Shown piece after piece: positions 1-64,000 of a stretch of DNA of 64,000 bases. Where the stretch lies: the IMG/VR virus record IMGVR_UViG_3300022561_000002; one strand, given 5' to 3'. Made by a program: the position numbers and the translations under genes. Each line of letters begins with the position of its first letter. Position 1 is the first letter of the stretch. Source of the stretch: a virus (taxonomy: Duplodnaviria; Heunggongvirae; Uroviricota; Caudoviricetes). A model generated the notes under the pieces. It worked only from the letters and a program-made list of their open reading frames with translations, searched no databases and had not been told where the DNA came from.

Positions 1-386
1 CATGTTTTTATTTCTCCTTTAAGGTAGTTAATAATTACTACTTTCAAACCTTTTTCTTTTGCTATATTAATCATATTTAAAGTCCCTTTAGAAGCTCCAT
101 CCCAGAACACGATTAAAGCGTCTGCGTTATTTGCCATTTCTTTATTTCTAATATAACCTGCTGACTTACCAAATGAATCCCAATCAGCAGGATATTTAAG
201 AACTTCATAATTTTTATTTTCTCCGTATTCTTTTCCTATTAAATCGGCTCCTCGAGCCATGCCGCACACTATTAATATTTTATGAGTTTGAGATTTATTT
301 GAAAGAATTTTATCAATTAATGGTTCGGCATACTCATAATCGTTAAAGTCTCTTGTTCCAGCGATGATTACCTTAAAATCTTTCAT
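1..386 (-). CDS. DprA/SLOG-like Rossmann-fold protein (C-terminal part; ORF runs off the left edge of the window)
   Basis: ATG at 386 with upstream RBS; translation contains GMARGADLIG resembling the DprA/Smf GxARGxD motif; no stop codon before position 1. Confidence 0.35.
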   Translation of the reverse strand, partial: MKDFKVIIAGTRDFNDYEYAEPLIDKILSNKSQTHKILIVCGMARGADLIGKEYGENKNYEVLKYPADWDSFGKSAGYIRNKEMANNADALIVFWDGASKGTLNMINIAKEKGLKVVIINYLKGEIKT

Positions 387-387
387 T

Positions 388-2241
388 TTAAAATTCAACT
401 ATATTTTGTATTATCTCATAATCTTCAATTAAAATCTGAGCAGTTATATTTCCATTCCATTCATTAATACTACATTTTCCAACAATATCCATTATACTCG
501 TTGTATATTGGTTAGGAGCAATAGCGTCAAATTCTTCTTCACTACATCTAAACTTAATAACTTCCACTTCATTAATAATTAACTTCAAAGTAGGATTCTT
601 ATCTCTAGACATTAAAGTTTTCATATCTTCTGTTACCTTAACATTCTTAATTGCGATAATAGATTCCTCTATTCCCTTTCCCCAATAATCTTTAAGCGAA
701 GCAACATCTAAAATAGCTCCAGGCCTTAATTCATTCATATCAAATATAAAATCTACGTTGTATTCAGTATAAGAAGTTGTAAAATCAAGAGAGTTAGTAG
801 CAAGTTCTAGAAATTGTTCTAAATTATCTTTTGTGAACTTAACTCCAAGCGCGCTTGCGTGGCCTTCTGCATATTCAGCCAACCCCGTTTCAGTAATAAA
901 ACCTTTAAAGTCTGGAAGTATATTTGTATCTATATTACGAGCGGAGCCAGTAAAATAAGTTTCAGTTTTCTTTACTTCTACCAACTCTTCACGAAGATCT
1001 TGTCCACCCTCGTCATTTTCAACAACAGTTTCTTTTAGAACAAGATTAACGGAGGTTTCAGTATAACTTGAAAGAATAAAAGTTGGTCTTTGATACTTAG
1101 ATGCAATCTTATTAGCAACTAAACCTTTCAAATTTGGATTTGTTTTATTATCTATCTCTAATAATATAATGCTATTTTCATTTAAATAATCATCTGTTAT
1201 TTTGCTTTCATATTTTTCAAATAACTCGTCTGTTTGTTTCTTTTGTCTATTTTTAACATTTGTTAATGTTCTTATCGCTTGTTCAATTACGGTTTCAGTT
1301 TGTCCTTTACCACCACGCTTTGTAGAGGGAATTGATATTTTCGCATTCTCCTGTAGCATAGCTTCGAAAGTAAGAAGCCTTTCTTCCGGAGTGCCTACCC
1401 GCACAACTGAGTTAATAAAAGGAGCTATATACCAAGCAAGGCCTATTGGAGTAACTGTATTTTTTAATGAATACGCTTGTTTTTGTATAAAAGCACTTAA
1501 GAATGAATTGCCGCCAGGACTAAATGAATCTTTCATTGCATCAATCCCTTTTTCAATTAATCTTTTTGTTTCTAATTCTCTCGTATCCATCATATCAGCA
1601 ATTAAACCAAGAGCAACTAAATCTAAATAATCATCAGCAACAGTAGTTTGAACAAAAGGATTTATATGATCTAGTGCCCTACAAAACTGCCAAACAACTC
1701 CAACTCCAGACATCGCTTTATTAGGATAATTTTCGGACATTTGATTATTTACTACACAAGCATCTTCGCTATAATATTCTGTTTCATGATGGTCTAATAT
1801 AATTAATTTTATTCCTAAATCATGTACTCTCTTGTGTTTTTCATATTCATTACTACCTGCGTCAGGTACAATGATTAATTCGTATTTGTTTGCTAAAATA
1901 TCTTCTGTTATATGAAGTCCATGAGTTTTTTCATCATGTACCTGATAGTGAAGATTTGCTTCGGGGAAGTTTCCTTTAATCCAATTATATAGAGTTGCCG
2001 CAGAAGTGAATCCATCTACATCAGAGTCTACTTGGATTAATATATTACTCAATTTATTAACGTGATAAAGAAGTGTTTTTGCTGCATCTTCTATATTGTC
2101 TAATAGCATATAGCTATTAATTACTTCATCGCTCGTATTTAAAAAATCTCTTATCTTACTTTCGGGTATTCCTCTATTCACAAGCACTTGATATGCAGGC
2201 GAAAGGTTTAAATCAATATCGTTTATTAAATTTATCTTCAC
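388..2241 (-). CDS. RecJ-like DHH-family ssDNA exonuclease / phosphoesterase
   Basis: DSDVDG and LIILDHHETE motifs (DHH family); 617 aa. Confidence 0.6.
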   Translation of the reverse strand: MKINLINDIDLNLSPAYQVLVNRGIPESKIRDFLNTSDEVINSYMLLDNIEDAAKTLLYHVNKLSNILIQVDSDVDGFTSAATLYNWIKGNFPEANLHYQVHDEKTHGLHITEDILANKYELIIVPDAGSNEYEKHKRVHDLGIKLIILDHHETEYYSEDACVVNNQMSENYPNKAMSGVGVVWQFCRALDHINPFVQTTVADDYLDLVALGLIADMMDTRELETKRLIEKGIDAMKDSFSPGGNSFLSAFIQKQAYSLKNTVTPIGLAWYIAPFINSVVRVGTPEERLLTFEAMLQENAKISIPSTKRGGKGQTETVIEQAIRTLTNVKNRQKKQTDELFEKYESKITDDYLNENSIILLEIDNKTNPNLKGLVANKIASKYQRPTFILSSYTETSVNLVLKETVVENDEGGQDLREELVEVKKTETYFTGSARNIDTNILPDFKGFITETGLAEYAEGHASALGVKFTKDNLEQFLELATNSLDFTTSYTEYNVDFIFDMNELRPGAILDVASLKDYWGKGIEESIIAIKNVKVTEDMKTLMSRDKNPTLKLIINEVEVIKFRCSEEEFDAIAPNQYTTSIMDIVGKCSINEWNGNITAQILIEDYEIIQNIVEF

Positions 2242-2255
2242 TATTGTTGCTCCTT

Positions 2256-3356
2256 TTACATTATAATTCTATTTTGAAATAGATATTCGAAAACTTCTTT
2301 CCCTTTATCAATAGGAGCATCTTTATATCTTAATAAATTATATTTATCAAACATTATGGATACGTTACAATAGTTTTTTAACTTATTAGCTAAATTGCTT
2401 AACGCTGTTGTGCTCTTATCAAAATTTGCGTCTCCAATTGCTTGGAACTCTTTGTCGTAAGCGATTACGACTTCATCTACATTACATAAATCAATAATCA
2501 TACTTTGTTGAAATAGAGATAAGGAGCTGCCGCATGTAGCGACTGCTATGTTATTCTCTGTTCCAAAAAGGCTATCATAAAGTAAAACTGACTTTTCTCC
2601 TTCAAATATAACTATCTTTTTAATCTTTCGTATATTTTCTATATTAAGATTTAATCCATATAAATTATGTGATAGTGGGTGCGTGTACATTACATTAGCC
2701 ACTTTAAGTGGCATATATTTACCATACATATCAGCATCTTCTGATATCATAGCTCTCCCACGAATTCCTATTAGTTCGTTCATTAGGTTGTAATGTGGGA
2801 TAACAATTTTATGTTCAGTGCCGTAGTATTTAATGTTGTATTTCTTCATTGTTTCTATTGTGATACCTTCATCAATCCATGCTTTTGGAGGCATAAACGA
2901 TAAGTTCTTTAAAATATTATCATCGTATACTTTGTATTCTAACTGGATATTTTCCTTTATTTTGCTAATAATAGCATAGTTGGTCAGTATTCTTAAGTCG
3001 TGTTTTATATCAGATTTTTCATCGTCAGAATGATGATTTTCTACAGTTAAATCTAATTCTTTTACTATATAATCCATGGCATTATATAGAGTCCATTGTT
3101 TAGCGTTGTCTAAACTTTTATTTCTCATTATAACTTCGAATATGTCCATAAAACCACATCCTGTATAACATTGAAATAATTTTGTGTTTTCATAGTAATA
3201 CAGTTTTCTTGAACCAGTACCCGCTTCGTTATGACAAAGAGTTTCACATAAAAACCCAGTAGCACTATAAGACGGATTGCCGCCAAGATTATCTATTATT
3301 TTATAAGCATCCTCCATAGTCAATGAATTTTTTATTTCGTCTTTGTCATAATACAT
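2256..3356 (-). CDS. DNA primase (zinc-binding N-terminus plus TOPRIM)
   Basis: Cys/His cluster CETLCHN...CYTGCG and TOPRIM-like VIFEGEKSVLLYDS motif. Confidence 0.55.
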   Translation of the reverse strand: MYYDKDEIKNSLTMEDAYKIIDNLGGNPSYSATGFLCETLCHNEAGTGSRKLYYYENTKLFQCYTGCGFMDIFEVIMRNKSLDNAKQWTLYNAMDYIVKELDLTVENHHSDDEKSDIKHDLRILTNYAIISKIKENIQLEYKVYDDNILKNLSFMPPKAWIDEGITIETMKKYNIKYYGTEHKIVIPHYNLMNELIGIRGRAMISEDADMYGKYMPLKVANVMYTHPLSHNLYGLNLNIENIRKIKKIVIFEGEKSVLLYDSLFGTENNIAVATCGSSLSLFQQSMIIDLCNVDEVVIAYDKEFQAIGDANFDKSTTALSNLANKLKNYCNVSIMFDKYNLLRYKDAPIDKGKEVFEYLFQNRIIM

Positions 3357-3359
3357 TTT

Positions 3360-4892
3360 TTACTCCTCGTCGTCTTCTTCTACTATTATATGGAAATCCT
3401 CAAGAGGTATAAGTTTATAATTATTATCTGTTAAAAATAAAGGAGTTACTCTACAAATTCCTAAATTCGCAGAACACCATAATTTTACACTCGTGTGGCG
3501 ACCTCTTCTATTTTTATATATATGATATACTATGTTTGGTTCTATAATTGAACCACCTGCCAATAGCGTTTCTAAACATTTTAAATCATTTTCAGTAGTT
3601 GGTAATATGATACTACCAAAGTCGATTTTATCAGCGATAGCTTTTGCACCTCTAATTAAATTCTGATTTGCATCTTTCTTACCTTCCCATTCTCCATTAA
3701 CCTGTGTGGCACTCATAATAAAAATACCAAGTTCATTACATAAATCTTTTAATCTAATAGATAACATATATAAAATATTATCTTCCCTTAATTTTACACC
3801 ACCAGTTTTTCTAGTAATTTCCTCAAGGATCTTTAGTGAAGTATGTATATAATCAAATGCGACATATTTTACATTATTATCTAAAACATATTTACGCATT
3901 GTATTTTCAATATCATCAAGAGAAAAGTTATGTAGTTCTTCAATCCACATTGGACTTTTTGTTATAAGCTCTCCCGCATGCACTACTCTTTCTTCTTCTC
4001 CTGGCCCATAAATACCATTTAAAATACTATCTTCATCAACCCCAGATAAGAAAGCTAACATCATCGTTTGTATTTCTTCTATGTCCTGCTCTGTTGTTAT
4101 ATATAATGATGGTTCAGAAGTTCCGTTCTTTTCCCATCTTTGTGTATATAAATCATATATCTCATTACAAGCAAAATTACAAATATCAGCTGCGGCCATA
4201 CGAGACTTACCAACACCAGACGGCGCAGATCTTAAATAAAACTTCTTTAATCTTGCTCCTCTTGTTATCGTATTGATTAGTGGCCCGAATAATGGGATTC
4301 CAACCTCAGGAGTTTTCTTTAAATTTTGAATTAACTCAAAAATATTTTGCCCTGCGTGGATCATATCTTCACCAGTTGAATTTAAATATTTACTTTTGAT
4401 TTCATCAAATTTTTGGTCTACTGCGACAGTAATGGCTAGCCTATCTACACTATCTAACCAATCCTCTTGTTGTTGTTTTAATTTTATATCAAGAGTATTT
4501 GGATTATATAACCAACTTATATCAACTCCATAATGTGTATACATTCTTAATAAAGTCATTTTTTTCATTCTTTGATAGTAATAATCAAACTTTGAAAGGT
4601 CAGCGATTTTTACAATCTCTGATATATACTCTACACCTTTATTGTTCTGAAATAATTTACTTGCGCCAGGTCTTACTGATAAGTAATTATCTATATCTAA
4701 TACTTCAATTTTTTTCAATCCTTGAGATTTTAAGTTCTGTACTGTTCCATAAATTAAAGTATAAAAGTCTTCTTCGAAATCATCTGTATTAAATTCATAT
4801 TTATCGGTTCTGTTTAGTAAGTTTGGATTTAGTATAAGACAACCTAAAACTTGCATTATACTTCTTTTATCTATATATAAGCTACTATTCAT
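3360..4892 (-). CDS. Replicative DNA helicase (DnaB/SF4 family)
   Basis: Walker A SAPSGVGKS, RecA-like core, ~510 aa; stop-start overlap with the primase gene. Confidence 0.55.
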   Translation of the reverse strand: MNSSLYIDKRSIMQVLGCLILNPNLLNRTDKYEFNTDDFEEDFYTLIYGTVQNLKSQGLKKIEVLDIDNYLSVRPGASKLFQNNKGVEYISEIVKIADLSKFDYYYQRMKKMTLLRMYTHYGVDISWLYNPNTLDIKLKQQQEDWLDSVDRLAITVAVDQKFDEIKSKYLNSTGEDMIHAGQNIFELIQNLKKTPEVGIPLFGPLINTITRGARLKKFYLRSAPSGVGKSRMAAADICNFACNEIYDLYTQRWEKNGTSEPSLYITTEQDIEEIQTMMLAFLSGVDEDSILNGIYGPGEEERVVHAGELITKSPMWIEELHNFSLDDIENTMRKYVLDNNVKYVAFDYIHTSLKILEEITRKTGGVKLREDNILYMLSIRLKDLCNELGIFIMSATQVNGEWEGKKDANQNLIRGAKAIADKIDFGSIILPTTENDLKCLETLLAGGSIIEPNIVYHIYKNRRGRHTSVKLWCSANLGICRVTPLFLTDNNYKLIPLEDFHIIVEEDDEE

Positions 4893-5433
4893 TATCTTCC
4901 TCTCTCTCCAAAAAATCTAAATCGACAATTTTAACTCTTTTATGCACTTTTGGAGATTTGATTACAATATTTCTCTCATTTAAAATAAGGGAATCCGCAT
5001 GGGTATCCTTATTTAACGCCTGAGCAAAGAAAATAGTTTCATAATATTTACTTGCATCTGAATAAACATATGGGACTATTCCAATTCCTCCATTGGCTTT
5101 TTCTATCGGCTCTTTTTTTACTTCATACCAATATTTCAGCGTACCTAAGATACCTGAATACGAAAAATGGTATTGCTCAACCATGTCTTTTATTTGTTTT
5201 TTAATTCTTGCATTAACAAAATCAATTTCAAATAAATCACAAAGATATTTTTCTAATTCTTCTATTGCTTTAAATGATTGATTTTCTTTTTCTTTATGTG
5301 CTTCATAACAATGCTTGTGCCAATATCTGTTTTTATAAAAAACATTTTCTTCTTCACTTCGATAGAAAAAAATTCCACATAAGGGACATTTAACTTTTCT
5401 TTGTGTTGCCAATATTTCGCCTCCTTGTAACAA
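4885..5433 (-). CDS. Hypothetical protein with N-terminal zinc finger
   Basis: CPLCG...HKHCYEAH motif; 8-nt overlap with the upstream helicase gene. Confidence 0.4.
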   Translation of the reverse strand: MLQGGEILATQRKVKCPLCGIFFYRSEEENVFYKNRYWHKHCYEAHKEKENQSFKAIEELEKYLCDLFEIDFVNARIKKQIKDMVEQYHFSYSGILGTLKYWYEVKKEPIEKANGGIGIVPYVYSDASKYYETIFFAQALNKDTHADSLILNERNIVIKSPKVHKRVKIVDLDFLEREEDNE

Positions 5434-5531
5434 TATTTTATTTACATTTATAATATATTATACCATATTTTTACAACAATGTCAAAAAGGAGCCGCTGTA
5501 TAACAGCAACTCCTTTCCTAGTAATTAACAA

Positions 5532-6509
5532 CTACTCCTTGATTTCCTTTATCTCGGATATGATGATATCAACCAATTGTACTTGATCTCTACTACAATC
5601 CGAAACCTTTTTCCCTTTACCTAAATGTCTATCGACAATTTCGGTAATTCTTGGTGCATAATAAGCCATGTTTTTCTCAATTAATACACCAGTTAATTCT
5701 TTAAATTCAGTCATTAAAGTATCAAAATCAACAGCTTCTTCTCTATTTATATATAGATTTTCTCTTGAATCAGTGATGTATTCACCACCATCTTCTTCTG
5801 ATTGTTTTTCAATAGCTCCAACAATTGCATCTACAAGATTATCATAACTAAATTCGATCCTGTCAGGTGTGTATTTAAATCTCGAACCGGCCTCAAAACG
5901 AGGTGTTCCACGCATGAATAAAAACGTTTTGTTTCCAGCTTCTGTCTCAACTATTCTTGAATATCCGATGATATCGCACATTCTTGAAGTAATTAATCTT
6001 GCCTTATTAGGCATAGTTGGAACAATTTTATTATATTCAGTTCCATCTTCGTTCTGATATGTTTTATCAGCAGAGTGAGAGATTAATACTAATCCATAAC
6101 CCATTTGTACAATCGAACGAAGTCTTTGGTCAAATTCTTTTCCCGATTTGGTAAATCCTTGACCAAAAGGAATTTTATTAATAGCATCTACACCTTCAAC
6201 ATTACAAATATACTGTTCACAATATTCATAAGCAATGTCTGCGGTATCTATAATAATTGTTTCAAATTTTTCTTGAACATTTGCTTCTTTAAGTTCTCTT
6301 AATGTTTTTAGAAAGTCTGACCAGCTATTGATTGGCTGAGCGTAAACCCCAGCCAATGCAGAATAACCTTTTTCAAAAGCAAGTAATAAGGCATTAGGGA
6401 ACTTACTTGCTGTTGTTGTCTTTCCAGACTTTATTTCGCCATAAAAAAGTACACTATAACCTCTAAGGTCTTTACTTACTTTGTGAGGAGTAAGATCTAA
6501 TAATCCCAT
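5532..6509 (-). CDS. AAA_24 / Sak4-like recombination ATPase
   Basis: Walker A GEIKSGKTT, Walker B IIIDTAD; architecture typical of phage AAA_24 proteins. Confidence 0.55.
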   Translation of the reverse strand: MGLLDLTPHKVSKDLRGYSVLFYGEIKSGKTTTASKFPNALLLAFEKGYSALAGVYAQPINSWSDFLKTLRELKEANVQEKFETIIIDTADIAYEYCEQYICNVEGVDAINKIPFGQGFTKSGKEFDQRLRSIVQMGYGLVLISHSADKTYQNEDGTEYNKIVPTMPNKARLITSRMCDIIGYSRIVETEAGNKTFLFMRGTPRFEAGSRFKYTPDRIEFSYDNLVDAIVGAIEKQSEEDGGEYITDSRENLYINREEAVDFDTLMTEFKELTGVLIEKNMAYYAPRITEIVDRHLGKGKKVSDCSRDQVQLVDIIISEIKEIKE

Positions 6510-6526
6510 ATGTTACCTCCTCTTTC

Positions 6527-7432
6527 TTAAAACTTAAATTCAGCTTTAGCAGTATCAGCTCCAACGATAGGAGTTGAGTCAGTTTTCTTTTTAGCAGCTT
6601 CTGTCTTAGTCTTTAAATCAGCTAAGTATAGATTTCTTGCGGAAATACCATCTTGAACTTCTTTAACAGTAAGAACTGAATCTTCACCAAATACATAAGC
6701 ATTTTTATTCGTTCCTGTAATAACGAATTTTTTTCTACTATTTGTGTACTCTACAACTTTAGCGTCTCCGAAAGCAGATTCCTCTGTTTTAGAACTTGAA
6801 GTAGTAGTAGTAACCATATTACCCCATACTTTTGTGAAAGTATTAGATTCTAGGTCTCTGAAGTAGGCAATTCCATTAGTGTTTTCAACTAGGAATTTAA
6901 CTGGCATAGCTTTATCAGCATAGTCAAAGATAATTCCATTGACTACTAAAGCACCATTTGGTTCCATCGTTCCATCTTCACTTTTACTCATATCGTCTGT
7001 TACAGAAGTGATAAGAATATCAACTTCAAAAGTAGCAGCAGGTGTGAATTTGTTATCAGTAACTATATGTGTGAAACCATTAAAGTTTCTAACAGAAGAA
7101 ATTAATTCTCCATCAGGTCTGTACCAGTCATTTAAAGATAGTGCGGAATCGATTCTAACTCTAGCCGCATTTTCTCTACCATTAGCAACAACTGAACTAC
7201 CAGCGATAATAGTTTTTAAAGTATCGTATTTTTGGTTTTTAGTGCCTTTTTTAGTAATCTCTGATTCATAGATATCAATTACTACGATGTTGTCTTCTGT
7301 TACTTCAACAGAGATTTTACCATTGATATATTTTGAACCAGGTTTAGCCGCATTAGGTCCAGCAACCTTTTCTTCCATTGTTGTTTCATAAAGGAAGCCT
7401 TCAATGTGACTTTTGTTTATCATTTTCTTCAT
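6527..7432 (-). CDS. Hypothetical protein, possibly ssDNA-binding or recombination-associated
   Basis: 301 aa ORF directly downstream of the AAA_24 gene; no clear motif. Confidence 0.35.
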   Translation of the reverse strand: MKKMINKSHIEGFLYETTMEEKVAGPNAAKPGSKYINGKISVEVTEDNIVVIDIYESEITKKGTKNQKYDTLKTIIAGSSVVANGRENAARVRIDSALSLNDWYRPDGELISSVRNFNGFTHIVTDNKFTPAATFEVDILITSVTDDMSKSEDGTMEPNGALVVNGIIFDYADKAMPVKFLVENTNGIAYFRDLESNTFTKVWGNMVTTTTSSSKTEESAFGDAKVVEYTNSRKKFVITGTNKNAYVFGEDSVLTVKEVQDGISARNLYLADLKTKTEAAKKKTDSTPIVGADTAKAEFKF

Positions 7433-7506
7433 AAGTTTTTTCTCCTTATTAATTGTTTAACTATAATTTATTTGTTTATCGTATTACTTTCAAAATTGAA
7501 AATGAC

Positions 7507-7878
7507 TTAAAAGGAAAGTTGTCTACCTTTATCGGTAATAGCATATACAATAGGACTTTCAGTCATTTTCTCAACGTAACCGTCTGTGACTAATTTTCTC
7601 ATTGCTCCACTAATAACCTTAGAACTTACAAACATACCTTCTGCAATATCTTTTGCATAAAATAAGTTACTTTTAACCTCTTCATTACTTTGCATGAATA
7701 AGATAATATTCTTCCCGTTTTCTGTTACCTCTACTTTTTGTGTTTCTTTAATTAATTTTAAGCTTTCAAAATAAGCTAATGCCTGCTCTTCGTTATACAT
7801 TTCATGTATATCGTTTGGAGTCAGGAGATACTCAACCATTTTAATAAACTCTTGTTTTTTACTCATTTTTTTCTCCAT
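7507..7878 (-). CDS. Hypothetical protein
   Basis: 123 aa ORF with RBS. Confidence 0.4.
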   Translation of the reverse strand: MEKKMSKKQEFIKMVEYLLTPNDIHEMYNEEQALAYFESLKLIKETQKVEVTENGKNIILFMQSNEEVKSNLFYAKDIAEGMFVSSKVISGAMRKLVTDGYVEKMTESPIVYAITDKGRQLSF

Positions 7879-7984
7879 TCAGTTGCGTGTTTAATCTAAT
7901 TAATATTATGCTCGATTTAAAATGGCTAATAGAAGAAGGGGATTTGCTCTAAAACAAACCCCATTCTAATTATTTGTTAATTGA

Positions 7985-8248
7985 TTACTCTGCGTCTGCA
8001 GTTGGATCAAAATCCATTCCAGCATCAGTAAGTTTTAAGAACTTAACTGCTTTGTGTGATCCATCAGCTACTTCAACTTCAGCTGCAACTCTTTCTCCAA
8101 GACCTTTCTTAACGAAAGAATTGAATGTGCCTGTGATTGAATTTACTGGAAGGTCAATTGCTTCTGAGATGTCGTGAACTGTTACGTTTTCATTATCAAT
8201 TCCCTTTAAATAAGCAAGTACCTTTTGTGCGTTTTCTGACATTTTCAT
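7985..8248 (-). CDS. Hypothetical protein
   Basis: 87 aa ORF with RBS; followed by a promoter-rich intergenic region. Confidence 0.4.
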   Translation of the reverse strand: MKMSENAQKVLAYLKGIDNENVTVHDISEAIDLPVNSITGTFNSFVKKGLGERVAAEVEVADGSHKAVKFLKLTDAGMDFDPTADAE

Positions 8249-8534
8249 AATTTGTTTCTCCTTTTAATTGTTTTGAATTATTTGCTCAAGGAATTTAGTT
8301 TCCTTAACTTATATATATATTATAAAACATTTTTTGTTAAATGTCAAAGTAAATCTGACATTTTTGGGAATATTTTACAATGTATAACTTAATTATTATG
8401 GTTTTTACCGAAGATAGGATTACCATAAACCCAGTGGTGTAAAGTCCCCACACTGCTAAAACCATTATCACAAATTTATTGTTTTTTGATTATGATATAT
8501 TATATAATATTTTTTAGTAAACGTCAAATAACTT

Positions 8535-9632
8535 CTACTTAAAAACTTCTTTAAATGTACACGATTTTGCATTCTTGTCGTCTCGGAACCCTTTGAGTAT
8601 TGGATGTCGTATACTTTCTTTTGTTATTTCCATACAATTAATTTTAGCGACTTTCATAATATAGTCATTAGGATTTTTAGATATTTTCTCTTTTAACTCG
8701 TCACTAAGTCCAGATGAGGCAGAACATATATACTCAACTTCGCCCTTATCATTATAAGCACCAAGTCTAACAGAAGTAAACCAATCATTGAAATATGGTT
8801 TTGTGATAGCAGAGAAGCCATCAACTCCATAATAAAAACCTTTTACTTTTGCTCCTTCTCCATCCATCCAATACTGCCAACTTTCAATTTGATCGCCTTC
8901 ATAATACATTCCTATTTGTTCAAAACCCATACAAATTAAATCTATATCATCTTGTTTTTTATGTTTAATCATACTCCACGCAGGACGTTTGCCTTCTGCA
9001 TATGGAGCGGTTTTTAATTTAAGGACTACTCCTTCTTCATCATTCGCCATAGCTTCTAGTAAAAAATCATATATACCAGTAAACTTGGCTTCTGCTATTT
9101 GAATAAAATCATAAGAGGTTAATTCATACTCATTAACTACATCTGTTAATATACTATATCTTTCAAGTGCCCCACTAGAGGTTAAATCTTTTCCACTAAA
9201 TTTTAAGATATCATGTAGGTAAAAATGTATATTACCTTTTTCTTTTTGTCTTGCTATTGATTTTGCAGGAAGACATCCCATAATAGTTCTAACTTCATTC
9301 GAAGTTTCACCTTCGTAATAAATCTCACCAATAATAACTGTATCATTTGGTAGGGATTCAAAGGCTTTTTGTATATGAGGAACTTTTTCAATACATTCAA
9401 CAGGTAAACCAGTTTTTACACTTTCGCCCCTACTAAATAAATATCCGACTCCATCAACACTCTTGGAATATTCATACCAATTTCCATCTTTTTTTAATTC
9501 TGCGAAGTACTTCTCTCCATCACAAATTTCTTTTAGCATACTTTTTTTGTTGGCGGGAAGACTCCAAATTTCCATTGCTTCATAGATTGAAGCTCCTGGA
9601 TAATACTTGTTAACTTTTTCTTGTAAATACAT
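8535..9632 (-). CDS. ATP-dependent DNA ligase (or RNA ligase)
   Basis: Motif I ELKKDGNW (KxDG), EGVVLKLK resembling nucleotidyltransferase motifs IV/V; 365 aa, T7-ligase size. Confidence 0.5.
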   Translation of the reverse strand: MYLQEKVNKYYPGASIYEAMEIWSLPANKKSMLKEICDGEKYFAELKKDGNWYEYSKSVDGVGYLFSRGESVKTGLPVECIEKVPHIQKAFESLPNDTVIIGEIYYEGETSNEVRTIMGCLPAKSIARQKEKGNIHFYLHDILKFSGKDLTSSGALERYSILTDVVNEYELTSYDFIQIAEAKFTGIYDFLLEAMANDEEGVVLKLKTAPYAEGKRPAWSMIKHKKQDDIDLICMGFEQIGMYYEGDQIESWQYWMDGEGAKVKGFYYGVDGFSAITKPYFNDWFTSVRLGAYNDKGEVEYICSASSGLSDELKEKISKNPNDYIMKVAKINCMEITKESIRHPILKGFRDDKNAKSCTFKEVFK

Positions 9633-9695
9633 AATATAAATTACTCCTTCGTTTTAAAGAAATATTAATTAAAATTTTATAGCATTATTTATTGT

Positions 9696-10349
9696 CTAGT
9701 TTCCATAACAAAAATAGGTATAAGAACCAGTATTCTCATTATAAAATGACTTGTATACTCCATTTCCTTGAGTAAACTCTGCTTGGAATAATACATTTTC
9801 GGGACAATACACGTTGCCTGCTAAAGCAAGTTTTGCGTTCTTGACGGCTCTTTTAGATGGCTCTTCATTCCATTTACTTGAACCAACACAAGAATACTGA
9901 CCACTTTGATAAATAACCTCACTAATACTGTTTGGGAATTTATCACTTGTTACTCTGTTTAAAGCAACCATAGCAACTAATTGTTGATGTTCATCTGTCA
10001 ACCAATCACTACCAGCCTCACAATTTATTAATTTAGATAATAAAATTAAATCTTCTTGTGAGTATTTATTTCTTTTTTCAATACTTCTGCTTACTTCTTT
10101 TTCTGTTGTTATAGCCGATTCTCCAACTACAATAGCCTTTGTTATAACAGCTTTTTTGACTGCTTCAACTTCTTCTTTTACCATTGCGATTTTATTATCT
10201 TCTATTATTTTTTCTTCCTTAACTATATTATAATTATACCATATTTTTGGGATAGGGTCAACATAGGCGACAGAATAATTAACAGGAATCATAGCTATTA
10301 CAATTACAGCGATAAGTATTTTTATAGCAATTTCTTTAATAGTATTCAT
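9696..10349 (-). CDS. SleB/CwlJ-family cell-wall hydrolase with N-terminal TM anchor
   Basis: N-terminal hydrophobic segment; LINCEAGSDW...AMVALNRV matches the Hydrolase_2 (SleB) signature. Confidence 0.5.
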   Translation of the reverse strand: MNTIKEIAIKILIAVIVIAMIPVNYSVAYVDPIPKIWYNYNIVKEEKIIEDNKIAMVKEEVEAVKKAVITKAIVVGESAITTEKEVSRSIEKRNKYSQEDLILLSKLINCEAGSDWLTDEHQQLVAMVALNRVTSDKFPNSISEVIYQSGQYSCVGSSKWNEEPSKRAVKNAKLALAGNVYCPENVLFQAEFTQGNGVYKSFYNENTGSYTYFCYGN

Positions 10350-10442
10350 ATTTACTTCTCCTTTATTTTTTGAAGAAGGGAGAGTTACTCTCCCCTTTCT
10401 ATTCTTCAGTCTTAGTAGTATAAATACTATAAAATTTTATTG

Positions 10443-12776
10443 TTATATTATGTGTATGTTATTTACATTACCATATTTTGCGATATGATTACCTTGTGAC
10501 GCTCTACTTAACGTAGGAACATCAGTACAAGGAATTTTAATTAGCTTATCATTGCTATAAATAAGGATTGTGTCTTTTTCATTTATAGATAGGATAGCAA
10601 GAGCTTGATCATCGGCAGTTAACTTGCATCCGATTAATCCTACTCCATTTCTTTTTTGTAGAGAATATTCTTCACTAATAGTTTTTTTGGCAAATCCATT
10701 TTTAGATATTATTAGAATATACTCTTTGTCTTTGTGTACGGGGCTAAGGGAGGCCGCACAATCACCCTCACGAAGCTTAATGGCTAATACGCCCATAGTA
10801 TTTCTACCAGTTGGGGTAATATCTGCCGAGTGGAATTTAATCGTCATTCCATTTGCACTTAATAAGATTAGATCTTCGTCATCTGTAAAACAAGCACTGA
10901 CAACTTTATCATTCTCTCTTAAGTTAATACCAATAACACCACTTCTTTTAATATTTTTATATTCTTCTAACAAAGTCTTTTTTACCATACCTTGTTTTGT
11001 TAAGAATATTATAAACTTTTTAGATGTATCTGCAATAATCTCAATAATCTCTTGCTCTTTAATATTGAGCAAAGTAAGGATATTACTACCATCTTTTATT
11101 TCATCAATAGCAATTCTATATATTTGTCCATCATTCATAATCATGGTTATAGAATCAGCTGTTGTAGTAGAAATCATATATATATAATCATTTATATTCT
11201 TTTTATTTTTGAATACTTTACTTTCGATAAACTTAATATTATATTTACTATCAATAGCAACAACAACAGGTTTAACAACTACTTCTGCTTTTGCTTTTTT
11301 CTCTTTATTAACAGTAATTTGTGTAATCTCAGTACGTCTAGGAGATTTATATTTATGTTGTATCTCACTAATCTCTTGAACCAAAACTTTATTTAATTCT
11401 GATTCATCGTCTAAGATAAGCTCAAGTTTAGTTTTTGATAAAATCAATTCTGCCTTTTCTTCTTTTAATTCTTCTACTTGAAGTTTTGTAAGTCTTGATA
11501 ATTTCATATCCAAAACAGCTTTTGCCTGCTCTTCATTTACAAAAAACCTTTTTAATAGAGTGGCTTGCGCATTGGCTACTGTATCACTTTCTTTAATAAT
11601 TTTAATAACTTCATCAATACTAGCAAGAGCTATAATTAAAGCTTCAATTATATTTAATCTTACTAAAAGTTTCCTTAATTCAAACTCTGAACGTCTTGTT
11701 ATTACCTCTTGTTGAAACTCAACATAATACCTAACCAAATCTTTTAATCCTAAAACTTTAGGTTCATTATCTACTAAACAAGTATTATTAATAGAATAAG
11801 TATTTTCTAATTGCGTTTTTGCAAATAAAACATTCACGATATTCTCAGCGTCATAGCCTTTGGCTATTTCCACGACAAGGGCCATATTTTGGTCACTTTC
11901 ATCACGAACGTCTGAGATTCCCTCAACTTCTTTTTTCTCACAAAGGTCAACTATATCTTCTATAATTTTTGTAAGTTTAGTCATATATGGAATTTCAGTA
12001 AATACTAATAGAGTTTTCTTTGCTCTTGTTTCAATTTTATATTTAGCTCTTGTTCTAACTCTACCTTTACCAGTTCTATATCCTTCTAGTAATTCATCTT
12101 TATTAATTACGATTCCACCTGTTGGAAAGTCTGGCCCTCCAGTTAACTCAAATAATCTTTCTACTGATACATTATTATCGTTTATATATGCAACAATAGC
12201 ATCTACAACTCCAGTTAAGTTATGAGGAACAAAACTACACGCCATACCAACAGCGATCCCAGTAGAACCATTCACTAAAAGGTTAGGAAATCTACTTGGT
12301 AAAACAATTGGTTCGTGCCTATCTTCTGAAAAGTTAAGTTTCCAATCAACAGTATCTTTTTTAATATCTCTAATCATTTCTTCGGCTATTTTTGAGAGTC
12401 TCGCTTCTGTGTAACGCATATGCGCTGCTGGATTTCCGTCAATATCTCCAAAAGCACCATGACCGTCCACAAGAGGGTAGCGTAAGCTAAAGGACTGTGC
12501 CAATCGAACCATAGCCTCGTAGACGGAAGAATCACCATGACAATGATAACGGCCAAGAACACTGCCAACGGTGTCGGCAGACTTTTTATACATTTTTGCA
12601 TTATATAATCCATTCTCAAACATCGTATAAATAATTCTACGATGAACTGGTTTCATGCCGTCTCTGACATCAGGCAATGCCCTATCTGTAATAACTGATA
12701 AAGAATAGTCTAAAAAGGATTGAGCTATTTCTTCATTTATATTTACAGGAAAAATCATTTCTTCTATTTTACTCAT
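10443..12776 (-). CDS. Type II DNA topoisomerase, subunit A (GyrA/ParC-like)
   Basis: [15 protein letters not shown] signature, catalytic Tyr region, 777 aa. Confidence 0.8.
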
Positions 12777-13272
12777 TTGAATCCTTTCTAGAATGTTCTA
12801 ACATAAATTCTTGCTGTATTTTCTTAGTAGCAGAAGTAGCTAATACATCTGCTCTTTCATTAAACTCATGACCAACATGAGCTTTAATCTTTAAAACTTT
12901 AATTACTCTTTCAAATTGCATTAATTCATATATTCTTTTTATTAATGCCATATTTTCGGGAGCTTTTTTATCTGATTTTTTAATCCAGTTATTAGAGGCC
13001 CAAGCATACATCCACGTATTTATTGTATTTACGCAGTATGCGGAATCGCTATATATACAAACTTCTTGTTTTTTTGTATTAGTAATAATTTTAGCTAGTT
13101 TTATTGCTTGGTATATTGCTTCTAATTCCATTTCATTATTTGTTGTATTCATTTTGCCATTACTAATTTCTTTGACAACTTTTCCATTGGCTGTTAAAAC
13201 AACACCATATCCCCCAAAATTATCTTTTGAGCCGTTACCAAAACAACTTCCGTCTGTATATATTTCTATCAT
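12769..13272 (-). CDS. Ribonuclease H
   Basis: [10 protein letters not shown]...GYGVVL RNase HI N-terminal motif. Confidence 0.7.
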
Positions 13273-13288
13273 AGTTATACCTCTTTAT

Positions 13289-14053
13289 TTATTGCTCAAA
13301 ATTGACAGGCTCAGCTTTGTTTGATTTAGAACCAGTTTCAATACACAAACCTTCTTCGCATATTTCTTCTTCTTCTTCTTCGCTATCGCCTTCAATTTCT
13401 TCTTCATTTTCTTCTTCTATTAAAGTCAATTCTCCATTTAGCTCAACATTGTAATAACTAGTCCCATCAAATAATTCAAATGTATTCATTAAAGTATTTG
13501 TTACAATAATAGGATAATCTACAAATAAATCTCTTTCACAAGAAGACATTACTGCTCTTACGGCCATTTCTTTAGGAGATAATTCTACATCCCTTAAAAC
13601 AGTATAGGCACTTTCTGCAACATCTGCACCAGAACCAATAGCAAACATATCATTTAATTCCATGACAGCTCCATCGCCGCATATCATATAACAATCTATT
13701 CCATGTGCTAATATAAAATGTGATGCTAAATATAGCATTTCAAACTCTTTTTCTACTCTTCCAAATTTCGCTAGTTCAGTAAATAGCTTAGGAACTGTAT
13801 CACGAACAATAGACTTAAAGTTTATGTCATTTTTTAAAATAGCGTTTTCTGAAATAAATTCAATATCAGAAGTAGAAATAATATTCAAATCTCTTAAACT
13901 TCCAACTCCACCAATATTTAGATTATGAGGCATTTTAAAAATCTTAAAAGAATGTTGCGAAGATATTAAACTCTTCGTCCATCCCGATGTTACTTGACTA
14001 TCTGTTGCTAACCAAATCTTATCTTCGTCTCTAACTGCTACTACTACACTCAT
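13289..14053 (-). CDS. HslV / proteasome beta-like Ntn-hydrolase with acidic C-terminal tail
   Basis: N-terminus MSVVVAVRDEDKIWLATDSQVTSG resembles HslV TTIV..GDGQ; poly-Glu C-terminal tail. Confidence 0.4.
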   Translation of the reverse strand: MSVVVAVRDEDKIWLATDSQVTSGWTKSLISSQHSFKIFKMPHNLNIGGVGSLRDLNIISTSDIEFISENAILKNDINFKSIVRDTVPKLFTELAKFGRVEKEFEMLYLASHFILAHGIDCYMICGDGAVMELNDMFAIGSGADVAESAYTVLRDVELSPKEMAVRAVMSSCERDLFVDYPIIVTNTLMNTFELFDGTSYYNVELNGELTLIEEENEEEIEGDSEEEEEEICEEGLCIETGSKSNKAEPVNFEQ

Positions 14054-14095
14054 GTATGCCTCCTTAAATCTACTAAATTAAGAACGATTTCTTAA

Positions 14096-15985
14096 TTATA
14101 CTACTACATTTGCCCTATAGGCATTCTCTTCAATGAAAGCTTTTCTTGGTGCAACACTTGGTCCCATTAATTTATTAAACATTGCTGCGACAGATTTTTC
14201 ATCTTCGATAAATACTTGTTTCAATCTTCTCTTACTAATATCAAGAGTTGTTTCTTTTAACTCTGTAGGGTCTAATTCTCCAAGTCCTTTAAAGTAATAT
14301 ACTTCAAACTTCTCTCCAGCATGTTTTGTCCTATATGCTTCAAGTTCTGAATCATCTAATAAATAATGAAAAGTTTTTCCTTTTACAACTTTATATAAAG
14401 GTGACATTGCTAAATAAATATTTCCATTTTCGATTAATGGTCTCATATATTTAAAGAAGAACGTTAATAATAAAACTCTAATATGACTTCCATCTACGTC
14501 TGCATCTGCTAAAATTACTATTTTACTATATCTTGCTTTAGAATAATCAAAAGTAGTTCCAACACCACAACCAATAGCAGAAATTAAAGCTTTAATTTCT
14601 TTATTATTTAATAACTTACTTAAATCATTTTTTTCACTATTTAATACCTTGCCTTGTAGAGCCATAACTGCTTGAGTTTGTTTATCTCTTGCGGCTTTGA
14701 CGCCACTTCCCGCAGATTGTCCTTCTACTAAAAACAATTCAATATCATCATAGTTTTTACTAATACAATCAGTCAATTTACCTTGAAGCCCTGAAGATAA
14801 AACTGTTTTTGTTTTATCTCTTGTTAAATCTCTTGCTTTTTTAGCAGCGTCTCTTGCTTTTTTGCTCAACATCGCTTTTGAAACAATAACTTTTAATTCA
14901 TTTGGATTATTGGCAAACCATTTTTTCAATTCAACATTTAATAATCTCTCAACAACAGTACGACCTTCCGCAGAAGTAAGTACATCTTTTGTTTGTCCAT
15001 TAAATATTGGTTCAGGCATATGAAGAGACAATACCATAACAAGTCCTTCTTTTAAATCCTCACCTGTTAAATTATCATCTTTTTCTTTTAAATATTTATA
15101 ATCTCTTGCATATTCGTTTACTGCACGAGTCATTGCTGCTCTAAATCCAGTCAAATGGGTTCCCGCAGTATTTGGTATATTATTAGTATAAAGTTTAATA
15201 CTTTCACTATAATCAGAAGTATACACTAGCGCCATTGACACTGAATATTTTCCTTCATGACTTTCTGTCGTGAATATATTAGTAATTCTCTTTTCGGGTT
15301 TAGTTAAATCTTTTATATAGTCAACCATGCCCGTACTCTTAAACGTCATAATATCAGAATTTTTATATTCATAATTAATAGTTAGGCCTGGACATAAAAA
15401 AGATAATTCTTTTAACTGTTTTTCTAATACACTTTTTCTTACTTCAATTGTAGAAAAAATTGTCTTATCTGGAAGAAATGTAATTCTTGTTCCAGTCCAT
15501 CCATTAACTGTATCAGGCTTAACTTCATATGAAACTCTTTTGCCTTTTTCAAATCTCATTTTAGCAATTTTCTTATCTCTTTTGACTAATACTTCAAAAA
15601 ATTCAGATAGAGCGTTTGTAGCTTTTGAGCCTATTCCATTCATTCCACCTGAAGAGTTATATCCAGTTGAACCATCAGAATTAAATTTTGCTCCTGTATG
15701 TAACTTTGTAAAAATATTTTCTAACGTTTCCGTTCCATCTTTTGCTTTTCCAAAAGGTATTCCACGTCCATTATCAGATATTTGGATTACATCTTGTTCT
15801 GTAACAACAACATTAATTTCAGTACATTCTCCTGCAAGATATTCATCAATAGCATTAGATATAATTTCCAAAACTATATGATGTAGTCCTTCAGACTCTA
15901 TTGAGCCAATATACATTCCTGGTCTAGTTCTAATAGCTTCAATTCCTTCAAGCGTTTTTATATGTTCTACACCATATTTACTCAT
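14096..15985 (-). CDS. Type II DNA topoisomerase, subunit B (GyrB-like ATPase plus TOPRIM)
   Basis: GHKL motifs EIISNAIDE and GGMNGIGSKA; TOPRIM ELFLVEGQSAGS. Confidence 0.8.
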   Translation of the reverse strand: MSKYGVEHIKTLEGIEAIRTRPGMYIGSIESEGLHHIVLEIISNAIDEYLAGECTEINVVVTEQDVIQISDNGRGIPFGKAKDGTETLENIFTKLHTGAKFNSDGSTGYNSSGGMNGIGSKATNALSEFFEVLVKRDKKIAKMRFEKGKRVSYEVKPDTVNGWTGTRITFLPDKTIFSTIEVRKSVLEKQLKELSFLCPGLTINYEYKNSDIMTFKSTGMVDYIKDLTKPEKRITNIFTTESHEGKYSVSMALVYTSDYSESIKLYTNNIPNTAGTHLTGFRAAMTRAVNEYARDYKYLKEKDDNLTGEDLKEGLVMVLSLHMPEPIFNGQTKDVLTSAEGRTVVERLLNVELKKWFANNPNELKVIVSKAMLSKKARDAAKKARDLTRDKTKTVLSSGLQGKLTDCISKNYDDIELFLVEGQSAGSGVKAARDKQTQAVMALQGKVLNSEKNDLSKLLNNKEIKALISAIGCGVGTTFDYSKARYSKIVILADADVDGSHIRVLLLTFFFKYMRPLIENGNIYLAMSPLYKVVKGKTFHYLLDDSELEAYRTKHAGEKFEVYYFKGLGELDPTELKETTLDISKRRLKQVFIEDEKSVAAMFNKLMGPSVAPRKAFIEENAYRANVVV

Positions 15986-16085
15986 ATTATTCCTCCTTTT
16001 TTGTTTATTTGATTATAATATATTATATAATATTTTCCATAAATTGTCAAAGACAATAAGGTTGGAGTGTATCCAACCTTATTAA

Positions 16086-16451
16086 CTATTTATTACTGCC
16101 TTCTCTATCACGAATTGCGCGAAGACCATCTTGGAATTTTTCTTTAGCTTGTATATATGATTCAAGCTCATTTTCTAATCTGTCTTTTTCTTGTCTATAA
16201 TTTCTGAATACTGTGTTTAAGTGAGTTATTTCATTCATTAATTTAAACATACGGGCTTTAGCCATTGAGGCTTTATATTTTTGCCTTTTGATTTTCGCTC
16301 TATATTCAGCAATAGTAATTCCTGTATATTGAGCTGCTACATCCATATCGTCTGGATGTGCTTTTGCTTTCCCCCTGTAAACTTTTCCTTTTTCCATTAA
16401 CTCAACAGTAGATATGCCAGTTTCGGCATCGTATTTTGCAAAATGTTTCAT
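16086..16451 (-). CDS. Hypothetical coiled-coil protein
   Basis: 121 aa ORF with promoter and RBS. Confidence 0.4.
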   Translation of the reverse strand: MKHFAKYDAETGISTVELMEKGKVYRGKAKAHPDDMDVAAQYTGITIAEYRAKIKRQKYKASMAKARMFKLMNEITHLNTVFRNYRQEKDRLENELESYIQAKEKFQDGLRAIRDREGSNK

Positions 16452-16514
16452 TTTTACCTCTTTTTCTCCATTTTTTATGGGATAGTATATTAAATGTAAA
16501 TTATTTAATTATAG

Positions 16515-18326
16515 TTAATCGTTTTTGTCCAAATCGTATATAGTAACTGTCGCGCTAGGGTTTAAAAGCTCTAATTGCATTTTTTTGGCAAGTAATGTTT
16601 CAGGTCGAGCATATCCAGTTAATATAATGTTTTTAAAATTATATATATCCATATTTGAATCTGCGATAGCTTTTATTACTTCAACATTATCCAACTCTAA
16701 ATGAAAACGCCTAACATCAATATTGGCAGTATATAAATAACTACTAAAAACAGATGATTCTATAAATGCTGGGATTCCATCTTCTAAATTATATGAAAAA
16801 CGAGCGACAATAACTGCTTCAGATATTGATTCTTTTCTTATTAACTCTTCAGATAATTTTCTAATTTTGGTTCGAGAGGTTGATAGTTCATCGAATGATA
16901 TTAAATTATTCTCAATTAAAAATTTTGATTCATCAATCACACAAAGACAACTTGTATTTCTGTCATTCATATTATTATGTCTTTTGTCAACACAATTATG
17001 ACATTCCCATCTTTCCATTGATTCATTATAAATAGCTTCATCTACTGGTACTACTTCATCACATTCACGACACATTTTATATTTATCACGATAGCAATAC
17101 TCACAAATATAAATATCATCATCTTCGACATAAACTAAATCATCGTGATATACGCCTCGCCCACATAGATCACAAGTTGCTTCTCCTTTGCAAGCATGAC
17201 ATCTTCCATCATGTTCATCGCTGGCGATATTGTCGCCACATTGGACACATAAAACAGGTTCTCCAGTTTTCATAAAACGATTATAGTGACCAAACTCTTT
17301 ATCATCTGATGATAGGGGCATTCTTATATAACAACCATTTTCATATCTAATATCATTATAATGACAACAATTTTCCTCGCTCTCGGCAGCAACAAAAATA
17401 GAGTTTTGATATTTATCAAAAGGTTCTAATTCCTTCATCTTACCATTATCAAAATATTGCATTACTAATTTATCTACTTCTTCTACTAATTGACATGAAG
17501 CATGCGGATATGACCTATTATATACAACCATCATTTGACCACTAGCATCTTCTTTTATATGAACTAATATTCTCCATTGTTTAGAGTTCCAACGGACTCC
17601 GCCAAAATCTCTTAATTCTTTGTCATTTCCTTCGCCAGTCATATAATAAGCAACTAGAGTTACCCCGTCGGCCGCATAATTCATATTCCCATATCTGTAA
17701 TCTCCATCAGCGAGATCATGACACGACTGCCAACCATGATTATTGGTACTAATTGATAGATAATCTAATGGATGAATTGATAAATATACTCTACCTTCTC
17801 TTTTTCCTTTAAATTTCTGTGAAAAAGTTGAATACATATTTTGTAAATCTTTAACTTCCATCTGTTGATCTTCTCCAAAGAAGTATTTGAAAGCTTTCGA
17901 AAATCGCATACCCTTTTTTATATGAATATCTACCATAACAACATTTGTATATGGATTCCTTTCATAGTTTGCTTGATCAAACTCATAATCAAAATCTTTC
18001 GTTACTTTATTATCTATAAAACCATGACCTCCAACATAATCTTCACAAAACTGACGGAAAGCCTCAAATTGATGGTTATCTAAAAGAGACCTATCTTCAG
18101 CGTCATAAATAAATTGTTGTAACATTTCTTCTTTTTCTTCTAATTTTTTAATAGATAACTTAATAGGCTCACTATTGACTATTAAATTATCATTCATTTT
18201 TGAATAAAGCCATTGCTTATTAGACGCCCACTTGTTTAAAGTATCTCGGACACTAGCATTAGAATCAAAATTCCAATCAATTACTCTGTTAAAATCATCA
18301 ATAAAATCTTCTACATTTAAATTCAT
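16515..18326 (-). CDS. Hypothetical protein with multiple C-terminal CxxC zinc fingers
   Basis: 603 aa; repeated CxxC pairs in the C-terminal third. Confidence 0.45.
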   Translation of the reverse strand: MNLNVEDFIDDFNRVIDWNFDSNASVRDTLNKWASNKQWLYSKMNDNLIVNSEPIKLSIKKLEEKEEMLQQFIYDAEDRSLLDNHQFEAFRQFCEDYVGGHGFIDNKVTKDFDYEFDQANYERNPYTNVVMVDIHIKKGMRFSKAFKYFFGEDQQMEVKDLQNMYSTFSQKFKGKREGRVYLSIHPLDYLSISTNNHGWQSCHDLADGDYRYGNMNYAADGVTLVAYYMTGEGNDKELRDFGGVRWNSKQWRILVHIKEDASGQMMVVYNRSYPHASCQLVEEVDKLVMQYFDNGKMKELEPFDKYQNSIFVAAESEENCCHYNDIRYENGCYIRMPLSSDDKEFGHYNRFMKTGEPVLCVQCGDNIASDEHDGRCHACKGEATCDLCGRGVYHDDLVYVEDDDIYICEYCYRDKYKMCRECDEVVPVDEAIYNESMERWECHNCVDKRHNNMNDRNTSCLCVIDESKFLIENNLISFDELSTSRTKIRKLSEELIRKESISEAVIVARFSYNLEDGIPAFIESSVFSSYLYTANIDVRRFHLELDNVEVIKAIADSNMDIYNFKNIILTGYARPETLLAKKMQLELLNPSATVTIYDLDKND

Positions 18327-18337
18327 CTAATTCTCCT

Positions 18338-19312
18338 TTATCTAGTTGCGATTGTATAACAATCTTTGCAAACGTATCCGAAACCATCTATTTTATAATA
18401 TTCTTTACTCAAAGAATCACAAATGGCACATTTTATCTCTGTATTAAATGATATTGCTCCTTTTAGTTTCTTTCTTCCTCTTATGTATTTAAAACGAGAT
18501 TCAATACTATTACTATGTTTTATCATATTATATATAATATCATATATTTTTCCCATTGTAAATACATCCAGCATTTCTGTAGTAGTATGCTCATAATAAT
18601 AACCTACCGATAAATTAACACCAGCGATTCCAGTAATTGGACATACAATACTTATATCAGAAAAAGTTCCACTTTCAGTACAAAAACCAAATTTGTTTAT
18701 AAATTTTTCAAATCTTTTGTTATCACAATCATAAAACACACAATCATTAGAACCAGACCTATCTAATTCCATTATATATTTTATATTAGTAGCCCTTAAA
18801 ACAGACCTATACTTAATGGCAAAACGCTCTGCTCCAACTCCTCCAATTTCTTCATCAGTAGTAAATAACACATGAGGCCGCAATCCATCTTTTAATAATT
18901 GTAAAATCATATATACACCAGCTCTATCATCTGCTCCCAATCCATCTGGAGACCACATAACTTCTTTTATTGAATCATAAAATATATCTTTAGGAGATAT
19001 ATCTATAGAAGCGATATTGGGTTCATCATCAAAACCATAGAAATCTTCGTAATCTTGTAACGAAACAGGTTCATCAAATAATGTCATCAATTCTTTATCT
19101 AATGGTATATATTTTTCATCTATATCATAAACAGTATCTAAATGTGCCATAACTAAAACACCAAGTTTTCCTCTGCAATATATATACTTATTACTCATAC
19201 CATCTGAATCAATATATGTATAATATTGTTTTAACTCTACCTTGAGATAATCGAATAATTCAGATTGGCTCATTTGTAGTATTTTATTTAATAATTCTAT
19301 GTCTTTTACCAT
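18338..19312 (-). CDS. M20/M28-like metallopeptidase with C-terminal zinc ribbon
   Basis: MAHLDTV and LFTTDEEIGG motifs; C-terminal CAIC...CKDC. Confidence 0.45.
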   Translation of the reverse strand: MVKDIELLNKILQMSQSELFDYLKVELKQYYTYIDSDGMSNKYIYCRGKLGVLVMAHLDTVYDIDEKYIPLDKELMTLFDEPVSLQDYEDFYGFDDEPNIASIDISPKDIFYDSIKEVMWSPDGLGADDRAGVYMILQLLKDGLRPHVLFTTDEEIGGVGAERFAIKYRSVLRATNIKYIMELDRSGSNDCVFYDCDNKRFEKFINKFGFCTESGTFSDISIVCPITGIAGVNLSVGYYYEHTTTEMLDVFTMGKIYDIIYNMIKHSNSIESRFKYIRGRKKLKGAISFNTEIKCAICDSLSKEYYKIDGFGYVCKDCYTIATR

Positions 19313-19479
19313 ATTTACTCCTTTTTTCCAATTTTTGTAACCTTGTATATATATTATATAATATTTATTATAATTTGTCTAGCAAAGTAATAGCTAGATA
19401 GAAATTTGACCTCTACCAAAAATTTTGGTATAATTAGGTATAAGATAAATTTTCTCTTAAAAGAGTTTATATATATATA

Positions 19480-19776
19480 TTAATTATCTCTCATAACTAT
19501 CCATCTTCTAATAGTTTCAATTTGGAAAGTATTAATATTAATAATATTAGTAAAGGTAAAAGTAATATAGCCGTCATCTTTACCATGTAATGTTGCTTTA
19601 TATTTATCCCTTACAAATCTTAAGAAATCAGCAGGAGATAAACCCCAAATTCTAGCGAATAAAATATTATAAGAACCATCAATAGGCCCTCCTATAAAAT
19701 CATCTATTTCAGCGCCTGTTACGATCATCTTATGTCCTTTATAAGACATACTATCTTCAACATAAAATGGTATCAT
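19480..19776 (-). CDS. Hypothetical protein
   Basis: 98 aa ORF. Confidence 0.4.
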   Translation of the reverse strand: MIPFYVEDSMSYKGHKMIVTGAEIDDFIGGPIDGSYNILFARIWGLSPADFLRFVRDKYKATLHGKDDGYITFTFTNIININTFQIETIRRWIVMRDN

Positions 19777-20072
19777 AATAATATCTCCTTTCGTAATTCC
19801 TCAATATCAATTTTTTCTTCTTCTGATATCCTTAACCATACTCTCCATTCATCAAGAGACTTTGGCAAGGATAGTTTTTCTGCGGAAATAATCGTCCCAG
19901 TGAAAGGTATCATTACTACAAACTCCTCCGCAACATAGCTTGTATTAATATATTTTTTAACAGTAGTAGGGGAAAATCCGACTTTTCTAGCCACAGCTGC
20001 ATAAGTACCTAATTGTAAATACAATTCATTCATTTTTATAATATCTTCTGCTTGTACTTTACTTACACCCAT
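19773..20072 (-). CDS. HTH DNA-binding protein (sigma region-4-like)
   Basis: AAVARKVGFSPTTVKKYIN helix-turn-helix. Confidence 0.4.
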   Translation of the reverse strand: MGVSKVQAEDIIKMNELYLQLGTYAAVARKVGFSPTTVKKYINTSYVAEEFVVMIPFTGTIISAEKLSLPKSLDEWRVWLRISEEEKIDIEELRKEILL

Positions 20073-20073
20073 T

Positions 20074-20878
20074 TTAACCCTCCTGTGTTAACTCATTTAT
20101 AAAACTATATCTTATTATATTTATTAATACATCTTCCATAATTTTATCAACATCTCTATCAATAAATACATTATGACCACTATAATAATCAGATTTTATT
20201 TCTAAAGCAGAAGCTACTAATTCAGCTCCAATTTTTCTTGCGTCGTCTACAGAAAATAATCCTTCTTTGACTTCTATTAATCTTTTGCGGGCCCCCTTCA
20301 TGAGGGTTAAATAAACAATCTTTATAATCTACTTCACAAATATAATCTAATAGAAATCTATGAACTCTAAACATATGATGTAATTGCTTGGGATCATACC
20401 CGAATTTTTCAATTTTATCTACTGTTGCTGGATATGGATGCTCTAATGCTTTATATTTTTCCATTATCATACCGACCATACAACCAACTGCCGCATAATT
20501 ATTATATCTCGCAATCTTTTCTTTATTATCAAAGATTGGTTGAAATAGCTTTTCATATTTAGGATTCATAATTATATAATCTGAAAATAAGATTTCTATA
20601 AAATTAATATTTTGTTTTTTAAAGCACTGAAACATTGAACGAATATCTTTTAAATCAATATGCTCATTATTAGAACATACATGAGTAGTGCTAACAGGAG
20701 TTTTATTTAAAACAAAATCATTAAATTTAGGAAGTAGTATTGCTTTACTATCAATATCACTACCTTCATAGTCTAATCCATAGTTTTGAGAACCATTCAA
20801 AAAGACACCAACTACCTCGTATCCCATAGCTTCTGTTTCATCATACATCTCTTGTAGTCTTTTCATTATTTTGTTCAT
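20074..20878 (-). pseudogene. Pol-beta-type nucleotidyltransferase whose reading frame is split at a GGGCCCCC tract
   Basis: GSQNYGLDYEGSDIDS NTase motif in the 20222-20878 frame; the C-terminal 75 aa continue in another frame from about 20300; either a sequencing error or a programmed shift. Confidence 0.4.
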
Positions 20879-20974
20879 AATTTTATCTCCTTTTTAATCT
20901 TATAATATATTATACCATATTTTTTGTACTTTGTACATAAAAATAGAACCTAATAAAATAGGTTCTATTATATA

Positions 20975-22240
20975 TTATAATTTAACTACATTTCTCCTTG
21001 TTTCACCAGTGGAGATATATATATCTTTATACTCCAAGAAACTTGAGCAGAAATCCATAATACCCATTTCAGTTCCTTCTTGCCTTGAAACTAAGATTTT
21101 ATTATTGGTTTCATCTAAATGAGTAATTGCAACAGAGGGATTCATAAAAATATCAATAGTATAATTGGAATTATCTTTAGCATACTTATAAAAATCATCA
21201 AGAATTGCACGTGCGACTAAAGGCTTATCCATATAACCATATCTAAAATGTCCTTGAAATTGATTGGTTTGATTTGTTTTTTCGTTAAAAACTCCATTTA
21301 AACTTGCTTTTGAATAAACCTCTGTTTCGAAAGGGCCCGCCCCATGCCTGGTCGTGTAACTTCTCATTACATAACAAACTTCTATGTCAGAATCTTTAAT
21401 AATATCAGTAGATTTAAGTAATTCTACCACATTTTTAAGACCTGTGTGAGAAGCTGTTAGATGTGGAGAATATTTTTCGAAATCCCAGTCTAATAATAAT
21501 CCCTGAGCTCCTTCAAAAACTATATTTTCATATTTATTTAACATAAACTCGTCACTAGAAACATGAACATAGTTAAGCATGCGCCTTGTGTCTTTAATAA
21601 AATTGTCTATTAAATTATCATTAAAAAATAAGTCCTTTTTTTCTTCAGAGAGACACAGTTCTTCAATCATATCTTTATAATAATTATCTCTAATATTTTG
21701 TAATCTCCATTTTAACTGTCCATCACTTCTCATTACGCAATCTTTGATAGTTAAATGGAAAAGTTCTGATGGATGGCCATTCCTAACAACAGATTCAAAA
21801 ACACCAGCCCCACAGCTTCCATGCCTATTCATTCCTCTTGACTCCTCTTTGAAAATATTAATTAAAGAATCAAAAGGTATAATTACAGTGCTATCACTAC
21901 AAACAGTGACCTTAGGTTTATAATAAACTTCACCTAAGAAGTCTAGTAATTCAATATTAAACTCAATTGGATTAACAATAAACTTTGAAGATAAATACGT
22001 ATCTACACTTTCATTAAAACTGCCTGCCCCTAGTTGTGAAAAAATATGTCTTTTGTCCCAATTAGGAGTAACAACAGTATGACCAGCTTGTGAAGAGCCA
22101 TTAAATCTCACATTTAAAACTCTTTCTTCATTTTTGGATAATTGGTTACAGAAGTAATCAGTCATTAAACCTTTGCCCTCATCTCCAAACATAGCTCCTA
22201 TTACTATTTTTATATTTTTCATACTGTCGCATCCTCCCAT
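20975..22240 (-). CDS. Adenylosuccinate synthetase family protein (PurA, or PurZ-like)
   Basis: P-loop GAMFGDEGKG and SQAGHTVV motifs; 421 aa. Confidence 0.65.
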   Translation of the reverse strand: MGGCDSMKNIKIVIGAMFGDEGKGLMTDYFCNQLSKNEERVLNVRFNGSSQAGHTVVTPNWDKRHIFSQLGAGSFNESVDTYLSSKFIVNPIEFNIELLDFLGEVYYKPKVTVCSDSTVIIPFDSLINIFKEESRGMNRHGSCGAGVFESVVRNGHPSELFHLTIKDCVMRSDGQLKWRLQNIRDNYYKDMIEELCLSEEKKDLFFNDNLIDNFIKDTRRMLNYVHVSSDEFMLNKYENIVFEGAQGLLLDWDFEKYSPHLTASHTGLKNVVELLKSTDIIKDSDIEVCYVMRSYTTRHGAGPFETEVYSKASLNGVFNEKTNQTNQFQGHFRYGYMDKPLVARAILDDFYKYAKDNSNYTIDIFMNPSVAITHLDETNNKILVSRQEGTEMGIMDFCSSFLEYKDIYISTGETRRNVVKL

Positions 22241-22245
22241 TTAAT

Positions 22246-23145
22246 TTAAAATGTTACTAATTCACTTTCTCTATTTACTGAGGTTAATCCTTTAAGGGCA
22301 TCAGCTACTGCGATTGAAGTGTCTCCATCCCAACTTGCAATAACATCTTTTGCATCTTTACCACTCATTGTATCAAGAATAGATACTATAATTTCGGGAA
22401 TTTTAGTATAGTCTTTAACTCTAATTGCTCTTTCGCCTAATATATTTTGCCATTTTATATAATCGCTTTCAAGATGACTTCCACCTTGGGTCATACAGAA
22501 ATGGAATACTTCATACTGTCTATTAACCTGTGCAAGAACTTCCTCGATAGAAACATCTCTTTCAACATCACTACCAAAAATGTTTTGAAGTTCGTCTTTT
22601 GTTAATTTAGCAGGGAATCCATCGTCGCCAAATGTGAATAAGAATCCTTTTTTACCTCTTTTGTCGTAGTTATCACACTTAGTGTAATTAGCTGCGAAAT
22701 ACCAAGCAAGAGGATAGCTTTCAAAACTATTTCCACCACCACCACGCTCAAAATATACAGAAGTTAGCTGTTCAGCAATCCTAATATCGCTTTCAAATTG
22801 TGTAACTTGAAGTGGACAACTATCATATACAGCATCACCGATCGCCGCAAACATAACCTGAGGGTCTGTTACTGGCTCTCTATCATAAATTTGAGCAATT
22901 AGATCCCCCAATTTCTCTGCCATAACTTCTAGAATTCTACTCATGCTACCAGTTACATCCAACCCAATGATAATAGGAGTACTTAATGGATGTTCTACAC
23001 TATCACAACTTTCTCTAACTACATTTTTTGGATCAAATTCTGGTTTCATATCTCTTGATGTGTAGATAGCCGCTGAGCTTTTACCTACAATTGTTGTTTT
23101 TGAATAACTAGACCAACTATCCGCAGTCCATTTCCCGCCACCCAT
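22246..23145 (-). CDS. von Willebrand factor A domain protein
   Basis: MIDAS-like DVTGSMS motif. Confidence 0.5.
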   Translation of the reverse strand: MGGGKWTADSWSSYSKTTIVGKSSAAIYTSRDMKPEFDPKNVVRESCDSVEHPLSTPIIIGLDVTGSMSRILEVMAEKLGDLIAQIYDREPVTDPQVMFAAIGDAVYDSCPLQVTQFESDIRIAEQLTSVYFERGGGGNSFESYPLAWYFAANYTKCDNYDKRGKKGFLFTFGDDGFPAKLTKDELQNIFGSDVERDVSIEEVLAQVNRQYEVFHFCMTQGGSHLESDYIKWQNILGERAIRVKDYTKIPEIIVSILDTMSGKDAKDVIASWDGDTSIAVADALKGLTSVNRESELVTF

Positions 23146-23163
23146 AATAATACCTCCTAGTAT

Positions 23164-24180
23164 TTATATTTTATATATATCATTTGCATTAACGTCTAAT
23201 ATTACAAAAACTCTTTTGCCCCAAGCCTTATCTAATGCCTTACTCCATTCTTTAAATTCAGTAACAGCATCATCACTTGAGCCTTTTTTAATCCAATTTA
23301 TAAATTCAATTGGCATTTCTTTTGATTTAATTAATGTCTTATCATTTAATAGCTGTTTCGCTATAAACTTTATACATTCCAAATCCGTTCTGCTATTTGC
23401 AATTTTTTCATACTTATCCTTTAACGGCATTAAATCGAAAATTGCTTTTTGTGTTCCTATCATCTTTTGCTTTTCTTTTGTTGCATACCACCAACCACCA
23501 AATAAAGATATTGAATGAAATTTAGGAGATACAAAACAGTTATTTAAACTAATACCATTATGTACTATTCCTTTATATTGTAGATAACAAGCGATATTTG
23601 ATAATCTACTTATAACCCACGCTACGTGTTTTTCATTAAATTTACCATTTTGTTGTAATAGTAAATCTTCCAAAAGAAATTCGTCTTCTGTTTTAGATAA
23701 TACTAAACACCATTGGGATTGATCGGTTTGAAACTTATCTTCAATTTTGGGAAAATATCTTGAAAATTCTTTTTTCATATCATCATTTTTATAAGTAAGA
23801 TTTCCTATTTGTAATATCGCATTATCATAAAACTTCTTATGCTCTTTGTTTAAAAGATAAATGATATGTTTATTACCTATATAAAACTTTCCTAATTCAA
23901 ATGATTTTTCTGATAAATATTTAAAAGCTATTTTTTTACCATTGATTGATGTTATGAATATTTTGTTATTGGCCTTCCAAGTCCCTTCTTCAATTGAAGT
24001 TAAAGCCTCAGTGTAAAGAAGATTTAGCTTTGTAATTACAGTATGAGCTATTTCCTCTTTAAAGACATCGGGATGATATTGCTTTGCCAATCTTCTATAT
24101 TCAGCTTTAATCTCTGTTATATCATTTTCAAAAAGGTCTCCGCATTTTTTAGCATTTAGAATTTCGGCTACTGTATTCAT
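23164..24180 (-). CDS. J-domain (DnaJ-like) protein with an uncharacterised C-terminal domain
   Basis: YRRLAKQYHPDV HPD motif near the N-terminus. Confidence 0.55.
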   Translation of the reverse strand: MNTVAEILNAKKCGDLFENDITEIKAEYRRLAKQYHPDVFKEEIAHTVITKLNLLYTEALTSIEEGTWKANNKIFITSINGKKIAFKYLSEKSFELGKFYIGNKHIIYLLNKEHKKFYDNAILQIGNLTYKNDDMKKEFSRYFPKIEDKFQTDQSQWCLVLSKTEDEFLLEDLLLQQNGKFNEKHVAWVISRLSNIACYLQYKGIVHNGISLNNCFVSPKFHSISLFGGWWYATKEKQKMIGTQKAIFDLMPLKDKYEKIANSRTDLECIKFIAKQLLNDKTLIKSKEMPIEFINWIKKGSSDDAVTEFKEWSKALDKAWGKRVFVILDVNANDIYKI

Positions 24181-24277
24181 ATATTTTCCTCTCCTTTACT
24201 ATATATATATTATATCATATTTTTTAGACGTTGTAAAATAAAGATAGAATAGGTATAAAACCTATTCTACTATATCT

Positions 24278-24658
24278 TTATTTTATTGACCTTCTGATTT
24301 TATCAGTAACTTCGTTAATATTATATACCTGTATATTTTTAGGGATTGGCATGTGATCCTCATGAATAGAATATTCTCCATCACTATTATTAGTTGTTGT
24401 TATAATACTTATTGATTCATCAACTCCAGTAAAACCAGCTTGAGGATCGATTTGATGTGGACCTAAAGCTCTTACTCCTACTGGATATGTAACTGGTCCA
24501 CTCACATGATAAGTTGGTTTCGTTTCTTTTTGTTCACAATAAGGCTTTGAACCAAATATTCTACCTATAGGTGAATTTGAGTTAAGACCTCTTTCATAAA
24601 TATTACAATCTTCTTTAAATTTACATACTATTCTTTTAGTACAATCATCACATAACAT
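24278..24658 (-). CDS. Hypothetical protein
   Basis: 126 aa ORF. Confidence 0.4.
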   Translation of the reverse strand: MLCDDCTKRIVCKFKEDCNIYERGLNSNSPIGRIFGSKPYCEQKETKPTYHVSGPVTYPVGVRALGPHQIDPQAGFTGVDESISIITTTNNSDGEYSIHEDHMPIPKNIQVYNINEVTDKIRRSIK

Positions 24659-24663
24659 ATAAT

Positions 24664-24828
24664 TTACTCCTCATCTTTGTATCTAAAAGTTTTTGTATTT
24701 TCATCTGTATAAACAAACTCAGTGCCGCATTGGTCACAATACAAATCCTTTTCTTTTTCGTGCATCAATTTTCCCTTAAAACATTCGGGGCATAAAATAT
24801 CAGTTCTTTTCATAATATACTCACTCAT
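24664..24828 (-). CDS. Small zinc-ribbon protein (not in the ORF track)
   Basis: MSEYIMKRTDILCPEC...CDQC; ATGA overlap with the upstream gene suggests translational coupling. Confidence 0.35.
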   Translation of the reverse strand: MSEYIMKRTDILCPECFKGKLMHEKEKDLYCDQCGTEFVYTDENTKTFRYKDEE

Positions 24829-25046
24829 TTCAAACCATGCCTTTCAAATTCATAAATTATTCTATCCATATATCCTTGTGCTTTTTCTACAACCATAACA
24901 GCCTGTATTTCAACAAGCGTTTTAAGACGTTTAGCTTCTGCAATTGCCTCAGAGGGATCAAAAACCTGTAATTCCTGTTCTAAACAACTTCCTTCCACAT
25001 TTTCAAAATAAGCTCTTATTACATACTGCGATATTTTGTTATCCAA
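24825..25046 (-). CDS. Hypothetical protein
   Basis: 73 aa ORF behind a promoter. Confidence 0.4.
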   Translation of the reverse strand: MDNKISQYVIRAYFENVEGSCLEQELQVFDPSEAIAEAKRLKTLVEIQAVMVVEKAQGYMDRIIYEFERHGLK

Positions 25047-25104
25047 TATTATTTCCTCCTTCTATATCTTATAATATATTATATCATTTTTTTATGTAAG
25101 AGTC

Positions 25105-25133
25105 AAAAAAAAGGAAGGCTATATAAGCCTTCC
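25105..25133 (-). terminator. Terminator
   Basis: aaaaaaaaGGAAGGCtatataaGCCTTCC. Confidence 0.55.
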
Positions 25134-25135
25134 AT

Positions 25136-25345
25136 TTAGTGTTCTCGACGTTGGGGTACATCATATACACCATCAAAAAAGTATATACTTTCTCTATCTA
25201 AATCATTTTTTACTTCAATAAGAGCATCTTTATATACTGTTTCTAACCATGCTTTACCTTCGTCAGTTTTAGAAACAACGTTTAACAATCTCTTTAAAAC
25301 CTTATCTCTGAATTCGTATTCATCCATTAGTTCATCTTTTTTCAT
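25136..25345 (-). CDS. Hypothetical protein
   Basis: 69 aa ORF; terminator hairpin immediately downstream. Confidence 0.4.
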   Translation of the reverse strand: MKKDELMDEYEFRDKVLKRLLNVVSKTDEGKAWLETVYKDALIEVKNDLDRESIYFFDGVYDVPQRREH

Positions 25346-25475
25346 ATTTATATACTCCTCCTTTTCGGGAAAACAATACTTTTTTTAATAAAATCGAATT
25401 AATAATCAAAACCTTTATAACTCTCTTTCGTTTTCCCCGTGATCCCAGGCACGGTGACGATGGAGGGAAAAGTCG

Positions 25476-26081
25476 TTATTTATCTTGCTTTGAATAGAAA
25501 TAATCATTATATATCTTATATCTATCTTTGATACTTATATCTTCGCCACGCTCTAAAAACTTATTAAATTTTTTCCAAAAACCGCATTCTTCAAATTCCG
25601 GACAGCCGCATCGATAAACACAACTTGGTACTAACACATTTGATAACTCTGGTTCGAAATCATATAATTCTATTTTGAAGTCTTCTGCGTACTCTCTTGT
25701 TTCTTTAGATGCTTGAAAACAAAGTCTCTTGCGCCAACTGTCAATTAAGTGTTGAGCATTGGCTTCACCCTCGAAAGTAACTAATTCATCTTGAGATAGA
25801 GCAGCTCTATCAAAACCGATTCTATCACTTCTTCGAGTGCTTATAAAACATTCCCATTTATGTCTAGACCAGTGAGTTGCAATCCAGGATTTAATCCCAT
25901 CCCACATCCAATTAACTTTTATTAATCGAGCAGGACTATGCTCTGAAATCAAAAGAGAAGTTTTGAATTGACTTGAAGGTTCATTTTCTGTATGTTCTTT
26001 GTTTACAGTAGTTCTACATTTGTTTTTAGCGTCTTTCCAATCGTTCTCTATTTTATTTATCTTTGTTAGCATTAATTCCAA
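25476..26081 (-). CDS. Possible flavin-dependent thymidylate synthase (ThyX-like)
   Basis: RHKWECFISTRRS loosely matches the ThyX RHRx7S motif; sits within the nucleotide-metabolism cluster. Confidence 0.3.
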   Translation of the reverse strand: MELMLTKINKIENDWKDAKNKCRTTVNKEHTENEPSSQFKTSLLISEHSPARLIKVNWMWDGIKSWIATHWSRHKWECFISTRRSDRIGFDRAALSQDELVTFEGEANAQHLIDSWRKRLCFQASKETREYAEDFKIELYDFEPELSNVLVPSCVYRCGCPEFEECGFWKKFNKFLERGEDISIKDRYKIYNDYFYSKQDK

Positions 26082-26307
26082 GCTCCTTATCTAGTGCATA
26101 TTCATTAAATCCGATTGCTTCAAAATCACCAATGATAATAAAGGGTATAGAGGTAACGCCTTTATTTGCCAAGAAGGCCATCGCCGCATCATTCTCTCTA
26201 ATATCGAAATCTATATAATCTATATTATTCTTTTTAAAGTAAGCCTTGGCTGCGATACACCTACCGCAACCAGGACCACTATATATAACTACTTGTCTAT
26301 CTTCCAT
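26053..26307 (-). CDS. Glutaredoxin / NrdH-like redoxin
   Basis: VVIYSGPGCGRC CxxC motif; start moved to the internal ATG with an AGGAGA RBS so it no longer overlaps the RNR gene. Confidence 0.55.
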   Translation of the reverse strand: MEDRQVVIYSGPGCGRCIAAKAYFKKNNIDYIDFDIRENDAAMAFLANKGVTSIPFIIIGDFEAIGFNEYALDKELGINANKDK

Positions 26308-26317
26308 TCTTTTTCTC

Positions 26318-28672
26318 CTATCTGACAGGACAGCTTCCTGTTGTGCATGTTGGGTCTTCGCTAAACTCAATTTCAATTTCATCTTTTTCGTATTTAGCAA
26401 TTAATGAAGCATTGAAAGGCTTCATTGAATCTACCATTAAATCGTATTCAACATGAGAAATTGATTCGTAAGGCAATAGCTCATAAAAACTATCATCAAG
26501 AGATAAGAAGCTTACAGCAACTACATTATCCCAATTATCCCACATCCACTGCTCTACTGTTTCCCACTCTTCGTCTCTTACATGAACTGTAATAGAGCAG
26601 TTATGGTCAATATAATGCTCCATAAACATTAGGTAATTCTCTAATTGCTCAATAGCACTTACATCATATTTAGTTCTTCCTTCAGGCGACTTAACTGGGA
26701 ATTCAACTACTTTTGTTTTTGCCGTTGCATAGTCTTGTCCTACTTCTGCTTTGATTGGATATCCCAATTCTTCGCATACTTTTACAATAGGATCTTGAGC
26801 ATTAACTCTAATTCTTCTAATATAATAAGGAGAGTGAGAGTAATGAACTCCACTTGACACAACTGGAAGTTGTGACAAGGTCCCTTCGGGTTTGATAGTA
26901 GTAACCAATAAAGGTTTTTCCATTCTCAGTGATTTCGCATATTCCGCCGCTGCGCTAACCGCAACTTCTCTTAAGTCTCTAAGTAGACATATTTCATCAT
27001 CTTTATCAAACCCAGTGGCATTAACCATATCTTGCCAACCAGTTAAGGAACAGCCGATTAATTTATCTCTTTGTTGAATATTATTCCATTTAGGAAGCTC
27101 TAATTCAACACAAGTCATTCTATATCCAGACCTTGCGGAAAGCTTTTGTGCCTTTAATAATCCCATTCTATCCAAAGTACCATCAGCACGAACAAAACTC
27201 ATTACATTAACAGTAGTAAGGTTACACATCCCTTTGTTATCAAGTAAGATCTCTGCACATGGATTAATACCTTGAAAGTTATCTCTTCTCTTAGAAGCAG
27301 CCGCTGAATTAACAAAGCCAGGTTCTCCAGAATATCTCTGTTTATCCATCAACCAATGTAGTTTTTCTCTTGTTGGTTTTGATTTATAAAAGATAGAATT
27401 ATTACTCATACTTCTATGTACTAGGCTATTATCAACAACCCATTGATCTCCTATTTGTTTATATAAATCACTTTTCGCATTGATACATATTTCATCATCG
27501 CTATCGAAGAGCGCTATTTCTGCGGTTCTACGTACGCCTCCAACAACAACTCCTTCGCCAATTATATTACAAATATCAAGACAATCAATAGGTTCTAATT
27601 TAACTTTCCAATTAATTAGGTTACCTTTTCTACTGATAACATTATCAATTTTTGTGAATACATCTTTAAGAGCGTTATGCCCTGAAGCGGTACCTCCGAA
27701 AGTTTTCAATTTCTCTCCTGCTGGTCTAACATTATCATAAGTCATAATAATATTACGAACATCCTTATATTGCATTTCAGTGGTAATTGATAAGAAGTAT
27801 TTAAGTGCGTCTACCCAACCATTTTTACTATCTCCAATAATTATATTAACTGTACTGTCTCCATCAAAGATTAAACTTGTATGATCAGCCCGATTTGCTT
27901 TAGGAACAGCCACAAAATCTTTGTGAATCATCTTATAGTTATTTCTAAAATAAGGTAATTTTTTAACATCATCTTTATTAATCCTAACACCAACACCACT
28001 ACCTAACATTAATAGATAAAATAAATCTACAAATGATTCAATATCTTCAATTATCTCAAAGCTACAATTAAAGTTTGACATTGGATATAATTCTGAAACT
28101 TTTGTATTGCCGACCCACATAGTCCTTCCACTCAAGAACTGACGCAGATTAAACATATTATCAAATAATGCTTCTGCTTCGACCTTAGATGTTGCTACAA
28201 TACTACAGTTGTAATCGACAGCTCTCGCGCATGTTTCCCACCAAAATTCTCTTCTTTGTTTTTCGGGAAGCCATCTTGAGTAAGTCCTGTAATAAACAAA
28301 GTTTCCCAACTGGCTCATTGGTGATTGTGCGTGCTTATATTTGTTTAAAAATTCTTTTGAAAGATTTTTATATGTTGGAGTATCAACTTCCCTTTCCTTT
28401 GCTCTGTCATTACGATATAATATATATGCTTTTGCTACTGCGTAAGACTTATATTCCATCAGTAGTTGTTCTACTCTATCACTAATACCTTCAACAGTCC
28501 ATAAAGAATCTGAAGACTCTACTTCAGATTTAATCTGTGCTGTAATTTTTTGTGATAATTCTTTGTTGACCTTTCCGACATCAGCCATAGACTTTTCGAT
28601 TGCGACAATAATTTTGTCTTCCTCGAACTTGGCTCTTGTACCATTTCGTTTTAAAATTTCAATCATTAACAT
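26318..28672 (-). CDS. Ribonucleotide reductase large subunit with N-terminal ATP-cone (no separate small subunit seen; possibly class II)
   Basis: ATP-cone MIEILKRNGTRAKFEEDKI; GINPCAEIL active-site region; 784 aa. Confidence 0.7.
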   Translation of the reverse strand: MLMIEILKRNGTRAKFEEDKIIVAIEKSMADVGKVNKELSQKITAQIKSEVESSDSLWTVEGISDRVEQLLMEYKSYAVAKAYILYRNDRAKEREVDTPTYKNLSKEFLNKYKHAQSPMSQLGNFVYYRTYSRWLPEKQRREFWWETCARAVDYNCSIVATSKVEAEALFDNMFNLRQFLSGRTMWVGNTKVSELYPMSNFNCSFEIIEDIESFVDLFYLLMLGSGVGVRINKDDVKKLPYFRNNYKMIHKDFVAVPKANRADHTSLIFDGDSTVNIIIGDSKNGWVDALKYFLSITTEMQYKDVRNIIMTYDNVRPAGEKLKTFGGTASGHNALKDVFTKIDNVISRKGNLINWKVKLEPIDCLDICNIIGEGVVVGGVRRTAEIALFDSDDEICINAKSDLYKQIGDQWVVDNSLVHRSMSNNSIFYKSKPTREKLHWLMDKQRYSGEPGFVNSAAASKRRDNFQGINPCAEILLDNKGMCNLTTVNVMSFVRADGTLDRMGLLKAQKLSARSGYRMTCVELELPKWNNIQQRDKLIGCSLTGWQDMVNATGFDKDDEICLLRDLREVAVSAAAEYAKSLRMEKPLLVTTIKPEGTLSQLPVVSSGVHYSHSPYYIRRIRVNAQDPIVKVCEELGYPIKAEVGQDYATAKTKVVEFPVKSPEGRTKYDVSAIEQLENYLMFMEHYIDHNCSITVHVRDEEWETVEQWMWDNWDNVVAVSFLSLDDSFYELLPYESISHVEYDLMVDSMKPFNASLIAKYEKDEIEIEFSEDPTCTTGSCPVR

Positions 28673-28794
28673 TCTCCTTTTTGATTTTTTCTGTAATTAT
28701 ATATATATTATAACAAATTTTTCCAGAGATTTCAAATAAAATAGAGCCTATAAAAGCTCTATTTTAAAATTTTGTCTTATTAAATTTGTTTATA

Positions 28795-29316
28795 TTAATC
28801 CCACCACCATTTAATTCTATCTTTGAATATTTCACAAAATCTTCCCATATGCTCTTCATATAGTTCATCACTGTGTGACACCATAATTCTAAAGGAGTCT
28901 CTTTCATCTTGGGTTTTTTCTCTATTAACTTCTTTAAGAACATTATCAAAAGTATATTCTCCATATTTGTCTAAATATTCTTTATGCATTGGTTCAAACG
29001 CTTCTTCTTCATTCTTGCCATCTGCAATATATCTTAATTCTTTAATTGCTTCACGAATATCACTTGCGTATATCTTTGCGTCAGCACTTACTGTTTTTCC
29101 ATTCTCGTAAAAATCTTCCATAAGTTCTAATTTCTTAAGCATAATTTCAAATAAATATCCATAATCCCATTGTCTATCGTTCCATATAATGGGAAACCAT
29201 TTAATAAGATTTTTAATACTTTCTAGTGTACGTCTTGGGAAGCTTATAATATTATGCCAAATTTTTTCCAATGTATATCTCATTTTATTTCTCCTATATC
29301 TATAAGCCATTGACAT
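28795..29316 (-). CDS. Hypothetical protein
   Basis: 173 aa ORF. Confidence 0.45.
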   Translation of the reverse strand: MSMAYRYRRNKMRYTLEKIWHNIISFPRRTLESIKNLIKWFPIIWNDRQWDYGYLFEIMLKKLELMEDFYENGKTVSADAKIYASDIREAIKELRYIADGKNEEEAFEPMHKEYLDKYGEYTFDNVLKEVNREKTQDERDSFRIMVSHSDELYEEHMGRFCEIFKDRIKWWWD

Positions 29317-29596
29317 TATTTCTGAACTCTCTAAAACTCTTCGTATTCAAAGCTATATCAAATAATTGATATTCTTTACCAATAAGTGTGAACCAAGCAT
29401 TTTTAATTCTTTTTAAAAATATACTGAAAGGGGTGTCTTGAGCGGTATAAAACGTTTCTTTAAAAAGTGAAATGCCATAATCAGTACTCCCATCCATCCA
29501 ATCATATCTTGTCACTTTCAGTATTGAACATCCGCAATTACATGTGGCTATTGCTTGACAAATTTCTTTTTCTTCGCAGATTGCATCTTTTTTCAT
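29300..29596 (-). CDS. Hypothetical Cys-containing protein
   Basis: 98 aa; CNCGC motif. Confidence 0.4.
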   Translation of the reverse strand: MKKDAICEEKEICQAIATCNCGCSILKVTRYDWMDGSTDYGISLFKETFYTAQDTPFSIFLKRIKNAWFTLIGKEYQLFDIALNTKSFREFRNNVNGL

Positions 29597-29607
29597 GTGT
29601 ATCCTCC

Positions 29608-30327
29608 TTATACTAATTCAATTATATCTTCATATATAGCCCTAATCTGGCTACCAATAGCTTTATCTTCATGCATATGACCAAATATAAACTTCTTAAA
29701 TTGCTCTTTTCCAGCTATGCTGGTGTAAATTGCATCAAGCCAATATGGCAAAAAGTATTCACTAGGTTTCTTCATAAATTCTATTACTCCCACAAATGGA
29801 TATGCCATGGCAAGAGTTTCATGAGAAATTATATATTCAATCTTATCTATGTTCGCTTCAAAAGTTAAACGATATTCTTCCAACTCTTCCATAGTAGGCT
29901 CTTCCGCAGCCCACCAGCTTTTATTTACGGTTCTATATGCTTTATCAGTAGACCTTGCTCCACCAATTGTAAAGATAGTAATACCATCTATAGTGAAGAC
30001 CTGTCCGCGCATTAGGTGTATAACCTGTTCGTTTATATGATGAACCTTTCCACCATTCCATTCACTTATAGGATACTCATTTAATCTATTGAAGTTCTCA
30101 TGGTTACCATCTATAAATAAAACTCTGCATTTTACATTTTTTAGTAACCATTTTAATCCCTCTTGATTTTTATCAAGATAGTGAACTTTATCAAAGTCAT
30201 GCCATATAATACCAAAATCTCCATCAACGATAATATAATCATCGTATGTTAAATCTAAGTTTTTTATTTTTTCAAATTTTCTTTTTAATCCATCTGTTCC
30301 GTGTAGATCTCCCGTATTTAATATCAT
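29608..30327 (-). CDS. Calcineurin-like metallophosphoesterase
   Basis: GDLHG, DGDFG and GNHE motifs. Confidence 0.6.
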   Translation of the reverse strand: MILNTGDLHGTDGLKRKFEKIKNLDLTYDDYIIVDGDFGIIWHDFDKVHYLDKNQEGLKWLLKNVKCRVLFIDGNHENFNRLNEYPISEWNGGKVHHINEQVIHLMRGQVFTIDGITIFTIGGARSTDKAYRTVNKSWWAAEEPTMEELEEYRLTFEANIDKIEYIISHETLAMAYPFVGVIEFMKKPSEYFLPYWLDAIYTSIAGKEQFKKFIFGHMHEDKAIGSQIRAIYEDIIELV

Positions 30328-30342
30328 ATGGTACTCCTTTCT

Positions 30343-30534
30343 TTATTTATATTTCTTTCTAATGTCCTTCCAAAGGTCTGTTAGTGCATCACCAATTATT
30401 ATTGAACCTATTATAACAATTATTGCACCACCAGTTTCTAATAGTAATTTGTTTGCAATTAAATATGTGAACAAACCTACAAAAATTACTCCTATTAAAA
30501 AATTCTTAATTCCTTTTATAACTAAATCCTTCAT
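30343..30534 (-). CDS. Small membrane protein
   Basis: 63 aa, two hydrophobic helices. Confidence 0.4.
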   Translation of the reverse strand: MKDLVIKGIKNFLIGVIFVGLFTYLIANKLLLETGGAIIVIIGSIIIGDALTDLWKDIRKKYK

Positions 30535-30545
30535 GCACTCTCCTT

Positions 30546-31379
30546 TTATACTATACTACATCTTGTTAAAACAGTTTGTTTCACGTCATGATATTCCTTA
30601 TGCTCTTTAACAGTTCCTTTTAATTTATAAACTTGATTTTCATTTAATTTCTTTGAAGCAGTAGACCATATATAAACATTTTCATCTTTATCTAACATTG
30701 TATGTAGATAAGTAGTTCCGTATTTAGTATCAAATGTATATACTGATTTTATAGTAAGCTCTAATTGTACCTTTTGCTTGACTTCAAATTTGAAAACAGA
30801 AGGAGATTCGGGAGTAGTTTGTTTCTTGAACCAGGGTTTCAAATCTAAATCAGACTTTAGAGTTATATATTCTCCCTTTTGCATTGATACATCATCCCAG
30901 TCAACTCTATGCAGTTCATAAGCAGAGTCCTTAGGTTCATATCCACCAAAGAAATACCAACCAAAAGAATTACTAAACTTTGCACCCATATCTTTTAACT
31001 CTTCTCTGATGCTATATGTATTGCCGAGAATAGCCATAATATATCCGTTTTCAAAACCGTTCTTTTCTCTGTACTCTCTATTAGATTCAATTGCATTAGC
31101 TATTCTTTCAGCTTCTCTTTTGTTTCGAAGTTCATCTGCCTTTAACTGCGTTCTCGCGTATTCTTTATCAGTATATGCACGAACATCTAAAGTAACGAAC
31201 CCCTTACCATTACATTTAAAGCAAATTCCATTATAGTTCATCGCCCAAGAGATATGATTAGAGCTGCCAACTCCGCCGCATCTATCACAGGTTTCTTTTA
31301 TCTTAACGTAAGGCTTTCCATCTTTGTCGAAAATTTCACTAATGATCTCTGCATTCTGATACGATTTTGCCACCTTCAT
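30546..31379 (-). CDS. Hypothetical zinc-finger protein
   Basis: CDRCGG...CFKCNGKG motifs. Confidence 0.45.
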   Translation of the reverse strand: MKVAKSYQNAEIISEIFDKDGKPYVKIKETCDRCGGVGSSNHISWAMNYNGICFKCNGKGFVTLDVRAYTDKEYARTQLKADELRNKREAERIANAIESNREYREKNGFENGYIMAILGNTYSIREELKDMGAKFSNSFGWYFFGGYEPKDSAYELHRVDWDDVSMQKGEYITLKSDLDLKPWFKKQTTPESPSVFKFEVKQKVQLELTIKSVYTFDTKYGTTYLHTMLDKDENVYIWSTASKKLNENQVYKLKGTVKEHKEYHDVKQTVLTRCSIV

Positions 31380-31466
31380 TTTAGTACCTCTTTCTCTCTC
31401 TTATTTATTTCCTTACTTTACCTTATAATAAATTATATCATATTTTTTAATCGTTATCAAGAGAAA

Positions 31467-31502
31467 GAAAAAACCCTACGAAATGTATTCGTAGGGTTTT
31501 TA
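31467..31502. terminator. Bidirectional-type terminator downstream of the SPFH gene
   Basis: aaaaaaCCCTACGAAatgtaTTCGTAGGGttttt. Confidence 0.6.
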
Positions 31503-31514
31503 TATATCATTTAA

Positions 31515-32375
31515 TTATTGTGCATTTACAATAGGTGTTCCACCTTGGATAGTAACCCAACCATGTTTTATACGAGCTTCCGCATTCCTCATATCAATTA
31601 GAGCAGGAGTAATAGATGAAGAGATTAGAGTATTTGCCTGCGCTTGACCACGAGCTGCCTCGATAGCCGCATTAGCTTGACCCTGAGCTTTAATAACTAC
31701 AGTTTGAGCTTCAATTGTGATCTTTTGCTGTTCCTGCTTAGCCGCTTCCAGCTCTTGAGCTACTTTACTACGTTTAATCATAGCGTCTTCAATAGATTTA
31801 TCAAGTTTTACTCTTGTAATACTACATGATTCTACACTAATCCCGTATTCTATCAACCTATCAGTCATTACTTTTGTAAGTTCAGTATTTAATTCAGCCT
31901 TTTTATCCATATAACATTCCATTACAGTATATTTTGATGTAACTTCTCCAACATATCTCTTAACTTTAGATTTAATAATGTTATTAACTACATCTTCTCC
32001 ACTCATACCACGATATCTAGTGAATACTTTAGAAACATCTTCTGCTTTAAAACTATAAGCCATTTCAATATCTACATTCATTCTACCATCTTTACAGGAT
32101 ACATCAAAACTCTCATTTGTTGGGCTTCCTTCAGTCTTAGATTTTGTCATTAACAACTGTTCTGTTGCTATTGAGTAAGTAGTAACTTTCTTTGTAGGCG
32201 ATATAACGTGCCAACCCTGTGAAAGCACTTCTTCTTGAATACCACCATTCATGCTATATACAACTCCTACATATCCCTGTGGTACTTTTTTTACCATTGC
32301 TAGAGTAAACCCTAGTGCAATAACTGCTACAATAATAATTCCGATCAATGCCTTAATCCTCTTTGATGTCATCAT
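31515..32375 (-). CDS. SPFH / band-7 (HflK/C- or prohibitin-like) membrane protein
   Basis: TM helix then VPQGYVGVV band-7 signature and a coiled-coil C-terminus; start set at the MMTSKR ATG with an AAGGAG RBS. Confidence 0.55.
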   Translation of the reverse strand: MMTSKRIKALIGIIIVAVIALGFTLAMVKKVPQGYVGVVYSMNGGIQEEVLSQGWHVISPTKKVTTYSIATEQLLMTKSKTEGSPTNESFDVSCKDGRMNVDIEMAYSFKAEDVSKVFTRYRGMSGEDVVNNIIKSKVKRYVGEVTSKYTVMECYMDKKAELNTELTKVMTDRLIEYGISVESCSITRVKLDKSIEDAMIKRSKVAQELEAAKQEQQKITIEAQTVVIKAQGQANAAIEAARGQAQANTLISSSITPALIDMRNAEARIKHGWVTIQGGTPIVNAQ

Positions 32376-32529
32376 TTGTTTTCTCCTTTTGTTCCTCATC
32401 TTCAACGTTTTCTTCTTCTCTAAAAATATCCAGCAATTTATTTGCCGAATCATATATCCAATTGCCACTAAGGGCAGAGATAACTATGGCTACCAAGAAA
32501 ATAATAGCTAAACACATTATAATGAACAT
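32353..32529 (-). CDS. Possible small membrane protein overlapping the SPFH gene start
   Basis: 58 aa ORF MFIIMCLAIIFLVAIV...; weak RBS. Confidence 0.25.
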   Translation of the reverse strand: MFIIMCLAIIFLVAIVISALSGNWIYDSANKLLDIFREEENVEDEEQKEKTNDDIKED

Positions 32530-32573
32530 TATACTAACCCACCAATTTACCTTTCTTATTTAAAATACCGAGC

Positions 32574-34055
32574 CTAGACTGTAATACAGTCATAGGTAGG
32601 GTCACTTAGGGTAGCTACCATTAAGTCATAGGCGCTCTTATCGATGTTATCAATAAGGCTTTTGAACGCAGATGGAGAAGAGCCTGAGATATATTGGATT
32701 TTAGGATTAGTTATTTTTTCAAGGAACGTATCTCTACGAGCCTCTACATTCCACATAACTATTTTTGGCATGTCGTAGCCGGCCGCATTGAACTTCTCTT
32801 CCATTACACTTAAGAATGACCAAGAACGATCGCTGTAGCCAAAGTAATCAATTTCTCCGTCAGATATAACCACAATTGCTTTTGGCATATCTTCCATTGT
32901 TACTTTGTTATCTACTGATGTCTTTAATACTAAGTCTAAAGCTGCCTCTAGGTCAGTATTATCGATTAAAGCTTCGATTCCTCTAACTTTTTCAGCAAGA
33001 GTATCTCCTTTTAATCTAACAAACTTTGGTCTGCTACTGAATGTTAAGAATAAATCCTTAAACTCTCCAGTATTTCTTTCTGCAAAGTACACAGCAAGAG
33101 AAACCGCAGTATTCAATGGTTTTCCTTCCATTGAACCAGAAGTGTCAGCCATAACTAATAGGTTCATTGGTTTTTCTATATAGTTAGGAAGAGCTTTCCA
33201 TTGTAGTTCAGAAATCTTATCATCGTTACAAGATAAGTTATCATTTCTCCAACCACCAGCTCTAACTTCCATAGCTGCGAAAATGTCGTAAGGGTATAGA
33301 GTTGCGGCATTGATTGTCTCTTCTCCACTCTCTACTTTTGCTATGAATCCTTCGAAGGCTTCAGGTACTCTCTTCATGAAGGCAGTTCTATATATAGACA
33401 TAGCTCTAGAAGGAACTTCGTTGAACTTAATTTCAGTCCACTCGTTGTTACTCATACGAGCTTCAACAATATCTATATAATTTCTTAATACAGATAGAGT
33501 TATCCTATATTCTTTTTCAGTAAGACCTAATTTTTTCGCAGTAAGACGTCCAAGAGCACGACTTTTATTTGAAGAAGTATTAGCAGACTTTAACCATTTA
33601 GCTAAAAGACTAATCGAATTACCTGCTGTCATATTCTCAATGTCAAGCATTAATTGTGTGCCAAACATTTCCCATATTTCGCTTTCTAGTGGAGTGCCCA
33701 CTAAAGCATATAAGTCATCCCATCTACCAAAGTCTGCGACAAAAAAGATATTTTTTCTCATAACTTCTGTGTGCTTATTTGCAAGGTGTTTGATTATTGT
33801 TTTGAAAGTCTTTCTCTCTCCTAGTCCGCCTCTGATATTACGGGCATAGAAAGCCATCTTTGTTGCTAACAAAGCATCTTCCTTAAAAGCTTCTTCGAAG
33901 ATTCCAAATACATCATATTCATTTCTATCTCTAATAGAGCCAATTATACCAAACATATCCACTAAAGGACTTTTTGTTGTTACATAAGCGTTTGCTCCAT
34001 TTTCAGTTTTTGTTTTTGTTAGTTCGTTGTTAACTCCATTTACAAATGTGTTCAT
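32574..34055 (-). CDS. TROVE-like plus vWA domain protein (Ro60/Rsr-like)
   Basis: About 300 aa N-terminal region with a YARNIRGGLGERKTF..KHLANK pattern resembling the Ro60 YKQRNGWSHKD..HLK region, then MIDAS ADTSGSM vWA; total 493 aa as in bacterial Rsr. Confidence 0.45.
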   Translation of the reverse strand: MNTFVNGVNNELTKTKTENGANAYVTTKSPLVDMFGIIGSIRDRNEYDVFGIFEEAFKEDALLATKMAFYARNIRGGLGERKTFKTIIKHLANKHTEVMRKNIFFVADFGRWDDLYALVGTPLESEIWEMFGTQLMLDIENMTAGNSISLLAKWLKSANTSSNKSRALGRLTAKKLGLTEKEYRITLSVLRNYIDIVEARMSNNEWTEIKFNEVPSRAMSIYRTAFMKRVPEAFEGFIAKVESGEETINAATLYPYDIFAAMEVRAGGWRNDNLSCNDDKISELQWKALPNYIEKPMNLLVMADTSGSMEGKPLNTAVSLAVYFAERNTGEFKDLFLTFSSRPKFVRLKGDTLAEKVRGIEALIDNTDLEAALDLVLKTSVDNKVTMEDMPKAIVVISDGEIDYFGYSDRSWSFLSVMEEKFNAAGYDMPKIVMWNVEARRDTFLEKITNPKIQYISGSSPSAFKSLIDNIDKSAYDLMVATLSDPTYDCITV

Positions 34056-34123
34056 CTAGATACTCCTTTGGTTCTTCGAGGGAATGCTGTTCGCATCTAA
34101 TTTTGTATATTTCTTATATTATT

Positions 34124-34152
34124 ATTATATAATATTTTAAAAAACTTGTCAA
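34124..34152 (-). promoter_or_regulatory. Sigma-A-type promoter for the Rsr-like gene (-35 TTGACA, 17 nt, -10 TATAAT on the minus strand)
   Basis: Reverse complement reads TTGACAAGTTTTTTAAAATATTATATAAT; abuts the terminator at 34151-34180. Confidence 0.6.
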
Positions 34153-34180
34153 AAAAAGGGTGGTTTACACCACCTTTTTT
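34151..34180. terminator. Rho-independent terminator hairpin flanked by A and T runs
   Basis: aaaaaaaGGGTGGtttacaCCACCtttttt. Confidence 0.6.
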
Positions 34181-34183
34181 ATT

Positions 34184-34273
34184 CTAACATTCAGTATATC
34201 CACAGTGTGGGCAATACCATCCGGGTCCATCTTTAGTCATTTCATTTCCGCATCTGCAACATTCGTGTTTCAT
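34184..34273 (-). CDS. Tiny zinc-ribbon peptide (29 aa)
   Basis: MKHECCRCGNEMTKDGPGWYCPHCGYTEC; between a promoter and a terminator. Confidence 0.3.
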   Translation of the reverse strand: MKHECCRCGNEMTKDGPGWYCPHCGYTEC

Positions 34274-34342
34274 AATTTTATCTCCTTTTTATTCTTATTA
34301 TATCATAAAATTATACTACTGTCTACAAACATTTAATCTTTT

Positions 34343-34418
34343 TGGTAACGGGAGAAAGGATCGAACTTTCATTGTGAGGATCAAAACCTCATGTAATTAA
34401 CCATTATACCATCCCGCT
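34343..34418 (-). tRNA. tRNA-Gln (anticodon TTG)
   Basis: Hand-folded cloverleaf: acceptor AGCGGGA/TCCCGTT, T-loop TTCGATC, encoded CCA. Confidence 0.55.
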
Positions 34419-34501
34419 ATATATGTAGCCGATATTGCGAACTTCCCTCGGCAAACGGGGACCTGTGTTTAAAGAGGTGGCATCATCGACCCTCTAGAAG
34501 C

Positions 34502-34654
34502 TTACGCTTCTCTAGCTGCTTTTCTTGCTTTACGGCAATAAGAGCATCTAATTGGTTCATTTTCAAAACCTTTTTCTTTGTAAAACTCTTGTTCTCCAAC
34601 TGTGAAAGTGAATTCACAACCGCAGTCTTTACATACGATAATTTTATCTGACAT
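34502..34654 (-). CDS. Small zinc-ribbon protein (50 aa)
   Basis: CKDCGC...CSYC with GGAGG RBS; lies inside the tRNA cluster. Confidence 0.35.
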   Translation of the reverse strand: MSDKIIVCKDCGCEFTFTVGEQEFYKEKGFENEPIRCSYCRKARKAAREA

Positions 34655-34798
34655 TTGTATTCCTCCTTTTAGATGGGATAATTCTTTGACCTGTCCATAA
34701 AAGGAGGGTATTAAAAAATTTCCGAGATTATGTGCTGGATTGAGGACCTTAACGTCCCTCTAAGGACAACCGGCTAACCCAGTGATTTTAAAGATTTC

Positions 34799-34873
34799 AC
34801 TAAAATCTTGGCGGATTGAGTAGGATTTGAACCTACAACCCTTCGGTTAACGGCCGAGAGCACCACCGTTGTG
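34799..34873 (-). tRNA. tRNA-Asn (anticodon GTT)
   Basis: Acceptor GGATTGA/TCAATCC, T-arm GTAGG-TTCAAAT-CCTAC, CCA; one mismatch in the anticodon stem. Confidence 0.5.
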
Positions 34874-34877
34874 CTAT

Positions 34878-34952
34878 CAATCCATATTGGTAGGTCTACT
34901 GAGAATCGAACTCAGATGAATGATTTAGAAGACCATTGCTCTGTCCATTGAG
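34878..34952 (-). tRNA. tRNA-Arg (anticodon TCT)
   Basis: Anticodon stem ATGGT/ATCAT with loop CTTCTAA; T-arm CTGAG-TTCGATT-CTCAG; CCA. Confidence 0.65.
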
Positions 34953-34953
34953 C

Positions 34954-35036
34954 TATAAACCTATGGCACCAAAGCGAGGAGTCGAACCCATTGCTAATGC
35001 TTTTGGAGAGCATCCCACGTCCAACGCAGTTTAAAG
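34954..35036 (-). ncRNA. Aberrant 83-nt tRNA-like element (Trp-like CCA anticodon arm, enlarged D region)
   Basis: Acceptor ACCAGAG/CTTTGGT plus CCA; anticodon arm ATGCT-CTCCAAA-AGCAT; weak T-stem; about 7 extra nt in the D region. Confidence 0.3.
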
Positions 35037-35042
35037 TTACTC

Positions 35043-35127
35043 TGGTATGATTTGGAGGAGAGTTAGGGAATCGAACCCTATAAAGTTTGACCTCACGACT
35101 GCGTTCAAAACAGCTTACCACCATTAG
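35043..35127 (-). tRNA. tRNA-Ser (anticodon TGA), type II
   Basis: Long variable arm; anticodon loop TTTGAAC; T-arm GGGTTCGATTCCC; CCA. Confidence 0.65.
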
Positions 35128-35181
35128 TCTACTCTCCATATATATAAGGACTACTACTGAGAGTAGCCCTTATAAGATTAT

Positions 35182-36207
35182 TTATTCAGTTTCTTTCTTT
35201 CTACCAAGTAGCATGATGCCTCCCGCAGATATCAACATTAATCCCATTAATAGTATAAGGTCTAATGAACCTCCTGTTTGTGGAATAACATCTAAAACTG
35301 GTTCTTCTGTTATAACAGCAGGTGGTGTAATTGCAGGCGGTGTAACTATAATTGCAACTGGCGTAACTATAACCGCAGGTGGAGTTACCACAACAGCAGG
35401 TGGAGTTACTATAGTTGTAGTGTGATGATGATGAGTAACTGGTACAACTGGTATAACTGGTACATCAGGCACCTTATATTCATTTACAAATAATACTTCT
35501 TTCGTTGGATTATCTTCATCTATAGTAACTATCATAGATATAGGTGAGGTAATATTTGTATAAGCGTCATCTGCGATATCTACTTCAGTAAAGGTATATG
35601 TTCCATAAGGAAGATTTAATGTTTTAATACCGCCTTCACTTACAGTATCTGAAGTTAAAGGTAAATTCTTTTCTGTTTTTACATAAGTAAATCCGAATGA
35701 TGTGTTATCAACAATATCTACTCCATTACTGTCTATAACATTTTTAATTACTTCTATTGTTCCTACTTGAGGTTCAATAAAATCATTAGTAAAAGTATAA
35801 AACATATCCCCATTAATTTTACCCGTTTCTACACTTGATGGCTCAACTTGAGTATATCCATCATGAGAGACTTCAACAATTTTAAATTTCATATCTCCAG
35901 GAGCATAACTAAATGTTCCAGGAGTTTTCTCGGAAGCTGTAATTGTTGTAAAAGGTTTCCATTCATGTGTCGGAGGCTTAGGTTTTTTTTCAGAAATAAC
36001 ATCTTCTGTTATATTTGCGTCTTGATTAATTTCTCCCCAAACATAAACTTCAAATGTGAATTCTGTAGTATTAGGTTCTACTCCTCCATTTACAATCTTA
36101 TTGATTGTAACAATACCTGGAGTGCACGCAAATGCTGACATCGGAACTGTAAATAATAGGATTAATGCCATAATCAAGATAGTCGAAAGTAATCTTTTTT
36201 TAACCAT
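35182..36207 (-). CDS. Sortase-anchored (IPQTG) cell-wall surface protein with Cna-B/pilin-like isopeptide-type domains
   Basis: N-terminal signal peptide; GTYTFTEVD...AYTNI motif typical of Cna-B/SpaA-type domains; Pro-rich VTPPAV repeats; C-terminal IPQTGG, hydrophobic helix and RKKETE tail. Confidence 0.55.
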   Translation of the reverse strand: MVKKRLLSTILIMALILLFTVPMSAFACTPGIVTINKIVNGGVEPNTTEFTFEVYVWGEINQDANITEDVISEKKPKPPTHEWKPFTTITASEKTPGTFSYAPGDMKFKIVEVSHDGYTQVEPSSVETGKINGDMFYTFTNDFIEPQVGTIEVIKNVIDSNGVDIVDNTSFGFTYVKTEKNLPLTSDTVSEGGIKTLNLPYGTYTFTEVDIADDAYTNITSPISMIVTIDEDNPTKEVLFVNEYKVPDVPVIPVVPVTHHHHTTTIVTPPAVVVTPPAVIVTPVAIIVTPPAITPPAVITEEPVLDVIPQTGGSLDLILLMGLMLISAGGIMLLGRKKETE

Positions 36208-36575
36208 AATTCCATCTCCTTTATAAATAAAGTTTGAATGGAACTCAACGGCAACTACACGACCATGATAAAAATTTTAGGTTGTAGCTTTGCGAGTTTA
36301 TCTTTTGATAAACGTGCCTTTTCGTAATTCCTAAAAAATATAATACAAGGTTGGTTGTGTATCCTTGTATTTTATATAAATTTGAGTTTAATTCGCAACA
36401 TAATAGCTATTGTATGTTTGCATGAAGATTATTCTTTTGCCAATAGGCTTAAACTCCTTACCTATATCTCGTTCTTCTTCAGTTCATCCCGCGAGATCCT
36501 TAAATGAACTATATAAACTCTCTTAAATACCGCGCCTATGCATTCTTACTTTGGAATTTATGCATAACCTACTAT

Positions 36576-36649
36576 TGGTGGACCGGCAGGGAATCGAACC
36601 CTGATGAAATGCTTGCAAAGCACCCATAATCCCGTTATATGACAAGCCC
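36576..36649 (-). tRNA. tRNA-Ala (anticodon TGC)
   Basis: G3:U70 pair present; anticodon loop TTTGCAA; T-arm CAGGG-TTCGATT-CCCTG; CCA. Confidence 0.55.
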
Positions 36650-36653
36650 ATAT

Positions 36654-36727
36654 TGGTAAATCTAACAGGAATTGAACCCGTGTCTCAGCGTTCGTAGCGC
36701 TGCATCCTTCCTCTAGACGATAGATTT
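36654..36727 (-). tRNA. tRNA-Arg (anticodon ACG)
   Basis: Anticodon stem CAGCG/CGCTG with loop CTACGAA; acceptor AAATCTA/TAGATTT; CCA. Confidence 0.6.
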
Positions 36728-36962
36728 ATATTTACTTAGACGCGGCTGTACCAGTTTTCGGCAACTAAGCCTACTAATCTGGGTTCTCATGTCTAAAGCA
36801 AATTTCAATATATTATATTGCAAGTATAATATATTAGGGGATTCTTGCAAAATACCCTTTGTTATTATTAGCTTACCTGTTGCGCAAGTCGCCATAATAC
36901 GGGAATAAGTTATTAGGCATTCCAGGCCTTCTCTTATTTAAGGAGTTGAGAATCTCTTTTTC

Positions 36963-37031
36963 ACACTCAAATGGGAATCGAACCCATGCTGGGGCCGCAA
37001 TGACCGCGTACTTCCATTATACTATTAAGTG
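36963..37031 (-). ncRNA. Aberrant 69-nt tRNA-like element (intact acceptor, D and T arms; truncated or unpaired anticodon region; no encoded CCA)
   Basis: Acceptor CACTTAA/TTGAGTG, D-arm GTAT..GTAC, T-arm ATGGG-TTCGATT-CCCAT, but only 19 nt where the anticodon arm plus variable loop should be. Confidence 0.3.
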
Positions 37032-37130
37032 ATATAAAATACGGTTAGCTTGCTGCTGCAATTTAATTACTTCATCATCGTAAACTAACCGTGGCAGTTA
37101 GCCCGCGGACGGTACTAACGTGATCCCTTT

Positions 37131-37205
37131 TGGTAGACAGTAATGGAGTTGAACCACTCTTGTTCGGATATAAGCCGAATGCACTTACCGATGTACTAAC
37201 TGTCC
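37131..37205 (-). tRNA. tRNA-Ile (anticodon TAT; reads AUA)
   Basis: Perfect anticodon stem TTCGG/CCGAA with loop CTTATAT; acceptor GGACAGT/ACTGTCT; CCA. Confidence 0.6.
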
Positions 37206-37472
37206 ATGAATAATCTTTTTTATGCTTTCTTCAGTTCACCCTTAACAAAGCACTAAGGAGGTTTGTTCTCTTTCACCAACACGGCGGTAGGATTTATCTT
37301 ACGGCCATACCCTACGAAACGGCTTAACTATCTGGCAGGTAAAGCTAATAACCTTGCCTAGCGTGAAGCATCCCGCTAATTAGTTTTTCGTATGTCACTA
37401 ATAAACACCCTTTTAGAGTTTGTTTATACTGGAGTCTCTGTTAGTTCAACGTATTGTTCCAGTGATTGTTTG

Positions 37473-37545
37473 TGGAGCGCCAGGCTGGAATCGAACCAGC
37501 TCTAATGGGGTTGCAATCCATCTTCTCTCCAAGAGAAACTAACGC
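37473..37545 (-). tRNA. tRNA-Cys (anticodon GCA)
   Basis: Anticodon loop TTGCAAC; T-arm GCTGG-TTCGATT-CCAGC; short D-loop; CCA. Confidence 0.5.
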
Positions 37546-37548
37546 ATA

Positions 37549-37809
37549 TTATGGCTTTAATATTTCGCCATATTCTTTTATAATACTTTCTCTATTTTCT
37601 TCTTCAAGAAAAATTACATAAGCCATTATATCAGCATCTAAACCTTCTTCTTCTGCTTGCTCTTCAGTCCCAAAATCATTGGCACGAGAAAATGCTAATT
37701 CATCAGCATATTCATATATACTTTCTATAGACATACCATCAGCGAATTCATATACTTCATCAAAGTCTTCTCCGCAATAGCAAGTTTCTGTTTTAATATT
37801 TAATAACAT
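37549..37809 (-). CDS. Hypothetical acidic protein
   Basis: 86 aa ORF directly downstream of a consensus promoter. Confidence 0.4.
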   Translation of the reverse strand: MLLNIKTETCYCGEDFDEVYEFADGMSIESIYEYADELAFSRANDFGTEEQAEEEGLDADIMAYVIFLEEENRESIIKEYGEILKP

Positions 37810-37851
37810 AATGTCCTCCTTTTATTTTTTCTTGTTTTTTGATTATGATAT

Positions 37852-37880
37852 ATTATACTATATTTTTTAAACTTTGTCAA
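37852..37880 (-). promoter_or_regulatory. Consensus promoter upstream of the ORF at 37549-37809
   Basis: TTGACA-17-TATAAT on the minus strand. Confidence 0.6.
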
Positions 37881-37887
37881 GAATTTT

Positions 37888-37975
37888 TGGCGGAGAAGGT
37901 GAGGTTCGAACTCACGTGCCTATTACAACCTAATTGTTTAGCAAACAATCCTCTTTACCATTTGAGTACTTCTCC
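37888..37975 (-). tRNA. tRNA-Ser (anticodon GCT), type II
   Basis: Anticodon stem ATTGT/ACAAT with loop TTGCTAA; long variable arm; T-arm GTGAG-TTCGAAC-CTCAC; CCA. Confidence 0.65.
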
Positions 37976-38913
37976 ATACAAATTGCGACAATTGGCGTTG
38001 CCGCAATTAGAGTCCTTTTCTACACGTGGTAGATAGGTAATTAAATCCACCATTCTATCGACTATTTACGGTGGCAACCCTGTCAAACAAGGAAAGCTTT
38101 CTTTGTTTGTGGACTTACTGCCATATAATGAATGGTCGCCACTAATTGATTGATTTTATTGTTGTCCGCCAACCCTCCGGCCCATACGTCCGGCAGTGCT
38201 TTTTTTACTTTCGGATTAAAGTGTCAATCCACTCATAATTCAACATTCCATTGCTTGTTTATGTTGACAACCCACTCAAAAACAAGGAGATTACGCTTAA
38301 GTTTTCTCTTGTTTAGGACTTACGACCATTTACGTAAAATGACTGCCTAGATTTTACAGTACCTCTCTTTTGGTGGAGGCTCACCAACTGAATAAATCTT
38401 CCACTTTTTGTATACAGGCAGGAACTCTCCTTTTTTTCAGCTCCCTACTAAGGCAAGGGGTTTCCATTATAATCTTTTGTGTTGCTTGGGTATAACGTGC
38501 CAGGTTTAAGCTACATTAGTTTCCTAATGCTCGCATCTTAAGCGAAGCCTTTAGCAGCCGACTTTCGTCGCTATACACAAAAGTTTTTATTAATGTGGAT
38601 AGGGATTTGCACCCTATATGATATATTCGCTTACAAATTTCATATTCTTTGTAACACATATCTAGTCTAATGTCTACTATTGATAACAATGGAGAACTTG
38701 TTCCAACGTCAATCTTTACCATAGCACGAGCAGGTTATACCCCTCGTAAGGCTATGTCTTTTCCACCACCACATTATTATTTTTTCTTTTTTAACCTTAT
38801 AATATATTATATCATATTTTTTGAAAGTTTGCAATAGAAATTTCAAATTCATGAAGTTTATCTGTGCATAATATGTATATTATTTAGCTTTAAAAAATCA
38901 CTTCTGTCCAAAT

Positions 38914-39123
38914 TTATCTTGATTTTCTTTGGTCGATCTTATACCATATAGTAAGATAAATCACAACCACAGAAGCCAAAGCAAACCCGATCCAAAGTGG
39001 AGATAGAACCCACCACCAACTCCAGCTAATTAAATTAGTAATCTTTAGTATTATAAATATAATAAGTATAACACTAAGAAAACTCATTCCACCTTTATCC
39101 TGTACATCTATTCTATTTTTCAT
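38914..39123 (-). CDS. Small membrane protein
   Basis: 69 aa, two TM helices (WWWVLSPLWIG). Confidence 0.35.
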   Translation of the reverse strand: MKNRIDVQDKGGMSFLSVILIIFIILKITNLISWSWWWVLSPLWIGFALASVVVIYLTIWYKIDQRKSR

Positions 39124-40324
39124 TTTTTTCTCCCGCCTTAAAATTATATATTGGTTTAATTATGCTAACGATGTCTACTGTATCTCCTATACAAGATATG
39201 ATTTCTTCCATTGGTTTATAAGCCATTGGAGCTTCATCAAGAGTAGATTTATTAACAGAAGTAGTATAGATCCCTTCCATTGATTTTTCAAATTCATCAA
39301 GAGTTACTAACTCTTTAGCTTTACTTCGACTCATGATACGACCTGCGCCATGTGGAGCAGAGTAGTTCCAATCAGAATTACCTTTACCAACACATATTAA
39401 ACTTCCGTCTCTCATGTTCATTGGTATGATTAATCTCTCATTTTCATAAGCAGAAACCGCACCTTTTCTCAAGATTCCTGCTCCTACATCAATGTAATTA
39501 TGGATTGTATCAAAAACATCTATTGGTTGATATTTAGTTTTTATATGTGAAAATATCTCTGATACGATGGCACTTCTATTCCACAAAGCAAACTCTTGTG
39601 CAATTTGAATATCGTTTAAGTAATCGTCTAAGTTTCCGCCCTCAAGCCACGATAGTGCTTTGCTGAATTTTGGGAGATTAAATTGTGCAAGTGCTGACTC
39701 AATTTCTTTTTCTTTACCTTTTGCTTTTAAGTGATTAACAATATTATCTCTTTCAAGAGTTCTATTATTTAAAGTTTTAAATGCTAAATCTTGGTAGTAT
39801 TCAGCAATTTGTTTGCCGAAATTTCTACTACCAGTGTGTATAACAACATATATATCCCCAGAGTCATCAGTACAAACTTCAATAAAGTGATTTCCACCAC
39901 CTAAAGTTCCTATACTTAATTTAGCTCTTTCTACATTGATAGCAGAAGAACATCTTAATCTATCAAAATTTACAAAACCAGCGAAAAAGTGGACCTCTTG
40001 CCGCACATTAAAACCAGAAGGTACATATTTTTCAATGACTTCATCTAATTCCTTAACGTCAAAACCGTCTTCTTCTCTTAATTTTACTACCTTCATCCCG
40101 CAAGCGATATCAACACCTACTAGATTTGGCACTATTTTAGTACCCAATGTCATAGTTGTACCTATAGTACAGCCAGCACCAGCGTGTACGTCTGGCATTA
40201 TTCTTATTTGACTTCCTTTAGAGAACTCTTGATTGCACAATTCGATAATTTGTCCAATAGCTGTTTCTTCTATGTTGTCTGTAAATACTTTTGCTGTATT
40301 AAATTTCCCTTTTAGTTCAATCAT
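39113..40324 (-). CDS. rtcB: RtcB-family RNA ligase (3'-phosphate/5'-OH)
   Basis: MPDVHAGAGCTIGTT, GGGNHFIEV and SAPHGAGR RtcB signature motifs. Confidence 0.8.
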   Translation of the reverse strand: MIELKGKFNTAKVFTDNIEETAIGQIIELCNQEFSKGSQIRIMPDVHAGAGCTIGTTMTLGTKIVPNLVGVDIACGMKVVKLREEDGFDVKELDEVIEKYVPSGFNVRQEVHFFAGFVNFDRLRCSSAINVERAKLSIGTLGGGNHFIEVCTDDSGDIYVVIHTGSRNFGKQIAEYYQDLAFKTLNNRTLERDNIVNHLKAKGKEKEIESALAQFNLPKFSKALSWLEGGNLDDYLNDIQIAQEFALWNRSAIVSEIFSHIKTKYQPIDVFDTIHNYIDVGAGILRKGAVSAYENERLIIPMNMRDGSLICVGKGNSDWNYSAPHGAGRIMSRSKAKELVTLDEFEKSMEGIYTTSVNKSTLDEAPMAYKPMEEIISCIGDTVDIVSIIKPIYNFKAGEKNEK

Positions 40325-40337
40325 TTGCTCTCTCCTT

Positions 40338-40580
40338 TTATACTATTTCATATATATCAGTTAGCTTCTCACCAGCGTTTATTCGATTTTGTCTAATAAT
40401 AATAGACTCTAAAATTCTCATTCCAGCTGCTTTATCTTTATAATTTGCGATTTCTGACGCAGAACTTTGGTCTTTGCCAGCCAGTAATATAGATATACCA
40501 TCTTCTTTAAGACCAACAGTAACTAAATGAAAATATTCACAATTTACTATCATAGTTTTATTTTTACTTCTAACCCACAT
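40338..40580 (-). CDS. Hypothetical protein
   Basis: 80 aa ORF. Confidence 0.4.
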   Translation of the reverse strand: MWVRSKNKTMIVNCEYFHLVTVGLKEDGISILLAGKDQSSASEIANYKDKAAGMRILESIIIRQNRINAGEKLTDIYEIV

Positions 40581-40604
40581 TTTGATCTCTCCTTATTAAT
40601 ATAT

Positions 40605-40811
40605 TTAAAATGGTGTAGTATCTGCTATTTGATGTACTTGTCCTTCTTCTTCTTCTTCTATAACTTCAGCAGTAGATTCAATTACATCATCAAAGTGAAG
40701 ACTATTTTCTTCTTCTGCTTTTACCATATCGTCTATATTATGACCTACACTAAACAAAGCCATTAAATCTTCCATTCCATACATATTATAATCATTATAG
40801 AAATCACCCAT
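40605..40811 (-). CDS. Hypothetical acidic protein
   Basis: 68 aa ORF, Glu-rich C-terminus. Confidence 0.35.
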   Translation of the reverse strand: MGDFYNDYNMYGMEDLMALFSVGHNIDDMVKAEEENSLHFDDVIESTAEVIEEEEEGQVHQIADTTPF

Positions 40812-41331
40812 TGTAATACCTCTTTATTTCATCAAAATTTATCGGAGTGTAGTTAATCATTTCAACACTAACATTATAATATAAATTCTTTCCGTCACTA
40901 TTTAATAATGTTTGTGTCGTATTATGTATATGTCCATGAATATTCACATATGGAATACTCGGATTTAAAAATACAGGTTTGTGTGAAGCAATATAAAATT
41001 CTTCAACTATAATCGTGTTTCTCGATACTTCTTCGAATCCTGCCGCAAGATATAAAGCAACAGATCTATCGTGATTACCACGAACCATTCTCTTTCTACC
41101 ATTTAATTGTTTAGTAAAAAATTCAATTTGTTCTGCTCCGCCTAAACAAAGGTCACCAAGAAAATAAACTATATCAGTGTTTTTAACAACAGAATTCCAA
41201 TTTTTTATAATCGTTTTATTCATTTCTTCTACTGATGTGAACTCTCTATTACAATATTGCATAATATTCTTATGATTAAAATGTGTATCCGAGATAAAAA
41301 ACGTTTTAGTGTTGCCACCCATATAATCCAC
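40804..41331 (-). CDS. Calcineurin-like metallophosphoesterase
   Basis: FFISDTHFNH, GDLCLGG and RGNHD motifs. Confidence 0.6.
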   Translation of the reverse strand: MDYMGGNTKTFFISDTHFNHKNIMQYCNREFTSVEEMNKTIIKNWNSVVKNTDIVYFLGDLCLGGAEQIEFFTKQLNGRKRMVRGNHDRSVALYLAAGFEEVSRNTIIVEEFYIASHKPVFLNPSIPYVNIHGHIHNTTQTLLNSDGKNLYYNVSVEMINYTPINFDEIKRYYNG

Positions 41332-41541
41332 CTATCCTTTCGTCCTTGATGACCCTTCAGCAGCATATTCTTCAACTATTAAACCCATTCGTACGTTGCT
41401 TATTAATGCTTCTGCTTGACCTAAATACATTATTGCTCTTGGTATATCAATATCTTTATACTCAAGTTCTTCCTCAATTGCCATTAGTCTACCTATCATT
41501 TCTGATATTTCTTGTTTCATTTTTAATAATGATTTTTTCAT
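41332..41541 (-). CDS. Hypothetical protein
   Basis: 69 aa ORF. Confidence 0.35.
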   Translation of the reverse strand: MKKSLLKMKQEISEMIGRLMAIEEELEYKDIDIPRAIMYLGQAEALISNVRMGLIVEEYAAEGSSRTKG

Positions 41542-41611
41542 ATCTACTCCTTATATTCTTGATTTTTTCTCTTTTTCTATATTATTATTATATAATATAT
41601 TTAACAAAAGC

Positions 41612-41655
41612 ACAATAAAAAAGAGCTACCTTCGAAAAGGTAGCTTCTATCTTTT
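41612..41655. terminator. Terminator
   Basis: aaaaaagaGCTACCTTcgaaaAGGTAGCttctatctttt. Confidence 0.5.
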
Positions 41656-41663
41656 AATTAATA

Positions 41664-41942
41664 TTACTTATAATCAGTAGCATAATAACCAATACATTGT
41701 GGACAACCATATTTTGCAATATAATCTTCTCCATTAAAAGCTTTAACACAAACCATTTGACAATCTTTCCAACCAGTGGTCTTTTCATTCATGATCTCGC
41801 CATATAAAACAACATCCTCTGCCTTAACATACCCATCAAATTGTTCTTCTATATATATCTTCATTTCTTCTATAAAAGAAAACTCTTCTTTTTCAGATAA
41901 TGATGCTACCAACGAACCTCTATGCGGTCTATATATTATCAC
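41664..41942 (-). CDS. Hypothetical protein
   Basis: 92 aa ORF; terminator hairpin downstream. Confidence 0.4.
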   Translation of the reverse strand: MIIYRPHRGSLVASLSEKEEFSFIEEMKIYIEEQFDGYVKAEDVVLYGEIMNEKTTGWKDCQMVCVKAFNGEDYIAKYGCPQCIGYYATDYK

Positions 41943-42127
41943 TTAGACTTCCTCCCTTTAGTTCCTTTTTTGGATTTACCCTTTGCGGCAATCCCTCTAA
42001 ATTTATTTCTACTATCATCATTAGAACTATTCTTATAATCTTTTATATTATAACCAAAGTCATAAAATCCGACATACCCGCTATTTCCCATATTAGAAAC
42101 TCCTTTCATGATAAGTAGGTGCTTCAA
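41939..42127 (-). CDS. Hypothetical basic protein
   Basis: 62 aa ORF, Lys-rich tail. Confidence 0.3.
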   Translation of the reverse strand: MKHLLIMKGVSNMGNSGYVGFYDFGYNIKDYKNSSNDDSRNKFRGIAAKGKSKKGTKGRKSK

Positions 42128-42692
42128 AATCTTTTGAAAGTTTGTATAAAGCCTGTACTGTATCGTAATTCATATCAACATATCGATGGTTCAACCATCT
42201 AAACAATTGTTTCTCACTTGTTGCTGCGAAGTATATAGTGTATTCAAGAAACTTCCTTGTTTTGTTGTGTAGTATAATATCATCTTTGCTTTTTTCGTAC
42301 CAAGTGCGGAGTTCATCTATAGCCCACTCTTCTTTTTTATAAGCTTTACCAGCTCCAATCCAGTCACAGATCAGTTCAACAATATACTCAACCGGCATTT
42401 CTACAACATATTCTTTTCCGCAATGCCAATCAATCCAGTATTGCCAATGATGTCTATTTCTTCCTTTGTGGTTTTGCCAAGCGATAGAATATCCTCTATC
42501 TTCTTTTTCGGCTTTGATAGGACTTCGAGTACCCTGGAAGTGTTTTGCACTTGAGATGAACTCAGTCGGTCCGAATTTGCTATTGTCGTGAAGAAGGCCT
42601 CTGATTATAAATCCGCTTCTGAAGCACGCCCGCATAACGTAAAATTTATGTTTAGTTATTGTTTTTAAATGTTCTATGTATTTGCTGCTCAT
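42093..42692 (-). CDS. Hypothetical His-rich protein
   Basis: 199 aa; HKGRNRHHWQYWIDWH; consensus promoter upstream. Confidence 0.4.
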   Translation of the reverse strand: MSSKYIEHLKTITKHKFYVMRACFRSGFIIRGLLHDNSKFGPTEFISSAKHFQGTRSPIKAEKEDRGYSIAWQNHKGRNRHHWQYWIDWHCGKEYVVEMPVEYIVELICDWIGAGKAYKKEEWAIDELRTWYEKSKDDIILHNKTRKFLEYTIYFAATSEKQLFRWLNHRYVDMNYDTVQALYKLSKDFEAPTYHERSF

Positions 42693-42724
42693 GATGCCCT
42701 CTCTCCTTTTTTTCTTTCCTTAAC

Positions 42725-42765
42725 TTATAATACTATTATATACTATTTTTTTCAAAGTTTCAAAA
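42725..42765 (-). promoter_or_regulatory. Promoter (TTGAAA-17-TATAAT) for the 42093-42692 operon, immediately downstream of the iteron array
   Basis: Minus-strand read CGTCTATTTTGAAACTTTGAAAAAAATAGTATATAAT. Confidence 0.5.
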
Positions 42766-42901
42766 TAGACGTTCCCGCACTTTTAATCTGAAAGTAGAGA
42801 AAAATCGAAAATTCTTTTACGGTCTTAATTTTAAATTCACGGAAAACACGTATACTTGTCTACAAATTTTGTAGATTTACGGGGAGATGTCGACATACAA
42901 T

Positions 42902-43020
42902 TGTGTAATTTTTCTCAAGTGCGTGTGTAATTTTCCCTTAGATTTCAGTAAGTAAATTATCTACCCGTGTGTAAATTTTCCGTAGATGTTGTGTAATTTT
43001 CCCAATAGAGTTGTGTAAAA
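42902..43020. repeat. Iteron array: five copies of TGTGTAA(A)TTTTCC(C) plus a TCTACAAATTTTGTAGA palindrome at 42860-42877
   Basis: Direct repeats at about 42902, 42924, 42967, 42990 and 43012, spaced about 22 or 43 nt apart. Confidence 0.6.
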
Positions 43021-43159
43021 AGGTCAGCTATATATAATAGTATAGAATATAGTTTGCTAAAATTTTCTTTACACTCCAAGATTATAATGGAATAGTTGGA
43101 AATAGACCTTTGCTTCGCAAAGCTCTATTTCTGAAAAAAGTTTTATTTTTTTCATTTTT

Positions 43160-43828
43160 TTATTCAGGTCTCTTACTTACAGTGTTCCCCACATAGCGGA
43201 TGTCGCATATCATATATCCATCGAAGTAGTAAGGATCCGTTACTGTTATAAGATAGTTGTTATGAAGGGTTAAGAGAATGGAAGATATCGTATCTCTATT
43301 TCTTTGATCATTCCAATAAATTCCAATTGTATCACAAAGTTTTTTATATGTGATACCAAATCCTTGTTGACGATTCGCCATCCATCTATTTGCTAAATAT
43401 ACATATACTTTAATTACGTTTGTGGCTTGTGTGTCAATTAAAAATAACGCTGTATCATATGGGATTAGAAAATACTCGCCTGGTTTAAAGTTTGGTAGTA
43501 GGTACATTGCATCTGTTTCTTGTATATATCCTTCTTTCACTAGATTAGTTAAATGTGTATATAGAGTATTTCTTGTTTTATATCCGCATGCTTTCGCCAT
43601 TTGTGATTTATTTACTTTTTCTTTCAAAACATATCGTGGAGTACTATGGTCTCCACTCCATTCACTCATACTTTGCATTAACATATAAAGTATATCGTGC
43701 ATCTTTTTGTCTTTTAACATAGTATCCTTAGATGGAAACTGCCTTGAATTTGGTAATGTTTTCAAATATATGTCACCTCTGTTTCTTTTCGGGATAGATA
43801 AAATTCTTCCCCTGTAATAATAATGCAA
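43160..43828 (-). CDS. HTH/winged-helix DNA-binding protein adjacent to the iteron array (candidate initiator or regulator)
   Basis: KSQMAKACGYKTRNTLYTHLTNLVKEGYI helix-turn-helix segment. Confidence 0.4.
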   Translation of the reverse strand: MHYYYRGRILSIPKRNRGDIYLKTLPNSRQFPSKDTMLKDKKMHDILYMLMQSMSEWSGDHSTPRYVLKEKVNKSQMAKACGYKTRNTLYTHLTNLVKEGYIQETDAMYLLPNFKPGEYFLIPYDTALFLIDTQATNVIKVYVYLANRWMANRQQGFGITYKKLCDTIGIYWNDQRNRDTISSILLTLHNNYLITVTDPYYFDGYMICDIRYVGNTVSKRPE

Positions 43829-43889
43829 ATTGGGTATGGTTGATTAAATAATTTTGATACAAGAAAAAAAGGAAGAGGTTATCTTCCTT

Positions 43890-44210
43890 TTAATTTATAT
43901 ATTGAACAATACTTAATATAACAACATTTTTTCTTTCAGCGTGATAAATTCTAACTTGCTCCTCTGTTTTGTTTCTCATACGTTCAAACTGACTATAATT
44001 AACAATTTTAAGATTTGTTTTAAAAGAAATACTTGCTATGCCATTGCAACGATCTTCTCTAAAATACTGATATACAGCAAAGGTTGTATATTTATCAGCT
44101 TTACTTCGATCTTCTAAAATATTTTTAACTAATATAAAACTAAAATAAACCAGTCCAAATACAAGTGATATTATTGATACTACACCAAAAATATCTATCA
44201 TTATGTTCAT
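43890..44210 (-). CDS. Membrane protein
   Basis: 106 aa ORF with N-terminal TM helix. Confidence 0.4.
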   Translation of the reverse strand: MNIMIDIFGVVSIISLVFGLVYFSFILVKNILEDRSKADKYTTFAVYQYFREDRCNGIASISFKTNLKIVNYSQFERMRNKTEEQVRIYHAERKNVVILSIVQYIN

Positions 44211-44407
44211 ACTACCAACTCCAATCCAAAGGAGAGTTACAATATGGACAAATTAAAGAACTCTCTTCAATAGGCTTCCCACATAAAGGGTTGCCGCAGT
44301 ATCCAACCATAAAATCTCCTTTCGGATCTTCTATTGTGAATATATCAATTACTTTTACAACTAGTATTTCTTTTTCCTTGTTCATTGTTTATCCCCCTTA
44401 ATTAAAA

Positions 44408-44572
44408 AATCCACCCCATGTTAATACAGCTACGTTTATAGCGATAGCTGCTGCAGTCACAAAACCCGAATGATTCTCTTTTTTAGGCTGTCCATGTTTT
44501 GCGATTGCAATTCCAAAATCAATTGCCCAAAGTGCTATTAATACAATTTGTGGTGTTCCCATATTATCTCCC
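44408..44572 (-). CDS. Small membrane protein (54 aa, not in the ORF track)
   Basis: GGGAGATAAT RBS; two hydrophobic helices. Confidence 0.35.
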
Positions 44573-44573
44573 T

Positions 44574-44807
44574 CTAATCTCCCCAGACGCTACCAGTAAA
44601 ATCCATGCAGTCGTCTTCATCCATCCATTGCGAATTTTCTCTACTTACTTTTTTTGATTTATCCATGTATTTATTAATCATAGCCCAAGCTTCTTTTTTT
44701 GAACGAGGCCTCAGCCGCATATCAAGAACATCATTAATAATCTTAATGGTCTCTTGTTGTCTTTCTGTTATTTGTTCTTTCTCTTCTCCAAAAGACCACT
44801 TATCCAT
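44574..44807 (-). CDS. Hypothetical protein
   Basis: 77 aa ORF. Confidence 0.4.
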   Translation of the reverse strand: MDKWSFGEEKEQITERQQETIKIINDVLDMRLRPRSKKEAWAMINKYMDKSKKVSRENSQWMDEDDCMDFTGSVWGD

Positions 44808-44809
44808 TT

Positions 44810-45220
44810 TTATTCCTTTCTACATTTGGTTTCTTCAAATTTAGTATCGTCTGGCACAGTTTCTGTTCTTAATGATAAAAAGTTGTTTATAATATCAATG
44901 CTTTTTTGCTCTTTTGCTATCCGACTAAGAAGATGAACATCTGCGCCTTCTACGGTATCTATTATTGCTTCTTCGATTGAAGAAAAGACCTTATTTGCTC
45001 TATTTGTTAATTTATCTTCTTCTAACATAAAATCATCAGTCCATATACTTTCATAAGCATAATGCTCTCTATTATACCACTTAGGACTATGAATTTTAGT
45101 GAATAAAGCCATTTCTATTTTAGGAAGAGTCCTATCTCCATCAAAATATACATCTAAGTAATAAGTGTTGCCGCTTTTGGCTTTTCGTATATCTTTTTCG
45201 ATTATTCTCGTTATATTCAT
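44810..45220 (-). CDS. Hypothetical protein
   Basis: 136 aa ORF. Confidence 0.4.
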   Translation of the reverse strand: MNITRIIEKDIRKAKSGNTYYLDVYFDGDRTLPKIEMALFTKIHSPKWYNREHYAYESIWTDDFMLEEDKLTNRANKVFSSIEEAIIDTVEGADVHLLSRIAKEQKSIDIINNFLSLRTETVPDDTKFEETKCRKE

Positions 45221-45302
45221 TTCGTACTCCTTTATATTGTTTTATTGTAAATCATTATGATATACTATAAATATTTGCATATACTAAATTGGCTTTAGTA
45301 AT

Positions 45303-45509
45303 TTAATCTTCGTATTGGTCGCTTCTTATAATTAAGGCGTAGTCTTTAAGTTCTTTTAATCTTGTTTCTCGTGATTCGATCTCTCGATCAATGTCACAAT
45401 TAACAGCTTCAACTTTTAAAAATGTTTTGCAACTTAAATCACATACATAAGCACTGGAGAAAAAATCATTTTCTAAACAGAATTTACATTTTCGTTTTAT
45501 ACATTTCAT
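45303..45509 (-). CDS. Small Cys-rich protein
   Basis: 68 aa; CKFCLEN...CDLSC. Confidence 0.35.
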   Translation of the reverse strand: MKCIKRKCKFCLENDFFSSAYVCDLSCKTFLKVEAVNCDIDREIESRETRLKELKDYALIIRSDQYED

Positions 45510-45510
45510 T

Positions 45511-45876
45511 TTATCTCATATCTCCATCCCATTCAGTCACCCGTTTTGCTAATTCTTTTTCTTTGCTTGTTCTTTCTAATGTGCGTTCAAGTCTTTTTTC
45601 ATATTCTCCAACTACGAGTTTAATAGCATAAGATAAATCATTTATACATTCAGTATATATATTTTCAGAGACAAGACATGGATCTATTTCTTTGTCATGT
45701 ACTAATTTTAATACAGCACTTTTTCCACCCCACCAAGTTGATTTTTCTTCTCTTTCGAATAAATATACCATCATGTTTGGAAGATAATTACAATCTTCTC
45801 TATCAATAGTAACATAAAACACTCTTCCCGCAGGAGATATAATCTTTTTTCTATCAATCATTGTTTTCATTCTCAT
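45511..45876 (-). CDS. Hypothetical protein
   Basis: 121 aa ORF. Confidence 0.4.
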   Translation of the reverse strand: MRMKTMIDRKKIISPAGRVFYVTIDREDCNYLPNMMVYLFEREEKSTWWGGKSAVLKLVHDKEIDPCLVSENIYTECINDLSYAIKLVVGEYEKRLERTLERTSKEKELAKRVTEWDGDMR

Positions 45877-45949
45877 AAAATTACCTCTCTTTCACTTATT
45901 CTCTATTTCTATATTACTATTATATAATATTTTTTGCAAAACTTCAACA

Positions 45950-45978
45950 AAAAAGAGACCTAAAAAGGTCTCTTTTAA
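45950..45978. terminator. Terminator
   Basis: aaaaAGAGACCtaaaaaGGTCTCTttt. Confidence 0.55.
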
Positions 45979-45982
45979 TATT

Positions 45983-46138
45983 TTATTCTTCATCCGCTCC
46001 TACTATAACCCAAGTGACGGCTGCCGCACTTATAATTGCAAGGAAACTTTCTATTGTTGTATAAGTTGTCTCAAATGCGAACCTTGCCATTAAAGCATAT
46101 GTTAAAACCACTGCCATAAATACTACCATTCTCTTCAT
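45983..46138 (-). CDS. Small membrane protein (51 aa, not in the ORF track)
   Basis: ATGA overlap with the upstream gene; hydrophobic sequence. Confidence 0.3.
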   Translation of the reverse strand: MKRMVVFMAVVLTYALMARFAFETTYTTIESFLAIISAAAVTWVIVGADEE

Positions 46139-46575
46139 CTTTTGACCTCTCTTACTCCATCAAGAAGAAAATTCTGTTTTTGTTCAAAAAGAATCTTCCA
46201 ACATTCATCAATACCCAATTCAGTAGTAAAAATAGTTACATACATCGGCGCATCAGGCCCAACCATCGGCGCAGGTTTTGCAGGATATGTATATCTTCCC
46301 TTAAATTCTTTCATAAGACGATCCATACCTACTTTATCATGAATTGTATGGTAAAGTTCATATGAATGCTCTGAACTTTCCCTAAAAGCTTTTGCTTCGA
46401 ATTCTTTAATAATCGTAACCCAAAAGTCAGCTAAATCTTCGTATTCATCGGCTTCCCATATATCATTTTCTTCTATAGCAATTTTAATTGCTTCATCTAC
46501 CATTGCCAGTTCTCTTCGTGCATCTGCTAATATTCTCTCTGTTTTCATATTAATATCTCCTTCTATCTTCATCAC
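46135..46575 (-). CDS. Hypothetical protein
   Basis: 146 aa ORF. Confidence 0.4.
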
Positions 46576-46963
46576 TTTCTAAATACGCAAAATCAACTCT
46601 TTCAGAGTAATATCCATTAGAAACACCATACCACCTTATAGTAACATATCCTTTAATAGTAGCTAATTTATAAAAAGTCCAAGTTTGGCTATCATAATCA
46701 TCAAGGGGTCCTTGTTCTGAAGCCTCTTCAGCCATAAGAATAGGGCTACCTATTAAATTACTAAGGCTGCCGCAGACACTCTCAACATATACACTTTCAC
46801 AACAGTCTTGAGAATGATACATCATCAATATTTTTCCATCAGAAGTACAGAAGATTATTTGATTTTCTAAATCTCCTTTGATTTCAACTACTGTTTTTCC
46901 TAATAAATCTTTTATCATATTAATACTTCCTCTCTCTTTCAGTAAATGCAAATGAAAATGCAA
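46550..46963 (-). CDS. Hypothetical protein
   Basis: 137 aa ORF. Confidence 0.4.
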
Positions 46964-47171
46964 AAGTTCCCGATAAGAAAATAACTAATAATACCGAATA
47001 GACCAAAGCCGCAAGGATACTTCCATCACTTGAAGCTAAATTAGTTGCCATATTTATTATTAAACCACCTAAAAGTATTATATATATCAATCCTGCTATT
47101 GTCCATTTAATATATAACTTTGTTAATCTTAAGCCTTCTTTAAATCTTCTTTTAAATTCATCTTGTTTCAT
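46920..47171 (-). CDS. Membrane protein
   Basis: 83 aa, two TM helices. Confidence 0.35.
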
Positions 47172-47172
47172 A

Positions 47173-47475
47173 TTATAATCTACCGTCCCATTCCATATAT
47201 TTATTATAAGCAGTTTTTATTTTCTCTTCTGTTATTCTCTTTTCATACAACTCTTGTTCATATATATCAACACAATCTTCTACTGCTTGTTTCAAATCTT
47301 TTATATAATTAACATAATCTGCATTAGAGTAAATCGTTTGTTTTAATAACAAAGACCTTTCCGCATAATGAGTGGGAGAGCATATATTAACAATTATTTG
47401 ATTATCAACCTTAATTTCTATTTGAACAAGATAATGATATTCGTTTTTAGAAATTACTTCTTTTGATATTTCCAT
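47173..47475 (-). CDS. Hypothetical protein
   Basis: 100 aa ORF. Confidence 0.4.
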   Translation of the reverse strand: MEISKEVISKNEYHYLVQIEIKVDNQIIVNICSPTHYAERSLLLKQTIYSNADYVNYIKDLKQAVEDCVDIYEQELYEKRITEEKIKTAYNKYMEWDGRL

Positions 47476-47487
47476 CTTTTTACTCCT

Positions 47488-47685
47488 TTATCTCTCTCTA
47501 TAAGTAAGGACACCAGCAGTAATTACTGAAAATATACCTCCACCTATTAAAACCATTCCCCACATACTGTTAATACTCATTAAAAACTTACCAACTTCCA
47601 CTAAAGATAAAATGGCGATTGTGAGTAAAACCATAGATAGTATTGTGACACATAAATTACCCAAAAATTCTTTTATCATAAACAC
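47488..47685 (-). CDS. Small membrane protein
   Basis: 65 aa, two TM helices. Confidence 0.35.
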   Translation of the reverse strand: MFMIKEFLGNLCVTILSMVLLTIAILSLVEVGKFLMSINSMWGMVLIGGGIFSVITAGVLTYRER

Positions 47686-47984
47686 TTCTCTCCAATCTGA
47701 AAAACCAAAAGGCCACTTCCCGCACAGCTTATATGTCCACCTATCTCACAAGCGTCGCCGCATGTTTCAATAGCAAGGTCATAAAAACTCATTTCAAACT
47801 CTATCTCATGTTTTAAATTCGTTTCTTTTAATTCCAAATCAACCATACTCTGTGCCAACATTTCAAATTTAAAAATTAAGTTCTTTCTTTCGACTTCTAA
47901 CCAAGCTTGCTCGGATAGCATTTTTTGTACTCTTTCTTTTGCTCCTATCATCTTATCCCTCTTTTCTATTATCTTCCAGACCAC
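47676..47984 (-). CDS. Hypothetical protein
   Basis: 102 aa ORF. Confidence 0.35.
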   Translation of the reverse strand: MVWKIIEKRDKMIGAKERVQKMLSEQAWLEVERKNLIFKFEMLAQSMVDLELKETNLKHEIEFEMSFYDLAIETCGDACEIGGHISCAGSGLLVFQIGEKCL

Positions 47985-48211
47985 TCATTATCACTCTCAC
48001 AAACTCTTTCTATAAACAAAAAGAATGCAGCTCCAAACATAGAAAGCAATGATACAATAAAAACAATATTTATAAACGTCGAATGGAGTGATTCAATAAA
48101 ACTTGCTAATACTGTCAAAGTAAATACAAACAATATTGCTCCACATATACCTATAAAAAACAACCCTGCTATTCTCCAAAATCTTCTAATACTCTCTTGT
48201 TCTATTTTCAT
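47969..48211 (-). CDS. Membrane protein
   Basis: 80 aa ORF. Confidence 0.35.
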   Translation of the reverse strand: MKIEQESIRRFWRIAGLFFIGICGAILFVFTLTVLASFIESLHSTFINIVFIVSLLSMFGAAFFLFIERVCESDNEWSGR

Positions 48212-48213
48212 CT

Positions 48214-48423
48214 TTATTTCTCCTCATCATCATAAATCGCAGCAGGAACAGCAATTAAACTTATAAAACCTATAAGATACAATAAACCAATAAATATATG
48301 ATGAGGCGGCATTAGGAAACTAATTATTATATTCGCTAAACAAAATACAAAAAGAAAAGCATATCCTATCATCAAAGAGATAGCTATGAAGTAAAAACCG
48401 AAGTTTCTTTTAAATTTCTTCAT
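48214..48423 (-). CDS. Membrane protein
   Basis: 69 aa ORF. Confidence 0.35.
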   Translation of the reverse strand: MKKFKRNFGFYFIAISLMIGYAFLFVFCLANIIISFLMPPHHIFIGLLYLIGFISLIAVPAAIYDDEEK

Positions 48424-48923
48424 GCTTCATCCTCCTCGTCAGCAAAGTTAAACTGTTCGTAAAACTCTATTGGATTATATCCACTCCAAGTTCTACCAAA
48501 GATTTCTACTCCTTTATGAATAAAGCTTTCCTTTGCGTTTACTTTCCTAATATCTTTTGCGGCGATGTCTCCGAAGATATCGCTATGTTTTCCAAGGACT
48601 TCTCCGAAGTCAACTTCTTTTCCAATAATATTTTCAACTTCCTCGTTTGTTGCAACAAAAAGCCCTTCTAAAACGCCCCAACAGCCGCAGTCCCAAAAAA
48701 ATCTCCACAAAAAATCAACTTGTTCTCTTGAGAACTCTAAAAACTCCCAGCCTTCATTCGTCAAAATATCCTGCTCTTTCAAAATCTCAATCGCATCAAT
48801 AACATTTTCACATATAATATGTCCTTCGATTTCAGTTGGTTCTTCATTTTGAAAAGTATTCACTTTATAATAATAGTTTCTGTCTTTCATTCGAATTCCT
48901 CCACTTTCTCCTCGTAGCCGCAT
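48420..48923 (-). CDS. Hypothetical protein
   Basis: 167 aa ORF. Confidence 0.4.
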   Translation of the reverse strand: MRLRGESGGIRMKDRNYYYKVNTFQNEEPTEIEGHIICENVIDAIEILKEQDILTNEGWEFLEFSREQVDFLWRFFWDCGCWGVLEGLFVATNEEVENIIGKEVDFGEVLGKHSDIFGDIAAKDIRKVNAKESFIHKGVEIFGRTWSGYNPIEFYEQFNFADEEDEA

Positions 48924-49228
48924 TCAATGCATTTCATATATGGTTCTTCAAGACTTTGAGACTGGAAGCCCCAGCCCATTGGAAGTTCGGAGGTTACATG
49001 GATATATTTCTTCCCTTTACAATTCGGGCATAGGATACTTTTATCAACTTCTTCCACCAAAAAAGTTTCAATTGGAGAAACAAGATAATTACCTTTTCTC
49101 TCTTGTTCCCAACAAAACGAATTACAAGCCAATCTTTCAGCCATATCTTCATTTTCAGCTAATATAATTCTAATATCTTGTACTGGTATATCAATACGGG
49201 CTCCAACGATTACTTTATATTTTTTCAT
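48887..49228 (-). CDS. Zinc-ribbon protein
   Basis: CPNCKGKK...CIECGY. Confidence 0.4.
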   Translation of the reverse strand: MKKYKVIVGARIDIPVQDIRIILAENEDMAERLACNSFCWEQERKGNYLVSPIETFLVEEVDKSILCPNCKGKKYIHVTSELPMGWGFQSQSLEEPYMKCIECGYEEKVEEFE

Positions 49229-49652
49229 TTGCCCTCTCCTTTTCCATTATCTCTTTAAATAAATGGGTGCCTTCCGCATATTCTATATCTTTAATTTCTA
49301 TATCAAATTCTTTTGCTATATCCCTTGTTAAATGAACATCAAAAGGCTTTTCTTTTGTTGCAAAAGACTCTTTCCAACTTACATCATATCCATAAAAATA
49401 CTTTTTATTAAATAAAACTTCGCTTCCATTCTCTACCCTTATTTCAATCGTATCCGCATTGATAGAAGAACCTTTGATAACCATCATTTTGTTTTTCTTG
49501 ATTATATTCACTTCTCCGAAAGGATTCTCATCTTCTGTATTCTCAATACAACCTTCTTTTTCTTCACAGTTAAAACAATGGTAGTCACCGCAAAAGGTTC
49601 CGAAACAATATCTCGTTTTACTCATTTTATCTCCTTTCAATTGATTTTGCAT
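49215..49652 (-). CDS. Hypothetical Cys-rich protein
   Basis: 145 aa; CFGTFCGDYHCFNCEE. Confidence 0.4.
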   Translation of the reverse strand: MQNQLKGDKMSKTRYCFGTFCGDYHCFNCEEKEGCIENTEDENPFGEVNIIKKNKMMVIKGSSINADTIEIRVENGSEVLFNKKYFYGYDVSWKESFATKEKPFDVHLTRDIAKEFDIEIKDIEYAEGTHLFKEIMEKERANEKI

Positions 49653-49809
49653 ACATTACCGACCCAATGCCCCATATTACTCCAAAACCAATAGTCCCTT
49701 TAAAAACCATTTCAAACTGTGGATTGATTAAGCCCTGCGACCAACATATCATTAACAAAACTCCTGTTAGTATCGCCCATAAAATCGCTTTTATTTTATA
49801 ATCTCTCAT
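49627..49809 (-). CDS. Small membrane protein
   Basis: 60 aa ORF. Confidence 0.35.
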   Translation of the reverse strand: MRDYKIKAILWAILTGVLLMICWSQGLINPQFEMVFKGTIGFGVIWGIGSVMYAKSIERR

Positions 49810-50242
49810 TTGTGTTTTCCTCTTTTCTCTATTTCTATATTATTATTATATAATAATTTTAAGAATTTGTATATAGAAGGGAGAGGGGAGGGGAAAGGGT
49901 ATAATTTTATATATTTTATATAGAATTTTTAAAGAGAATTGTGTGTTTGGCAAATTGCGGTGCGCAGCTCATTTACCCCGCCGGCTTCATTTTCCACCGC
50001 CTTCACGGTTATTTCAATATTTAATTTATATTCAAACCTCCTTTTTCCTAAACCAATTATAACCACCCGATAAATTACATTCTCAACTACTTTTTCCTCT
50101 GCTGAATCCTGCACCAGGTATCTAATTTAGTCAATTTTCAGTTGGTTTGTGTGAGATTTTTTCCGATTTCTTAAAATAATTATAAAATTTTTTTCAAAAG
50201 AGGTCAAATTCAGCCGGATTTAGTATATAAATGACCAAAAGT

Positions 50243-50277
50243 GTGTAATTTTCCCTTAGTTATGTGTAAAATTCCCA
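50243..50277. repeat. Second copy of the iteron motif (TGTGTAATTTTCCCTTAG and TGTGTAAAATTCCC)
   Basis: 20-nt identity GTGTGTAATTTTCCCTTAG with the copy at 42922. Confidence 0.5.
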
Positions 50278-50382
50278 GGATTGGGGTAGAAAGCGCATAT
50301 ATTGGCCCAAAAGCCGCACATTTTGACCTTTTCTCTTGTTTTTAGGAGAAAAAAATAGTTTTTTTATTTTGCCCCGTGCCTA

Positions 50383-50411
50383 TTGACATTTTTGCATATA
50401 TATGGTAAAAT
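50383..50411 (+). promoter_or_regulatory. Only convincing plus-strand promoter in the window (TTGACA-17-TGGTAAAAT), pointing into the tRNA cluster in antisense
   Basis: cctaTTGACAtttttgcatatatatgGTAAAATatc; no + strand ORF downstream. Confidence 0.4.
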
Positions 50412-50431
50412 ATCAGCCGTCTTGCGTGAAA

Positions 50432-50472
50432 ATTTTTTTAAAAAAAAATAGGCCTGCACGTGAATGCAGGCC
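50432..50472 (-). terminator. Rho-independent terminator closing the downstream end of tRNA cluster II (8-bp GC stem plus U9 on the minus strand)
   Basis: GGCCTGCAcgtgaaTGCAGGCC preceded on the + strand by an A run. Confidence 0.65.
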
Positions 50473-50519
50473 CATCTTTAGAAAGGTAGAAAAGAGAGAA
50501 AGAAGCCACCGAAATGGCT

Positions 50520-50595
50520 TTGGAGTGCAAGGAGGGAATCGAACCCTCATCTACTGGGTGGAAGCCGGTAATATTAAGCCGTTATACGACTCGCA
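50520..50595 (-). tRNA. tRNA-Gly (anticodon TCC)
   Basis: Acceptor GTGCGAG/CTTGCAC; anticodon loop CTTCCAC (one stem mismatch); T-arm GAGGG-TTCGATT-CCCTC; CCA. Confidence 0.55.
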
Positions 50596-50898
50596 CATAT
50601 TTTAGTGGCAGAACTATTTTGCTTTAATGAGCGTATATGTTCACTTGTTGACTATTCGGAATCTTAGAAATTGATTTTCGGACCGCGCTATAGGTTGTCG
50701 AAACAGTATCGCCGCATTAGTTAAGTATGCGTGGGCTTTGTTAGCCTATATACCATTTAATCTCCTTTTGCTTAGTAGAAGACACACTTTTCCTAAAACC
50801 AAACAACTTTAATTCTCCCAAACTTTCAGTCGCCACTTGGCGCATCTTATTTTAACGACTAGGTGCCAAAGTCGAGTGTATGTACTGGGCACTGCCCA

Positions 50899-50973
50899 TG
50901 GAGCCACCGATAGGAGTCGAACCTACAACCTGCTGATTACAAATCAGCTGCTCTACCATTGAGCCACGAGGGC
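50899..50973 (-). tRNA. tRNA-Thr (anticodon TGT)
   Basis: Anticodon stem GCTGA/TCAGC with loop TTTGTAA; T-arm GTAGG-TTCGACT-CCTAT; CCA. Confidence 0.6.
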
Positions 50974-51042
50974 ATATAACAAGACACAGTTTGTTTCTAT
51001 CAAATAAGAATTTTTTTAGTTGCTGTTCGTGTCTTTAATTTT

Positions 51043-51120
51043 TGGGGGGATAGATGAGATTCGAACTCACAATTTAATAGATTCACAATCTACCGCGTCT
51101 GCCCATTCCGCCACTAACCC
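51043..51120 (-). tRNA. tRNA-His (anticodon GTG)
   Basis: Anticodon stem GTAGA/TCTAT with loop TTGTGAA; 3' end ...CCCCCCA consistent with a His C73/extra 5' residue arrangement; one acceptor mismatch. Confidence 0.5.
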
Positions 51121-51421
51121 TATGTAGTAAAGAGAGGAGAAAATAAGGGCCACTTTAGGTGTGATTCCCTCGAAAAGTCCTTAATCTCAAGCTTCTTATT
51201 CACTCGGCCTTCCAGCCTCGGGCTACACTCCCGTTTCCGCAGAGAGCGACTCTACATCTAGACTTAGCCATAACTCCAAAAGTCGAAACTAAGGGTCAAC
51301 TTCACTAAATCTAAGTTCATATGCGGGGTGAATGAACTCCACTGTCAAGGTGGAGATAGAAACCCTATCACGCTTTGTTTCTTTACCATTCCATCTTATT
51401 GTATATGGTTAAACCCAATCA

Positions 51422-51520
51422 TGGGCACAAGGTTGGAGTCGAACCAACTCAACACGATCTCTCATAAAGCAACTGTAAGGCTTTATTACTTCCCGTTCCC
51501 CGCCGTCGGGTATCTTGCGC
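51422..51520 (-). ncRNA. Aberrant ~99-nt tRNA-like element (canonical acceptor, T-arm and CCA; extra GC-rich insert on the 5' side)
   Basis: Acceptor GCGCAAG/CTTGTGC; T-arm GTTGG-TTCGACT-CCAAC; internal AAAGC-(9 nt)-GCTTT hairpin; no standard cloverleaf. Confidence 0.3.
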
Positions 51521-51523
51521 ATG

Positions 51524-51592
51524 TGGTGCGAAAGGTAGGACTCGAACCTACAGCGTTTCTATGTCACTGATTTACAGTCAGCTTGCTTCGCC
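51524..51592 (-). ncRNA. Short (~68 nt) noncanonical tRNA-like element, anticodon unclear
   Basis: T-arm GTAGG-TTCGAGT-CCTAC and CCA end are clear; acceptor pairing is imperfect; anticodon arm reduced to ACTG-TAAAT-CAGT. Confidence 0.3.
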
Positions 51593-51611
51593 AATTTGCA
51601 TACTCGCGCAT

Positions 51612-51687
51612 TTGGTGGGAAAACTTGGTATCGAACCAAGATCTTTCGGGCTTCAACCGAACACATAAACCATCTATGTTATCTTCC
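51612..51687 (-). tRNA. tRNA-Phe (anticodon GAA)
   Basis: Anticodon stem TTCGG/CCGAA with loop TTGAAGC; acceptor GGGAAGA/TTTTCCC; T-arm CTTGG-TTCGATA-CCAAG; CCA. Confidence 0.7.
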
Positions 51688-51781
51688 CATGTGGATAGTT
51701 TAACGTCAATATCTAGGACGACCTCTGGAGAGGCTAGCAAGCCAGGTGACCTATGGTTACTTTATACTCTTAACCAAGAGT

Positions 51782-51859
51782 TGGTGATATTAGTGGGCCT
51801 CGAACCCACAGAACTCTACCGTGAAAGGGTAGCGGCTTTACCAATTTGCCCATAATACC
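51782..51859 (-). tRNA. tRNA-Glu (anticodon TTC)
   Basis: Anticodon stem CTACC/GGTAG with loop CTTTCAC; T-arm GTGGG-TTCGAGG-CCCAC; acceptor GGTATTA/TAATATC; CCA; 6-nt variable loop. Confidence 0.5.
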
Positions 51860-51862
51860 ATG

Positions 51863-51938
51863 TGGTGCTTACAGCAGGGTTCGAACCTACGACTTCTTCC
51901 TTGTAAGGGAAGCACTCTACCAACTGAGTTATGTGAGC
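51863..51938 (-). tRNA. tRNA-Val (anticodon TAC)
   Basis: Anticodon stem CTTCC/GGAAG with loop CTTACAA; T-arm GTAGG-TTCGAAC-CCTGC; CCA. Confidence 0.6.
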
Positions 51939-52086
51939 AGGGGACCCCGTATATGTGTTAGTTGTTAACTATTAAACTAACTTTTATCCTATCAGGAAAG
52001 ACTACGAGGTCAGAGCCTTGATCAGTACTTACAACGAGGGATCGATATCATCATAACCATATTGATTGCATTTATAGCCTGCCGGC

Positions 52087-52161
52087 TTGGCGACGAATGC
52101 GAGAATTGAACTCGCGTCTCACGGCTGACAACCGCGCATGTTGACCACTATACCAAAACGC
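52087..52161 (-). tRNA. tRNA-Asp (anticodon GTC)
   Basis: Anticodon stem CGCGG/CCGTG with loop TTGTCAG; T-arm GCGAG-TTCAATT-CTCGC; CCA; imperfect acceptor stem. Confidence 0.5.
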
Positions 52162-52266
52162 CATATATATAGAAGTTTTTTATGTTGTCACATATTATTC
52201 TTCCCGAGTGGACTGCTTTAATTCCATATCCGCAAATTAGAATGAAACCGATTAGACAACTAGGTC

Positions 52267-52370
52267 TGGTGGAGACGATGGGAATTGAACCCATGTCCAA
52301 AACATATACTACTAATACTCCTTTTACGCTCTTGCTTTCGTTCGATCAGGTCTCAGGCTGCACCACCAAT
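52267..52370 (-). ncRNA. Aberrant ~100-nt tRNA-like element with a long bulged 5'/3' terminal helix (Y-RNA-like candidate)
   Basis: T-arm ATGGG-TTCAATT-CCCAT and CCA present; the 5' GGTGG...GAGAC segments pair with 3' GTCTC-CACC around a bulge; no anticodon arm recognisable. Confidence 0.3.
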
Positions 52371-52732
52371 TTTTCCTAAAATTGGAAAATATTATATATA
52401 TTCCTTGAGCCTCAAGCACTTGCCCTATATAAGGGATTACTGTTTTGCACGTAATCTAGCCTACGCTGCTAATTGATATTCGTTGTCGATTATTCAATTG
52501 TTTTGGTTATATAGTAACCACTCTAGCGAAAGTATTAGGTTCTCTGCCCTGTCGAAACCTGACGTCCCCATATTAGTGTTAAAAAACGACTTTGATTAGA
52601 TATATAATTACTAAAATAGCAATTATTGTTCCTAAAATGCCCATATCAGCGCCTTCTTTCTTTTTGACAGTTATTGCGGCAAGGGAACTGTAAAACCCAC
52701 GATGCCTTGGCGGCAGCATCACCATATAGCCA

Positions 52733-52810
52733 TTGGTCGGGACAGTAGGATTCGAACCTACGACTTTCCGGTTCCAGACCGGGCACTCTGGCCAAGCTGA
52801 GCTATACCCC
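52733..52810 (-). tRNA. tRNA-Pro (anticodon TGG)
   Basis: Acceptor CGGGGTA/TGTCCCG; anticodon loop TCTGGAA; T-arm GTAGG-TTCGAAT-CCTAC; CCA. Confidence 0.6.
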
Positions 52811-52818
52811 GATATAAT

Positions 52819-52895
52819 TTGGTGCGAACAGTGGGATTCGAACCCACACAATCTAGCTTCTAAGGCTAGCACGTATACCAGTTCCATCACGCTCG
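52819..52895 (-). tRNA. tRNA with anticodon TAG (Leu) but a short type-I variable loop
   Basis: Perfect anticodon stem CTAGC/GCTAG with loop CTTAGAA; T-arm GTGGG-TTCGAAT-CCCAC; A73; CCA. Confidence 0.5.
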
Positions 52896-52898
52896 CAT

Positions 52899-52976
52899 GT
52901 GGTAGGTAGAAAGGGACTTGAACCCTTGCTTGTGAGGGCTTAAACCTCATGCCTCTGCCAATTGGGCTATCTACCC
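52899..52976 (-). tRNA. tRNA with anticodon TAA (Leu) but a short type-I variable loop
   Basis: Anticodon stem TGAGG/CCTCA with loop TTTAAGC; T-arm AAGGG-TTCAAGT-CCCTT; acceptor GGGTAGA/TCTACCT; A73; CCA. Confidence 0.55.
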
Positions 52977-53319
52977 ACATAATTGTCCGAATGTAGAACC
53001 ATTGAGTTGCAACGGAGACTGTTCGGTTCTCTCATTGAGGGTCGCTCAATAAGTCTTTTACTATGTGCCATGCACATATATAAGTTATCTCGATAGTTTA
53101 CTGAAGCGTTGGTACGCCGATTTATCTTTTGATATAAGTGGAGCTGCAGGCCCTTTTATCTTATAATAAATTCTTGCCGTTTTGTAGCCGTCTCATATGT
53201 TGACTACAAAATTTTATTCAAGGATCCTCTTTACGAGGCCACGAGCTAAAAAGATAACTTATATATACGCATGGCTGCGTATACCTATATATTTCGAAAA
53301 GAAAGAGGAGGTGACCTCT

Positions 53320-53394
53320 TGGTGCAAGAGATAGGATTCGAACCTATGACCGCTCGCGTATCAGACGAGTACTCTACCACTGAGTTACACTTGC
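53320..53394 (-). tRNA. tRNA-Ile (anticodon GAT)
   Basis: Anticodon stem CTCGT/GCGAG with loop CTGATAC; T-arm ATAGG-TTCGAAT-CCTAT; CCA. Confidence 0.65.
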
Positions 53395-53399
53395 ATATT

Positions 53400-53476
53400 T
53401 TGGTAGACCACCTGAGATTCGAACTCAGTACCCTTCGGTTAAAAGCCGAATGCTCTAGCCAAATGAGCTAGTAGTC
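53400..53476 (-). tRNA. tRNA-Lys (anticodon TTT)
   Basis: Anticodon stem TTCGG/CCGAA with loop CTTTTAA; T-arm CTGAG-TTCGAAT-CTCAG; CCA. Confidence 0.7.
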
Positions 53477-53582
53477 CACAGGTGATGAGGAGTAGCGATC
53501 CGACCGCATGGCTTTTACTCCCCTATTTAGTCCGGCTTTCTCCCCCTGTAGTGCGGGTTACACCTTCGTCGCTTGGAATTTT

Positions 53583-53657
53583 TGGTGACATGCATGGGAT
53601 TCGAACCCGATATCTGCTCCTTGAGAGGGAGCCGTCCTGCCCTTAGACGAGAATGCC
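53583..53657 (-). tRNA. tRNA-Glu (anticodon CTC)
   Basis: Perfect anticodon stem GCTCC/GGAGC with loop CTCTCAA; acceptor GGCATTC/GCATGTC; weak T-stem; CCA. Confidence 0.45.
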
Positions 53658-53742
53658 ATAATGTAGATTTAGTTTCATTAGAGATACAATACTCTAATAT
53701 ATCCAGTCTCAGCCACGCGGAGGCATCTACTTCTTTGAGACC

Positions 53743-53818
53743 ATGGTTGCGGCGACGGGACTCGAACCCGTAACGTTGACTTATGAGGACAACAAGTTTC
53801 CAATTACTATACACCGCG
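53743..53818 (-). tRNA. tRNA-Met (anticodon CAT; Met, Ile2 or initiator not resolved)
   Basis: Anticodon loop CTCATAA; T-arm ACGGG-TTCGAGT-CCCGT; CCA; 5' boundary uncertain. Confidence 0.5.
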
Positions 53819-54095
53819 ACATAACAAATATCTCCTAACCCTTGGCAGGGACTCTCGATATTATAAAAAGAGTTTTATATAAATCGTATGCCATCTATAT
53901 AAACTCTCTGAAGAGGTTTAGATGTTTTCTAGACACGGGGCTGTCTTCTATCAATTTACTTGAGTTTTGAGTTGCTGTGTGTGTCTAATGATTTTATAAA
54001 ACTGAGTTTGAAATTTGTATATATTCAAGACGCGGGGGTTCAATATTTGGTGCAGGTAATTAGCCAGCGCTATTAAAGTTGAGTTGCTGTATGCG

Positions 54096-54131
54096 TCTTT
54101 TTTTAAAAACAAGGGGAGATTGGATCTCCCC
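54096..54131 (-). terminator. Terminator downstream of family member 1
   Basis: GGGGAGATtggATCTCCCC followed on the minus strand by TTGTTTTTAAAAAAA. Confidence 0.55.
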
Positions 54132-54139
54132 AACTTTTA

Positions 54140-54379
54140 CTATTCAGCGATCTCTTCGTCAACCTTAACTTCGTATCTTTCAACGCCAGCTTTAGGAGTA
54201 ACGAATTTGATTTGGATGTCAGTGTCTGGGACAGTTACGATTAGAGTAGCTCCAGAGAAGCCATAATCAGCAGTGTCAGTCTTTACTTCATATCCAGCAT
54301 CTACTAGAAATTCAGCGATTGCAGTGGATAGAGCTTCTTTAGCAACTTTTTTAACGTCAATTTTCTTTACCTTAGCCAT
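54140..54379 (-). CDS. Member 1 of a 4-copy family of small (~75-80 aa) proteins with a conserved DIQIKPITPKAGVxRYEV C-terminus
   Basis: Own consensus promoters, AAGGAG RBS and terminator hairpin; aligns with paralogs at 56636, 57414 and 59768. Confidence 0.5.
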   Translation of the reverse strand: MAKVKKIDVKKVAKEALSTAIAEFLVDAGYEVKTDTADYGFSGATLIVTVPDTDIQIKFVTPKAGVERYEVKVDEEIAE

Positions 54380-54491
54380 GTGTGATCTCCTTGCCCTATG
54401 GGCCTTTCAAATGTTTACTATAATTAATTAATTTCCCTTGCGTTGGACGCTTGGCTCTTAAATTTTTTGTTTTTTCTTTTTTGGTATACCT

Positions 54492-54520
54492 AATTATATC
54501 ATATTTTTTACAATCTGTCA
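54492..54520 (-). promoter_or_regulatory. Consensus promoter (first of four tandem promoters in 54492-54860) driving family member 1
   Basis: TTGACA-17-TATAAT on the minus strand; three further copies at about 54595-54623, 54675-54705 and 54825-54855. Confidence 0.6.
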
Positions 54521-54842
54521 AGAACTTTTTTGATATTTTTTAGATTTTTAATGCGATGTGTTTTGTTTGATTTCTTTGCTTTTTGATTATATCTAATTAT
54601 ATCATATTTTTAGCAATTTTGCAATACCAATTTTAATATTTTTAAAATTCAGTTTTTCTTGATTTAGATTATATCTAATTATATCATAATTTTGATACAT
54701 CGTCAAGAGGATTTTTAATTTTTTAAAATATTTTGTACTGTTTGCTTTCTGTACTTAAGTTGTAAAAACTACTTATCAGATTTCGGAACTTTGTCCATTT
54801 TTTTTTATTTCCTTAACCTTATGATATATTATATCATATTTT

Positions 54843-55037
54843 TTAAAACTGTGCAATAGAGAATATCTTTTCTGCGGGAAGGACGATTACTCCATATGTC
54901 GGATCCTCATAAAACTTATATTCATCTATACAATCTGTACAGAAGTCATATCCTGCGAAATGAATAATTTCCATTTCGTTTACATGCAGGCACCCGCAAG
55001 TATCGCACTGATAAACTGTTCCTTTGATTTCTTTCAT
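54843..55037 (-). CDS. Small zinc-ribbon protein
   Basis: CDTCGC...CTDC; promoter immediately upstream. Confidence 0.4.
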   Translation of the reverse strand: MKEIKGTVYQCDTCGCLHVNEMEIIHFAGYDFCTDCIDEYKFYEDPTYGVIVLPAEKIFSIAQF

Positions 55038-55102
55038 ATATTTTCCCCTCTCTTAACTTATAATATATTATAACATATTTTTTGCACATTTGCAATAGGC
55101 GT

Positions 55103-55603
55103 TTACAAATTTTCTGAATTATCTTGTAAGATCAGGTGGGAGCCGCAGCAAGTACTTTCAAAAGAACCGCAGTTATTAACAGTCTTACATTTTCTGTCAT
55201 AAACAGCAACTCTCTTAAAGCAACAACTACAAAACAATTCATATTTATGTTTGATCTCTACTACCCTCGTTACGTTGATAGTAGTCGTTCCAAAAGAACC
55301 GATCTCCGCACACAGAGCCTTAAACTCTACATCATGGTTATGGTTAACTCCTGTTTTCTTTGTTATGTAATAGTGCGCCCACTCGTGCCCGATTATATCA
55401 TTTATATCAGACTCTGCTACTGTTTCCAGCATCTGTTTGGAGAACTCCATTTTATATGGAACCACAGTGCTGCCTTTTCTCATGTGCATAACTCGACCTA
55501 AGGTCTTAGTTAATCGACCGTTGATACTTACCTCGATCGAGAAGGTGTCATTCTTAGCCGCACTCAATGTTTCTAACTTTCTTTTGATTTCCTGTAAGTT
55601 CAT
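55103..55603 (-). CDS. SprT-like HExxH zinc metallopeptidase with C-terminal Cys cluster
   Basis: IIGHEWAHYYI HExxH motif; C-terminal CSCC...CGSFESTCCGSH. Confidence 0.5.
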   Translation of the reverse strand: MNLQEIKRKLETLSAAKNDTFSIEVSINGRLTKTLGRVMHMRKGSTVVPYKMEFSKQMLETVAESDINDIIGHEWAHYYITKKTGVNHNHDVEFKALCAEIGSFGTTTINVTRVVEIKHKYELFCSCCFKRVAVYDRKCKTVNNCGSFESTCCGSHLILQDNSENL

Positions 55604-55618
55604 AACACCCTCTCTTTC

Positions 55619-56089
55619 TTATTCTACTTCTGCTGCGGCTCTAGCCTCAGCTTCATCCTCAGCTTCAGCTCTTCCCATGAATTTGTTTTTGATCCCACCA
55701 GTGTAGCCATCAGGCTGACCTTTGTGTTTAGTAACTGTCACGGTATAGAAAGAGCCAGCCGCATCCATGAAGGACATTTTAGTAGTAGAGATCTGTTCAG
55801 GCATGATAGTAACTTCTGCTTCCTCTACTGCTTTGAAGATCCCTGCAAGGACAGCTTCTTTGTTGCTATCTTTCTTTTTCTTAGCCTTCTGATACTTTAC
55901 TTTCTCAAGGGAAGATCTCTTCTCGCCTTCTTTAAGTACAGTGATCTTAGCTTCGATCGCTTCTACCTCAGGAACTTCAATTTCATCATGGTCGAAAGCC
56001 CACAGCTCCATTGCTTCTTCTCTTGTGATCTCCAGTTTGTCCATAGAACCTGTAATGAATTTTTCTTTTTCGCTCATTTTCTTAGCCAT
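55619..56089 (-). CDS. Hypothetical protein with acidic Ala/Glu-rich tail
   Basis: 156 aa ORF with promoter. Confidence 0.4.
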   Translation of the reverse strand: MAKKMSEKEKFITGSMDKLEITREEAMELWAFDHDEIEVPEVEAIEAKITVLKEGEKRSSLEKVKYQKAKKKKDSNKEAVLAGIFKAVEEAEVTIMPEQISTTKMSFMDAAGSFYTVTVTKHKGQPDGYTGGIKNKFMGRAEAEDEAEARAAAEVE

Positions 56090-56214
56090 GTGTGCACCTC
56101 ACCTTTCGCAATCCGATAACTTTGTTTTTTTGTTTTCCTTATTTTTGATTATATCTAATTATACCATAAAAATATAAGATTGTCTATATACAATTTAAAA
56201 AACTTTTTTTGGAT

Positions 56215-56600
56215 ACTGTTATTAAAATTCTCGCGTTCTGTAGGGATCGGCTATATAGAGGGGATCTCGGGAAAATAGCAGATGTCATGTCGAAAAATAT
56301 TTTACATCCAAAAATTGTATGAATTGGTAAAAACTGGAAAACGCCGGCCGTTAACGGCGGGTGCCAAAATTTGACAGTTCCGCCAGAAATTCTCATATAA
56401 CATCTGCCTAATTTTTTGGACATCTGCCTAATTTTTAGATTTTTTTATGCAGATGTCTTATATCCAGCTGTCGCAAATTTTGCGACAACTCATAACCTAC
56501 ACATTTCCAAATTTTTAAAATTGTAGGTTAAATGTCATATACCCACTTGTCAAGTATTCCTTGACAACTGATCCTGTCAAAATTTGACAGTAGACAACTT
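56215..56600. promoter_or_regulatory. Operator-rich intergenic hub with several perfect palindromes and direct repeats
   Basis: TGTCAAAATTTGACA at about 56366 and 56576; GTCGCAAATTTTGCGAC at 56470; TTGTCAAGTATTCCTTGACAA at 56548; ACATCTGCCTAATTTTT twice with inverted GCAGATGT copies. Confidence 0.5.
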
Positions 56601-56629
56601 AAAAAAAGGAAGGACATTTAAGTCCTTCC
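56600..56629 (-). terminator. Terminator downstream of family member 2
   Basis: GGAAGGACatttaaGTCCTTCC with a T7 run on the minus strand. Confidence 0.6.
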
Positions 56630-56635
56630 ATTTTC

Positions 56636-56860
56636 TTACTCTACTTCCAACTCGTATCTAACGATACCAGTTTTTGGAGTGATTGGCTTTAACTGGATAT
56701 CAGTTACGTCAGTGGAAACCACCAAAGTACCTGCGGTCATGCCGAACGCCTTACCATCAGCCACAGCATAACCAGCATCTTCCAATGCCTGTGCTACAAC
56801 TGCCATTACGTCCATCTTTGCTACCATTTTGACATCTACTGCCTTTACTTTCTTTGCCAT
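56636..56860 (-). CDS. Member 2 of the 4-copy small-protein family
   Basis: MAKKVKAVDVK...DIQLKPITPKTGIVRYELEVE; start trimmed to the conserved MAKK ATG. Confidence 0.5.
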   Translation of the reverse strand: MAKKVKAVDVKMVAKMDVMAVVAQALEDAGYAVADGKAFGMTAGTLVVSTDVTDIQLKPITPKTGIVRYELEVE

Positions 56861-57413
56861 AATTACCACCATTTCTTTCCTTTGTCAGTTTTTTCCAAAC
56901 CGACCACTTTGCGATTTTTTTGTTTTTTTGTTTTTGGTTATACCTTATTATATCATAAAATAATATAGTTGTCAAGAATGTAATAAATGTATTTTTTGTA
57001 AATATTTACCATTCTCGTAAGTTAGGTCGGAAAATTATTTTCCTTTGTTTTAACTTATAGTTAATTATACCACGAAATAAAAGAAAAGTCAAGAGAGTAT
57101 AAAATGTATTTTTTGGTAAAAATTGTCGCGTTCTTTAAGTAAAATCCATATATAGAAAAGAAGGGATCTTATGGGAATTTCTGTCAAAAATGTCATTTTA
57201 CATTTTTATGAATGATTTCCAGATATTGGAAGTACTGGTAAATTTTTCCGTCCGCCAGCGGAGGGCGCAAATGGAAAAAACTGGAATCTCTTCCAGTTTT
57301 ATCTAAACAACCTAACTGCTTCAACCACCTTTTTCAAGGCTGTGGGTCTTTCGGGGTTACAGGTTTGTTATTTGCCTACTATTAACCCTTATTCGGCTAT
57401 GGGAAGAAATGGC

Positions 57414-57641
57414 TTATTCAGCCACTTCAACCTCGTATCTAGTTACACCTGCTTTTGGAGTGATAGGCTTCAGCTGAATGTCAGTATCTCCCATTCTTAC
57501 CAGTAGAGTTCCAGAAGTGAAACCGAATTCCTTACCATCAAGAACCTCAATATCAACCTGTTCAAGAGATTCCTTGATAATTGCCATTAGTTCAGTTTTT
57601 GCGATAGCCTTTACATCAATTGCTTTAACTTTCTTAGCCAT
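57414..57641 (-). CDS. Member 3 of the 4-copy small-protein family
   Basis: MAKKVKAIDVK...DIQLKPITPKAGVTRYEVEVAE. Confidence 0.5.
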   Translation of the reverse strand: MAKKVKAIDVKAIAKTELMAIIKESLEQVDIEVLDGKEFGFTSGTLLVRMGDTDIQLKPITPKAGVTRYEVEVAE

Positions 57642-58051
57642 AAAATTCACCATTTCTTTCTTTTAATGTTTTGCTTTAACTTATATCTTATTATACCATA
57701 GGTAGTTAGGATTGTCAACACCTTGTTTCAACTTTTTTAAAAAAGTTTTCTTGATTGTAAGTGTGCGTTCCTTAACCTTGTCTACTCTTACAGTATACCA
57801 CAGTTAGTGTAGGTGTGTCAAGGCTTTTGTCAAAACTTTTTTAAAAAGTTTTTTGGCTTGTGTAACCTTGCCCTTCCTTAACTGTAACTATAGTATACCA
57901 TAGCATACTTGTTCCGTCAACCCCTTTTAGGAAAATAATTGCAATTATTTCAAATTATTTTTCATTAGCAAAAAATGGTTGAATTGACATTAAATGGAAA
58001 ATGTCGGCCGCTCACGGTCGACCGAAAAATGGGAGCATCATGCTCCCAAAT

Positions 58052-58552
58052 TTATCCGTAAATTTTAACTAAAATTTTATCATATTTTTCTATGACTTGT
58101 GGTTTGCTTTTTACAGCAAGAGCAACAAAATCATTTGCAAGTCGCTCCGTTTCGATTTTATAATATTCTTCTAAAAATCTTTTTTTGGTAAAATTTTCAT
58201 CAATATTATAAATCATGTTTAAGGTGCTAACTTCCATTAAGCAATTTTCGAAAAAATCATTTTTCAAATCATATGCTCTTTTGCTGAAAAAATGCCCAAG
58301 TTCATGAAGAAAACCAACTGTGAAAGTAGAATAATTTTTTTGCGTTAATTCTCTAAAAAACTTTTCAAGAATTTCTTCCGTTTCAAAATCTTCGGTAACG
58401 TTAGAAACCCCAATTGTTTGGTCGGTATGTAAGTACCACCAATTATTATCGACTTTGATTTTTACATCAAGCCCAATTAATTCTTTGGCAAAATTTCTAT
58501 AAAGTTTTTTCAAATTTTTTGCGTTCATATTATCCACCTTTCCCCTAATCAA
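58052..58552 (-). CDS. HExxH metallopeptidase (ImmA/IrrE-like)
   Basis: VGFLHELGHFF motif. Confidence 0.4.
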   Translation of the reverse strand: MIRGKVDNMNAKNLKKLYRNFAKELIGLDVKIKVDNNWWYLHTDQTIGVSNVTEDFETEEILEKFFRELTQKNYSTFTVGFLHELGHFFSKRAYDLKNDFFENCLMEVSTLNMIYNIDENFTKKRFLEEYYKIETERLANDFVALAVKSKPQVIEKYDKILVKIYG

Positions 58553-59274
58553 GCATTTGCTTGATTAGGTATTCTCCAACAATTTCCAATCATTCCTGAA
58601 ATAAATTTTTTATGTTGTGCAAAACATTTTGCCATAATTTGAATTTCGATTTTTACATCTTCAAGTCCTGTATGTTCTTCTTCAAAATCGTATATTCCAG
58701 TTATGTAACGATGCCCCATTTCAGCCGATGTTCTCATATTTCCTGCATCAGATATCCAACCTTGTGCAACTGCTACTTTTCTATATGTAGGTTGAGTATA
58801 AAGCAACTCACAAGCCAAAGACCATATACATAACATTTCAACTTTTTTGGTTAGGAATTTTGAGGCTACTCTCAATTTATTGCAAGTGTTATTTAGTGCG
58901 TTTGCATCAAATTTTAAGTTATATGCTGAAATTTTTGTAACTCCATACTCTTCCATTAACGTGTTCATTTCATTTCTTGCGTGAGCAAAAGAAACAACTG
59001 TTCTTGTGCCGTTTGCGATATCTTTTATATATCTAGGTACTTTGATTGCATAGTAAGCCGTATTCATCAATTTTTTATTTTCAAAAACTTCTTTGATAAC
59101 AAACGAACGTTCTTGGTATATATTACCTTTTTTGTCAGTAATTGCAAATCCTATATCATAGACCATTGGATTGTCAAAACCCCCTGCCGTTTCCACATCA
59201 ACTACGCATATATAAGATTTTCTTTTGTCAATTTTTACCATTTTGTATCTCCTTAATTTTTGTAGTCTTGGCAA
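58549..59274 (-). CDS. DEDD-family (DnaQ-like) 3'-5' exonuclease
   Basis: Exo I VVDVETAGG; Exo III-like HTGLEDV. Confidence 0.55.
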   Translation of the reverse strand: MPRLQKLRRYKMVKIDKRKSYICVVDVETAGGFDNPMVYDIGFAITDKKGNIYQERSFVIKEVFENKKLMNTAYYAIKVPRYIKDIANGTRTVVSFAHARNEMNTLMEEYGVTKISAYNLKFDANALNNTCNKLRVASKFLTKKVEMLCIWSLACELLYTQPTYRKVAVAQGWISDAGNMRTSAEMGHRYITGIYDFEEEHTGLEDVKIEIQIMAKCFAQHKKFISGMIGNCWRIPNQANA

Positions 59275-59556
59275 TAAACCCCTTGTCTACCCCTTTGCTA
59301 CTCTTACAGTATACCACGATTTCGCCTACCTTGTCAAGCGTTTTTGAAAAGTTTTTTTATTTATTTTTCAAAAATGCTGCCGCCTCAATTTCGGGTATAC
59401 CCTATTATAACACGAACCGCCGCACCTTGTCAACCCTATTTCGAGGAAAAATCATGTTTTTATTTTAGTACAAGAATTGGGATCAAATTCCTCAAATGGT
59501 AAATACTGTAAAAAAATCTCGCCCGTGAGCGGGCGACCGAAAAAAAGAAGAGGATT

Positions 59557-59739
59557 TTATTCCTCTTCATCGCCTTCCTCTAATATTTCAATATCAGACC
59601 ACACTCCCGCATTATCTATTGCCCAATCTGCGGCTTCGTCTCTTATAATATCTTCTGATGTGCCATCTTCAAATTCAAAAATCGCTTCTTCATCTGTACC
59701 GCAATAATTTGTGCCACCTGTAAATTTTACTCTAATCAT
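59557..59739 (-). CDS. Small acidic protein (60 aa)
   Basis: Start trimmed to MIRVKF with a GAAAGGGG RBS. Confidence 0.35.
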   Translation of the reverse strand: MIRVKFTGGTNYCGTDEEAIFEFEDGTSEDIIRDEAADWAIDNAGVWSDIEILEEGDEEE

Positions 59740-59767
59740 TTTTACCCCTTTCAAGGGAAGGGAAAGC

Positions 59768-59992
59768 CTATTCGGCTTCCACTTCATAAGCATTAACTCC
59801 TGCTTTTGGAGTGATTGGCTTGATTTGGATATCAAGACCATCTTTTCTAGCGATAACAGTTCCCGCAGTCATCCCAAAGGCGACGCCATCAAGGACTTCA
59901 TAACCATTTTCAGTAAGAGCATTTCCAACAACTTCCATTGCATTTTTCTTTGCAACCATTTTCACATCAACCACTTTAGTTTTCTTAGCCAT
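59768..59992 (-). CDS. Member 4 of the 4-copy small-protein family
   Basis: MAKKTKVVDVK...DIQIKPITPKAGVNAYEVEAE; start trimmed to the conserved MAKK. Confidence 0.5.
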   Translation of the reverse strand: MAKKTKVVDVKMVAKKNAMEVVGNALTENGYEVLDGVAFGMTAGTVIARKDGLDIQIKPITPKAGVNAYEVEAE

Positions 59993-60038
59993 TTGTAACA
60001 CCTTTTCTTTCTTTTTAACTCTCTTTAACTTATAACTA

Positions 60039-60067
60039 ATTATACCACACAAGGCTTACCTTGTCAA
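60039..60067 (-). promoter_or_regulatory. Consensus promoter for family member 4
   Basis: TTGACA-17-TATAAT on the minus strand with TG extended -10 (TGGTATAAT). Confidence 0.6.
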
Positions 60068-60086
60068 TACCTTTTTTAAAACTTTT

Positions 60087-60314
60087 TTATTTATTTTTTA
60101 TTACTGATACAATATCAGAAGTGTCAATCCTAATATTATCTTCAAGAAATGGAGCGCCAATTTGAACATAATCATAATTAGCATCAACTTCCTCAATATA
60201 ACAAACTAACACAGTGCCATTATCTAAACCAATTTTCACATCTTCGCCTTGAGAAAAAACCTCATTTGTTTGCTCATTAATCAAAACCGTTTTTGTCGTA
60301 AACATTTTTACCAC
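60087..60314 (-). CDS. Small protein, family B (paralog of the ORF at 62111-62413)
   Basis: Shared GEDVKIGLDNGTVLVCYIEEV versus GDDVSITLRNGMVVFGHIEVI core. Confidence 0.4.
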   Translation of the reverse strand: MVKMFTTKTVLINEQTNEVFSQGEDVKIGLDNGTVLVCYIEEVDANYDYVQIGAPFLEDNIRIDTSDIVSVIKNK

Positions 60315-60509
60315 CCTTAACCCTTTCTACTCTTTAATTATACTACATACTCATTTCTTTGTCAATGTATTTTTTACAAACTCTTCTAAATTTTTTAGAA
60401 TTATACTTTTTGTCCCTACGCACGGAATTCAACCGTGCGTGGTTACAATAAAATTTTCTTGCGAACTTATCCTCAAAAGTTTCTTTTATAAACTCATTTC
60501 TCATTAGGT

Positions 60510-60734
60510 CTACTCCTCATTTACCATACTGTAAGCACAACATTTTGCGAAACATTCAAGTACATCATGATACATTTCTCTATCGTTTGCGATATCGTCA
60601 TAATCATCTTCTTTTGCACCATCAGGCACACCGCACGCAAGCCACACATCACAAGTAATTTCTTCATCTCCGATTTCGTTTCTAACGAACTCGTCCATCG
60701 CCTTTAGTAGTTTAATTCTTCCGTTTGCACTCAT
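60510..60734 (-). CDS. Hypothetical Cys-containing acidic protein
   Basis: 74 aa ORF with own promoter. Confidence 0.4.
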   Translation of the reverse strand: MSANGRIKLLKAMDEFVRNEIGDEEITCDVWLACGVPDGAKEDDYDDIANDREMYHDVLECFAKCCAYSMVNEE

Positions 60735-60926
60735 TTGTAGTACCTCTCTTTCTTATACTCTTATTATAACACACTGACACCCAATGTCAACCCTTTTGGG
60801 AAAAATAATCATGTTTTTATTTTAGAACAAGATCAATCCAATTTTGCATGAACTGATCACTTAAAAATTTTGTCGGCCGTTTGCGGCCGATGCAAAAATC
60901 ATGCCAAAAAGCATTGACAATAAATG

Positions 60927-61139
60927 TCAACGCTTACATAGGTCATAACCCATTTTGTATAATGCATCTTGTAAATCTTGATAGCCTACTACTGTCCATT
61001 CACCCATACCAACCACACCGATTTCAAGTTGATAAAGATATTCATTTTCTACTGCATTCTCTTCTTCGAAAATGAATTTTATCTCTACATCATTTTCAAG
61101 GCATTTGTAAATTTTTTCCATTTTATAACCCCTTTCCAA
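60927..61139 (-). CDS. Hypothetical protein
   Basis: 70 aa ORF. Confidence 0.35.
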   Translation of the reverse strand: MERGYKMEKIYKCLENDVEIKFIFEEENAVENEYLYQLEIGVVGMGEWTVVGYQDLQDALYKMGYDLCKR

Positions 61140-61668
61140 TTTCAGCGATATGGTATTTTACATTTTCATAAAAAGATAAAATTCCTTTTAATGTGGCACT
61201 TTCTTTTTGACTATTAGTAAAAATATCAAAAGCAATAGTATTGCCGTATTTTGTAATGATTGGATATTCATTAAAACCTAATTCATAAGAAAGCAAGTTT
61301 TTTCTTAATCCGTTTGTGTCTTGCTTTTGTGGTATTACTGTAACTTTCCACAATTTATCCTTTTTGAATTTATCCAATATCCACATTGAAGAATACACCC
61401 CAACCAAATTGGCAACGATTGTAATAATTACTACACTTGTAATATCATAATTTGCCATTGATTTAATTATCAAAGCATAAAAGCCATAAGATAAAGCATT
61501 AAATAAAGATGCTACTATTCGAGTTGATTTGATTGTCAATATTGACTTCATTGTCGATAGCATAACATTGATAAGATTTACAATAATAAAAATTATAATT
61601 CCTAAAGTAAAATAATCTTGAATGTTTGTTAAAATGTTTGTTAAAATGTTTAGTATTTCCGTTTTCAT
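61123..61668 (-). CDS. Multi-pass membrane protein
   Basis: 181 aa with several TM helices; contains an in-frame 15-nt tandem repeat. Confidence 0.4.
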   Translation of the reverse strand: MKTEILNILTNILTNIQDYFTLGIIIFIIVNLINVMLSTMKSILTIKSTRIVASLFNALSYGFYALIIKSMANYDITSVVIITIVANLVGVYSSMWILDKFKKDKLWKVTVIPQKQDTNGLRKNLLSYELGFNEYPIITKYGNTIAFDIFTNSQKESATLKGILSFYENVKYHIAEIGKGL

Positions 61669-61769
61669 AATTTCTCCTTTTCTATTTGTGAGTAATGCGA
61701 CCTACCCAAAACATACAAGCACCGATTAATATAATAAAGCCAAATTCAAAATAAGTAAATTCCATAATT

Positions 61770-61910
61770 TTATTTCTCTCTTTCTCTTTCTTCTATTGTA
61801 TCACATTGCCTATTAGTTGTCAACTGTTTTTTTAATTGATTTTTAAAAGATATTAAACTCAAAATTTCTTGTTGGTCTTGTTCGCAAAGGTCTTTAAATT
61901 TTATTTTCAT
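61770..61910 (-). CDS. Small protein (46 aa)
   Basis: Start trimmed to MKIKF because the promoter -10 lies inside the longer track ORF. Confidence 0.3.
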   Translation of the reverse strand: MKIKFKDLCEQDQQEILSLISFKNQLKKQLTTNRQCDTIEEREREK

Positions 61911-61943
61911 TTTATTCCCTCTTTCTCTTTGTTGGTATACCTT

Positions 61944-61973
61944 ATTATACCACGAGCCGAGCCAATCCGTCAA
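61944..61973 (-). promoter_or_regulatory. Promoter (TTGACG-18-TGGTATAAT)
   Basis: Lies inside the 67-aa track ORF, forcing the shorter gene call at 61770-61910. Confidence 0.5.
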
Positions 61974-62110
61974 GCCTTTTAGGAAAATAAATCATGTTTT
62001 TATTTCCGAACAATCGCTTCCATATTTATCCTGAACTGGTAATAACTGTAAAACCCCGGCCGTGAGCGGACGGAAGAAAAAGAGAACAAAAGTTCTCTTT
62101 AACCAAAGTC

Positions 62111-62413
62111 TTATGAAGTGAATGCCGTCAACTGCTCTATGCAATGAATGGCATCAATATCAATGTCCAAATCATCAACAAAATCATCATTTTGTAGTGA
62201 TATAATAGTGCCATAAGTATTCTCTCTTATGACCTCGATGTGACCAAAGACAACCATACCATTTCGCAATGTGATACTCACATCATCACCCTCTGCGTAC
62301 TTATCATTTGTAAACTCATCTACAATGGCTACCTCTGACCGCACTTTGTTTGGTAGTCTCTTATTCTGTTCGGCTATCTCCCTTGCTCTTGCCTTTACTC
62401 TTTCATCATTCAT
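62111..62413 (-). CDS. Small protein, family B member
   Basis: Paralogous core with the ORF at 60087-60314. Confidence 0.4.
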   Translation of the reverse strand: MNDERVKARAREIAEQNKRLPNKVRSEVAIVDEFTNDKYAEGDDVSITLRNGMVVFGHIEVIRENTYGTIISLQNDDFVDDLDIDIDAIHCIEQLTAFTS

Positions 62414-62583
62414 CTTCTTCCCTCATATCTTTCTATCATCTCATTGTGTTCCATTTGTGCTGTATGTAATGCATTTGTATAATCATCAATGGCATTGTAT
62501 ACCATCATTAGAAACCTTATCGCATATAGTCCACTCATTAGTATTACTATTATTATAATTGTGTTCATTCTCTCTTTCCTTTC

Positions 62584-63042
62584 CTATTCAAAGGCTACTA
62601 TTGTAGCCCCTGTCCAAGTTCCGTTCTTTCCGTTTATACCATTAAGGGCTTTGATTCCTTTACCCCCTGCGATTTCCCAATCGTTCAGGTTTGCGGTGTA
62701 ATCATCATATAGTATACAATCTTTGTCGATTGTTATTCCCATTGCCTTGATGACTTCGGCTTTGTTCTCGCCTACCATACAAAGGATTATATTCTTTTCA
62801 TTTACAAATGGAATGTTTTCTTCAAGCCATTCTAATTTTTCTTTCTTGCAAAACTCATTGTCTATACAAGCACTTAGGATATAAACTTCTCTTTCATATG
62901 TAGCAAGTTCGTTGATGTATTCAGCGAATGCAAGTGGCTCAAGGTTTAGGAAGAAGTTTTCTTCGAACATTTTCTCTAGGCATTTTTCTTCTTTGAAGAA
63001 GTTAGCGACCGTACCGTCCATGTCTACGAATATTTTTGTCAT
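62584..63042 (-). CDS. HAD-superfamily 5'(3')-deoxyribonucleotidase-like protein
   Basis: N-terminal FVDMDGTVA (DxDGT) motif. Confidence 0.55.
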   Translation of the reverse strand: MTKIFVDMDGTVANFFKEEKCLEKMFEENFFLNLEPLAFAEYINELATYEREVYILSACIDNEFCKKEKLEWLEENIPFVNEKNIILCMVGENKAEVIKAMGITIDKDCILYDDYTANLNDWEIAGGKGIKALNGINGKNGTWTGATIVAFE

Positions 63043-63692
63043 TTTCTTAATCTCTCTTTCTTTGTTTTGTTACCTTATTATACCATACAATTTGACGTTT
63101 CGTCAAGGGTTTTTTAAAAATTCTTTTAAAGTTTCGTTCGACACGATTCGACATCTTTCGACATTTGGATCCTTGTCGCATCGGCTACCCTTATCTTGTA
63201 CCTTAAGTATACCACAGCAGCGCTGCATTGTCAAGCGTTTGGTAAAAATAAATCTTGTTTTTATTTTAGTACAAGATCAGCCAACTAAGAAGTAAGAGTG
63301 ATTTGGGAAAAAAATCTCTCATGAAGGTGTAATTTTTTGTTATGCATAAAATGCTAATTGGTAATAAATGTCAAAAATATCGCTCGCTAACGAGCGAGTG
63401 GGGGTACTTTGTGGGAAAATTATAATGGGCGCCACGCAAATTATAAAACCCTCTGCAACTTGAGCCGTTTATTCATTTTTCGTATTTGCATATATACGAT
63501 ATCCAATCTTCGTAATTACGAACCAAAACAAGCACTAAACATATAAGTCACAAATACCAATATCCCTAAGCTAATCCCACCATATATAACTAAATTGGCA
63601 AATGTTTCAAATGGGTCTTTCATAATTCTCTCCTATCTTTTTGGAAGTGGCTGCCGCATTCTCCATTATCATCTTTTATCTCCTGCTGCCCT

Positions 63693-63938
63693 TCACTCAA
63701 TTTCTCTAATTCCTATTATATTAGCAAATTCAAAACCTTTTTCTAATTCCTTCTGTGTTATCGCCACAGGAACACCCAAGAGGCTTCTATAAATCCCACC
63801 TGGAAGAGGAAATATATCATCCTTTGTTAGCTCCATATATGTTTCTTGAGAGAGGATAAGAAAATCAACCTCTCTACCATACTCGATTAAATAAGCAATC
63901 AAGGCTTCATTTATTTTTCTTAATGTTAATGATATCAC
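63693..63938 (-). CDS. Hypothetical protein
   Basis: 81 aa ORF. Confidence 0.35.
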   Translation of the reverse strand: MISLTLRKINEALIAYLIEYGREVDFLILSQETYMELTKDDIFPLPGGIYRSLLGVPVAITQKELEKGFEFANIIGIREIE

Positions 63939-64000
63939 TTCAATCCTCCATTACTTTCAATAATCTAAAATCCTCAATTGTGGCTATTAAAATCGGAACG

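What the first reader, a model, noticed from the sequence alone, without database searches (positions are those of the whole stretch)
32574..41331. Candidate phage-borne Rsr(Ro60-like) / Y-RNA-like / RtcB RNA-repair module spanning tRNA cluster I
A 493-aa TROVE-like plus vWA protein (32574-34055) has the same architecture as bacterial Rsr. It lies at one end of an interval that ends in an RtcB RNA ligase (39113-40324) and a metallophosphoesterase (40804-41331). Between them are 9 canonical tRNAs, two aberrant tRNA-like RNAs and about 1 kb of structured noncoding sequence. In bacteria such as Salmonella and Deinococcus, rsr, Y RNAs (tRNA-like YrlA) and rtcB are co-encoded as an RNA repair and quality-control operon. 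This phage arrangement recapitulates that linkage. It would be a phage counter-measure to host anticodon nucleases or RNA damage. The TROVE assignment rests only on architecture and one motif pattern.
Basis: partly seen in the sequence, partly recalled or inferred. Interest (0 to 1): 0.8.

Follow-up and report, generated by a model that had tools for sequence, protein, structure and literature searches.

The report
Phage Ro60-like protein beside tRNAs and RtcB
An uncultured low-GC phage carries a Ro60-shaped RNA-binding protein, a tRNA gene array and an RtcB RNA ligase close together, which is a recurring phage RNA-maintenance neighbourhood rather than an operon, and it has no recognisable Y RNA here, although many relatives encode a conserved tRNA-like RNA just upstream of the same protein.

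Summary

It is not an operon. The Ro-like gene has its own consensus promoter behind a terminator. Five other genes and a c-di-GMP riboswitch lie between it and rtcB.

No YrlA or Y RNA model matches, although the same scan finds YrlA beside the canonical Ro60 of phage Bxz1.

The linkage recurs. DUF2828 lies within 1.5 kb of tRNAs in 15 of 23 phage lineages, and near RtcB in 10 of 35 lineages. Only 1 of 87 RtcB-anchored loci has DUF2828.

Many relatives carry a covarying 105-132-nt tRNA-like RNA (hairpin plus ACAGCAA) just upstream of DUF2828. In three loci it forms compact trios with RtcB. The window has no copy.

Phage Ro-like proteins next to tRNAs are already published (Bas63 gp130 counters Ppl defence). 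This is a new member of a known kind.

The parts
32574..34055 (-). Ro60-fold RNA-binding-type protein (493 aa): N-terminal helical ring domain (Pfam DUF2828) plus C-terminal vWA (DUF7788) with a DxSxS MIDAS motif (D304, S306, S308)
34124..34174 (-). Own transcription signals of the Ro-like gene: intrinsic terminator (34159-34174) followed by a 12/12 sigma-70 consensus promoter (34124-34152)
   Evidence: The promoter is one of three near-identical promoter copies (family D4).
34184..34273 (-). 29-aa CxxC...CxxC zinc-ribbon mini-ORF with its own promoter (34297-34325)
   Evidence: Read from the sequence. Called as a gene in the identical contig L005. Promoter.
34343..35137 (-). tRNA sub-array proximal to the Ro-like gene: tRNA-Gln(ttg) 34343-34418, tRNA-Asn 34809-34883, tRNA-Arg(tct) 34888-34962, degenerate tRNA-Trp(cca)-like 34968-35035, tRNA-Ser(tga) 35053-35137. 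The 50-aa zf_Tbcl gene (34502-34654) lies inside it.
   Evidence: ARAGORN, Rfam, fold, Pfam zf_Tbcl E 1e-22.
35182..36328 (-). Intervening and unrelated: c-di-GMP-I riboswitch (36247-36328) in front of a 341-aa secreted protein with DUF7601 and SpaA domains and an IPQTG cell-wall sorting signal
   Evidence: Rfam 50.3 bits against a gathering score of 35, Pfam, translation.
36576..37975 (-). Distal tRNA sub-array: tRNA-Ala, tRNA-Arg(acg), aberrant 69-nt tRNA-Gln(ttg)-like (36963-37031), tRNA-Ile(tat), tRNA-Cys, tRNA-Ser(gct). It includes 99-267-nt spacers and an 86-aa acidic ORF (37549-37809) behind a 12/12 promoter (37852-37880).
37976..38834 (-). Orphan ~0.8-kb noncoding stretch behind a promoter (38806-38834). 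It contains a tandemly duplicated ~135-nt unit (38216-38351 and 38007-38140, 74% identical) that shares a hairpin with compensatory changes.
   Evidence: No gene called. MFE z -3.55. Duplication. No Rfam family at E<=10. No homologue in any set searched.
38914..39123 (-). 69-aa membrane protein (PHROG 1374) overlapping the rtcB stop
39113..40324 (-). RtcB 3'-phosphate/5'-OH RNA ligase with intact Cys, His and GMP-His motifs
   Evidence: Pfam E 9e-66, PHROG 1075 E 2e-142. Alignment to P. horikoshii RtcB keeps the DIxCG, GNHF, HTGSR and HGAGR motifs.
40804..41331 (-). 175-aa calcineurin-type metallophosphoesterase (PHROG 547). The same family recurs near DUF2828 in Enterococcus phage VRE9_4 and other loci.

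Best explanation
The window shows the tRNA island of a large, low-GC, uncultured phage. Several independently transcribed genes for RNA upkeep are gathered in and around this island:
- a divergent Ro60-fold ring protein (DUF2828 / PHROG 850)
- an RtcB ligase
- a small metallophosphoesterase

Inferred mechanism:
1. The Ro-like ring binds misfolded, unprocessed or nuclease-damaged tRNA-type RNAs made from the adjacent array. It may also bind host tRNAs.
2. It either shields these RNAs or passes them to processing and repair enzymes.
3. RtcB reseals tRNAs cut by host anticodon nucleases, which leave 2',3'-cyclic phosphate and 5'-OH ends.
4. Together these activities keep translation going and blunt host defence.

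Shown here: the fold, the domain content, intact RtcB motifs, separate promoters and recurrent synteny.

Inferred only: RNA binding, the identity of the substrates, and any cooperation between the Ro-like protein and RtcB.

In this phage no dedicated Y-type RNA is detectable. Many relatives do encode a tRNA-like RNA directly upstream of the gene.
For: - Residues: conserved basic residues in the ring domain and an invariant MIDAS motif.
- RtcB: catalytic motifs intact.
- tRNA synteny: the nearest tRNA is within 1.5 kb of DUF2828 in 15 of 23 phage lineages clustered at 70% identity. These include Tsamsa, Listeria LP-064, a Felixounavirus, Synechococcus B23, Enterococcus VRE9_4 and Campylobacter NCTC12673. 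In NCTC12673 the three annotated tRNAs lie 231 nt upstream and no others occur in the 13 kb fetched.
- tRNA control: only 3 of 40 and 5 of 47 RtcB-anchored loci have a tRNA that close.
- RtcB synteny: RtcB lies within the fetched flanks of DUF2828 in 4 of 23 phage lineages and 6 of 12 genome/MAG lineages, with gaps down to 77 nt and in either order. Locus L106 repeats the exact order RtcB, tRNAs, DUF2828.
- Partner RNA in relatives: a covarying tRNA-like RNA lies upstream of and co-oriented with DUF2828 in 99 of 158 loci. It is absent from 956 kb of control loci.
- Experiments in the literature: Bas63 gp130 is Ro60-like, sits directly upstream of the tRNAs and counters the Ppl defence system (PMC11482910). 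phiLo Ro60 binds Y-like RNAs and host PNPase (PMC12135203). LeBron gp53 is toxic when overexpressed (PMC13148394).
Against: - No RNA binding has been shown for any DUF2828 protein.
- Neither sequence nor profile searches connect it to Ro60. The homology rests on fold alone.
- The genes are separate transcription units about 5 kb apart, with an unrelated riboswitch-controlled adhesin gene between them.
- Most phage RtcB genes have no DUF2828 nearby: 1 of 87 loci.
- Some DUF2828 lineages have neither tRNAs nor RtcB nearby, for example Faith1 and Fnu1.
- The Ppl system countered by Bas63 gp130 is proposed to degrade DNA, not tRNA.
- A calcineurin-type phosphoesterase would remove the very ends that RtcB needs, so its role alongside RtcB is unclear.
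Confidence: 0.6

Rival explanations
1. This is a complete Rsr / Y RNA / RtcB ribonucleoprotein module, with the Y-like RNA hidden among the window's noncoding pieces. Candidates are the 0.8-kb orphan RNA, the aberrant tRNA-Gln-like or tRNA-Trp-like elements, and the 98-nt tRNA-like RNA at 51423-51520.
For: - Relatives have a dedicated tRNA-like RNA next to DUF2828, sometimes in compact trios with RtcB: L279, L242 and L288.
- The window contains unexplained structured RNA: z -3.55 and a duplicated unit with compensatory changes.
- The window also has aberrant or extended tRNA-like elements.
- Known Y RNAs are hard to find by homology (PMC4201824).
Against: - No YrlA or Y_RNA hit at E<=10, while the same scan detects YrlA next to Bxz1 Ro60.
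- Covariance model R1 of the DUF2828-linked RNA scores only ordinary tRNAs in the window, at 33.8 bits or less with filters off. True members score 55-99 bits.
- No ACAGCAA motif occurs in the right context.
- The aberrant tRNA-likes fold no better than shuffled sequence.
- The 0.8-kb RNA has no homologue anywhere, so nothing ties it to the protein.
Confidence: 0.15
2. The co-location is incidental. tRNA islands of large phages are insertion hot spots for accessory genes. The DUF2828 protein then has a role unrelated to RtcB or tRNAs, for example vWA-mediated binding of a host protein or inhibition of a defence system such as Ppl.
For: - The transcription units are separate, and an unrelated riboswitch-controlled adhesin cassette lies in the same island.
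- Only 1 of 87 RtcB-anchored loci has DUF2828 nearby.
- Faith1, Fnu1 and several metagenomic lineages lack nearby tRNAs.
- The one genetic phenotype known is against a putative DNA-degrading system (PMC11482910).
Against: - tRNA adjacency holds in 15 of 23 lineages across unrelated phage families and hosts. RtcB-anchored loci show it in only about 8-11% of cases.
- RtcB adjacency occurs in either order and with gaps as small as 77 nt, even in loci without tRNA arrays.
- A specific tRNA-like RNA co-occurs with the gene.
Confidence: 0.13
3. The Ro-like protein works like Thermus phage phiLo Ro60. It captures a host exoribonuclease such as PNPase, with or without an RNA tether. This damps RNA decay or nuclease-dependent immunity, and it acts independently of RtcB.
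For: - phiLo Ro60 forms complexes with PNPase and attenuates it (PMC12135203).
- The conserved MIDAS motif suggests a protein partner.
Against: - No Yrl-type RNA is detectable here.
- No PNPase-related evidence comes from this window.
- This model does not explain the recurrent tRNA and RtcB synteny.
Confidence: 0.12

Closest known systems
Salmonella/Deinococcus rsr-Y RNA(yrlBA)-rtcBA RNA repair operon
   Same: A Ro60-fold ring plus vWA protein and an RtcB ligase are encoded near each other, with tRNA-type RNAs between them. Relatives of the window protein even form compact trios of Ro-like gene, tRNA-like RNA and RtcB.
   Different: - The protein belongs to Pfam DUF2828, not TROVE.
- No YrlA.
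- No RtcA or RtcR found among the window ORFs scanned.
- Not one operon: about 5 kb apart, several promoters and a terminator, and unrelated genes in between.
Canonical phage Ro60 with YrlA (mycobacteriophage cluster C, e.g. Bxz1 gp220; Chen et al. 2014, PMC4201824)
   Same: A phage-encoded Ro-type protein in a large phage that carries many tRNAs and a tmRNA.
   Different: Bxz1 gp220 is true TROVE plus vWA_Ro60. It has a YrlA match 190 nt upstream on the same strand. The window protein meets neither test, and model R1 does not match the Bxz1 RNA.
Thermus phage phiLo Ro60 with Yrl1/Yrl2 and host PNPase (PMC12135203; PDB 9l5y)
   Different: The phiLo RNAs were picked by a CGAA motif upstream of the gene. 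No comparable RNA is supported here, and PNPase interaction is untested.
Escherichia phage Bas63 gp130 (Felixounavirus; PhageMaP preprint PMC11482910)
   Same: It is described as structurally Ro60-like and lying directly upstream of the tRNA stretch. The Felixounavirus counterpart tested here (SP116) is DUF2828+DUF7788 with 22 annotated tRNAs starting 166 nt downstream. It is the only genetic phenotype for this protein type.
   Different: - Gram-negative myovirus, about 33% identical.
- The phenotype is protection against Ppl, an ATPase-PHP system, not shown for tRNA damage.
- That Bas63 gp130 is the SP116 ortholog is inferred, not tested here.
Listeria phage LP-064 (P100-like) tRNA island
   Same: The same set of neighbours in a cultured Firmicute phage: a tRNA array, a small zinc-finger ORF, DUF2828, a phosphohydrolase and RtcB (1.3 kb downstream), with a large structured RNA in the island.
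   Different: The gene order is reversed relative to the window. The large RNA there matches ROOL (87 bits, below the gathering score), whereas the window's 0.8-kb RNA matches nothing. LP-064 also has an ATP-dependent RNA ligase.
ROOL / GOLLD large ornate phage RNAs
   Same: The window's 0.8-kb noncoding stretch is likewise promoter-driven and sits in a phage tRNA island. The size is similar and the function unknown (10.1101/2024.12.08.627333).
   Different: No match to either covariance model at E<=10. No homologues, so no covariation support beyond its own internal duplication.

Membership tests
Ro60/Rsr (Pfam TROVE PF05731 + vWA_Ro60 PF25045) | Sequence match to the TROVE and Ro60-vWA profiles | tested here: not met
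   Pfam gives DUF2828 (E 5e-39) and DUF7788/VWA_2 only. phmmer and profile searches of PDB sequences find no Ro60. hhalign against Bxz1 gp220 aligns only the MIDAS segment, probability 3.6%. Control: Bxz1 gp220 hits both profiles.
Ro60/Rsr (Pfam TROVE PF05731 + vWA_Ro60 PF25045) | Helical-repeat ring closed by a C-terminal vWA domain (Ro60 fold) | tested here: met
Ro60/Rsr (Pfam TROVE PF05731 + vWA_Ro60 PF25045) | MIDAS metal-site motif in the vWA domain | tested here: met
   D304-x-S306-x-S308 is invariant in 30 homologues.
Ro60/Rsr (Pfam TROVE PF05731 + vWA_Ro60 PF25045) | Y RNA (YrlA type) encoded within about 4 kb on the same strand | tested here: not met
   No RF02553 or RF00019 hit at E<=10 in 34000-39200. 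The positive control in Bxz1 is found at E 3.9e-4. None found in 16 other DUF2828 loci.
Ro60/Rsr (Pfam TROVE PF05731 + vWA_Ro60 PF25045) | Binds misfolded RNAs or Y RNA through the ring | not testable with these tools
   Needs RIP/CLIP or EMSA.
rsr-yrlBA-rtcBA type RNA repair operon | Ro gene, Y RNA genes and rtcB(A) co-transcribed under one regulated promoter | tested here: not met
   12/12 consensus promoters at 34124-34152 and 37852-37880, a further promoter at 38806-38834, and a terminator at 34159-34174. Five unrelated genes and a riboswitch intervene. No RtcA or RtcR domain among the roughly 50 ORFs scanned.
DUF2828 / PHROG 850 'Ro-like RNA-binding protein' of phages | Full-length match to the family profiles | tested here: met
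   PHROG 850 E 1.8e-126 over residues 1-489. Pfam DUF2828+DUF7788. 710 phage records match, 706 of them over at least 80% of the query.
RtcB RNA ligase (PF01139) | Profile match plus metal-binding Cys/His residues and the GMP-accepting His | tested here: met
   Pfam E 9e-66. The DIACG, GGNHF, HTGSR and PHGAGR motifs align with P. horikoshii RtcB.
DUF2828-associated tRNA-like RNA (model R1, defined here) | tRNA acceptor, D and T arms with the anticodon arm replaced by a conserved hairpin plus ACAGCAA; R1 score about 50 bits or more; upstream of and co-oriented with DUF2828 | tested here: not met
   In the window, with filters off, the best hits are ordinary tRNAs at 33.8 bits or less. No motif in context. 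True members score 55-99 bits.
ROOL (RF03087) / GOLLD large phage RNAs | Match to the covariance model | tested here: not met
   No hit at E<=10 for 37960-38830 or for 34000-39200. As a control of sensitivity, ROOL is found in Listeria phage LP-064 at E 3.6e-16.

The most novel reading that the evidence does not exclude
DUF2828 proteins define a second, widespread Ro-type ribonucleoprotein system of phages. Its RNA partner is not YrlA but a tRNA-shaped RNA. In many gut, rumen and cyanophage lineages the partner would be the dedicated 105-132-nt RNA with the hairpin-plus-ACAGCAA arm. In phages such as this one, which lack that RNA, the partner would be products of the adjacent tRNA array, or an orphan RNA such as the 0.8-kb transcript or the 98-nt extended tRNA-like RNA at 51423-51520. 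The complex would act with RtcB as an anti-defence tRNA surveillance and repair machine.
Probability: 0.25. Interest if true: 0.75.

Novelty: new member of a known kind. Interest (0 to 1): 0.45.

Why it matters
PHROG 850 'RNA-binding protein' occurs in at least 710 sequenced phages, including therapy-relevant Listeria, Staphylococcus, Enterococcus, Campylobacter and Felix O1-type phages. Yet no RNA partner or mechanism is known for it.

This window adds one more instance and shows what is constant and what is optional. The Ro60 fold, a position beside tRNA genes and frequent RtcB linkage are constant. Operon structure and a dedicated small RNA are optional.

The comparative work also gives concrete, testable candidates for the long-suspected Y-like RNAs of these proteins: the covarying tRNA-like RNA upstream of the gene in relatives. 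Together with a tractable genetic phenotype (Bas63 gp130 against Ppl), this makes 'what do phage Ro-like proteins bind and do' directly addressable.

Tried and rejected
- **Near-identical or similar DNA in 50,697 phage records:** none for the 8.8-kb interval or for the 0.8-kb RNA.
- **Homologues of the window's intergenic RNAs:** nhmmer against 89 DUF2828 loci, 40 and 80 RtcB loci found none. A motif scan of IMG/VR with the duplicated-unit consensus gave 3 chance hits. The other contigs of this phage are 99.98-100% identical, so polymorphism gives no information.
- **Known identity for the 0.8-kb region:** tested as YrlA, Y RNA, ROOL, GOLLD, 6S, an intron or a riboswitch. No Rfam match at E<=10.
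- **Sequence-level link of DUF2828 to TROVE:** phmmer, hmmsearch and hhalign all failed.
- **zf_Tbcl gene and the Listeria small zinc-finger gene upstream of DUF2828 as a conserved pair:** not homologous.
- **Shared 'GRTGAACTGAAGAA' motif in two spacers as a paralogous RNA:** the alignment shows only the short motif.
- **Long tRNA-like elements of relatives as intron-containing tRNAs spliced by RtcB:** rejected as the main reading. The assigned anticodons (including stop, atg and aaa) and the intron positions vary widely, whereas the inserted hairpin and ACAGCAA are conserved across different tRNA bodies.
- **ARAGORN 'introns' longer than about 57 nt:** these are artefacts that merge neighbouring tRNAs.
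- **General association of ROOL/GOLLD with DUF2828:** seen in 1 of the 23 DUF2828 loci scanned (17 at permissive E-values, 6 at gathering only), so not general.
- **Literature:** Burroughs & Aravind 2016 and the Sim et al. 2020 review could not be read because they are not held.

Full report
**What is in the window**

The window is about 31% G+C and all genes in this stretch are on the minus strand. The surrounding genes are replication and nucleotide-metabolism genes of a large phage: RecJ, DnaB, gyrase A/B, DNA ligase, RNase H and ribonucleotide reductase. There is also a second tRNA cluster with a tmRNA. The identical Ro-like protein occurs on contigs from several metagenomes, the longest 126,789 bp. 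No cultured phage is similar at the DNA level.

**The three proteins**

- *32574-34055 (493 aa).* It matches Pfam DUF2828 (E 5e-39), DUF7788 and VWA_2, and PHROG 850 'RNA-binding protein' over its full length. It does not match Pfam TROVE. Sequence and profile searches of PDB chains find no Ro60.
- *How common the family is.* It occurs in 710 phage records. It is already annotated as 'Ro-like RNA binding protein' in cluster L mycobacteriophages and as 'RNA-binding protein' elsewhere.
- *39113-40324.* This is RtcB (Pfam E 9e-66) with all catalytic motifs conserved.
- *40804-41331.* This is a calcineurin-type phosphoesterase, PHROG 547.

**The interval between them**

Reading the minus strand from rtcB towards the Ro-like gene:

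1. A 69-aa membrane protein.
2. A promoter, then about 0.8 kb of noncoding sequence.
3. tRNA-Ser.
4. A 12/12 consensus promoter and an 86-aa ORF.
5. tRNA-Cys, tRNA-Ile(tat), an aberrant 69-nt tRNA-Gln-like element, tRNA-Arg and tRNA-Ala.
6. A terminator-like hairpin (read from the sequence; the scan did not list it).
7. A c-di-GMP-I riboswitch in front of a 341-aa SpaA-type surface protein with an IPQTG sorting signal.
8. tRNA-Ser, a degenerate tRNA-Trp-like element, tRNA-Arg and tRNA-Asn.
9. A 50-aa zf_Tbcl protein.
10. tRNA-Gln.
11. A promoter and a 29-aa zinc-ribbon ORF.
12. A terminator.
13. A 12/12 consensus promoter and the Ro-like gene.

This is a mosaic of separate transcription units, not an operon.

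**Search for a Y RNA**

Rfam contains YrlA (RF02553). In the permissive mode it detects a YrlA 190 nt upstream of the canonical TROVE Ro60 of mycobacteriophage Bxz1, at 32.5 bits and E 3.9e-4. The same mode finds no YrlA or Y_RNA in 34000-39200 at E<=10. It also finds none in 16 other DUF2828 loci.

The two aberrant tRNA-like elements fold no better than shuffled sequence and have no extra stem.

The 0.8-kb stretch folds better than shuffles (z -3.55). It contains a tandem duplication whose copies share a hairpin with compensatory changes. It matches no Rfam family, including ROOL and GOLLD, and has no homologue in any set searched. It remains an orphan.

**Is the linkage more than chance?**

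*Anchoring on DUF2828 in phages.* I fetched 80 IMG/VR loci, further metagenomic contigs and 11 cultured phages.

- After clustering at 70% protein identity, the nearest tRNA lies within 1.5 kb in 15 of 23 lineages.
- Examples: 19 tRNAs directly upstream in Bacillus phage Tsamsa; 22 annotated tRNAs directly downstream in a Felixounavirus; the gene embedded in the array in Enterococcus phage VRE9_4; three tRNAs 231 nt upstream in Campylobacter phage NCTC12673.
- Listeria phage LP-064 has the fullest parallel: tRNAs, a ROOL-like RNA, DUF2828, a phosphohydrolase, RtcB 1.3 kb downstream and an RNA ligase.

*Anchoring on DUF2828 in bacterial genomes and MAGs.* These are mostly Lachnospiraceae and other Bacillota, probably prophages or mis-binned phage contigs. 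RtcB lies beside DUF2828 in 6 of 12 lineages, in either order and with gaps of 77-4262 nt, often without any tRNA array.

*Anchoring on RtcB instead.* Only 1 of 40 viral loci and 0 of 47 metagenomic loci have DUF2828 nearby. Only 3 of 40 and 5 of 47 have a tRNA within 1.5 kb.

The Ro-like gene is therefore strongly drawn to tRNA genes and often to RtcB. Most phage RtcB genes, however, work without it.

**A tRNA-like RNA in relatives**

Allowing insertions in ARAGORN revealed 105-132-nt tRNA-like elements in most DUF2828 loci.

- *Position.* They lie 40-1200 nt upstream of DUF2828 on the same strand, singly or in tandem sets of up to four.
- *Frequency.* 99 of 158 loci with enough flank have one. 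230 of 233 elements are upstream and co-oriented.
- *Architecture.* The acceptor, D and T arms are normal. The anticodon arm is replaced by an A-rich strand, a conserved hairpin (UCAUG...GUGA), an almost invariant ACAGCAA and a second, variable hairpin.
- *Not real tRNAs.* The 'anticodons' assigned by the program vary without pattern and include stop codons.
- *Covariation.* In 60 representatives, 92% of cells pair against 67.5% in shuffles. The covariation score is 0.649 against 0.172 (0 of 500 shuffles reach it), and slid controls give 0.15 or less. All 7 pairs of the new hairpin show compensatory changes.
- *Covariance model R1.* True members score 55-99 bits, including one in Synechococcus phage B23. 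Ordinary tRNAs score 41 bits or less. There is no hit of 45 bits or more in 956 kb of RtcB-anchored control loci. R1 does not match the Bxz1 YrlA.
- *Unbiased motif scan of IMG/VR.* 15 of 123 motif hits lie in tRNA-like elements. Of the 13 with enough downstream sequence, 8 have DUF2828 within 2 kb downstream, against 0 of 83 chance hits. The exceptions precede terminase genes.
- *Compact trios.* Three loci place this RNA, DUF2828 and RtcB within about 3.7 kb: L279, L242 and L288. This closely parallels rsr-yrlBA-rtcBA.

I found no description of this RNA in the searchable literature or in Rfam 15. Part of the relevant literature could not be read.

**Is this RNA in the window?**

No. With filters off, R1 scores only ordinary tRNAs (33.8 bits or less), and the motif is absent in context. 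The window does hold an unannotated 98-nt tRNA-like RNA in cluster II (51423-51520). It has a 7-bp acceptor stem, a T arm, an encoded CCA and a 45-nt extended central arm. It lacks the family's motif and lies 17 kb from the gene.

**What is already known**

- Chen et al. found YrlA next to TROVE Ro60 in 22 phages (PMC4201824).
- Iyer et al. list ROT/TROVE proteins with a tRNA-like partner among phage RNA-repair systems, next to RtcB and tRNAs (PMC7824862).
- phiLo Ro60 binds two Y-like RNAs and host PNPase (PMC12135203).
- The PhageMaP preprint shows that Bas63 gp130 is structurally Ro60-like, lies directly upstream of the tRNA genes and is needed to overcome the Ppl defence system. Its authors speculate that some 'tRNAs' are Y RNAs (PMC11482910).
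- LeBron gp53 is toxic on overexpression (PMC13148394).

The concept in the finding is therefore published, and this window is a further instance.

**Verdict**

The most likely function is binding of tRNA-type RNAs for quality control or protection, alongside RtcB repair, as part of counter-defence. Fold and synteny are shown. RNA binding and cooperation with RtcB are inferred.

The most valuable by-product is the DUF2828-linked tRNA-like RNA family in relatives, which gives testable candidates for the missing RNA partner.

Noticed in passing
L001:9812-9924, L027:8920-9362 (three tandem copies), L242:6312-6530, L279:4649-4758, L288:928-1040, L142:6866-6976 (Synechococcus phage B23) and about 100 further loci; alignment A4, model R1: A conserved, covarying 105-132-nt tRNA-like RNA. 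Its anticodon arm is replaced by a hairpin plus ACAGCAA. It lies just upstream of and co-oriented with DUF2828 genes, sometimes in compact trios with RtcB. It is not in Rfam 15 as a separate family and is absent from the window.
   Followed up: yes
window 36247-36328 (-) and 35182-36207 (-): A phage-borne c-di-GMP-I riboswitch (50.3 bits) directly upstream of a 341-aa secreted protein. The protein has DUF7601 and SpaA domains, a VTPPA-type repeat region and an IPQTG sortase signal. The 3' end of the aptamer can pair with the RBS region. It looks like a host-signal-controlled adhesin cassette inserted in the tRNA island.
   Followed up: partly
window 51423-51520 (-): An unannotated 98-nt tRNA-like RNA in the gap between tRNA-His and tRNA-Tyr of cluster II. 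It has a 7-bp acceptor stem, a T arm, an encoded CCA, an odd D hairpin and a ~45-nt extended central arm with a 9-nt loop. ARAGORN and the Rfam gathering run do not call it.
   Followed up: partly
window 37976-38790 (-): An orphan ~0.8-kb promoter-driven noncoding region with a tandemly duplicated ~135-nt structured unit. By position it resembles ROOL/GOLLD-type RNAs of phage tRNA islands, but it matches neither and has no homologues.
   Followed up: partly
L134:4471-5022 (Listeria phage LP-064): A full-length ROOL RNA match (87.4 bits, E 3.6e-16, just under the gathering score of 99.1) inside the tRNA array, 1 kb upstream of the DUF2828 gene. ROOL has no known protein partner. The co-location was seen in only 1 of the 23 DUF2828 loci scanned.
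   Followed up: partly
window 50521-53818 (-): A second tRNA cluster of 15 tRNAs plus a tmRNA (52267-52569, tag DNEYQLAA). With cluster I this gives 25 tRNAs called by ARAGORN in the 64-kb window.
   Followed up: no
window 20222-20878 (-): A 218-aa protein with a borderline match to RlaP, the 'RNA repair pathway DNA polymerase beta family' nucleotidyltransferase (23.3 bits, cutoff 23). A clear RlaP and a CCA-adding enzyme lie about 7 kb from DUF2828 in the related phage L001.
   Followed up: no
window 31515-32468 (-): A Band 7/SPFH protein lies 105 nt downstream of the Ro-like gene. A 37%-identical homologue lies about 3 kb downstream of DUF2828 in several gut-phage loci (L023, L024, L054, L086).
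   Followed up: no
L003:16004-16167 and L106:4137-4201: Other orphan phage RNAs near DUF2828/tRNA islands of relatives: a skipping-rope RNA (46.7 bits) and RAGATH-18 (69.2 bits), both above their gathering scores.
   Followed up: no
window 34124-34152, 37852-37880, 38806-38834 (-): Three near-identical copies of an extended promoter module (35-nt repeat family). Two are perfect 12/12 sigma-70 consensus matches. This suggests strong host-RNA-polymerase-driven transcription of the Ro-like gene, the 86-aa ORF and the 0.8-kb RNA.
   Followed up: partly

Follow-up and report, generated by a model that had tools for sequence, protein, structure and literature searches.

Bacterial Y RNAs of the YrlA type possess a tRNA-shaped body with T arm, D arm and acceptor, and they carry their Ro-binding module where a tRNA has its anticodon stem. 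The two ends of the molecule, 5' and 3', form the Ro60-binding stem by pairing with each other, and a loop closes the acceptor-like stem (Chen et al. 2014, PMC4201824). Altered anticodon loops that let phage tRNAs escape anticodon nucleases have also been documented (van den Berg et al. 2023, PMC10264068; PMC11555353). A third class of comparable objects comprises the degenerate or pseudo-tRNA genes of large-phage arrays. RtcB, which recurs in the neighborhoods discussed below, is the tRNA-splicing ligase of archaea and animals.

The locus described here belongs to an AT-rich, phage-like contig of 64 kb (the window) carrying all its genes on the minus strand. Among them are 24 canonical tRNAs, all encoding CCA, and one tmRNA. 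The surroundings of the tRNA arrays are RNA-repair genes with a Ro60-like protein among them: the first array is flanked by the gene for this DUF2828 protein and by that for RtcB, and RlaP and phosphoesterases are further encoded in the window. A first-pass annotation had announced six aberrant tRNA-like RNAs in these arrays while listing five. Three of the five are truly aberrant (el1, el2 and el3; Table 1), and the other two are fragments of a tRNA-Tyr and of the tmRNA.

Table 1. Features of the tRNA arrays and their flanks, in window coordinates
Feature	Position	Strand	Support
DUF2828 + DUF7788/vWA protein, Ro60 fold	32574-34055	-	
Helix+ACAGCAA motif, copy 1, 5' leader of Ro60-like gene (AGAUGC-GA-ACAGCAUU...GUAUCUAG/AUG)	34056-34098	-	
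el1, 83-nt aberrant gene of tRNA-Trp(CCA) type, GCCA included	34964-35046	-	Window-tRNA covariance model; relaxed ARAGORN
el2, compact tRNA-Gln(UUG)-type gene, 69 nt	36963-37031	-	ARAGORN; Rfam 38.4 bits; window-tRNA model 40.8 bits
RtcB RNA ligase	39113-40324	-	Pfam E 9e-66
Helix+ACAGCAA motif, copy 2, between tRNA-His and tRNA-Thr, ~400 nt downstream of el3	50980-51034	-	
el3, tRNA-Tyr-type body, 98 nt	51423-51520	-	Window-tRNA covariance model 16.0 bits
Canonical type II tRNA-Tyr(GUA)	51524-51609	-	ARAGORN; Rfam 48.3 bits
Complete one-piece tmRNA, tag DNEYQLAA	52267-52569	-	ARAGORN; Rfam 87.7 bits
Helix+ACAGCAA motif, copies 3 and 4 in tandem, head of tRNA array 2 (53929-53986, 54026-54098)	53929-54098	-	

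Misdelimited tRNA-Tyr and tmRNA genes

The segment 51524-51592, listed as aberrant, is the tRNA-Tyr(GUA) of Table 1 with 17 nt cut off its 5' side. The segment 52267-52370 had been folded into a Y-RNA/YrlA-like structure closed by an end helix (GGUGG..GAGAC). This candidate is refuted: it is the 3' 104 nt, or 3' third, of the 303-nt tmRNA, which matches Rfam RF00023 far above its gathering threshold of 47 bits over model positions 1-374. The segment contains the T arm, the 3' acceptor strand and the ACCA of a standard one-piece tmRNA, from which it shows no difference. The acceptor strand pairs with the 5' end GGGGACG and not with GGUGG..GAGAC, the proposed helix being internal to the tmRNA. 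Neither YrlA (RF02553) nor Y_RNA (RF00019) has a match in the window at the gathering threshold, or in either array at E<=10.

Three tRNA-derived elements

To score the remaining elements we used a tRNA covariance model trained on the window's own tRNAs, with E computed over 64 kb. Canonical tRNAs reach 57-73 bits with it, el2, el1 and el3 score 40.8, 20.2 and 16.0 bits, and noise stays at or below 12. A scan for the T-arm motif across both arrays, outside called genes, recovered el1 and el3 and nothing else. All three elements lie on the coding strand adjoining canonical tRNAs, and the leader trinucleotide YAU precedes each of them as well as 18 of the 24 canonical genes. They share an acceptor stem with 7/7 pairs and a UUCGAnU T loop; the T stem of el1 forms 3/5 pairs, and el2 lacks the CCA. 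Contrary to the first description, their defects differ: in el1 the D arm and T stem deviate from the cloverleaf, in el2 the anticodon arm does so, and in el3 it is the anticodon and variable region; the other two listed elements are canonical. The suggestion of tRNAs with inserts, decoys or pseudo-tRNAs fits three of the five and not the tRNA-Tyr and tmRNA fragments. The ends of el1-el3 form an open 7-bp acceptor stem, an architecture distinct from that of Y-RNA ends, and none of them is a Y RNA of the kind first described. Relaxed ARAGORN, one of the checks proposed at that stage, reads el1 as Trp(CCA) and el3 as Leu(AAG), whereas el2 is already called by default.

The first of these elements, el1, is a real tRNA-like gene whose initial coordinates (34954-35036) were off by 10 nt. 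Its acceptor stem ACCAGAG/CUUUGGU begins with A1-U72 and is followed by G73 and an encoded CCA. The anticodon arm AUGCU-CUCCAAA-AGCAU is well formed, with a 5-bp stem and a 7-nt loop bearing U33 and the purine A37. A canonical D arm (3-4 bp, G18G19 loop) is absent, 23 unalignable nucleotides standing in its place, and the T loop reads UUCGACU. With the window-tRNA model its E value is 8e-4, while both default ARAGORN and Rfam at E<=10 miss it. The anticodon loop UCUCCAAAA is identical to that in tRNA-Trp genes of related phages, and el1 descends from tRNA-Trp. ARAGORN finds no other tRNA-Trp in the window, leaving el1 as the sole Trp decoder of a set in which the remaining amino acids are otherwise all covered. 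The element would retain every feature read by bacterial TrpRS and the ribosome (the U33- and A37-bearing loop, A1-U72, G73 and CCA), and it is most likely still functional as the phage's tRNA-Trp, if perhaps with reduced efficiency; against this, its unusual D region and poorly paired T stem may abolish that activity.

The 69-nt el2 was correctly delimited as aberrant. ARAGORN calls it tRNA-Gln(UUG), and it exceeds the Rfam tRNA threshold (RF00005, 29 bits) under permissive filters only. In the window-tRNA alignment its acceptor, D and T arms are perfect, and the entire anticodon arm is unaligned. That arm, GCGGU-CAUUGCG-GCCCC, has a C-C mismatch leaving 4/5 stem pairs and a loop CA[UUG]CG with A33 and C37. 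N26 is missing, the variable loop has 3 nt, and the acceptor stem is followed by U-GAA, with no encoded CCA. The U33 rule is also broken by two otherwise canonical tRNAs of the window, Asn (CC[GUU]AA) and Pro (UC[UGG]AA), both with C33. The D arm GUAU-AAUGGAA-GUAC contains the G18G19 loop and, as GUAUAAUGGAAGUAC, is identical to the D arm of seven tRNA-Gln and four tRNA-Trp genes of IMG/VR phages. The element descends from a phage-type tRNA-Gln. A canonical Gln isoacceptor is also present (34343-34418); el2 is identical to any window tRNA at no more than 48 of 69 positions and did not arise by recent copying of the tRNA-Gln in this window.

Likewise, the element annotated at 51422-51520, el3, is borne out as aberrant. 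It combines an acceptor GCGCAAG/CUUGUGC (7/7) and a T arm GUUGG-UUCGACU-CCAAC (5/5) with a canonical D arm, CCCG-ACGGCGGGGAA-CGGG. Its anticodon position is filled by a 41-nt segment with the hairpin AUAAAGC-CUUACAGUU-GCUUUAU, which offers no regular anticodon loop, only a 9-nt loop on a 7-bp stem or, alternatively, UAAAGCC with A33. The CCA follows the acceptor stem directly, the discriminator base being missing. Default tools make no call on el3, and Rfam gives no match at E<=10. Both the D and the T arm match the bacterial Tyr type and the tRNA-Tyr encoded at L015, a related phage locus, and the element stands in tandem with the canonical tRNA-Tyr, 3 nt downstream. Its ancestor is a type II tRNA-Tyr.

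The Ro60-like gene and RNAs at DUF2828 loci

The Ro60 fold spans the full length of the DUF2828 protein, which is not a member of Pfam TROVE. To our knowledge, no function has been described for this family. Its gene lies 0.9 kb from el1, 2.9 kb from el2 and 17 kb from el3, and RtcB is encoded 2.1 kb beyond el2. In 61 of 80 IMG/VR loci, the DUF2828-family gene is accompanied within ~1.3 kb by one to four copies of a covarying tRNA-like RNA in which a conserved module replaces the anticodon loop. We define this family by a model (R2) in which a 7-bp hairpin (..UCAUG-loop-UGUGA..) and then ACAGCAA occupy the anticodon position, with a cut-off of ~64 bits; its members score 63.9-111.1 bits. Neither the RNA family nor the helix+ACAGCAA motif has its own Rfam family. 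The topology of these RNAs is a circular permutation of YrlA, whose Ro-binding module likewise takes the place of the anticodon stem (PMC4201824).

The window holds no member of this family: the best R2 matches, at most 35.6 bits, come from plain tRNAs, which outscore el3 (24.1 bits, in an alignment that deletes the conserved hairpin); el2 reaches 18.1 bits. DUF2828 loci without an R2-family RNA do carry elements like el2 and el3, such as 69-nt elements with a short anticodon arm in L066 and L081 and, in L090, one of 96 nt whose center forms a long hairpin. Several DUF2828 loci lack a tRNA-like RNA of any sort. No relatives of el1, el2 and el3 themselves were found, and for that reason we infer their functions.

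Origin and possible roles of the elements

It is most likely that el1-el3 are diverged tRNA copies, and we lean, with slightly better than even confidence, towards reading the whole as two wrongly delimited normal genes plus three real aberrant tRNA-gene descendants in a phage array. The elements would be co-transcribed with their neighbors and freed by the same 5' and 3' processing; downstream of the consensus promoter at 37880-37852, no terminator-like site intervenes before el2 or el1. Both el2 and el3 belong to isoacceptor types (Gln and Tyr) for which the window also has a canonical gene, and neither has kept a decodable loop or a proper N73-CCA end. We consider them most likely to be non-decoding, decaying or re-purposed copies. 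At locus L015, whose SprT homologue is 60% identical, the tRNA-Trp is canonical and el2 and el3 have no counterparts, which fits lineage-specific decay. Like degenerate tRNA genes of large-phage arrays, the elements are embedded in a same-strand array, keep a tRNA-like acceptor stem and T arm, obtain low or failed tRNA-finder scores and, for Gln and Tyr, have canonical isoacceptors elsewhere. Unlike such genes, el1 is the sole Trp decoder of the set, and in el2 and el3 the pairs of the acceptor, D and T stems are intact (7/7, 4/4 and 5/5), with damage only in the anticodon region and at the 3' end, whereas uniform neutral decay predicts otherwise. The distance of el2 from the window's tRNA-Gln and the comparable odd elements of L066, L081 and L090 also count against our preferred reading.

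These same features raise an alternative that we regard as unlikely, namely that el2 and/or el3 are Y-RNA analogues, RNA partners of the Ro60-like protein with a protein-binding module in place of the anticodon arm, acting with RtcB and RlaP to survey and repair tRNAs in the course of infection. The full-length Ro60 fold, the proximity of el1, el2 and RtcB, the R2-family RNAs with their YrlA-like permuted topology, the intact body and replaced anticodon arm common to el2 and el3, and the similar elements at loci without R2-family RNAs all favor it. As in YrlA, a tRNA-shaped body bears a non-decoding module where the anticodon stem would be, and it is encoded near a Ro60-fold protein and RtcB; in contrast to YrlA, the elements lack an Rfam match, end at the acceptor stem rather than at a protein-binding stem, and neighbor a DUF2828 rather than a TROVE protein. 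Further, the helix+ACAGCAA module is present in neither el2 nor el3, el3 falls far short of the R2 members and is distant from the Ro60-like gene, some DUF2828 loci have no tRNA-like RNA, and the 61/80 count covers DUF2828 loci only. Less likely still is a broader scheme in which phage DUF2828 proteins would be a Ro60-like family partnered by tRNA-shaped RNAs whose anticodon arm became a binding module: most phages would use the helix+ACAGCAA family and this phage el2 and/or el3, with the motif kept in its Ro60-like mRNA leader and tRNA array, and together with RtcB and RlaP they would form a Y-RNP-like system of tRNA surveillance and repair. A counter-defense role is improbable, whether as decoys absorbing host anticodon nucleases or as "hardened" isoacceptors with cleavage-escaping loops. 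The nuclease-evading phage tRNAs on record (PMC10264068, PMC11555353), the non-canonical loops of el2, Asn and Pro, and the pressure from RNA-cleaving defenses to which RtcB, RlaP and the phosphoesterases point speak for it. However, the tRNAs of the first study (PMC10264068) stay fully functional as decoders, whereas el2, devoid of CCA, N26 and a purine at 37, and el3, devoid of a 7-nt anticodon loop, could not replace a cleaved tRNA; a decoy should retain the nuclease recognition loop that both have lost. It is very improbable that el3 contains an intron and becomes a functional tRNA once cleaved and rejoined by the RtcB that the phage encodes: the Val(UAC) call with a 6-nt intron in ARAGORN's intron mode is forced and is contradicted by the relaxed Leu(AAG) call, no deletion yields a 5-bp stem with a 7-nt U33 loop, and a bulge-helix-bulge is absent. 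Moreover, no splicing endonuclease was found among the window proteins scanned, and ARAGORN assigns inconsistent "anticodons" to orthologous insert-bearing tRNA-like RNAs of other phages.

As first worded, the finding comes down to three orphan curiosities of tRNA descent within a phage array. Objects of this kind are known, and the value lies mainly in annotation: the phage's only tRNA-Trp escapes standard tools, and part of a tmRNA had been taken for a Y RNA. Of more interest are the surroundings, where a Ro60-fold DUF2828 protein is encoded beside RtcB and RlaP; in most other phages this protein family occurs together with tRNA-like RNAs of a strongly covarying family and with the helix+ACAGCAA motif. 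If el2 and el3 were indeed partner RNAs, Ro60/Y-RNA biology would reach a large group of phages via a second protein family, and the purpose of tRNA mimicry by Y RNAs would become testable in phage-host conflict.

tRNA-derived elements of the two arrays

The two tRNA arrays on the minus strand of the window comprise 25 tRNA calls and one tmRNA as predicted by ARAGORN, and the tmRNA and 23 of the tRNAs are confirmed at the gathering threshold of Rfam. Among these genes lie three aberrant tRNA-like elements, here termed el1, el2 and el3. The first-pass annotation had listed five such elements, three of which are real, including el1 with coordinates displaced by 10 nt, and two of which are parts of normal genes. 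One of the latter, 52267-52370, had been taken for a separate element of the Y-RNA or YrlA type, and is in fact the 3' 104 nt of the 303-nt tmRNA, which covers the whole Rfam model and scores 87.7 bits (threshold 47). In this alignment the 3' CGUCUCC-ACCA pairs with the 5' GGGGACG, the tag frame reads DNEYQLAA and the 5' boundary once assigned to the element sits in the poorly aligned pseudoknot region. Given that no Rfam Y_RNA or YrlA model matches in the window either, the Y-RNA assignment was wrong. The other, 51524-51592, is a tRNA-Tyr(GUA) lacking its first 17 nt. el2 and el3 hold as placed, el2 being the 69-nt 'tRNA-Gln' of ARAGORN, and a motif scan of both arrays found exactly two T arms outside called genes, those of el1 and el3. 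The initial description as pseudo-tRNAs or tRNAs with inserts fits all three elements.

A covariance model was built from 21 canonical window tRNAs, with which all window positions were scored with filters off (see table). Chance resemblance of el1-el3 to tRNAs was considered and rejected, as they lie within the arrays on the coding strand, have 7/7 pairs in their acceptor stems and share a YAU leader. The MFE z-scores of the isolated elements (+0.95, +0.09 and -1.30) are unremarkable, as is also usual for true tRNAs, and were not used as evidence.

Features of the window and of compared IMG/VR phage loci (L-numbers; L015 is a related phage locus). Bits refer to the window-built covariance model unless stated otherwise.
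Feature	Location	Strand	Bits	Remarks
tRNA array 1	34343-37975	-
tRNA array 2	50521-53818	-
Training tRNAs			57-73	one truncated entry, Cys, 42.5
tRNA-Ser(GCU)			43.2
el2, Gln type	36963-37031	-	40.8
tRNA-Tyr(GUA)	51524-51609	-	37.8
tRNA-Ser(UGA)			25.3
tmRNA	52267-52569	-	25.1	score of 3' end
el1, Trp type	34964-35046	-	20.2
el3, Tyr type	51423-51520	-	16.0
All other window positions			12 or less
tRNA-Gln(UUG), canonical	34343-34418	-
tRNA-Asn	34809-34883	-
tRNA-Pro	52734-52811	-
tRNA-Leu UAG and UAA	52820-52896, 52900-52976	-
Consensus promoter	37880-37852
Ro60-like ORF	32574-34055	-
RtcB	39113-40324	-
RlaP	20222-20878
c-di-GMP-I riboswitch	36247-36328	-	50.3 (Rfam)	within array 1, upstream of SpaA/DUF7601 ORF
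SpaA/DUF7601 ORF	35182-36207
Cys-rich ORF	34180-34270	-		MKHECCRCGNEMTKDGPGWYCPHCGYTEC; between tRNA-Gln and promoter of Ro60-like gene
Promoter and terminator of Cys-rich ORF	34325-34297, 34174-34159
zf_Tbcl zinc-ribbon ORF	about 34510-34662
Candidate HDV-like (theta-type) ribozyme	53671-53742; L015 4633-4709	- (window)		directly 3' of tRNA-Met-CCA
Conserved spacer	37217-37377; L015 7944-8102	- (window)		between tRNA-Cys and tRNA-Ile
Other long spacers	51121-51421, 52977-53319, 50597-50898, 36728-36962			GC-richer, ORF-free
Mini-tmRNA	L015 8113-8195
helix+ACAGCAA motif	34056-34098	-		leader of Ro60-like gene; 3' strand abuts AUG
helix+ACAGCAA motif	50980-51034	-		between tRNA-His and tRNA-Thr
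helix+ACAGCAA motif, two copies	53929-53986, 54026-54098	-		head of array 2
helix+ACAGCAA motif	L015 4227, 4360, 6893
DUF2828-associated RNA, examples	L022 5715-5835; L027 4938-5364
DUF2828-associated RNA, further members	L005 9812-9924; L007 9810-9925; L009 9787-9906
69-nt elements	L066 9010-9078; L081 8770-8838			short anticodon arm, like el2
96-nt element	L090 8026-8121			long (~17-bp) central hairpin, like el3
80-nt and 59-nt tRNA-like variants	L026 4272-4351; L047 7385-7443			near DUF2828 genes

The acceptor stem and anticodon arm of el1 align well with the covariance model, with 23 unalignable nt standing in for the 16 model positions of the D arm and two non-canonical pairs in the T stem, a picture with which its MFE fold agrees. 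el1 has the CUCCAAA anticodon loop of tRNA-Trp, the sequence UCUCCAAAA is invariant among it and the four tRNA-Trp genes of canonical form in related phage loci, and ARAGORN in relaxed mode, a check proposed at the outset, calls it Trp(CCA). el1 further carries A1-U72, G73 and an encoded CCA; together with its anticodon, these are established identity elements of the bacterial TrpRS. ARAGORN detects no tRNA-Trp elsewhere in the window, and all other amino acids are represented.

For el2, the 7-bp acceptor, 4-bp D arm and 5-bp T arm align perfectly, and in the anticodon arm 15 unaligned nt stand in place of 17 model positions. As modeled by ARAGORN, the anticodon stem GCGGU/GCCCC contains a C-C mismatch and the loop CA[UUG]CG yields A33 and C37. 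Position 26 is missing, the variable loop is 3 nt long and the 3' end is U-GAA in place of N-CCA. The D arm, GUAUAAUGGAAGUAC, is shared with eleven phage tRNAs of IMG/VR, of which seven are Gln(UUG) and four Trp(CCA), and we conclude from this that el2 descends from the tRNA type bearing it.

el3 begins 3 nt after the canonical tRNA-Tyr and has an acceptor, GCGCAAG/CUUGUGC, with all seven pairs intact (one G-U), a D arm CCCG-ACGGCGGGGAA-CGGG and a T arm GUUGG-UUCGACU-CCAAC, the two arms matching both the L015 tRNA-Tyr and the type II pattern of bacterial tRNA-Tyr. No valid anticodon arm is present in the 41-nt segment that separates the D stem from the variable region; in the MFE fold, a 4-bp stem leads through a 6x6 internal loop to a 7-bp hairpin whose loop is 9 nt. 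The acceptor strand runs directly into CCA, with no discriminator base between them. ARAGORN returned forced and mutually contradictory models of el3, and an intron-containing (spliced) tRNA was rejected as an unlikely reading of it.

Directly 5' of el1-el3 and of 18 of the 24 canonical tRNAs stands CAU or UAU, with UGU before three more; CCA is encoded in all 24 canonical genes. Because of this common YAU leader, and because no terminator-like site occurs between the consensus promoter at 37880-37852 and el2/el1, we infer that el1-el3 are co-transcribed and undergo tRNA-like end processing. The tRNAs of L015 show the same pattern in the 3 nt before their 5' ends.

The Ro60-like gene and RNAs associated with DUF2828

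The neighborhood of el1-el3 is of the Ro/RtcB type. The Ro60-like ORF combines the Pfam domains DUF2828, DUF7788 and VWA_2 and gives a confident AlphaFold2 model (pLDDT 91.5), and the window further codes for the RNA ligase RtcB, RlaP and two metallophosphoesterases. The literature searched contained no functional description of DUF2828. Across the 80 IMG/VR loci with DUF2828 homologues that we compared (L019-L098), the intron mode of ARAGORN reports 115-130-nt 'tRNAs with introns' beside the DUF2828 gene, their anticodons being inconsistent among orthologues. An alignment of 31 non-redundant sequences defines a family that has T and D arms, the latter being GCUCAGUUGGUAGAGC, and an acceptor stem of 7 bp. 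At the position of the anticodon loop its members instead carry a 7-bp hairpin (..UCAUG-loop-UGUGA..) and, after it, ACAGCAA, and compensatory changes are seen in 19 of the 23 predicted pairs. With the covariance model of this family, R2, 61 of the 80 loci yield 124 copies scoring 63.9-111.1 bits; ordinary tRNAs do not exceed about 50 bits. Every copy is on the strand of the DUF2828 gene, at most ~1.3 kb upstream of it or 0.4 kb downstream, and Rfam sees the family RNAs only as tRNA with a 41-nt insert. Their architecture is a circular permutation of that of YrlA, which by analogy would make them good candidate partners of the Ro60-like protein.

The window contains no R2 family member, its best matches being plain tRNAs with 35.6 bits or less. 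el3 was rejected as a member, as it scores 24.1 bits and the hairpin is missing from its alignment. Some DUF2828 loci without an R2 RNA hold further tRNA-like elements missed by ARAGORN, including forms resembling el2 and el3, a co-occurrence that is only suggestive of an association.

What the window does possess is the helix+ACAGCAA element of the R2 family in unpermuted form, laid out as a 6-7-nt strand, NN, ACAGCAAY, a loop of 23-95 nt, the complementary strand and then UG or AG. The sequence AGAYRCNNACAGCA has four exact occurrences in the window, all on the minus strand and non-coding, and six matches against 0.57 expected by chance when one mismatch is allowed. The helices covary (AGACGC/GCGUCU, AGACAC/GUGUCU and AGAUGC/GUAUCU, the last with a G-U pair). 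An ACNGCA core is present in 43 of 58 distinct DUF2828 upstream regions (ACAGCA in 42 of these), and lies within such a helix in the regions inspected. In the related loci, a perfect 6-bp partner lies downstream of 159 of 495 forward-strand sites, where 41 are expected, and of 14 of 147 reverse-strand sites, where 11 are. The motif has no match in Rfam, and could be a protein-binding, processing or antitermination element.

Genomic setting and further RNA features

The window is AT-rich (~31% GC), with 41-43% GC in the tRNA-rich stretch at 50-54 kb, and has essentially all of its ORFs on the minus strand, among them genes for replication and nucleotide metabolism (DnaB, gyrase A and B, class II RNR, RecJ and DNA ligase). 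It has no close relative among cultured phages. Metagenomic contigs with proteins identical to those of the window reach 126.8 kb; their identity to the window (99.98-100%) leaves no informative variation. We infer a large phage with a Firmicute-like host, because of the SleB-type cell-wall hydrolase, the sortase-anchored SpaA-like ORF and the names of homologues (Lachnospiraceae, Paraclostridium). The SpaA/DUF7601 surface protein carries a signal peptide together with a C-terminal membrane anchor and the sortase motif IPQTG. The small Cys-rich ORF has its own near-consensus promoter and a terminator, and an 86-aa ORF in array 1 returned no homologues.

Several canonical genes of the arrays are themselves unusual. 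tRNA-Asn and tRNA-Pro are otherwise high-scoring and have C33, with loops CC[GUU]AA and UC[UGG]AA, and a mismatched 27-43 pair; U33 is near-universal in tRNAs. Both tRNA-Leu genes are 77 nt long with a 5-nt variable loop, and are thus of type I; a long variable arm is the norm for tRNA-Leu in bacteria, and the Leu(UAA) of L015, in contrast to that of the window, is 85 nt long. The conserved spacer of ~160 nt is ORF-free and 70% identical to its L015 counterpart, with a consensus fold of four hairpins that contains five compensatory pairs and with no match in Rfam. L015 also encodes an 83-nt 'mini-tmRNA' consisting of the tRNA-like domain only (GGGGAUG...UCUCCACCA), which matches the Rfam tmRNA model with 77.4 bits, the entire mRNA and pseudoknot part being deleted, and is not called by ARAGORN. 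The candidate ribozyme matches the Rfam model HDV-F-prausnitzii with 37.1 bits in L015 and only 12.8 in the window; when aligned, the two copies have the core GCCUCCRCGUGGC in common and show compensatory changes in P1 (GGUCUC/GAGACU versus GACCUU/AAGGUC). It may be compared with the theta ribozymes of gut phages (PMC10879173).

Distribution and probable roles of el1-el3

When each element was compared with 50,697 phage records by blastn, nothing matched apart from, at most, 29 nt of a T arm; blastn with the whole array gave generic tRNA similarity only. Exact and degenerate pattern scans of IMG/VR likewise found no relatives of el1-el3, an unrelated tRNA-Thr being matched in one scan, and a genome scan with the el2 core found nothing. 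A metagenome scan with the tmRNA 3' end as query yielded no relative among the matches listed; the contigs among these have only the tmRNA 3' end in common with the window and are probably bacterial tmRNA genes. The DUF2828 homologues of highest identity (58-63%) come from short contigs on which there are no tRNAs, and an 85%-identical SprT homologue occurs solely on contigs of 1 kb. L015, a SprT-linked locus and the nearest relative that is informative, carries 23 tRNAs with a canonical tRNA-Trp among them, and no analogue of el2 or el3. Judging from these sequence comparisons, el1-el3 appear to be lineage-specific.

An intact tRNA body with a replaced anticodon arm, in a neighborhood with Ro60-like and RtcB genes, would also suit el2 and el3 as partner RNAs of the Ro60-like protein, a reading that we regard as unlikely. 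In YrlA, both ends form the Ro-binding stem at the position of the anticodon stem and the acceptor-like stem is closed (PMC4201824), whereas the acceptor ends of el1-el3 are open. That the elements are decoy or hardened tRNAs seems more doubtful still. We lean towards another reading: el1 would be the tRNA-Trp of the phage, structurally odd yet still decodable, and el2 and el3 would be redundant, non-decoding copies of tRNA-Gln and tRNA-Tyr that are still processed out of the array.

Follow-up and report, generated by a model that had tools for sequence, protein, structure and literature searches.

A putative host-derived cassette joining a c-di-GMP-I riboswitch to the gene of a sortase-type wall-anchored protein in a large phage

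Why would a large phage carry, in the middle of its tRNA genes, a gene for a protein apparently destined for the wall of a Gram-positive host, and what decides when that protein is made? The question is raised by an open reading frame (ORF) at 35182-36207 on the minus strand of the window (the whole 64,000-nucleotide stretch of DNA analysed here), which encodes 341 aa and has an ATG start preceded by an AAGGAG Shine-Dalgarno sequence at 36216-36221. This ORF is a genuine gene, and it was annotated from profile matches, structure matches and dN/dS as the CDS of a sortase-type wall-anchored protein with two CnaB-type domains. It lies, as the original prediction had proposed, within a tRNA cluster: tRNA-Ser(UGA) (35053-35137) flanks it downstream and tRNA-Ala(UGC) (36576-36649) upstream, all on the minus strand, and 26 tRNAs and a tmRNA are interleaved with small ORFs in the window.

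The N-terminus of the protein is a predicted Sec-type signal peptide (residues 1-27; 36127-36207, minus strand), which agrees with the earlier reading. It consists of MVKKR, 18 hydrophobic residues and AFA|C; Kyte-Doolittle hydropathy of the protein peaks at residues 1-17, and the AF2 model has a helix at residues 2-20. Homologous signal peptides were present in the relatives P0002, P0003 and P0008, with 24 of the 27 residues identical in P0002, and dN/dS of this region was 0.11. The protein contains a single Cys, at its mature N-terminus, by which its identity as a thioester (TIE) adhesin was ruled out. For a lipoprotein, AFA|C would be a poor lipobox, and the Cys is missing in the other family members.

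At the other end of the protein, residues 308-341 (35185-35286, minus strand) form a cell-wall sorting signal, the C-terminus reading IPQTGG-SLDLILLMGLMLISAGGIMLLG-RKKETE. TIGR01167 (LPXTG_anchor) matched it at 21 bits against a cut-off of 15.9, and Pfam Gram_pos_anchor stayed below its cut-off (14.5 vs 20). On re-examination the motif is indeed followed by a hydrophobic segment of 22 residues and the charged tail RKKETE, and the claim that the gene encodes a sortase substrate was thus borne out. No second C-terminus of this kind occurs among all six-frame ORFs of the window, and no sortase (TLxTC motif) was found in the 64 kb. The sorting signal is preceded by a Pro/Val/Thr-rich stalk (residues 246-306; 35290-35472, minus strand; Pro 23%, Val/Ile/Thr 54%) with THHHHTTT and four TPPA[VI] repeats. 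A role as a virion decoration protein was rejected, because its signal peptide and sorting signal indicate the wall of the host as its destination and because no convincing PHROG family was matched (the only match, to a 38-residue profile, was weak at E = 0.13 and covered the hydrophobic anchor segment).

Two domains make up the rest of the protein. Domain 1 (residues 33-142; 35782-36111, minus strand) matched Pfam DUF7601 at 33.5 bits (cut-off 27), and domain 2 (residues 158-243; 35479-35736, minus strand), of SpaA/CnaB type, matched Pfam SpaA at 24.2 bits (cut-off 23.1). The AF2 model is of moderate confidence only (mean pLDDT 61.9), with low confidence in a domain 1 loop (residues 58-85) that holds a conserved KKPKP...W motif; the top Foldseek matches obtained with it were TIE adhesin, RrgC, SpaA and GBS52 (E 2e-10 to 1e-7), the best being the B. 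anthracis TIE adhesin. The CnaB/pilin-like domains first proposed from the letters were recovered by both approaches, and a prealbumin-like/CnaB beta-sandwich fold is indicated by Pfam and, on a moderately confident model, by Foldseek. The isopeptide-like motif that had been quoted, YGTYTFTEVDIADDAYTN, corresponds to residues 201-218. Candidate triads were K37/E112/N141 for domain 1 and K155/E208/N242 for domain 2; both are invariant in the closest homologues, and in related domain segments the domain 2 triad retains K in 29 of 30, E in 27 of 30 and N in 16 of 16. These conserved triads point to candidate Lys-Asn isopeptide bonds K37-N141 (E112) and K155-N242 (E208).

The main regulatory feature of the locus, overlooked in the original prediction, is a c-di-GMP-I riboswitch in the 5' leader. 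Its aptamer (Rfam RF01051; 36247-36328, minus strand) scored 50.3 bits against a gathering threshold of 35, with E-values of 7e-7 for the whole window and 5e-9 for the region alone, and stands 39 nt upstream of the start codon. Homologous aptamers were found upstream of relatives in the loci L001, L002, L004 and L006, each 31-40 nt from the AUG, and the homologues scored 50.4, 61.8 (c-di-GMP-I-GGC model) and 78.2 bits. By homology the leader RNA is established as a c-di-GMP-I aptamer, which would be expected to bind this ligand. In the cmscan alignment of the window aptamer, model position 11 (36318) is a G, and both the CGCAAAG core and the 3' CC are present; in Vc2 the ligand is contacted by G20, A47 and C92. 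We take G36318 to be the equivalent of Vc2 G20, the mapping to Vc2 numbering being assumed, and since this position is G, a cGAMP-type GEMM-Ib aptamer is unlikely. No diguanylate cyclase, phage c-di-GMP enzyme or PilZ motif was found in the window, and blastn of the leader against the phage collection gave no match.

How could the aptamer act on the gene? A transcription-terminator platform was ruled out, because only 31-40 nt separate aptamer and AUG in all four loci and leave no room for it. A switching sequence, AGUUCCAUU (36237-36245, minus strand), could pair either with the proposed P1 5' strand GGAAUU (36326-36331, minus strand) or with the RBS-proximal arm GAUGGAAUU (36208-36216) of a sequestering hairpin, this arm and the Shine-Dalgarno together occupying 36208-36221 on the minus strand. 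All four leaders formed the hairpin in their ligand-free MFE folds, with most of the Shine-Dalgarno staying in its loop; enforcing P1 cost 5-7.5 kcal/mol and raised the unpaired probability of the Shine-Dalgarno region in all four. Across the leaders, P1 cells were 100% and hairpin cells 95% paired, and one coordinated three-way change was seen (5' strand A>G, switch U>C, 3' arm A>G), in a comparison that takes in just three distinct leader sequences and in which 150-175 of 500 shuffles reached equal covariation. Because P1 and the RBS hairpin share the switching sequence, the ON direction is predicted, and the platform fits a translational ON switch with weak statistics. An IMG/VR pattern scan for the platform returned six chance matches, none with a riboswitch.

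The window aptamer is divergent: AAAA replaces GNRA in the P2 loop, P3 is shortened, and the score is 50 bits where the bacterial copy has 78. Such features, together with the statistically weak covariation of the platform and the fact that most characterised class I c-di-GMP riboswitches of C. difficile are OFF switches (PMC6366702), would suit a riboswitch that acts as an OFF switch or is a non-functional relic, with expression coming from phage promoters or from tRNA read-through. This is in our judgement unlikely, since aptamer and platform have been kept in two phage copies that are almost saturated at synonymous sites, both copies score above the Rfam gathering threshold, the window aptamer retains its G at 36318, its CGCAAAG core and its 3' CC, and the sequence common to P1 and the RBS hairpin predicts ON.

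Where the riboswitch and gene came from was then traced through their relatives. The same unit occurs on a second phage-like contig (55% identity), likewise adjoining tRNAs, and in an uncultured Bacillota chromosome, where the genes encode much longer LPKTG surface proteins. Homology with L001 begins at the riboswitch and ends at the stop codon, and leader identity between the two phage copies is 0.70-0.90 in 60-nt windows vs about 0.4 in the flanks. Against the L001 homologue, dN/dS of the CDS was 0.34 with dS of about 1, and the 341-aa protein appears to be under purifying selection between the two phage copies. P0003 is 41% identical to it over residues 88-338, and P0006 adjoins nrdD, nrdG and trmB in a Bacillota MAG; these two riboswitch-bearing bacterial relatives are head-plus-stalk proteins of 640-760 aa with housekeeping-gene neighbours, outside pilus operons. 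The relative P0008 has the same GR(R/K)KETE tail, and the gene after it encodes a class B sortase (TIGR03064, 204.8 bits vs a cut-off of 153.75).

Searches of phage DNA gave no further copies: there was no match for the protein in 50,697 phage records (tblastn), for 15 kb around the gene in phage records (megablast), or for the protein and the neighbouring DUF2828 protein in IMG/VR scans, and in Enterococcus phage H1 the corresponding tRNA/RNA-repair block lacks the gene. With the family alignment, a metagenome scan recovered only the P0009 locus and two weak 5S rRNA-adjacent matches, none with a riboswitch, and a genome scan recovered one locus, in a Bacillota MAG. The idea of an inserted, moron-like cassette is upheld by the confinement of L001 homology to riboswitch and ORF and by the absence of the gene from the 50,697 phage records and from phage H1. 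What had been missed is that the whole unit, riboswitch included, is by these relationships evidently of bacterial origin. Since L001 and the bacterial LPKTG relatives share the riboswitch-gene unit, the phage copy appears to be a shortened, 'headless' version of a bacterial riboswitch-controlled surface protein.

The domain architecture also bears on a pilin-type subunit (basal/ancillary-like), which a pilus sortase of the host, of class C or, as in S. pyogenes, of class B, would add to pili or use to end them, so that the phage would remodel or cap host pili. Like RrgC (4oq1), GBS52 (3phs), SpaA (5f44) and RrgB, the small, two-domain phage protein combines tandem CnaB-type domains, Lys/Glu/Asn triads and a Pro-rich tail before the sorting signal; SpaE (6jk7) and Spy0128 (3b2m) were also among the structural matches, and Foldseek matches to Gram-positive pilins reached E 1e-9 to 1e-7 at a sequence identity of just 10-17%. 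Its non-canonical sorting motif, IPQTG, is identical to that of RrgB, the pneumococcal shaft pilin and a class C sortase substrate (PMC5640630, PMC3132780), domain 1 has the conserved Lys-rich loop KKPKP (residues 74-78), and P0008 adjoins a class B sortase. However, we regard a pilin as improbable. Unlike Gram-positive pilins, the protein has no YPKN-type motif (YPKN / WxxxVxVYPK) and no YPK in its sequence, neither a pilus operon nor a class C sortase is nearby, and the 64 kb hold no sortase, no second sorting-signal protein and no other pilin gene. Moreover, P0003 and P0006 are large head-plus-stalk proteins outside pilus operons, and CnaB domains are equally typical of the stalks of non-pilus adhesins, a TIE adhesin being the top Foldseek match.

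A large phage carries the gene in its early region. Among the protein matches of the window ORFs, those to ~140-kb Enterococcus phages and ~165-kb Bacillus phages are the best, and the ~140-kb Enterococcus phages are also the closest cultured relatives. Of the window ORFs scanned, none was identified as a capsid, portal, terminase, tail or lysis gene, so that the assignment to a phage draws on gene content and relatives. That the window is a bacterial chromosome, a plasmid or another element and the gene an ordinary bacterial surface protein would suit this lack of virion and lysis genes, the absence of the contig from the IMG/VR scans and the presence of GyrA/B, DnaB, RNR and RecJ, which also occur in bacteria, but is very improbable given that all ORFs of at least 120 aa with a family match lie on one strand, that 26 tRNAs and a tmRNA stand among small ORFs, that many phage-only PHROG families are represented, several ORFs matching function-unassigned ones (phrog_2367, 2971, 30451, 20637, 5848, 9897, 20187, 18912 and 34186), that in the phage collection the 241-aa protein at 58549-59274 has matches in large Enterococcus or gut phages and in no others, and that the DUF2828/RtcB/phosphoesterase and tRNA layout is mirrored in Enterococcus phage H1. 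No integrase was seen among the window ORFs scanned, and the suggestion of 'lysogenic' conversion found no support.

Morons and similar cargo genes are recognised as independent transcription units with their own promoter and terminator (PMC3594210), and the gene had been described as flanked by both. A 13-bp hairpin does exist directly 3' of the stop codon (35143-35174, minus strand; -16.6 kcal/mol), so that part of the description stands; its role as a terminator is not supported, as it is followed by AUAUAUAU rather than a U-tract, has z = -1.45 vs shuffles and is absent from the terminator-scan calls. The only promoter-like site upstream, the weak TTGCGA-18-TAAAAT at 36369-36398 (minus strand; 9 of 12 matches), is at chance level (8 sites found vs 10.3 expected), and the claimed promoter is not supported as described. 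A near-consensus promoter, TTGACT...TGATATACT, was found only in the homologue L001/L002, and this motif is not enriched in the window. Gene G+C (0.30-0.37) does not differ from that of the window (0.33).

From this evidence we consider it likely that the locus is a host-derived cargo cassette made up of a c-di-GMP-I riboswitch and the gene of a 'headless' sortase substrate, which would be expressed at high host c-di-GMP. The cassette would span about 36331 to 35182 (minus strand), within the tRNA/RNA-repair region of a large phage whose host is a Gram-positive of low G+C (Bacillota), and its leader RNA, an aptamer by homology, would bind host c-di-GMP. In the ligand-free state, AGUUCCAUU would pair with GAUGGAAUU between the Shine-Dalgarno and the AUG and occlude the RBS; with ligand it would be drawn into P1 with GGAAUU, freeing the RBS and turning translation ON. 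The 341-aa protein would then be exported by Sec and cleaved after AFA, its two CnaB-type domains may lock themselves through K37-N141 (E112) and K155-N242 (E208), and a host sortase, there being none in the window, would cut IPQT|G and join Thr311 to peptidoglycan. The outcome would be a stalk-only surface protein on infected cells during the sessile, high-c-di-GMP state of the host. The phage thus probably makes the wall-anchored protein only when host c-di-GMP, a 'stay attached' signal, is high. The likeliest benefits may be a remodelled surface that hinders further phage adsorption, or the keeping of infected cells in aggregates.

A bolder form of this cassette reading, which we put forward as tentative, is that a probably virulent large phage reads host c-di-GMP through a captured riboswitch and has the wall plastered by sortase with a headless, pilin-like stalk only in sessile or biofilm cells. 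If so, the stalk might keep rival phages from adsorbing, vie with the adhesins or pili of the host for sortase and places of anchoring, or retain infected cells within an aggregate, near new hosts; this would be a second-messenger-conditioned takeover of the surface during infection, not lysogenic conversion. If functional, the cassette would provide a tangible example of phage eavesdropping, with a surface phenotype controlled through a bacterial second messenger; it would also supply a sortase substrate that is naturally 'stalk-only' and might disturb the adhesins or pili of the host. The system is small (an 85-95-nt RNA and a 341-aa protein), and the cassette suggests that riboswitches move from host to phage together with their genes.

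Sortase substrates controlled by c-di-GMP, prophage-borne LPXTG proteins and prophage-borne c-di-GMP riboswitches are each already known. Here a single cassette joins all three on a large phage that has 26 tRNAs, and therefore the phage would condition a change of the wall on the motile-or-sessile decision of its host. In Bacillus thuringiensis, the LPXTG adhesin Cap/CbpA, a collagen adhesion protein, is preceded by the c-di-GMP-I riboswitch Bc2, which acts as a genetic ON switch and lets the adhesin be made at high c-di-GMP (PMC4933901, PMC7423583). As in Bc2-Cap, the phage leader carries a class I riboswitch ahead of an LPXTG-type protein with CnaB-type domains. However, Bc2 works by terminator and antiterminator, whereas the phage platform, with 39 nt from aptamer to AUG, looks translational; a collagen-binding A domain is present in Cap, the phage protein having only two stalk-type domains; the Cap gene is chromosomal and that of the 341-aa protein lies on a phage; and no sequence relationship was found beyond the domain family.

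The C. difficile sortase substrates CD2831 and CD3246 are activated by c-di-GMP riboswitches and are linked with the protease PPEP-1/ZmpI (PMC6366702, PMC3649979). They share with the phage protein a Pro-rich sequence near the anchor, sortase dependence and c-di-GMP control, and their sortase is of class B, as is the one adjoining P0008; their riboswitches are of class II, whereas the phage leader carries class I, and their genes are chromosomal, unlike the phage-borne gene. The PPEP-1 sites in CD2831/CD3246 are presumably (V/I/L)NP|PVP, in contrast to the TPPA[VI] repeats of the phage stalk, and no PPEP gene was found here.

On phage DNA, the LPXTG surface protein SasX/SesI is encoded by a phiSPbeta-like staphylococcal prophage (PMC7047976); like the present protein it is phage-borne and sortase-anchored, and SasX changes the host surface. 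However, SasX belongs to a temperate prophage, acts in lysogens, has no riboswitch and is not homologous to the 341-aa protein, whereas the present element resembles ~140-kb Enterococcus phages and shows no integrase in the window. Class I c-di-GMP riboswitches on phage DNA are likewise represented by Cdi1_4 and Cdi1_5 of C. difficile prophages, in a PhiCD119-type lysis module (PMC3649979). These precede small lysis-module genes in temperate phages, not a surface-protein gene; their location on phage DNA implies that phages can read host c-di-GMP.

The ORF at 35182-36207 (-), encoding 341 aa, lies within a block of ten same-strand tRNA genes, with tRNA-Ser (35053-35137, -) on one side and tRNA-Ala (36576-36649, -) on the other. 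The core of the original prediction, a pilin-like sortase substrate encoded inside a phage tRNA cluster, was confirmed, as the signal peptide form, both domains, the stalk and the sorting signal were all recovered. The ATG follows AAGGAG (36216-36221). The public gene call (P0001) starts at Met13, contains 329 aa and lacks the signal peptide's charged n-region (36172-36207); the probable true start is Met1 at 36207, as supported by the ribosome binding site and by every homologue.

The N-terminus looks like a Sec signal peptide (MVKKR, 18 hydrophobic core residues and AFA/C, the slash marking the predicted cleavage site), with the hydropathy maximum of the protein at residues 1-17 and a helix at residues 2-20 of the AF2 model. 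Pfam gave two matches, DUF7601 at residues 33-142 (33.5 bits, cut-off 27) and a SpaA prealbumin-like domain at residues 158-243 (24.2 bits, cut-off 23.1), both with a Lys/Glu/Asn pattern as in self-crosslinking CnaB domains. The candidate triads, K37/E112/N141 in the first domain and K155/E208/N242 in the second, are invariant among the closest homologues; across 30 segments resembling domain 2, taken from 21 relatives, Lys was found in 29/30, Glu in 27/30 and Asn in 16/16 where aligned. Lys-Asn bonds of this kind form with the help of a Glu (PMC3132780). The stalk (residues 246-306) is indeed Pro-rich, with 23% Pro and 54% Val/Ile/Thr. When the predicted anchor was re-examined, IPQTGG was found to be followed by 22 hydrophobic residues and the basic tail RKKETE, and the C-terminus passed NCBIfam TIGR01167 (21 bits, cut-off 15.9); among the ORFs of all six frames of the window, it is the only C-terminus that resembles a sorting signal. 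The AF2 model has a mean pLDDT of 61.9 (70-83 in the domains, <40 in the stalk), and its best Foldseek matches were Gram-positive adhesin stalks and pilins (Bacillus anthracis TIE protein, streptococcal ancillary pilin 4oq1, Lactobacillus rhamnosus SpaA and GBS52; E 2e-10 to 1e-7), which bears out the expected Cna-B/pilin-like fold. The same families were returned weakly by a sequence search of the PDB.

Three smaller features were observed in the protein. At the start of the stalk lies a His run, THHHHTTT (residues 258-265; 35413-35436, -), which might bind metal and has counterparts in the relatives P0002 (HHHH), P0003 (KKHHDE) and P0008 (HHHRD) and in the protein upstream of P0003 (RHHD). 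Just ahead of the sorting signal are four TPPA[VI] Pro-Pro repeats (residues 267-299; 35311-35409, -), replaced in P0002 by four EPP[VI]V. They are placed much like the PPEP-1/ZmpI cleavage sites close to the anchors of Clostridioides difficile CD2831/CD3246, although the motif differs, and no PPEP gene was seen. A lone Cys (residue 28; 36124-36126, -) directly follows the predicted cleavage site in a context resembling a weak lipobox; it is kept in P0002 (AYA/C) and missing from the bacterial relatives.

Members of this protein family are rare. Among 5.8 billion proteins, a word-indexed search returned a single homologue, P0002 (55% identical, LPQTGG motif), besides the protein itself, and 1.84 billion representatives searched exhaustively with HMMER yielded 26 matches at E <= 1e-3, only three of them below 1e-30. 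The P0002 gene is on short phage-like contigs (L001 and L002) with tRNA-Cys and tRNA-Gln just upstream, thus in a neighbourhood of the same kind as that of the window gene. Comparison of the two copies gave a dS of about 1 and a dN/dS of 0.34 (0.11 for the signal peptide), evidence that the protein is under selection. Next in similarity come longer surface proteins of bacteria, P0003 (759 aa; 41% identity to the window protein across residues 88-338) and P0006 (638 aa), which share the last two domains, a VPDVPVIP...HH stalk start and an LPKTGG anchor, and carry an extra N-terminal region of about 450 aa with no Pfam match. The phage protein thus resembles a bacterial adhesin cut short, with signal peptide, stalk and anchor and no head. 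The P0006 gene adjoins nrdD, nrdG and trmB in a Bacillota MAG, and the P0003 gene adjoins a trmB-like gene. P0003 is also the second of two LPKTGG surface proteins in tandem whose sorting signals are identical (L004, 1-684 and 1198-3477). P0008 and P0009 differ in having a VPQTSD motif but share the ...GR(R/K)KETE tail as well as the signal peptide, and a class B sortase directly follows P0008 (TIGR03064, 204.8 bits, cut-off 153.75).

The two claims about the flanks of the gene proved weaker. A 13-bp hairpin does exist after the stop codon (35143-35174, -; -16.6 kcal/mol), but it lacks a U-tract, its z is -1.45 and the terminator scan did not list it; the sole upstream sigma-70-like site (36369-36398) is within chance expectation. 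The leader contains a c-di-GMP-I riboswitch aptamer (36247-36328, -; Rfam, 50.3 bits, gathering score 35), the only riboswitch found by Rfam in the window. Aptamers also precede the homologue on L001 and L002 (50.4 bits), P0006 (L006, 78.2 bits) and P0003 (L004), where the c-di-GMP-I-GGC variant model scored best (61.8 bits vs 59); no c-di-GMP riboswitch was found upstream of P0008 or P0009. The cassette of riboswitch and downstream ORF is conserved in phage-like and bacterial loci. In an alignment of the window with L001/L002 upstream of the gene, the leader was better conserved than the coding sequence. Window-L001 identity climbs from a background of ~0.4 to 0.55-0.9 at ~36330, then falls toward the ORF's 3' end, reaching background again by the stop codon, so the transferred unit is the riboswitch plus the ORF. 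Immediately upstream of the aptamer, between it and the weak promoter-like site, a small hairpin (ACAAGG/CCUUGU, 12-nt loop) with a U6 run (36334-36369, -) may end tRNA transcripts or belong to the leader. On L001 (690-740 and 1910-1960) and equivalently on L002, near-consensus extended -10 promoters (AAAACACTTGAC[T/A]AG ... TG[A/T]TATA[C/A]T) lie ahead of the riboswitch and directly past the stop codon; the window shows no enrichment of this motif.

The distance from aptamer end to AUG is 31-40 nt in 4/4 loci, which leaves no room for a terminator. Just 3' of the aptamer, a switching sequence (AGUUCCAUU in the window, 36245-36237; AAUUUCACU in the other loci) has two alternative partners: the 5' flank, closing helix P1 (window GGAAUU, 36331-36326; others GAAAUU or GAGAUU), and the SD-AUG stretch (window GAUGGAAUU; others GAG-A-UGAAAU). 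Unconstrained MFE folds gave the RBS-proximal hairpin in 4/4 leaders; enforcing P1 cost 5-7.5 kcal/mol and made the SD region more likely to be unpaired in each of them. Across leaders, pairing was kept in 100% of P1 cells and 95% of hairpin cells, and one U>C change in the window switch is matched by A>G in both partners. These facts suggest a translational ON switch, a fragile reading because the covariation comes from three distinct sequences only and 150-175 of 500 shuffles do as well.

In the proposed mechanism, the leader RNA would bind c-di-GMP, the ligand would stabilise P1, and the freed RBS would turn translation on. The protein would then leave via Sec with cleavage after AFA, form its isopeptide bonds and be joined to peptidoglycan by a host sortase cutting between Thr and Gly of IPQTG, possibly of class B as beside P0008; no sortase TLxTC signature occurs anywhere in the 64-kb window. 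A stand-alone wall protein is ranked first. Incorporation into host pili is ranked second: IPQTG is the sorting motif of RrgB (PMC5640630) and the best structural matches of the model include basal pilins; the YPKN pilin motif is absent from the 341-aa protein. Surface remodelling seems likelier than simple adhesion, since only stalk-type domains are retained; the options include receptor shielding, competition with host adhesins for sortase or lipid II, and basal-pilin-like behaviour.

Each component of the cassette is already known elsewhere. In Bacillus thuringiensis the c-di-GMP-I ON switch Bc2 precedes the LPXTG adhesin Cap (PMC4933901); in C. difficile c-di-GMP-II switches precede the sortase substrates CD2831/CD3246, together with PPEP-1 (PMC6366702), and prophages carry class I c-di-GMP riboswitches (PMC3649979); SasX is a prophage-borne LPXTG protein (PMC7047976). 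What appears new is the combination, a large tRNA-rich phage with a captured riboswitch-gated, truncated sortase substrate, for which no precedent was found in 50,697 phage records, PHROGs or the literature.

That the window is phage DNA is well supported but not proven, as no virion gene is present in the 64 kb and the contig was not found in IMG/VR. All ORFs of at least 120 aa with a family match are on the minus strand, and many ORFs match PHROG families of unknown function. Genes are present for RecJ, primase, DnaB, GyrA/B, class II RNR, ligase and a Sak4-like protein, and the window also codes for a PurZ-type adenylosuccinate synthetase, a Ro60-like DUF2828 protein, RtcB and phosphoesterases, with 26 tRNAs and one tmRNA in total. 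The DUF2828 protein has matches in 710 phage records (best named, ~165-kb Bacillus phages), and matches of a 241-aa protein (58549-59274) in the phage collection are confined to Enterococcus and gut phages of ~135-142 kb.

Scattered among tRNAs at 29608-41331 (-) is a set of RNA-repair genes: two phosphoesterases (29608-30327 and 40804-41331, -), the Ro60/TROVE-like DUF2828+VWA protein (32574-34055, -), a treble-clef zinc protein (34502-34654, -) and RtcB (39113-40324, -). The layout is the same in Enterococcus phage H1 (L016), where tRNAs are interleaved with genes for phosphoesterase, a ~498-aa protein and cyclic-phosphate processing; unlike the window, the H1 block has no surface-protein gene. 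The tmRNA gene (52267-52569, -; tag peptide DNEYQLAA, Rfam 87.7 bits), unusual cargo for a phage, is inside a second block of 16 tRNAs (50521-53818). The adenylosuccinate-synthetase-like protein (20975-22240, -) matched phrog_1211 (PurZ-type) best, with E = 1e-52, and could point to a 2-aminoadenine (Z) genome. A SleB-like cell-wall hydrolase (Hydrolase_2; 9696-10349, -), a proteasome-subunit-like protein (13289-14053, -) and an SPFH/Band 7 protein (31515-32468, -) were also observed, the first of which fits a spore-forming Bacillota host.
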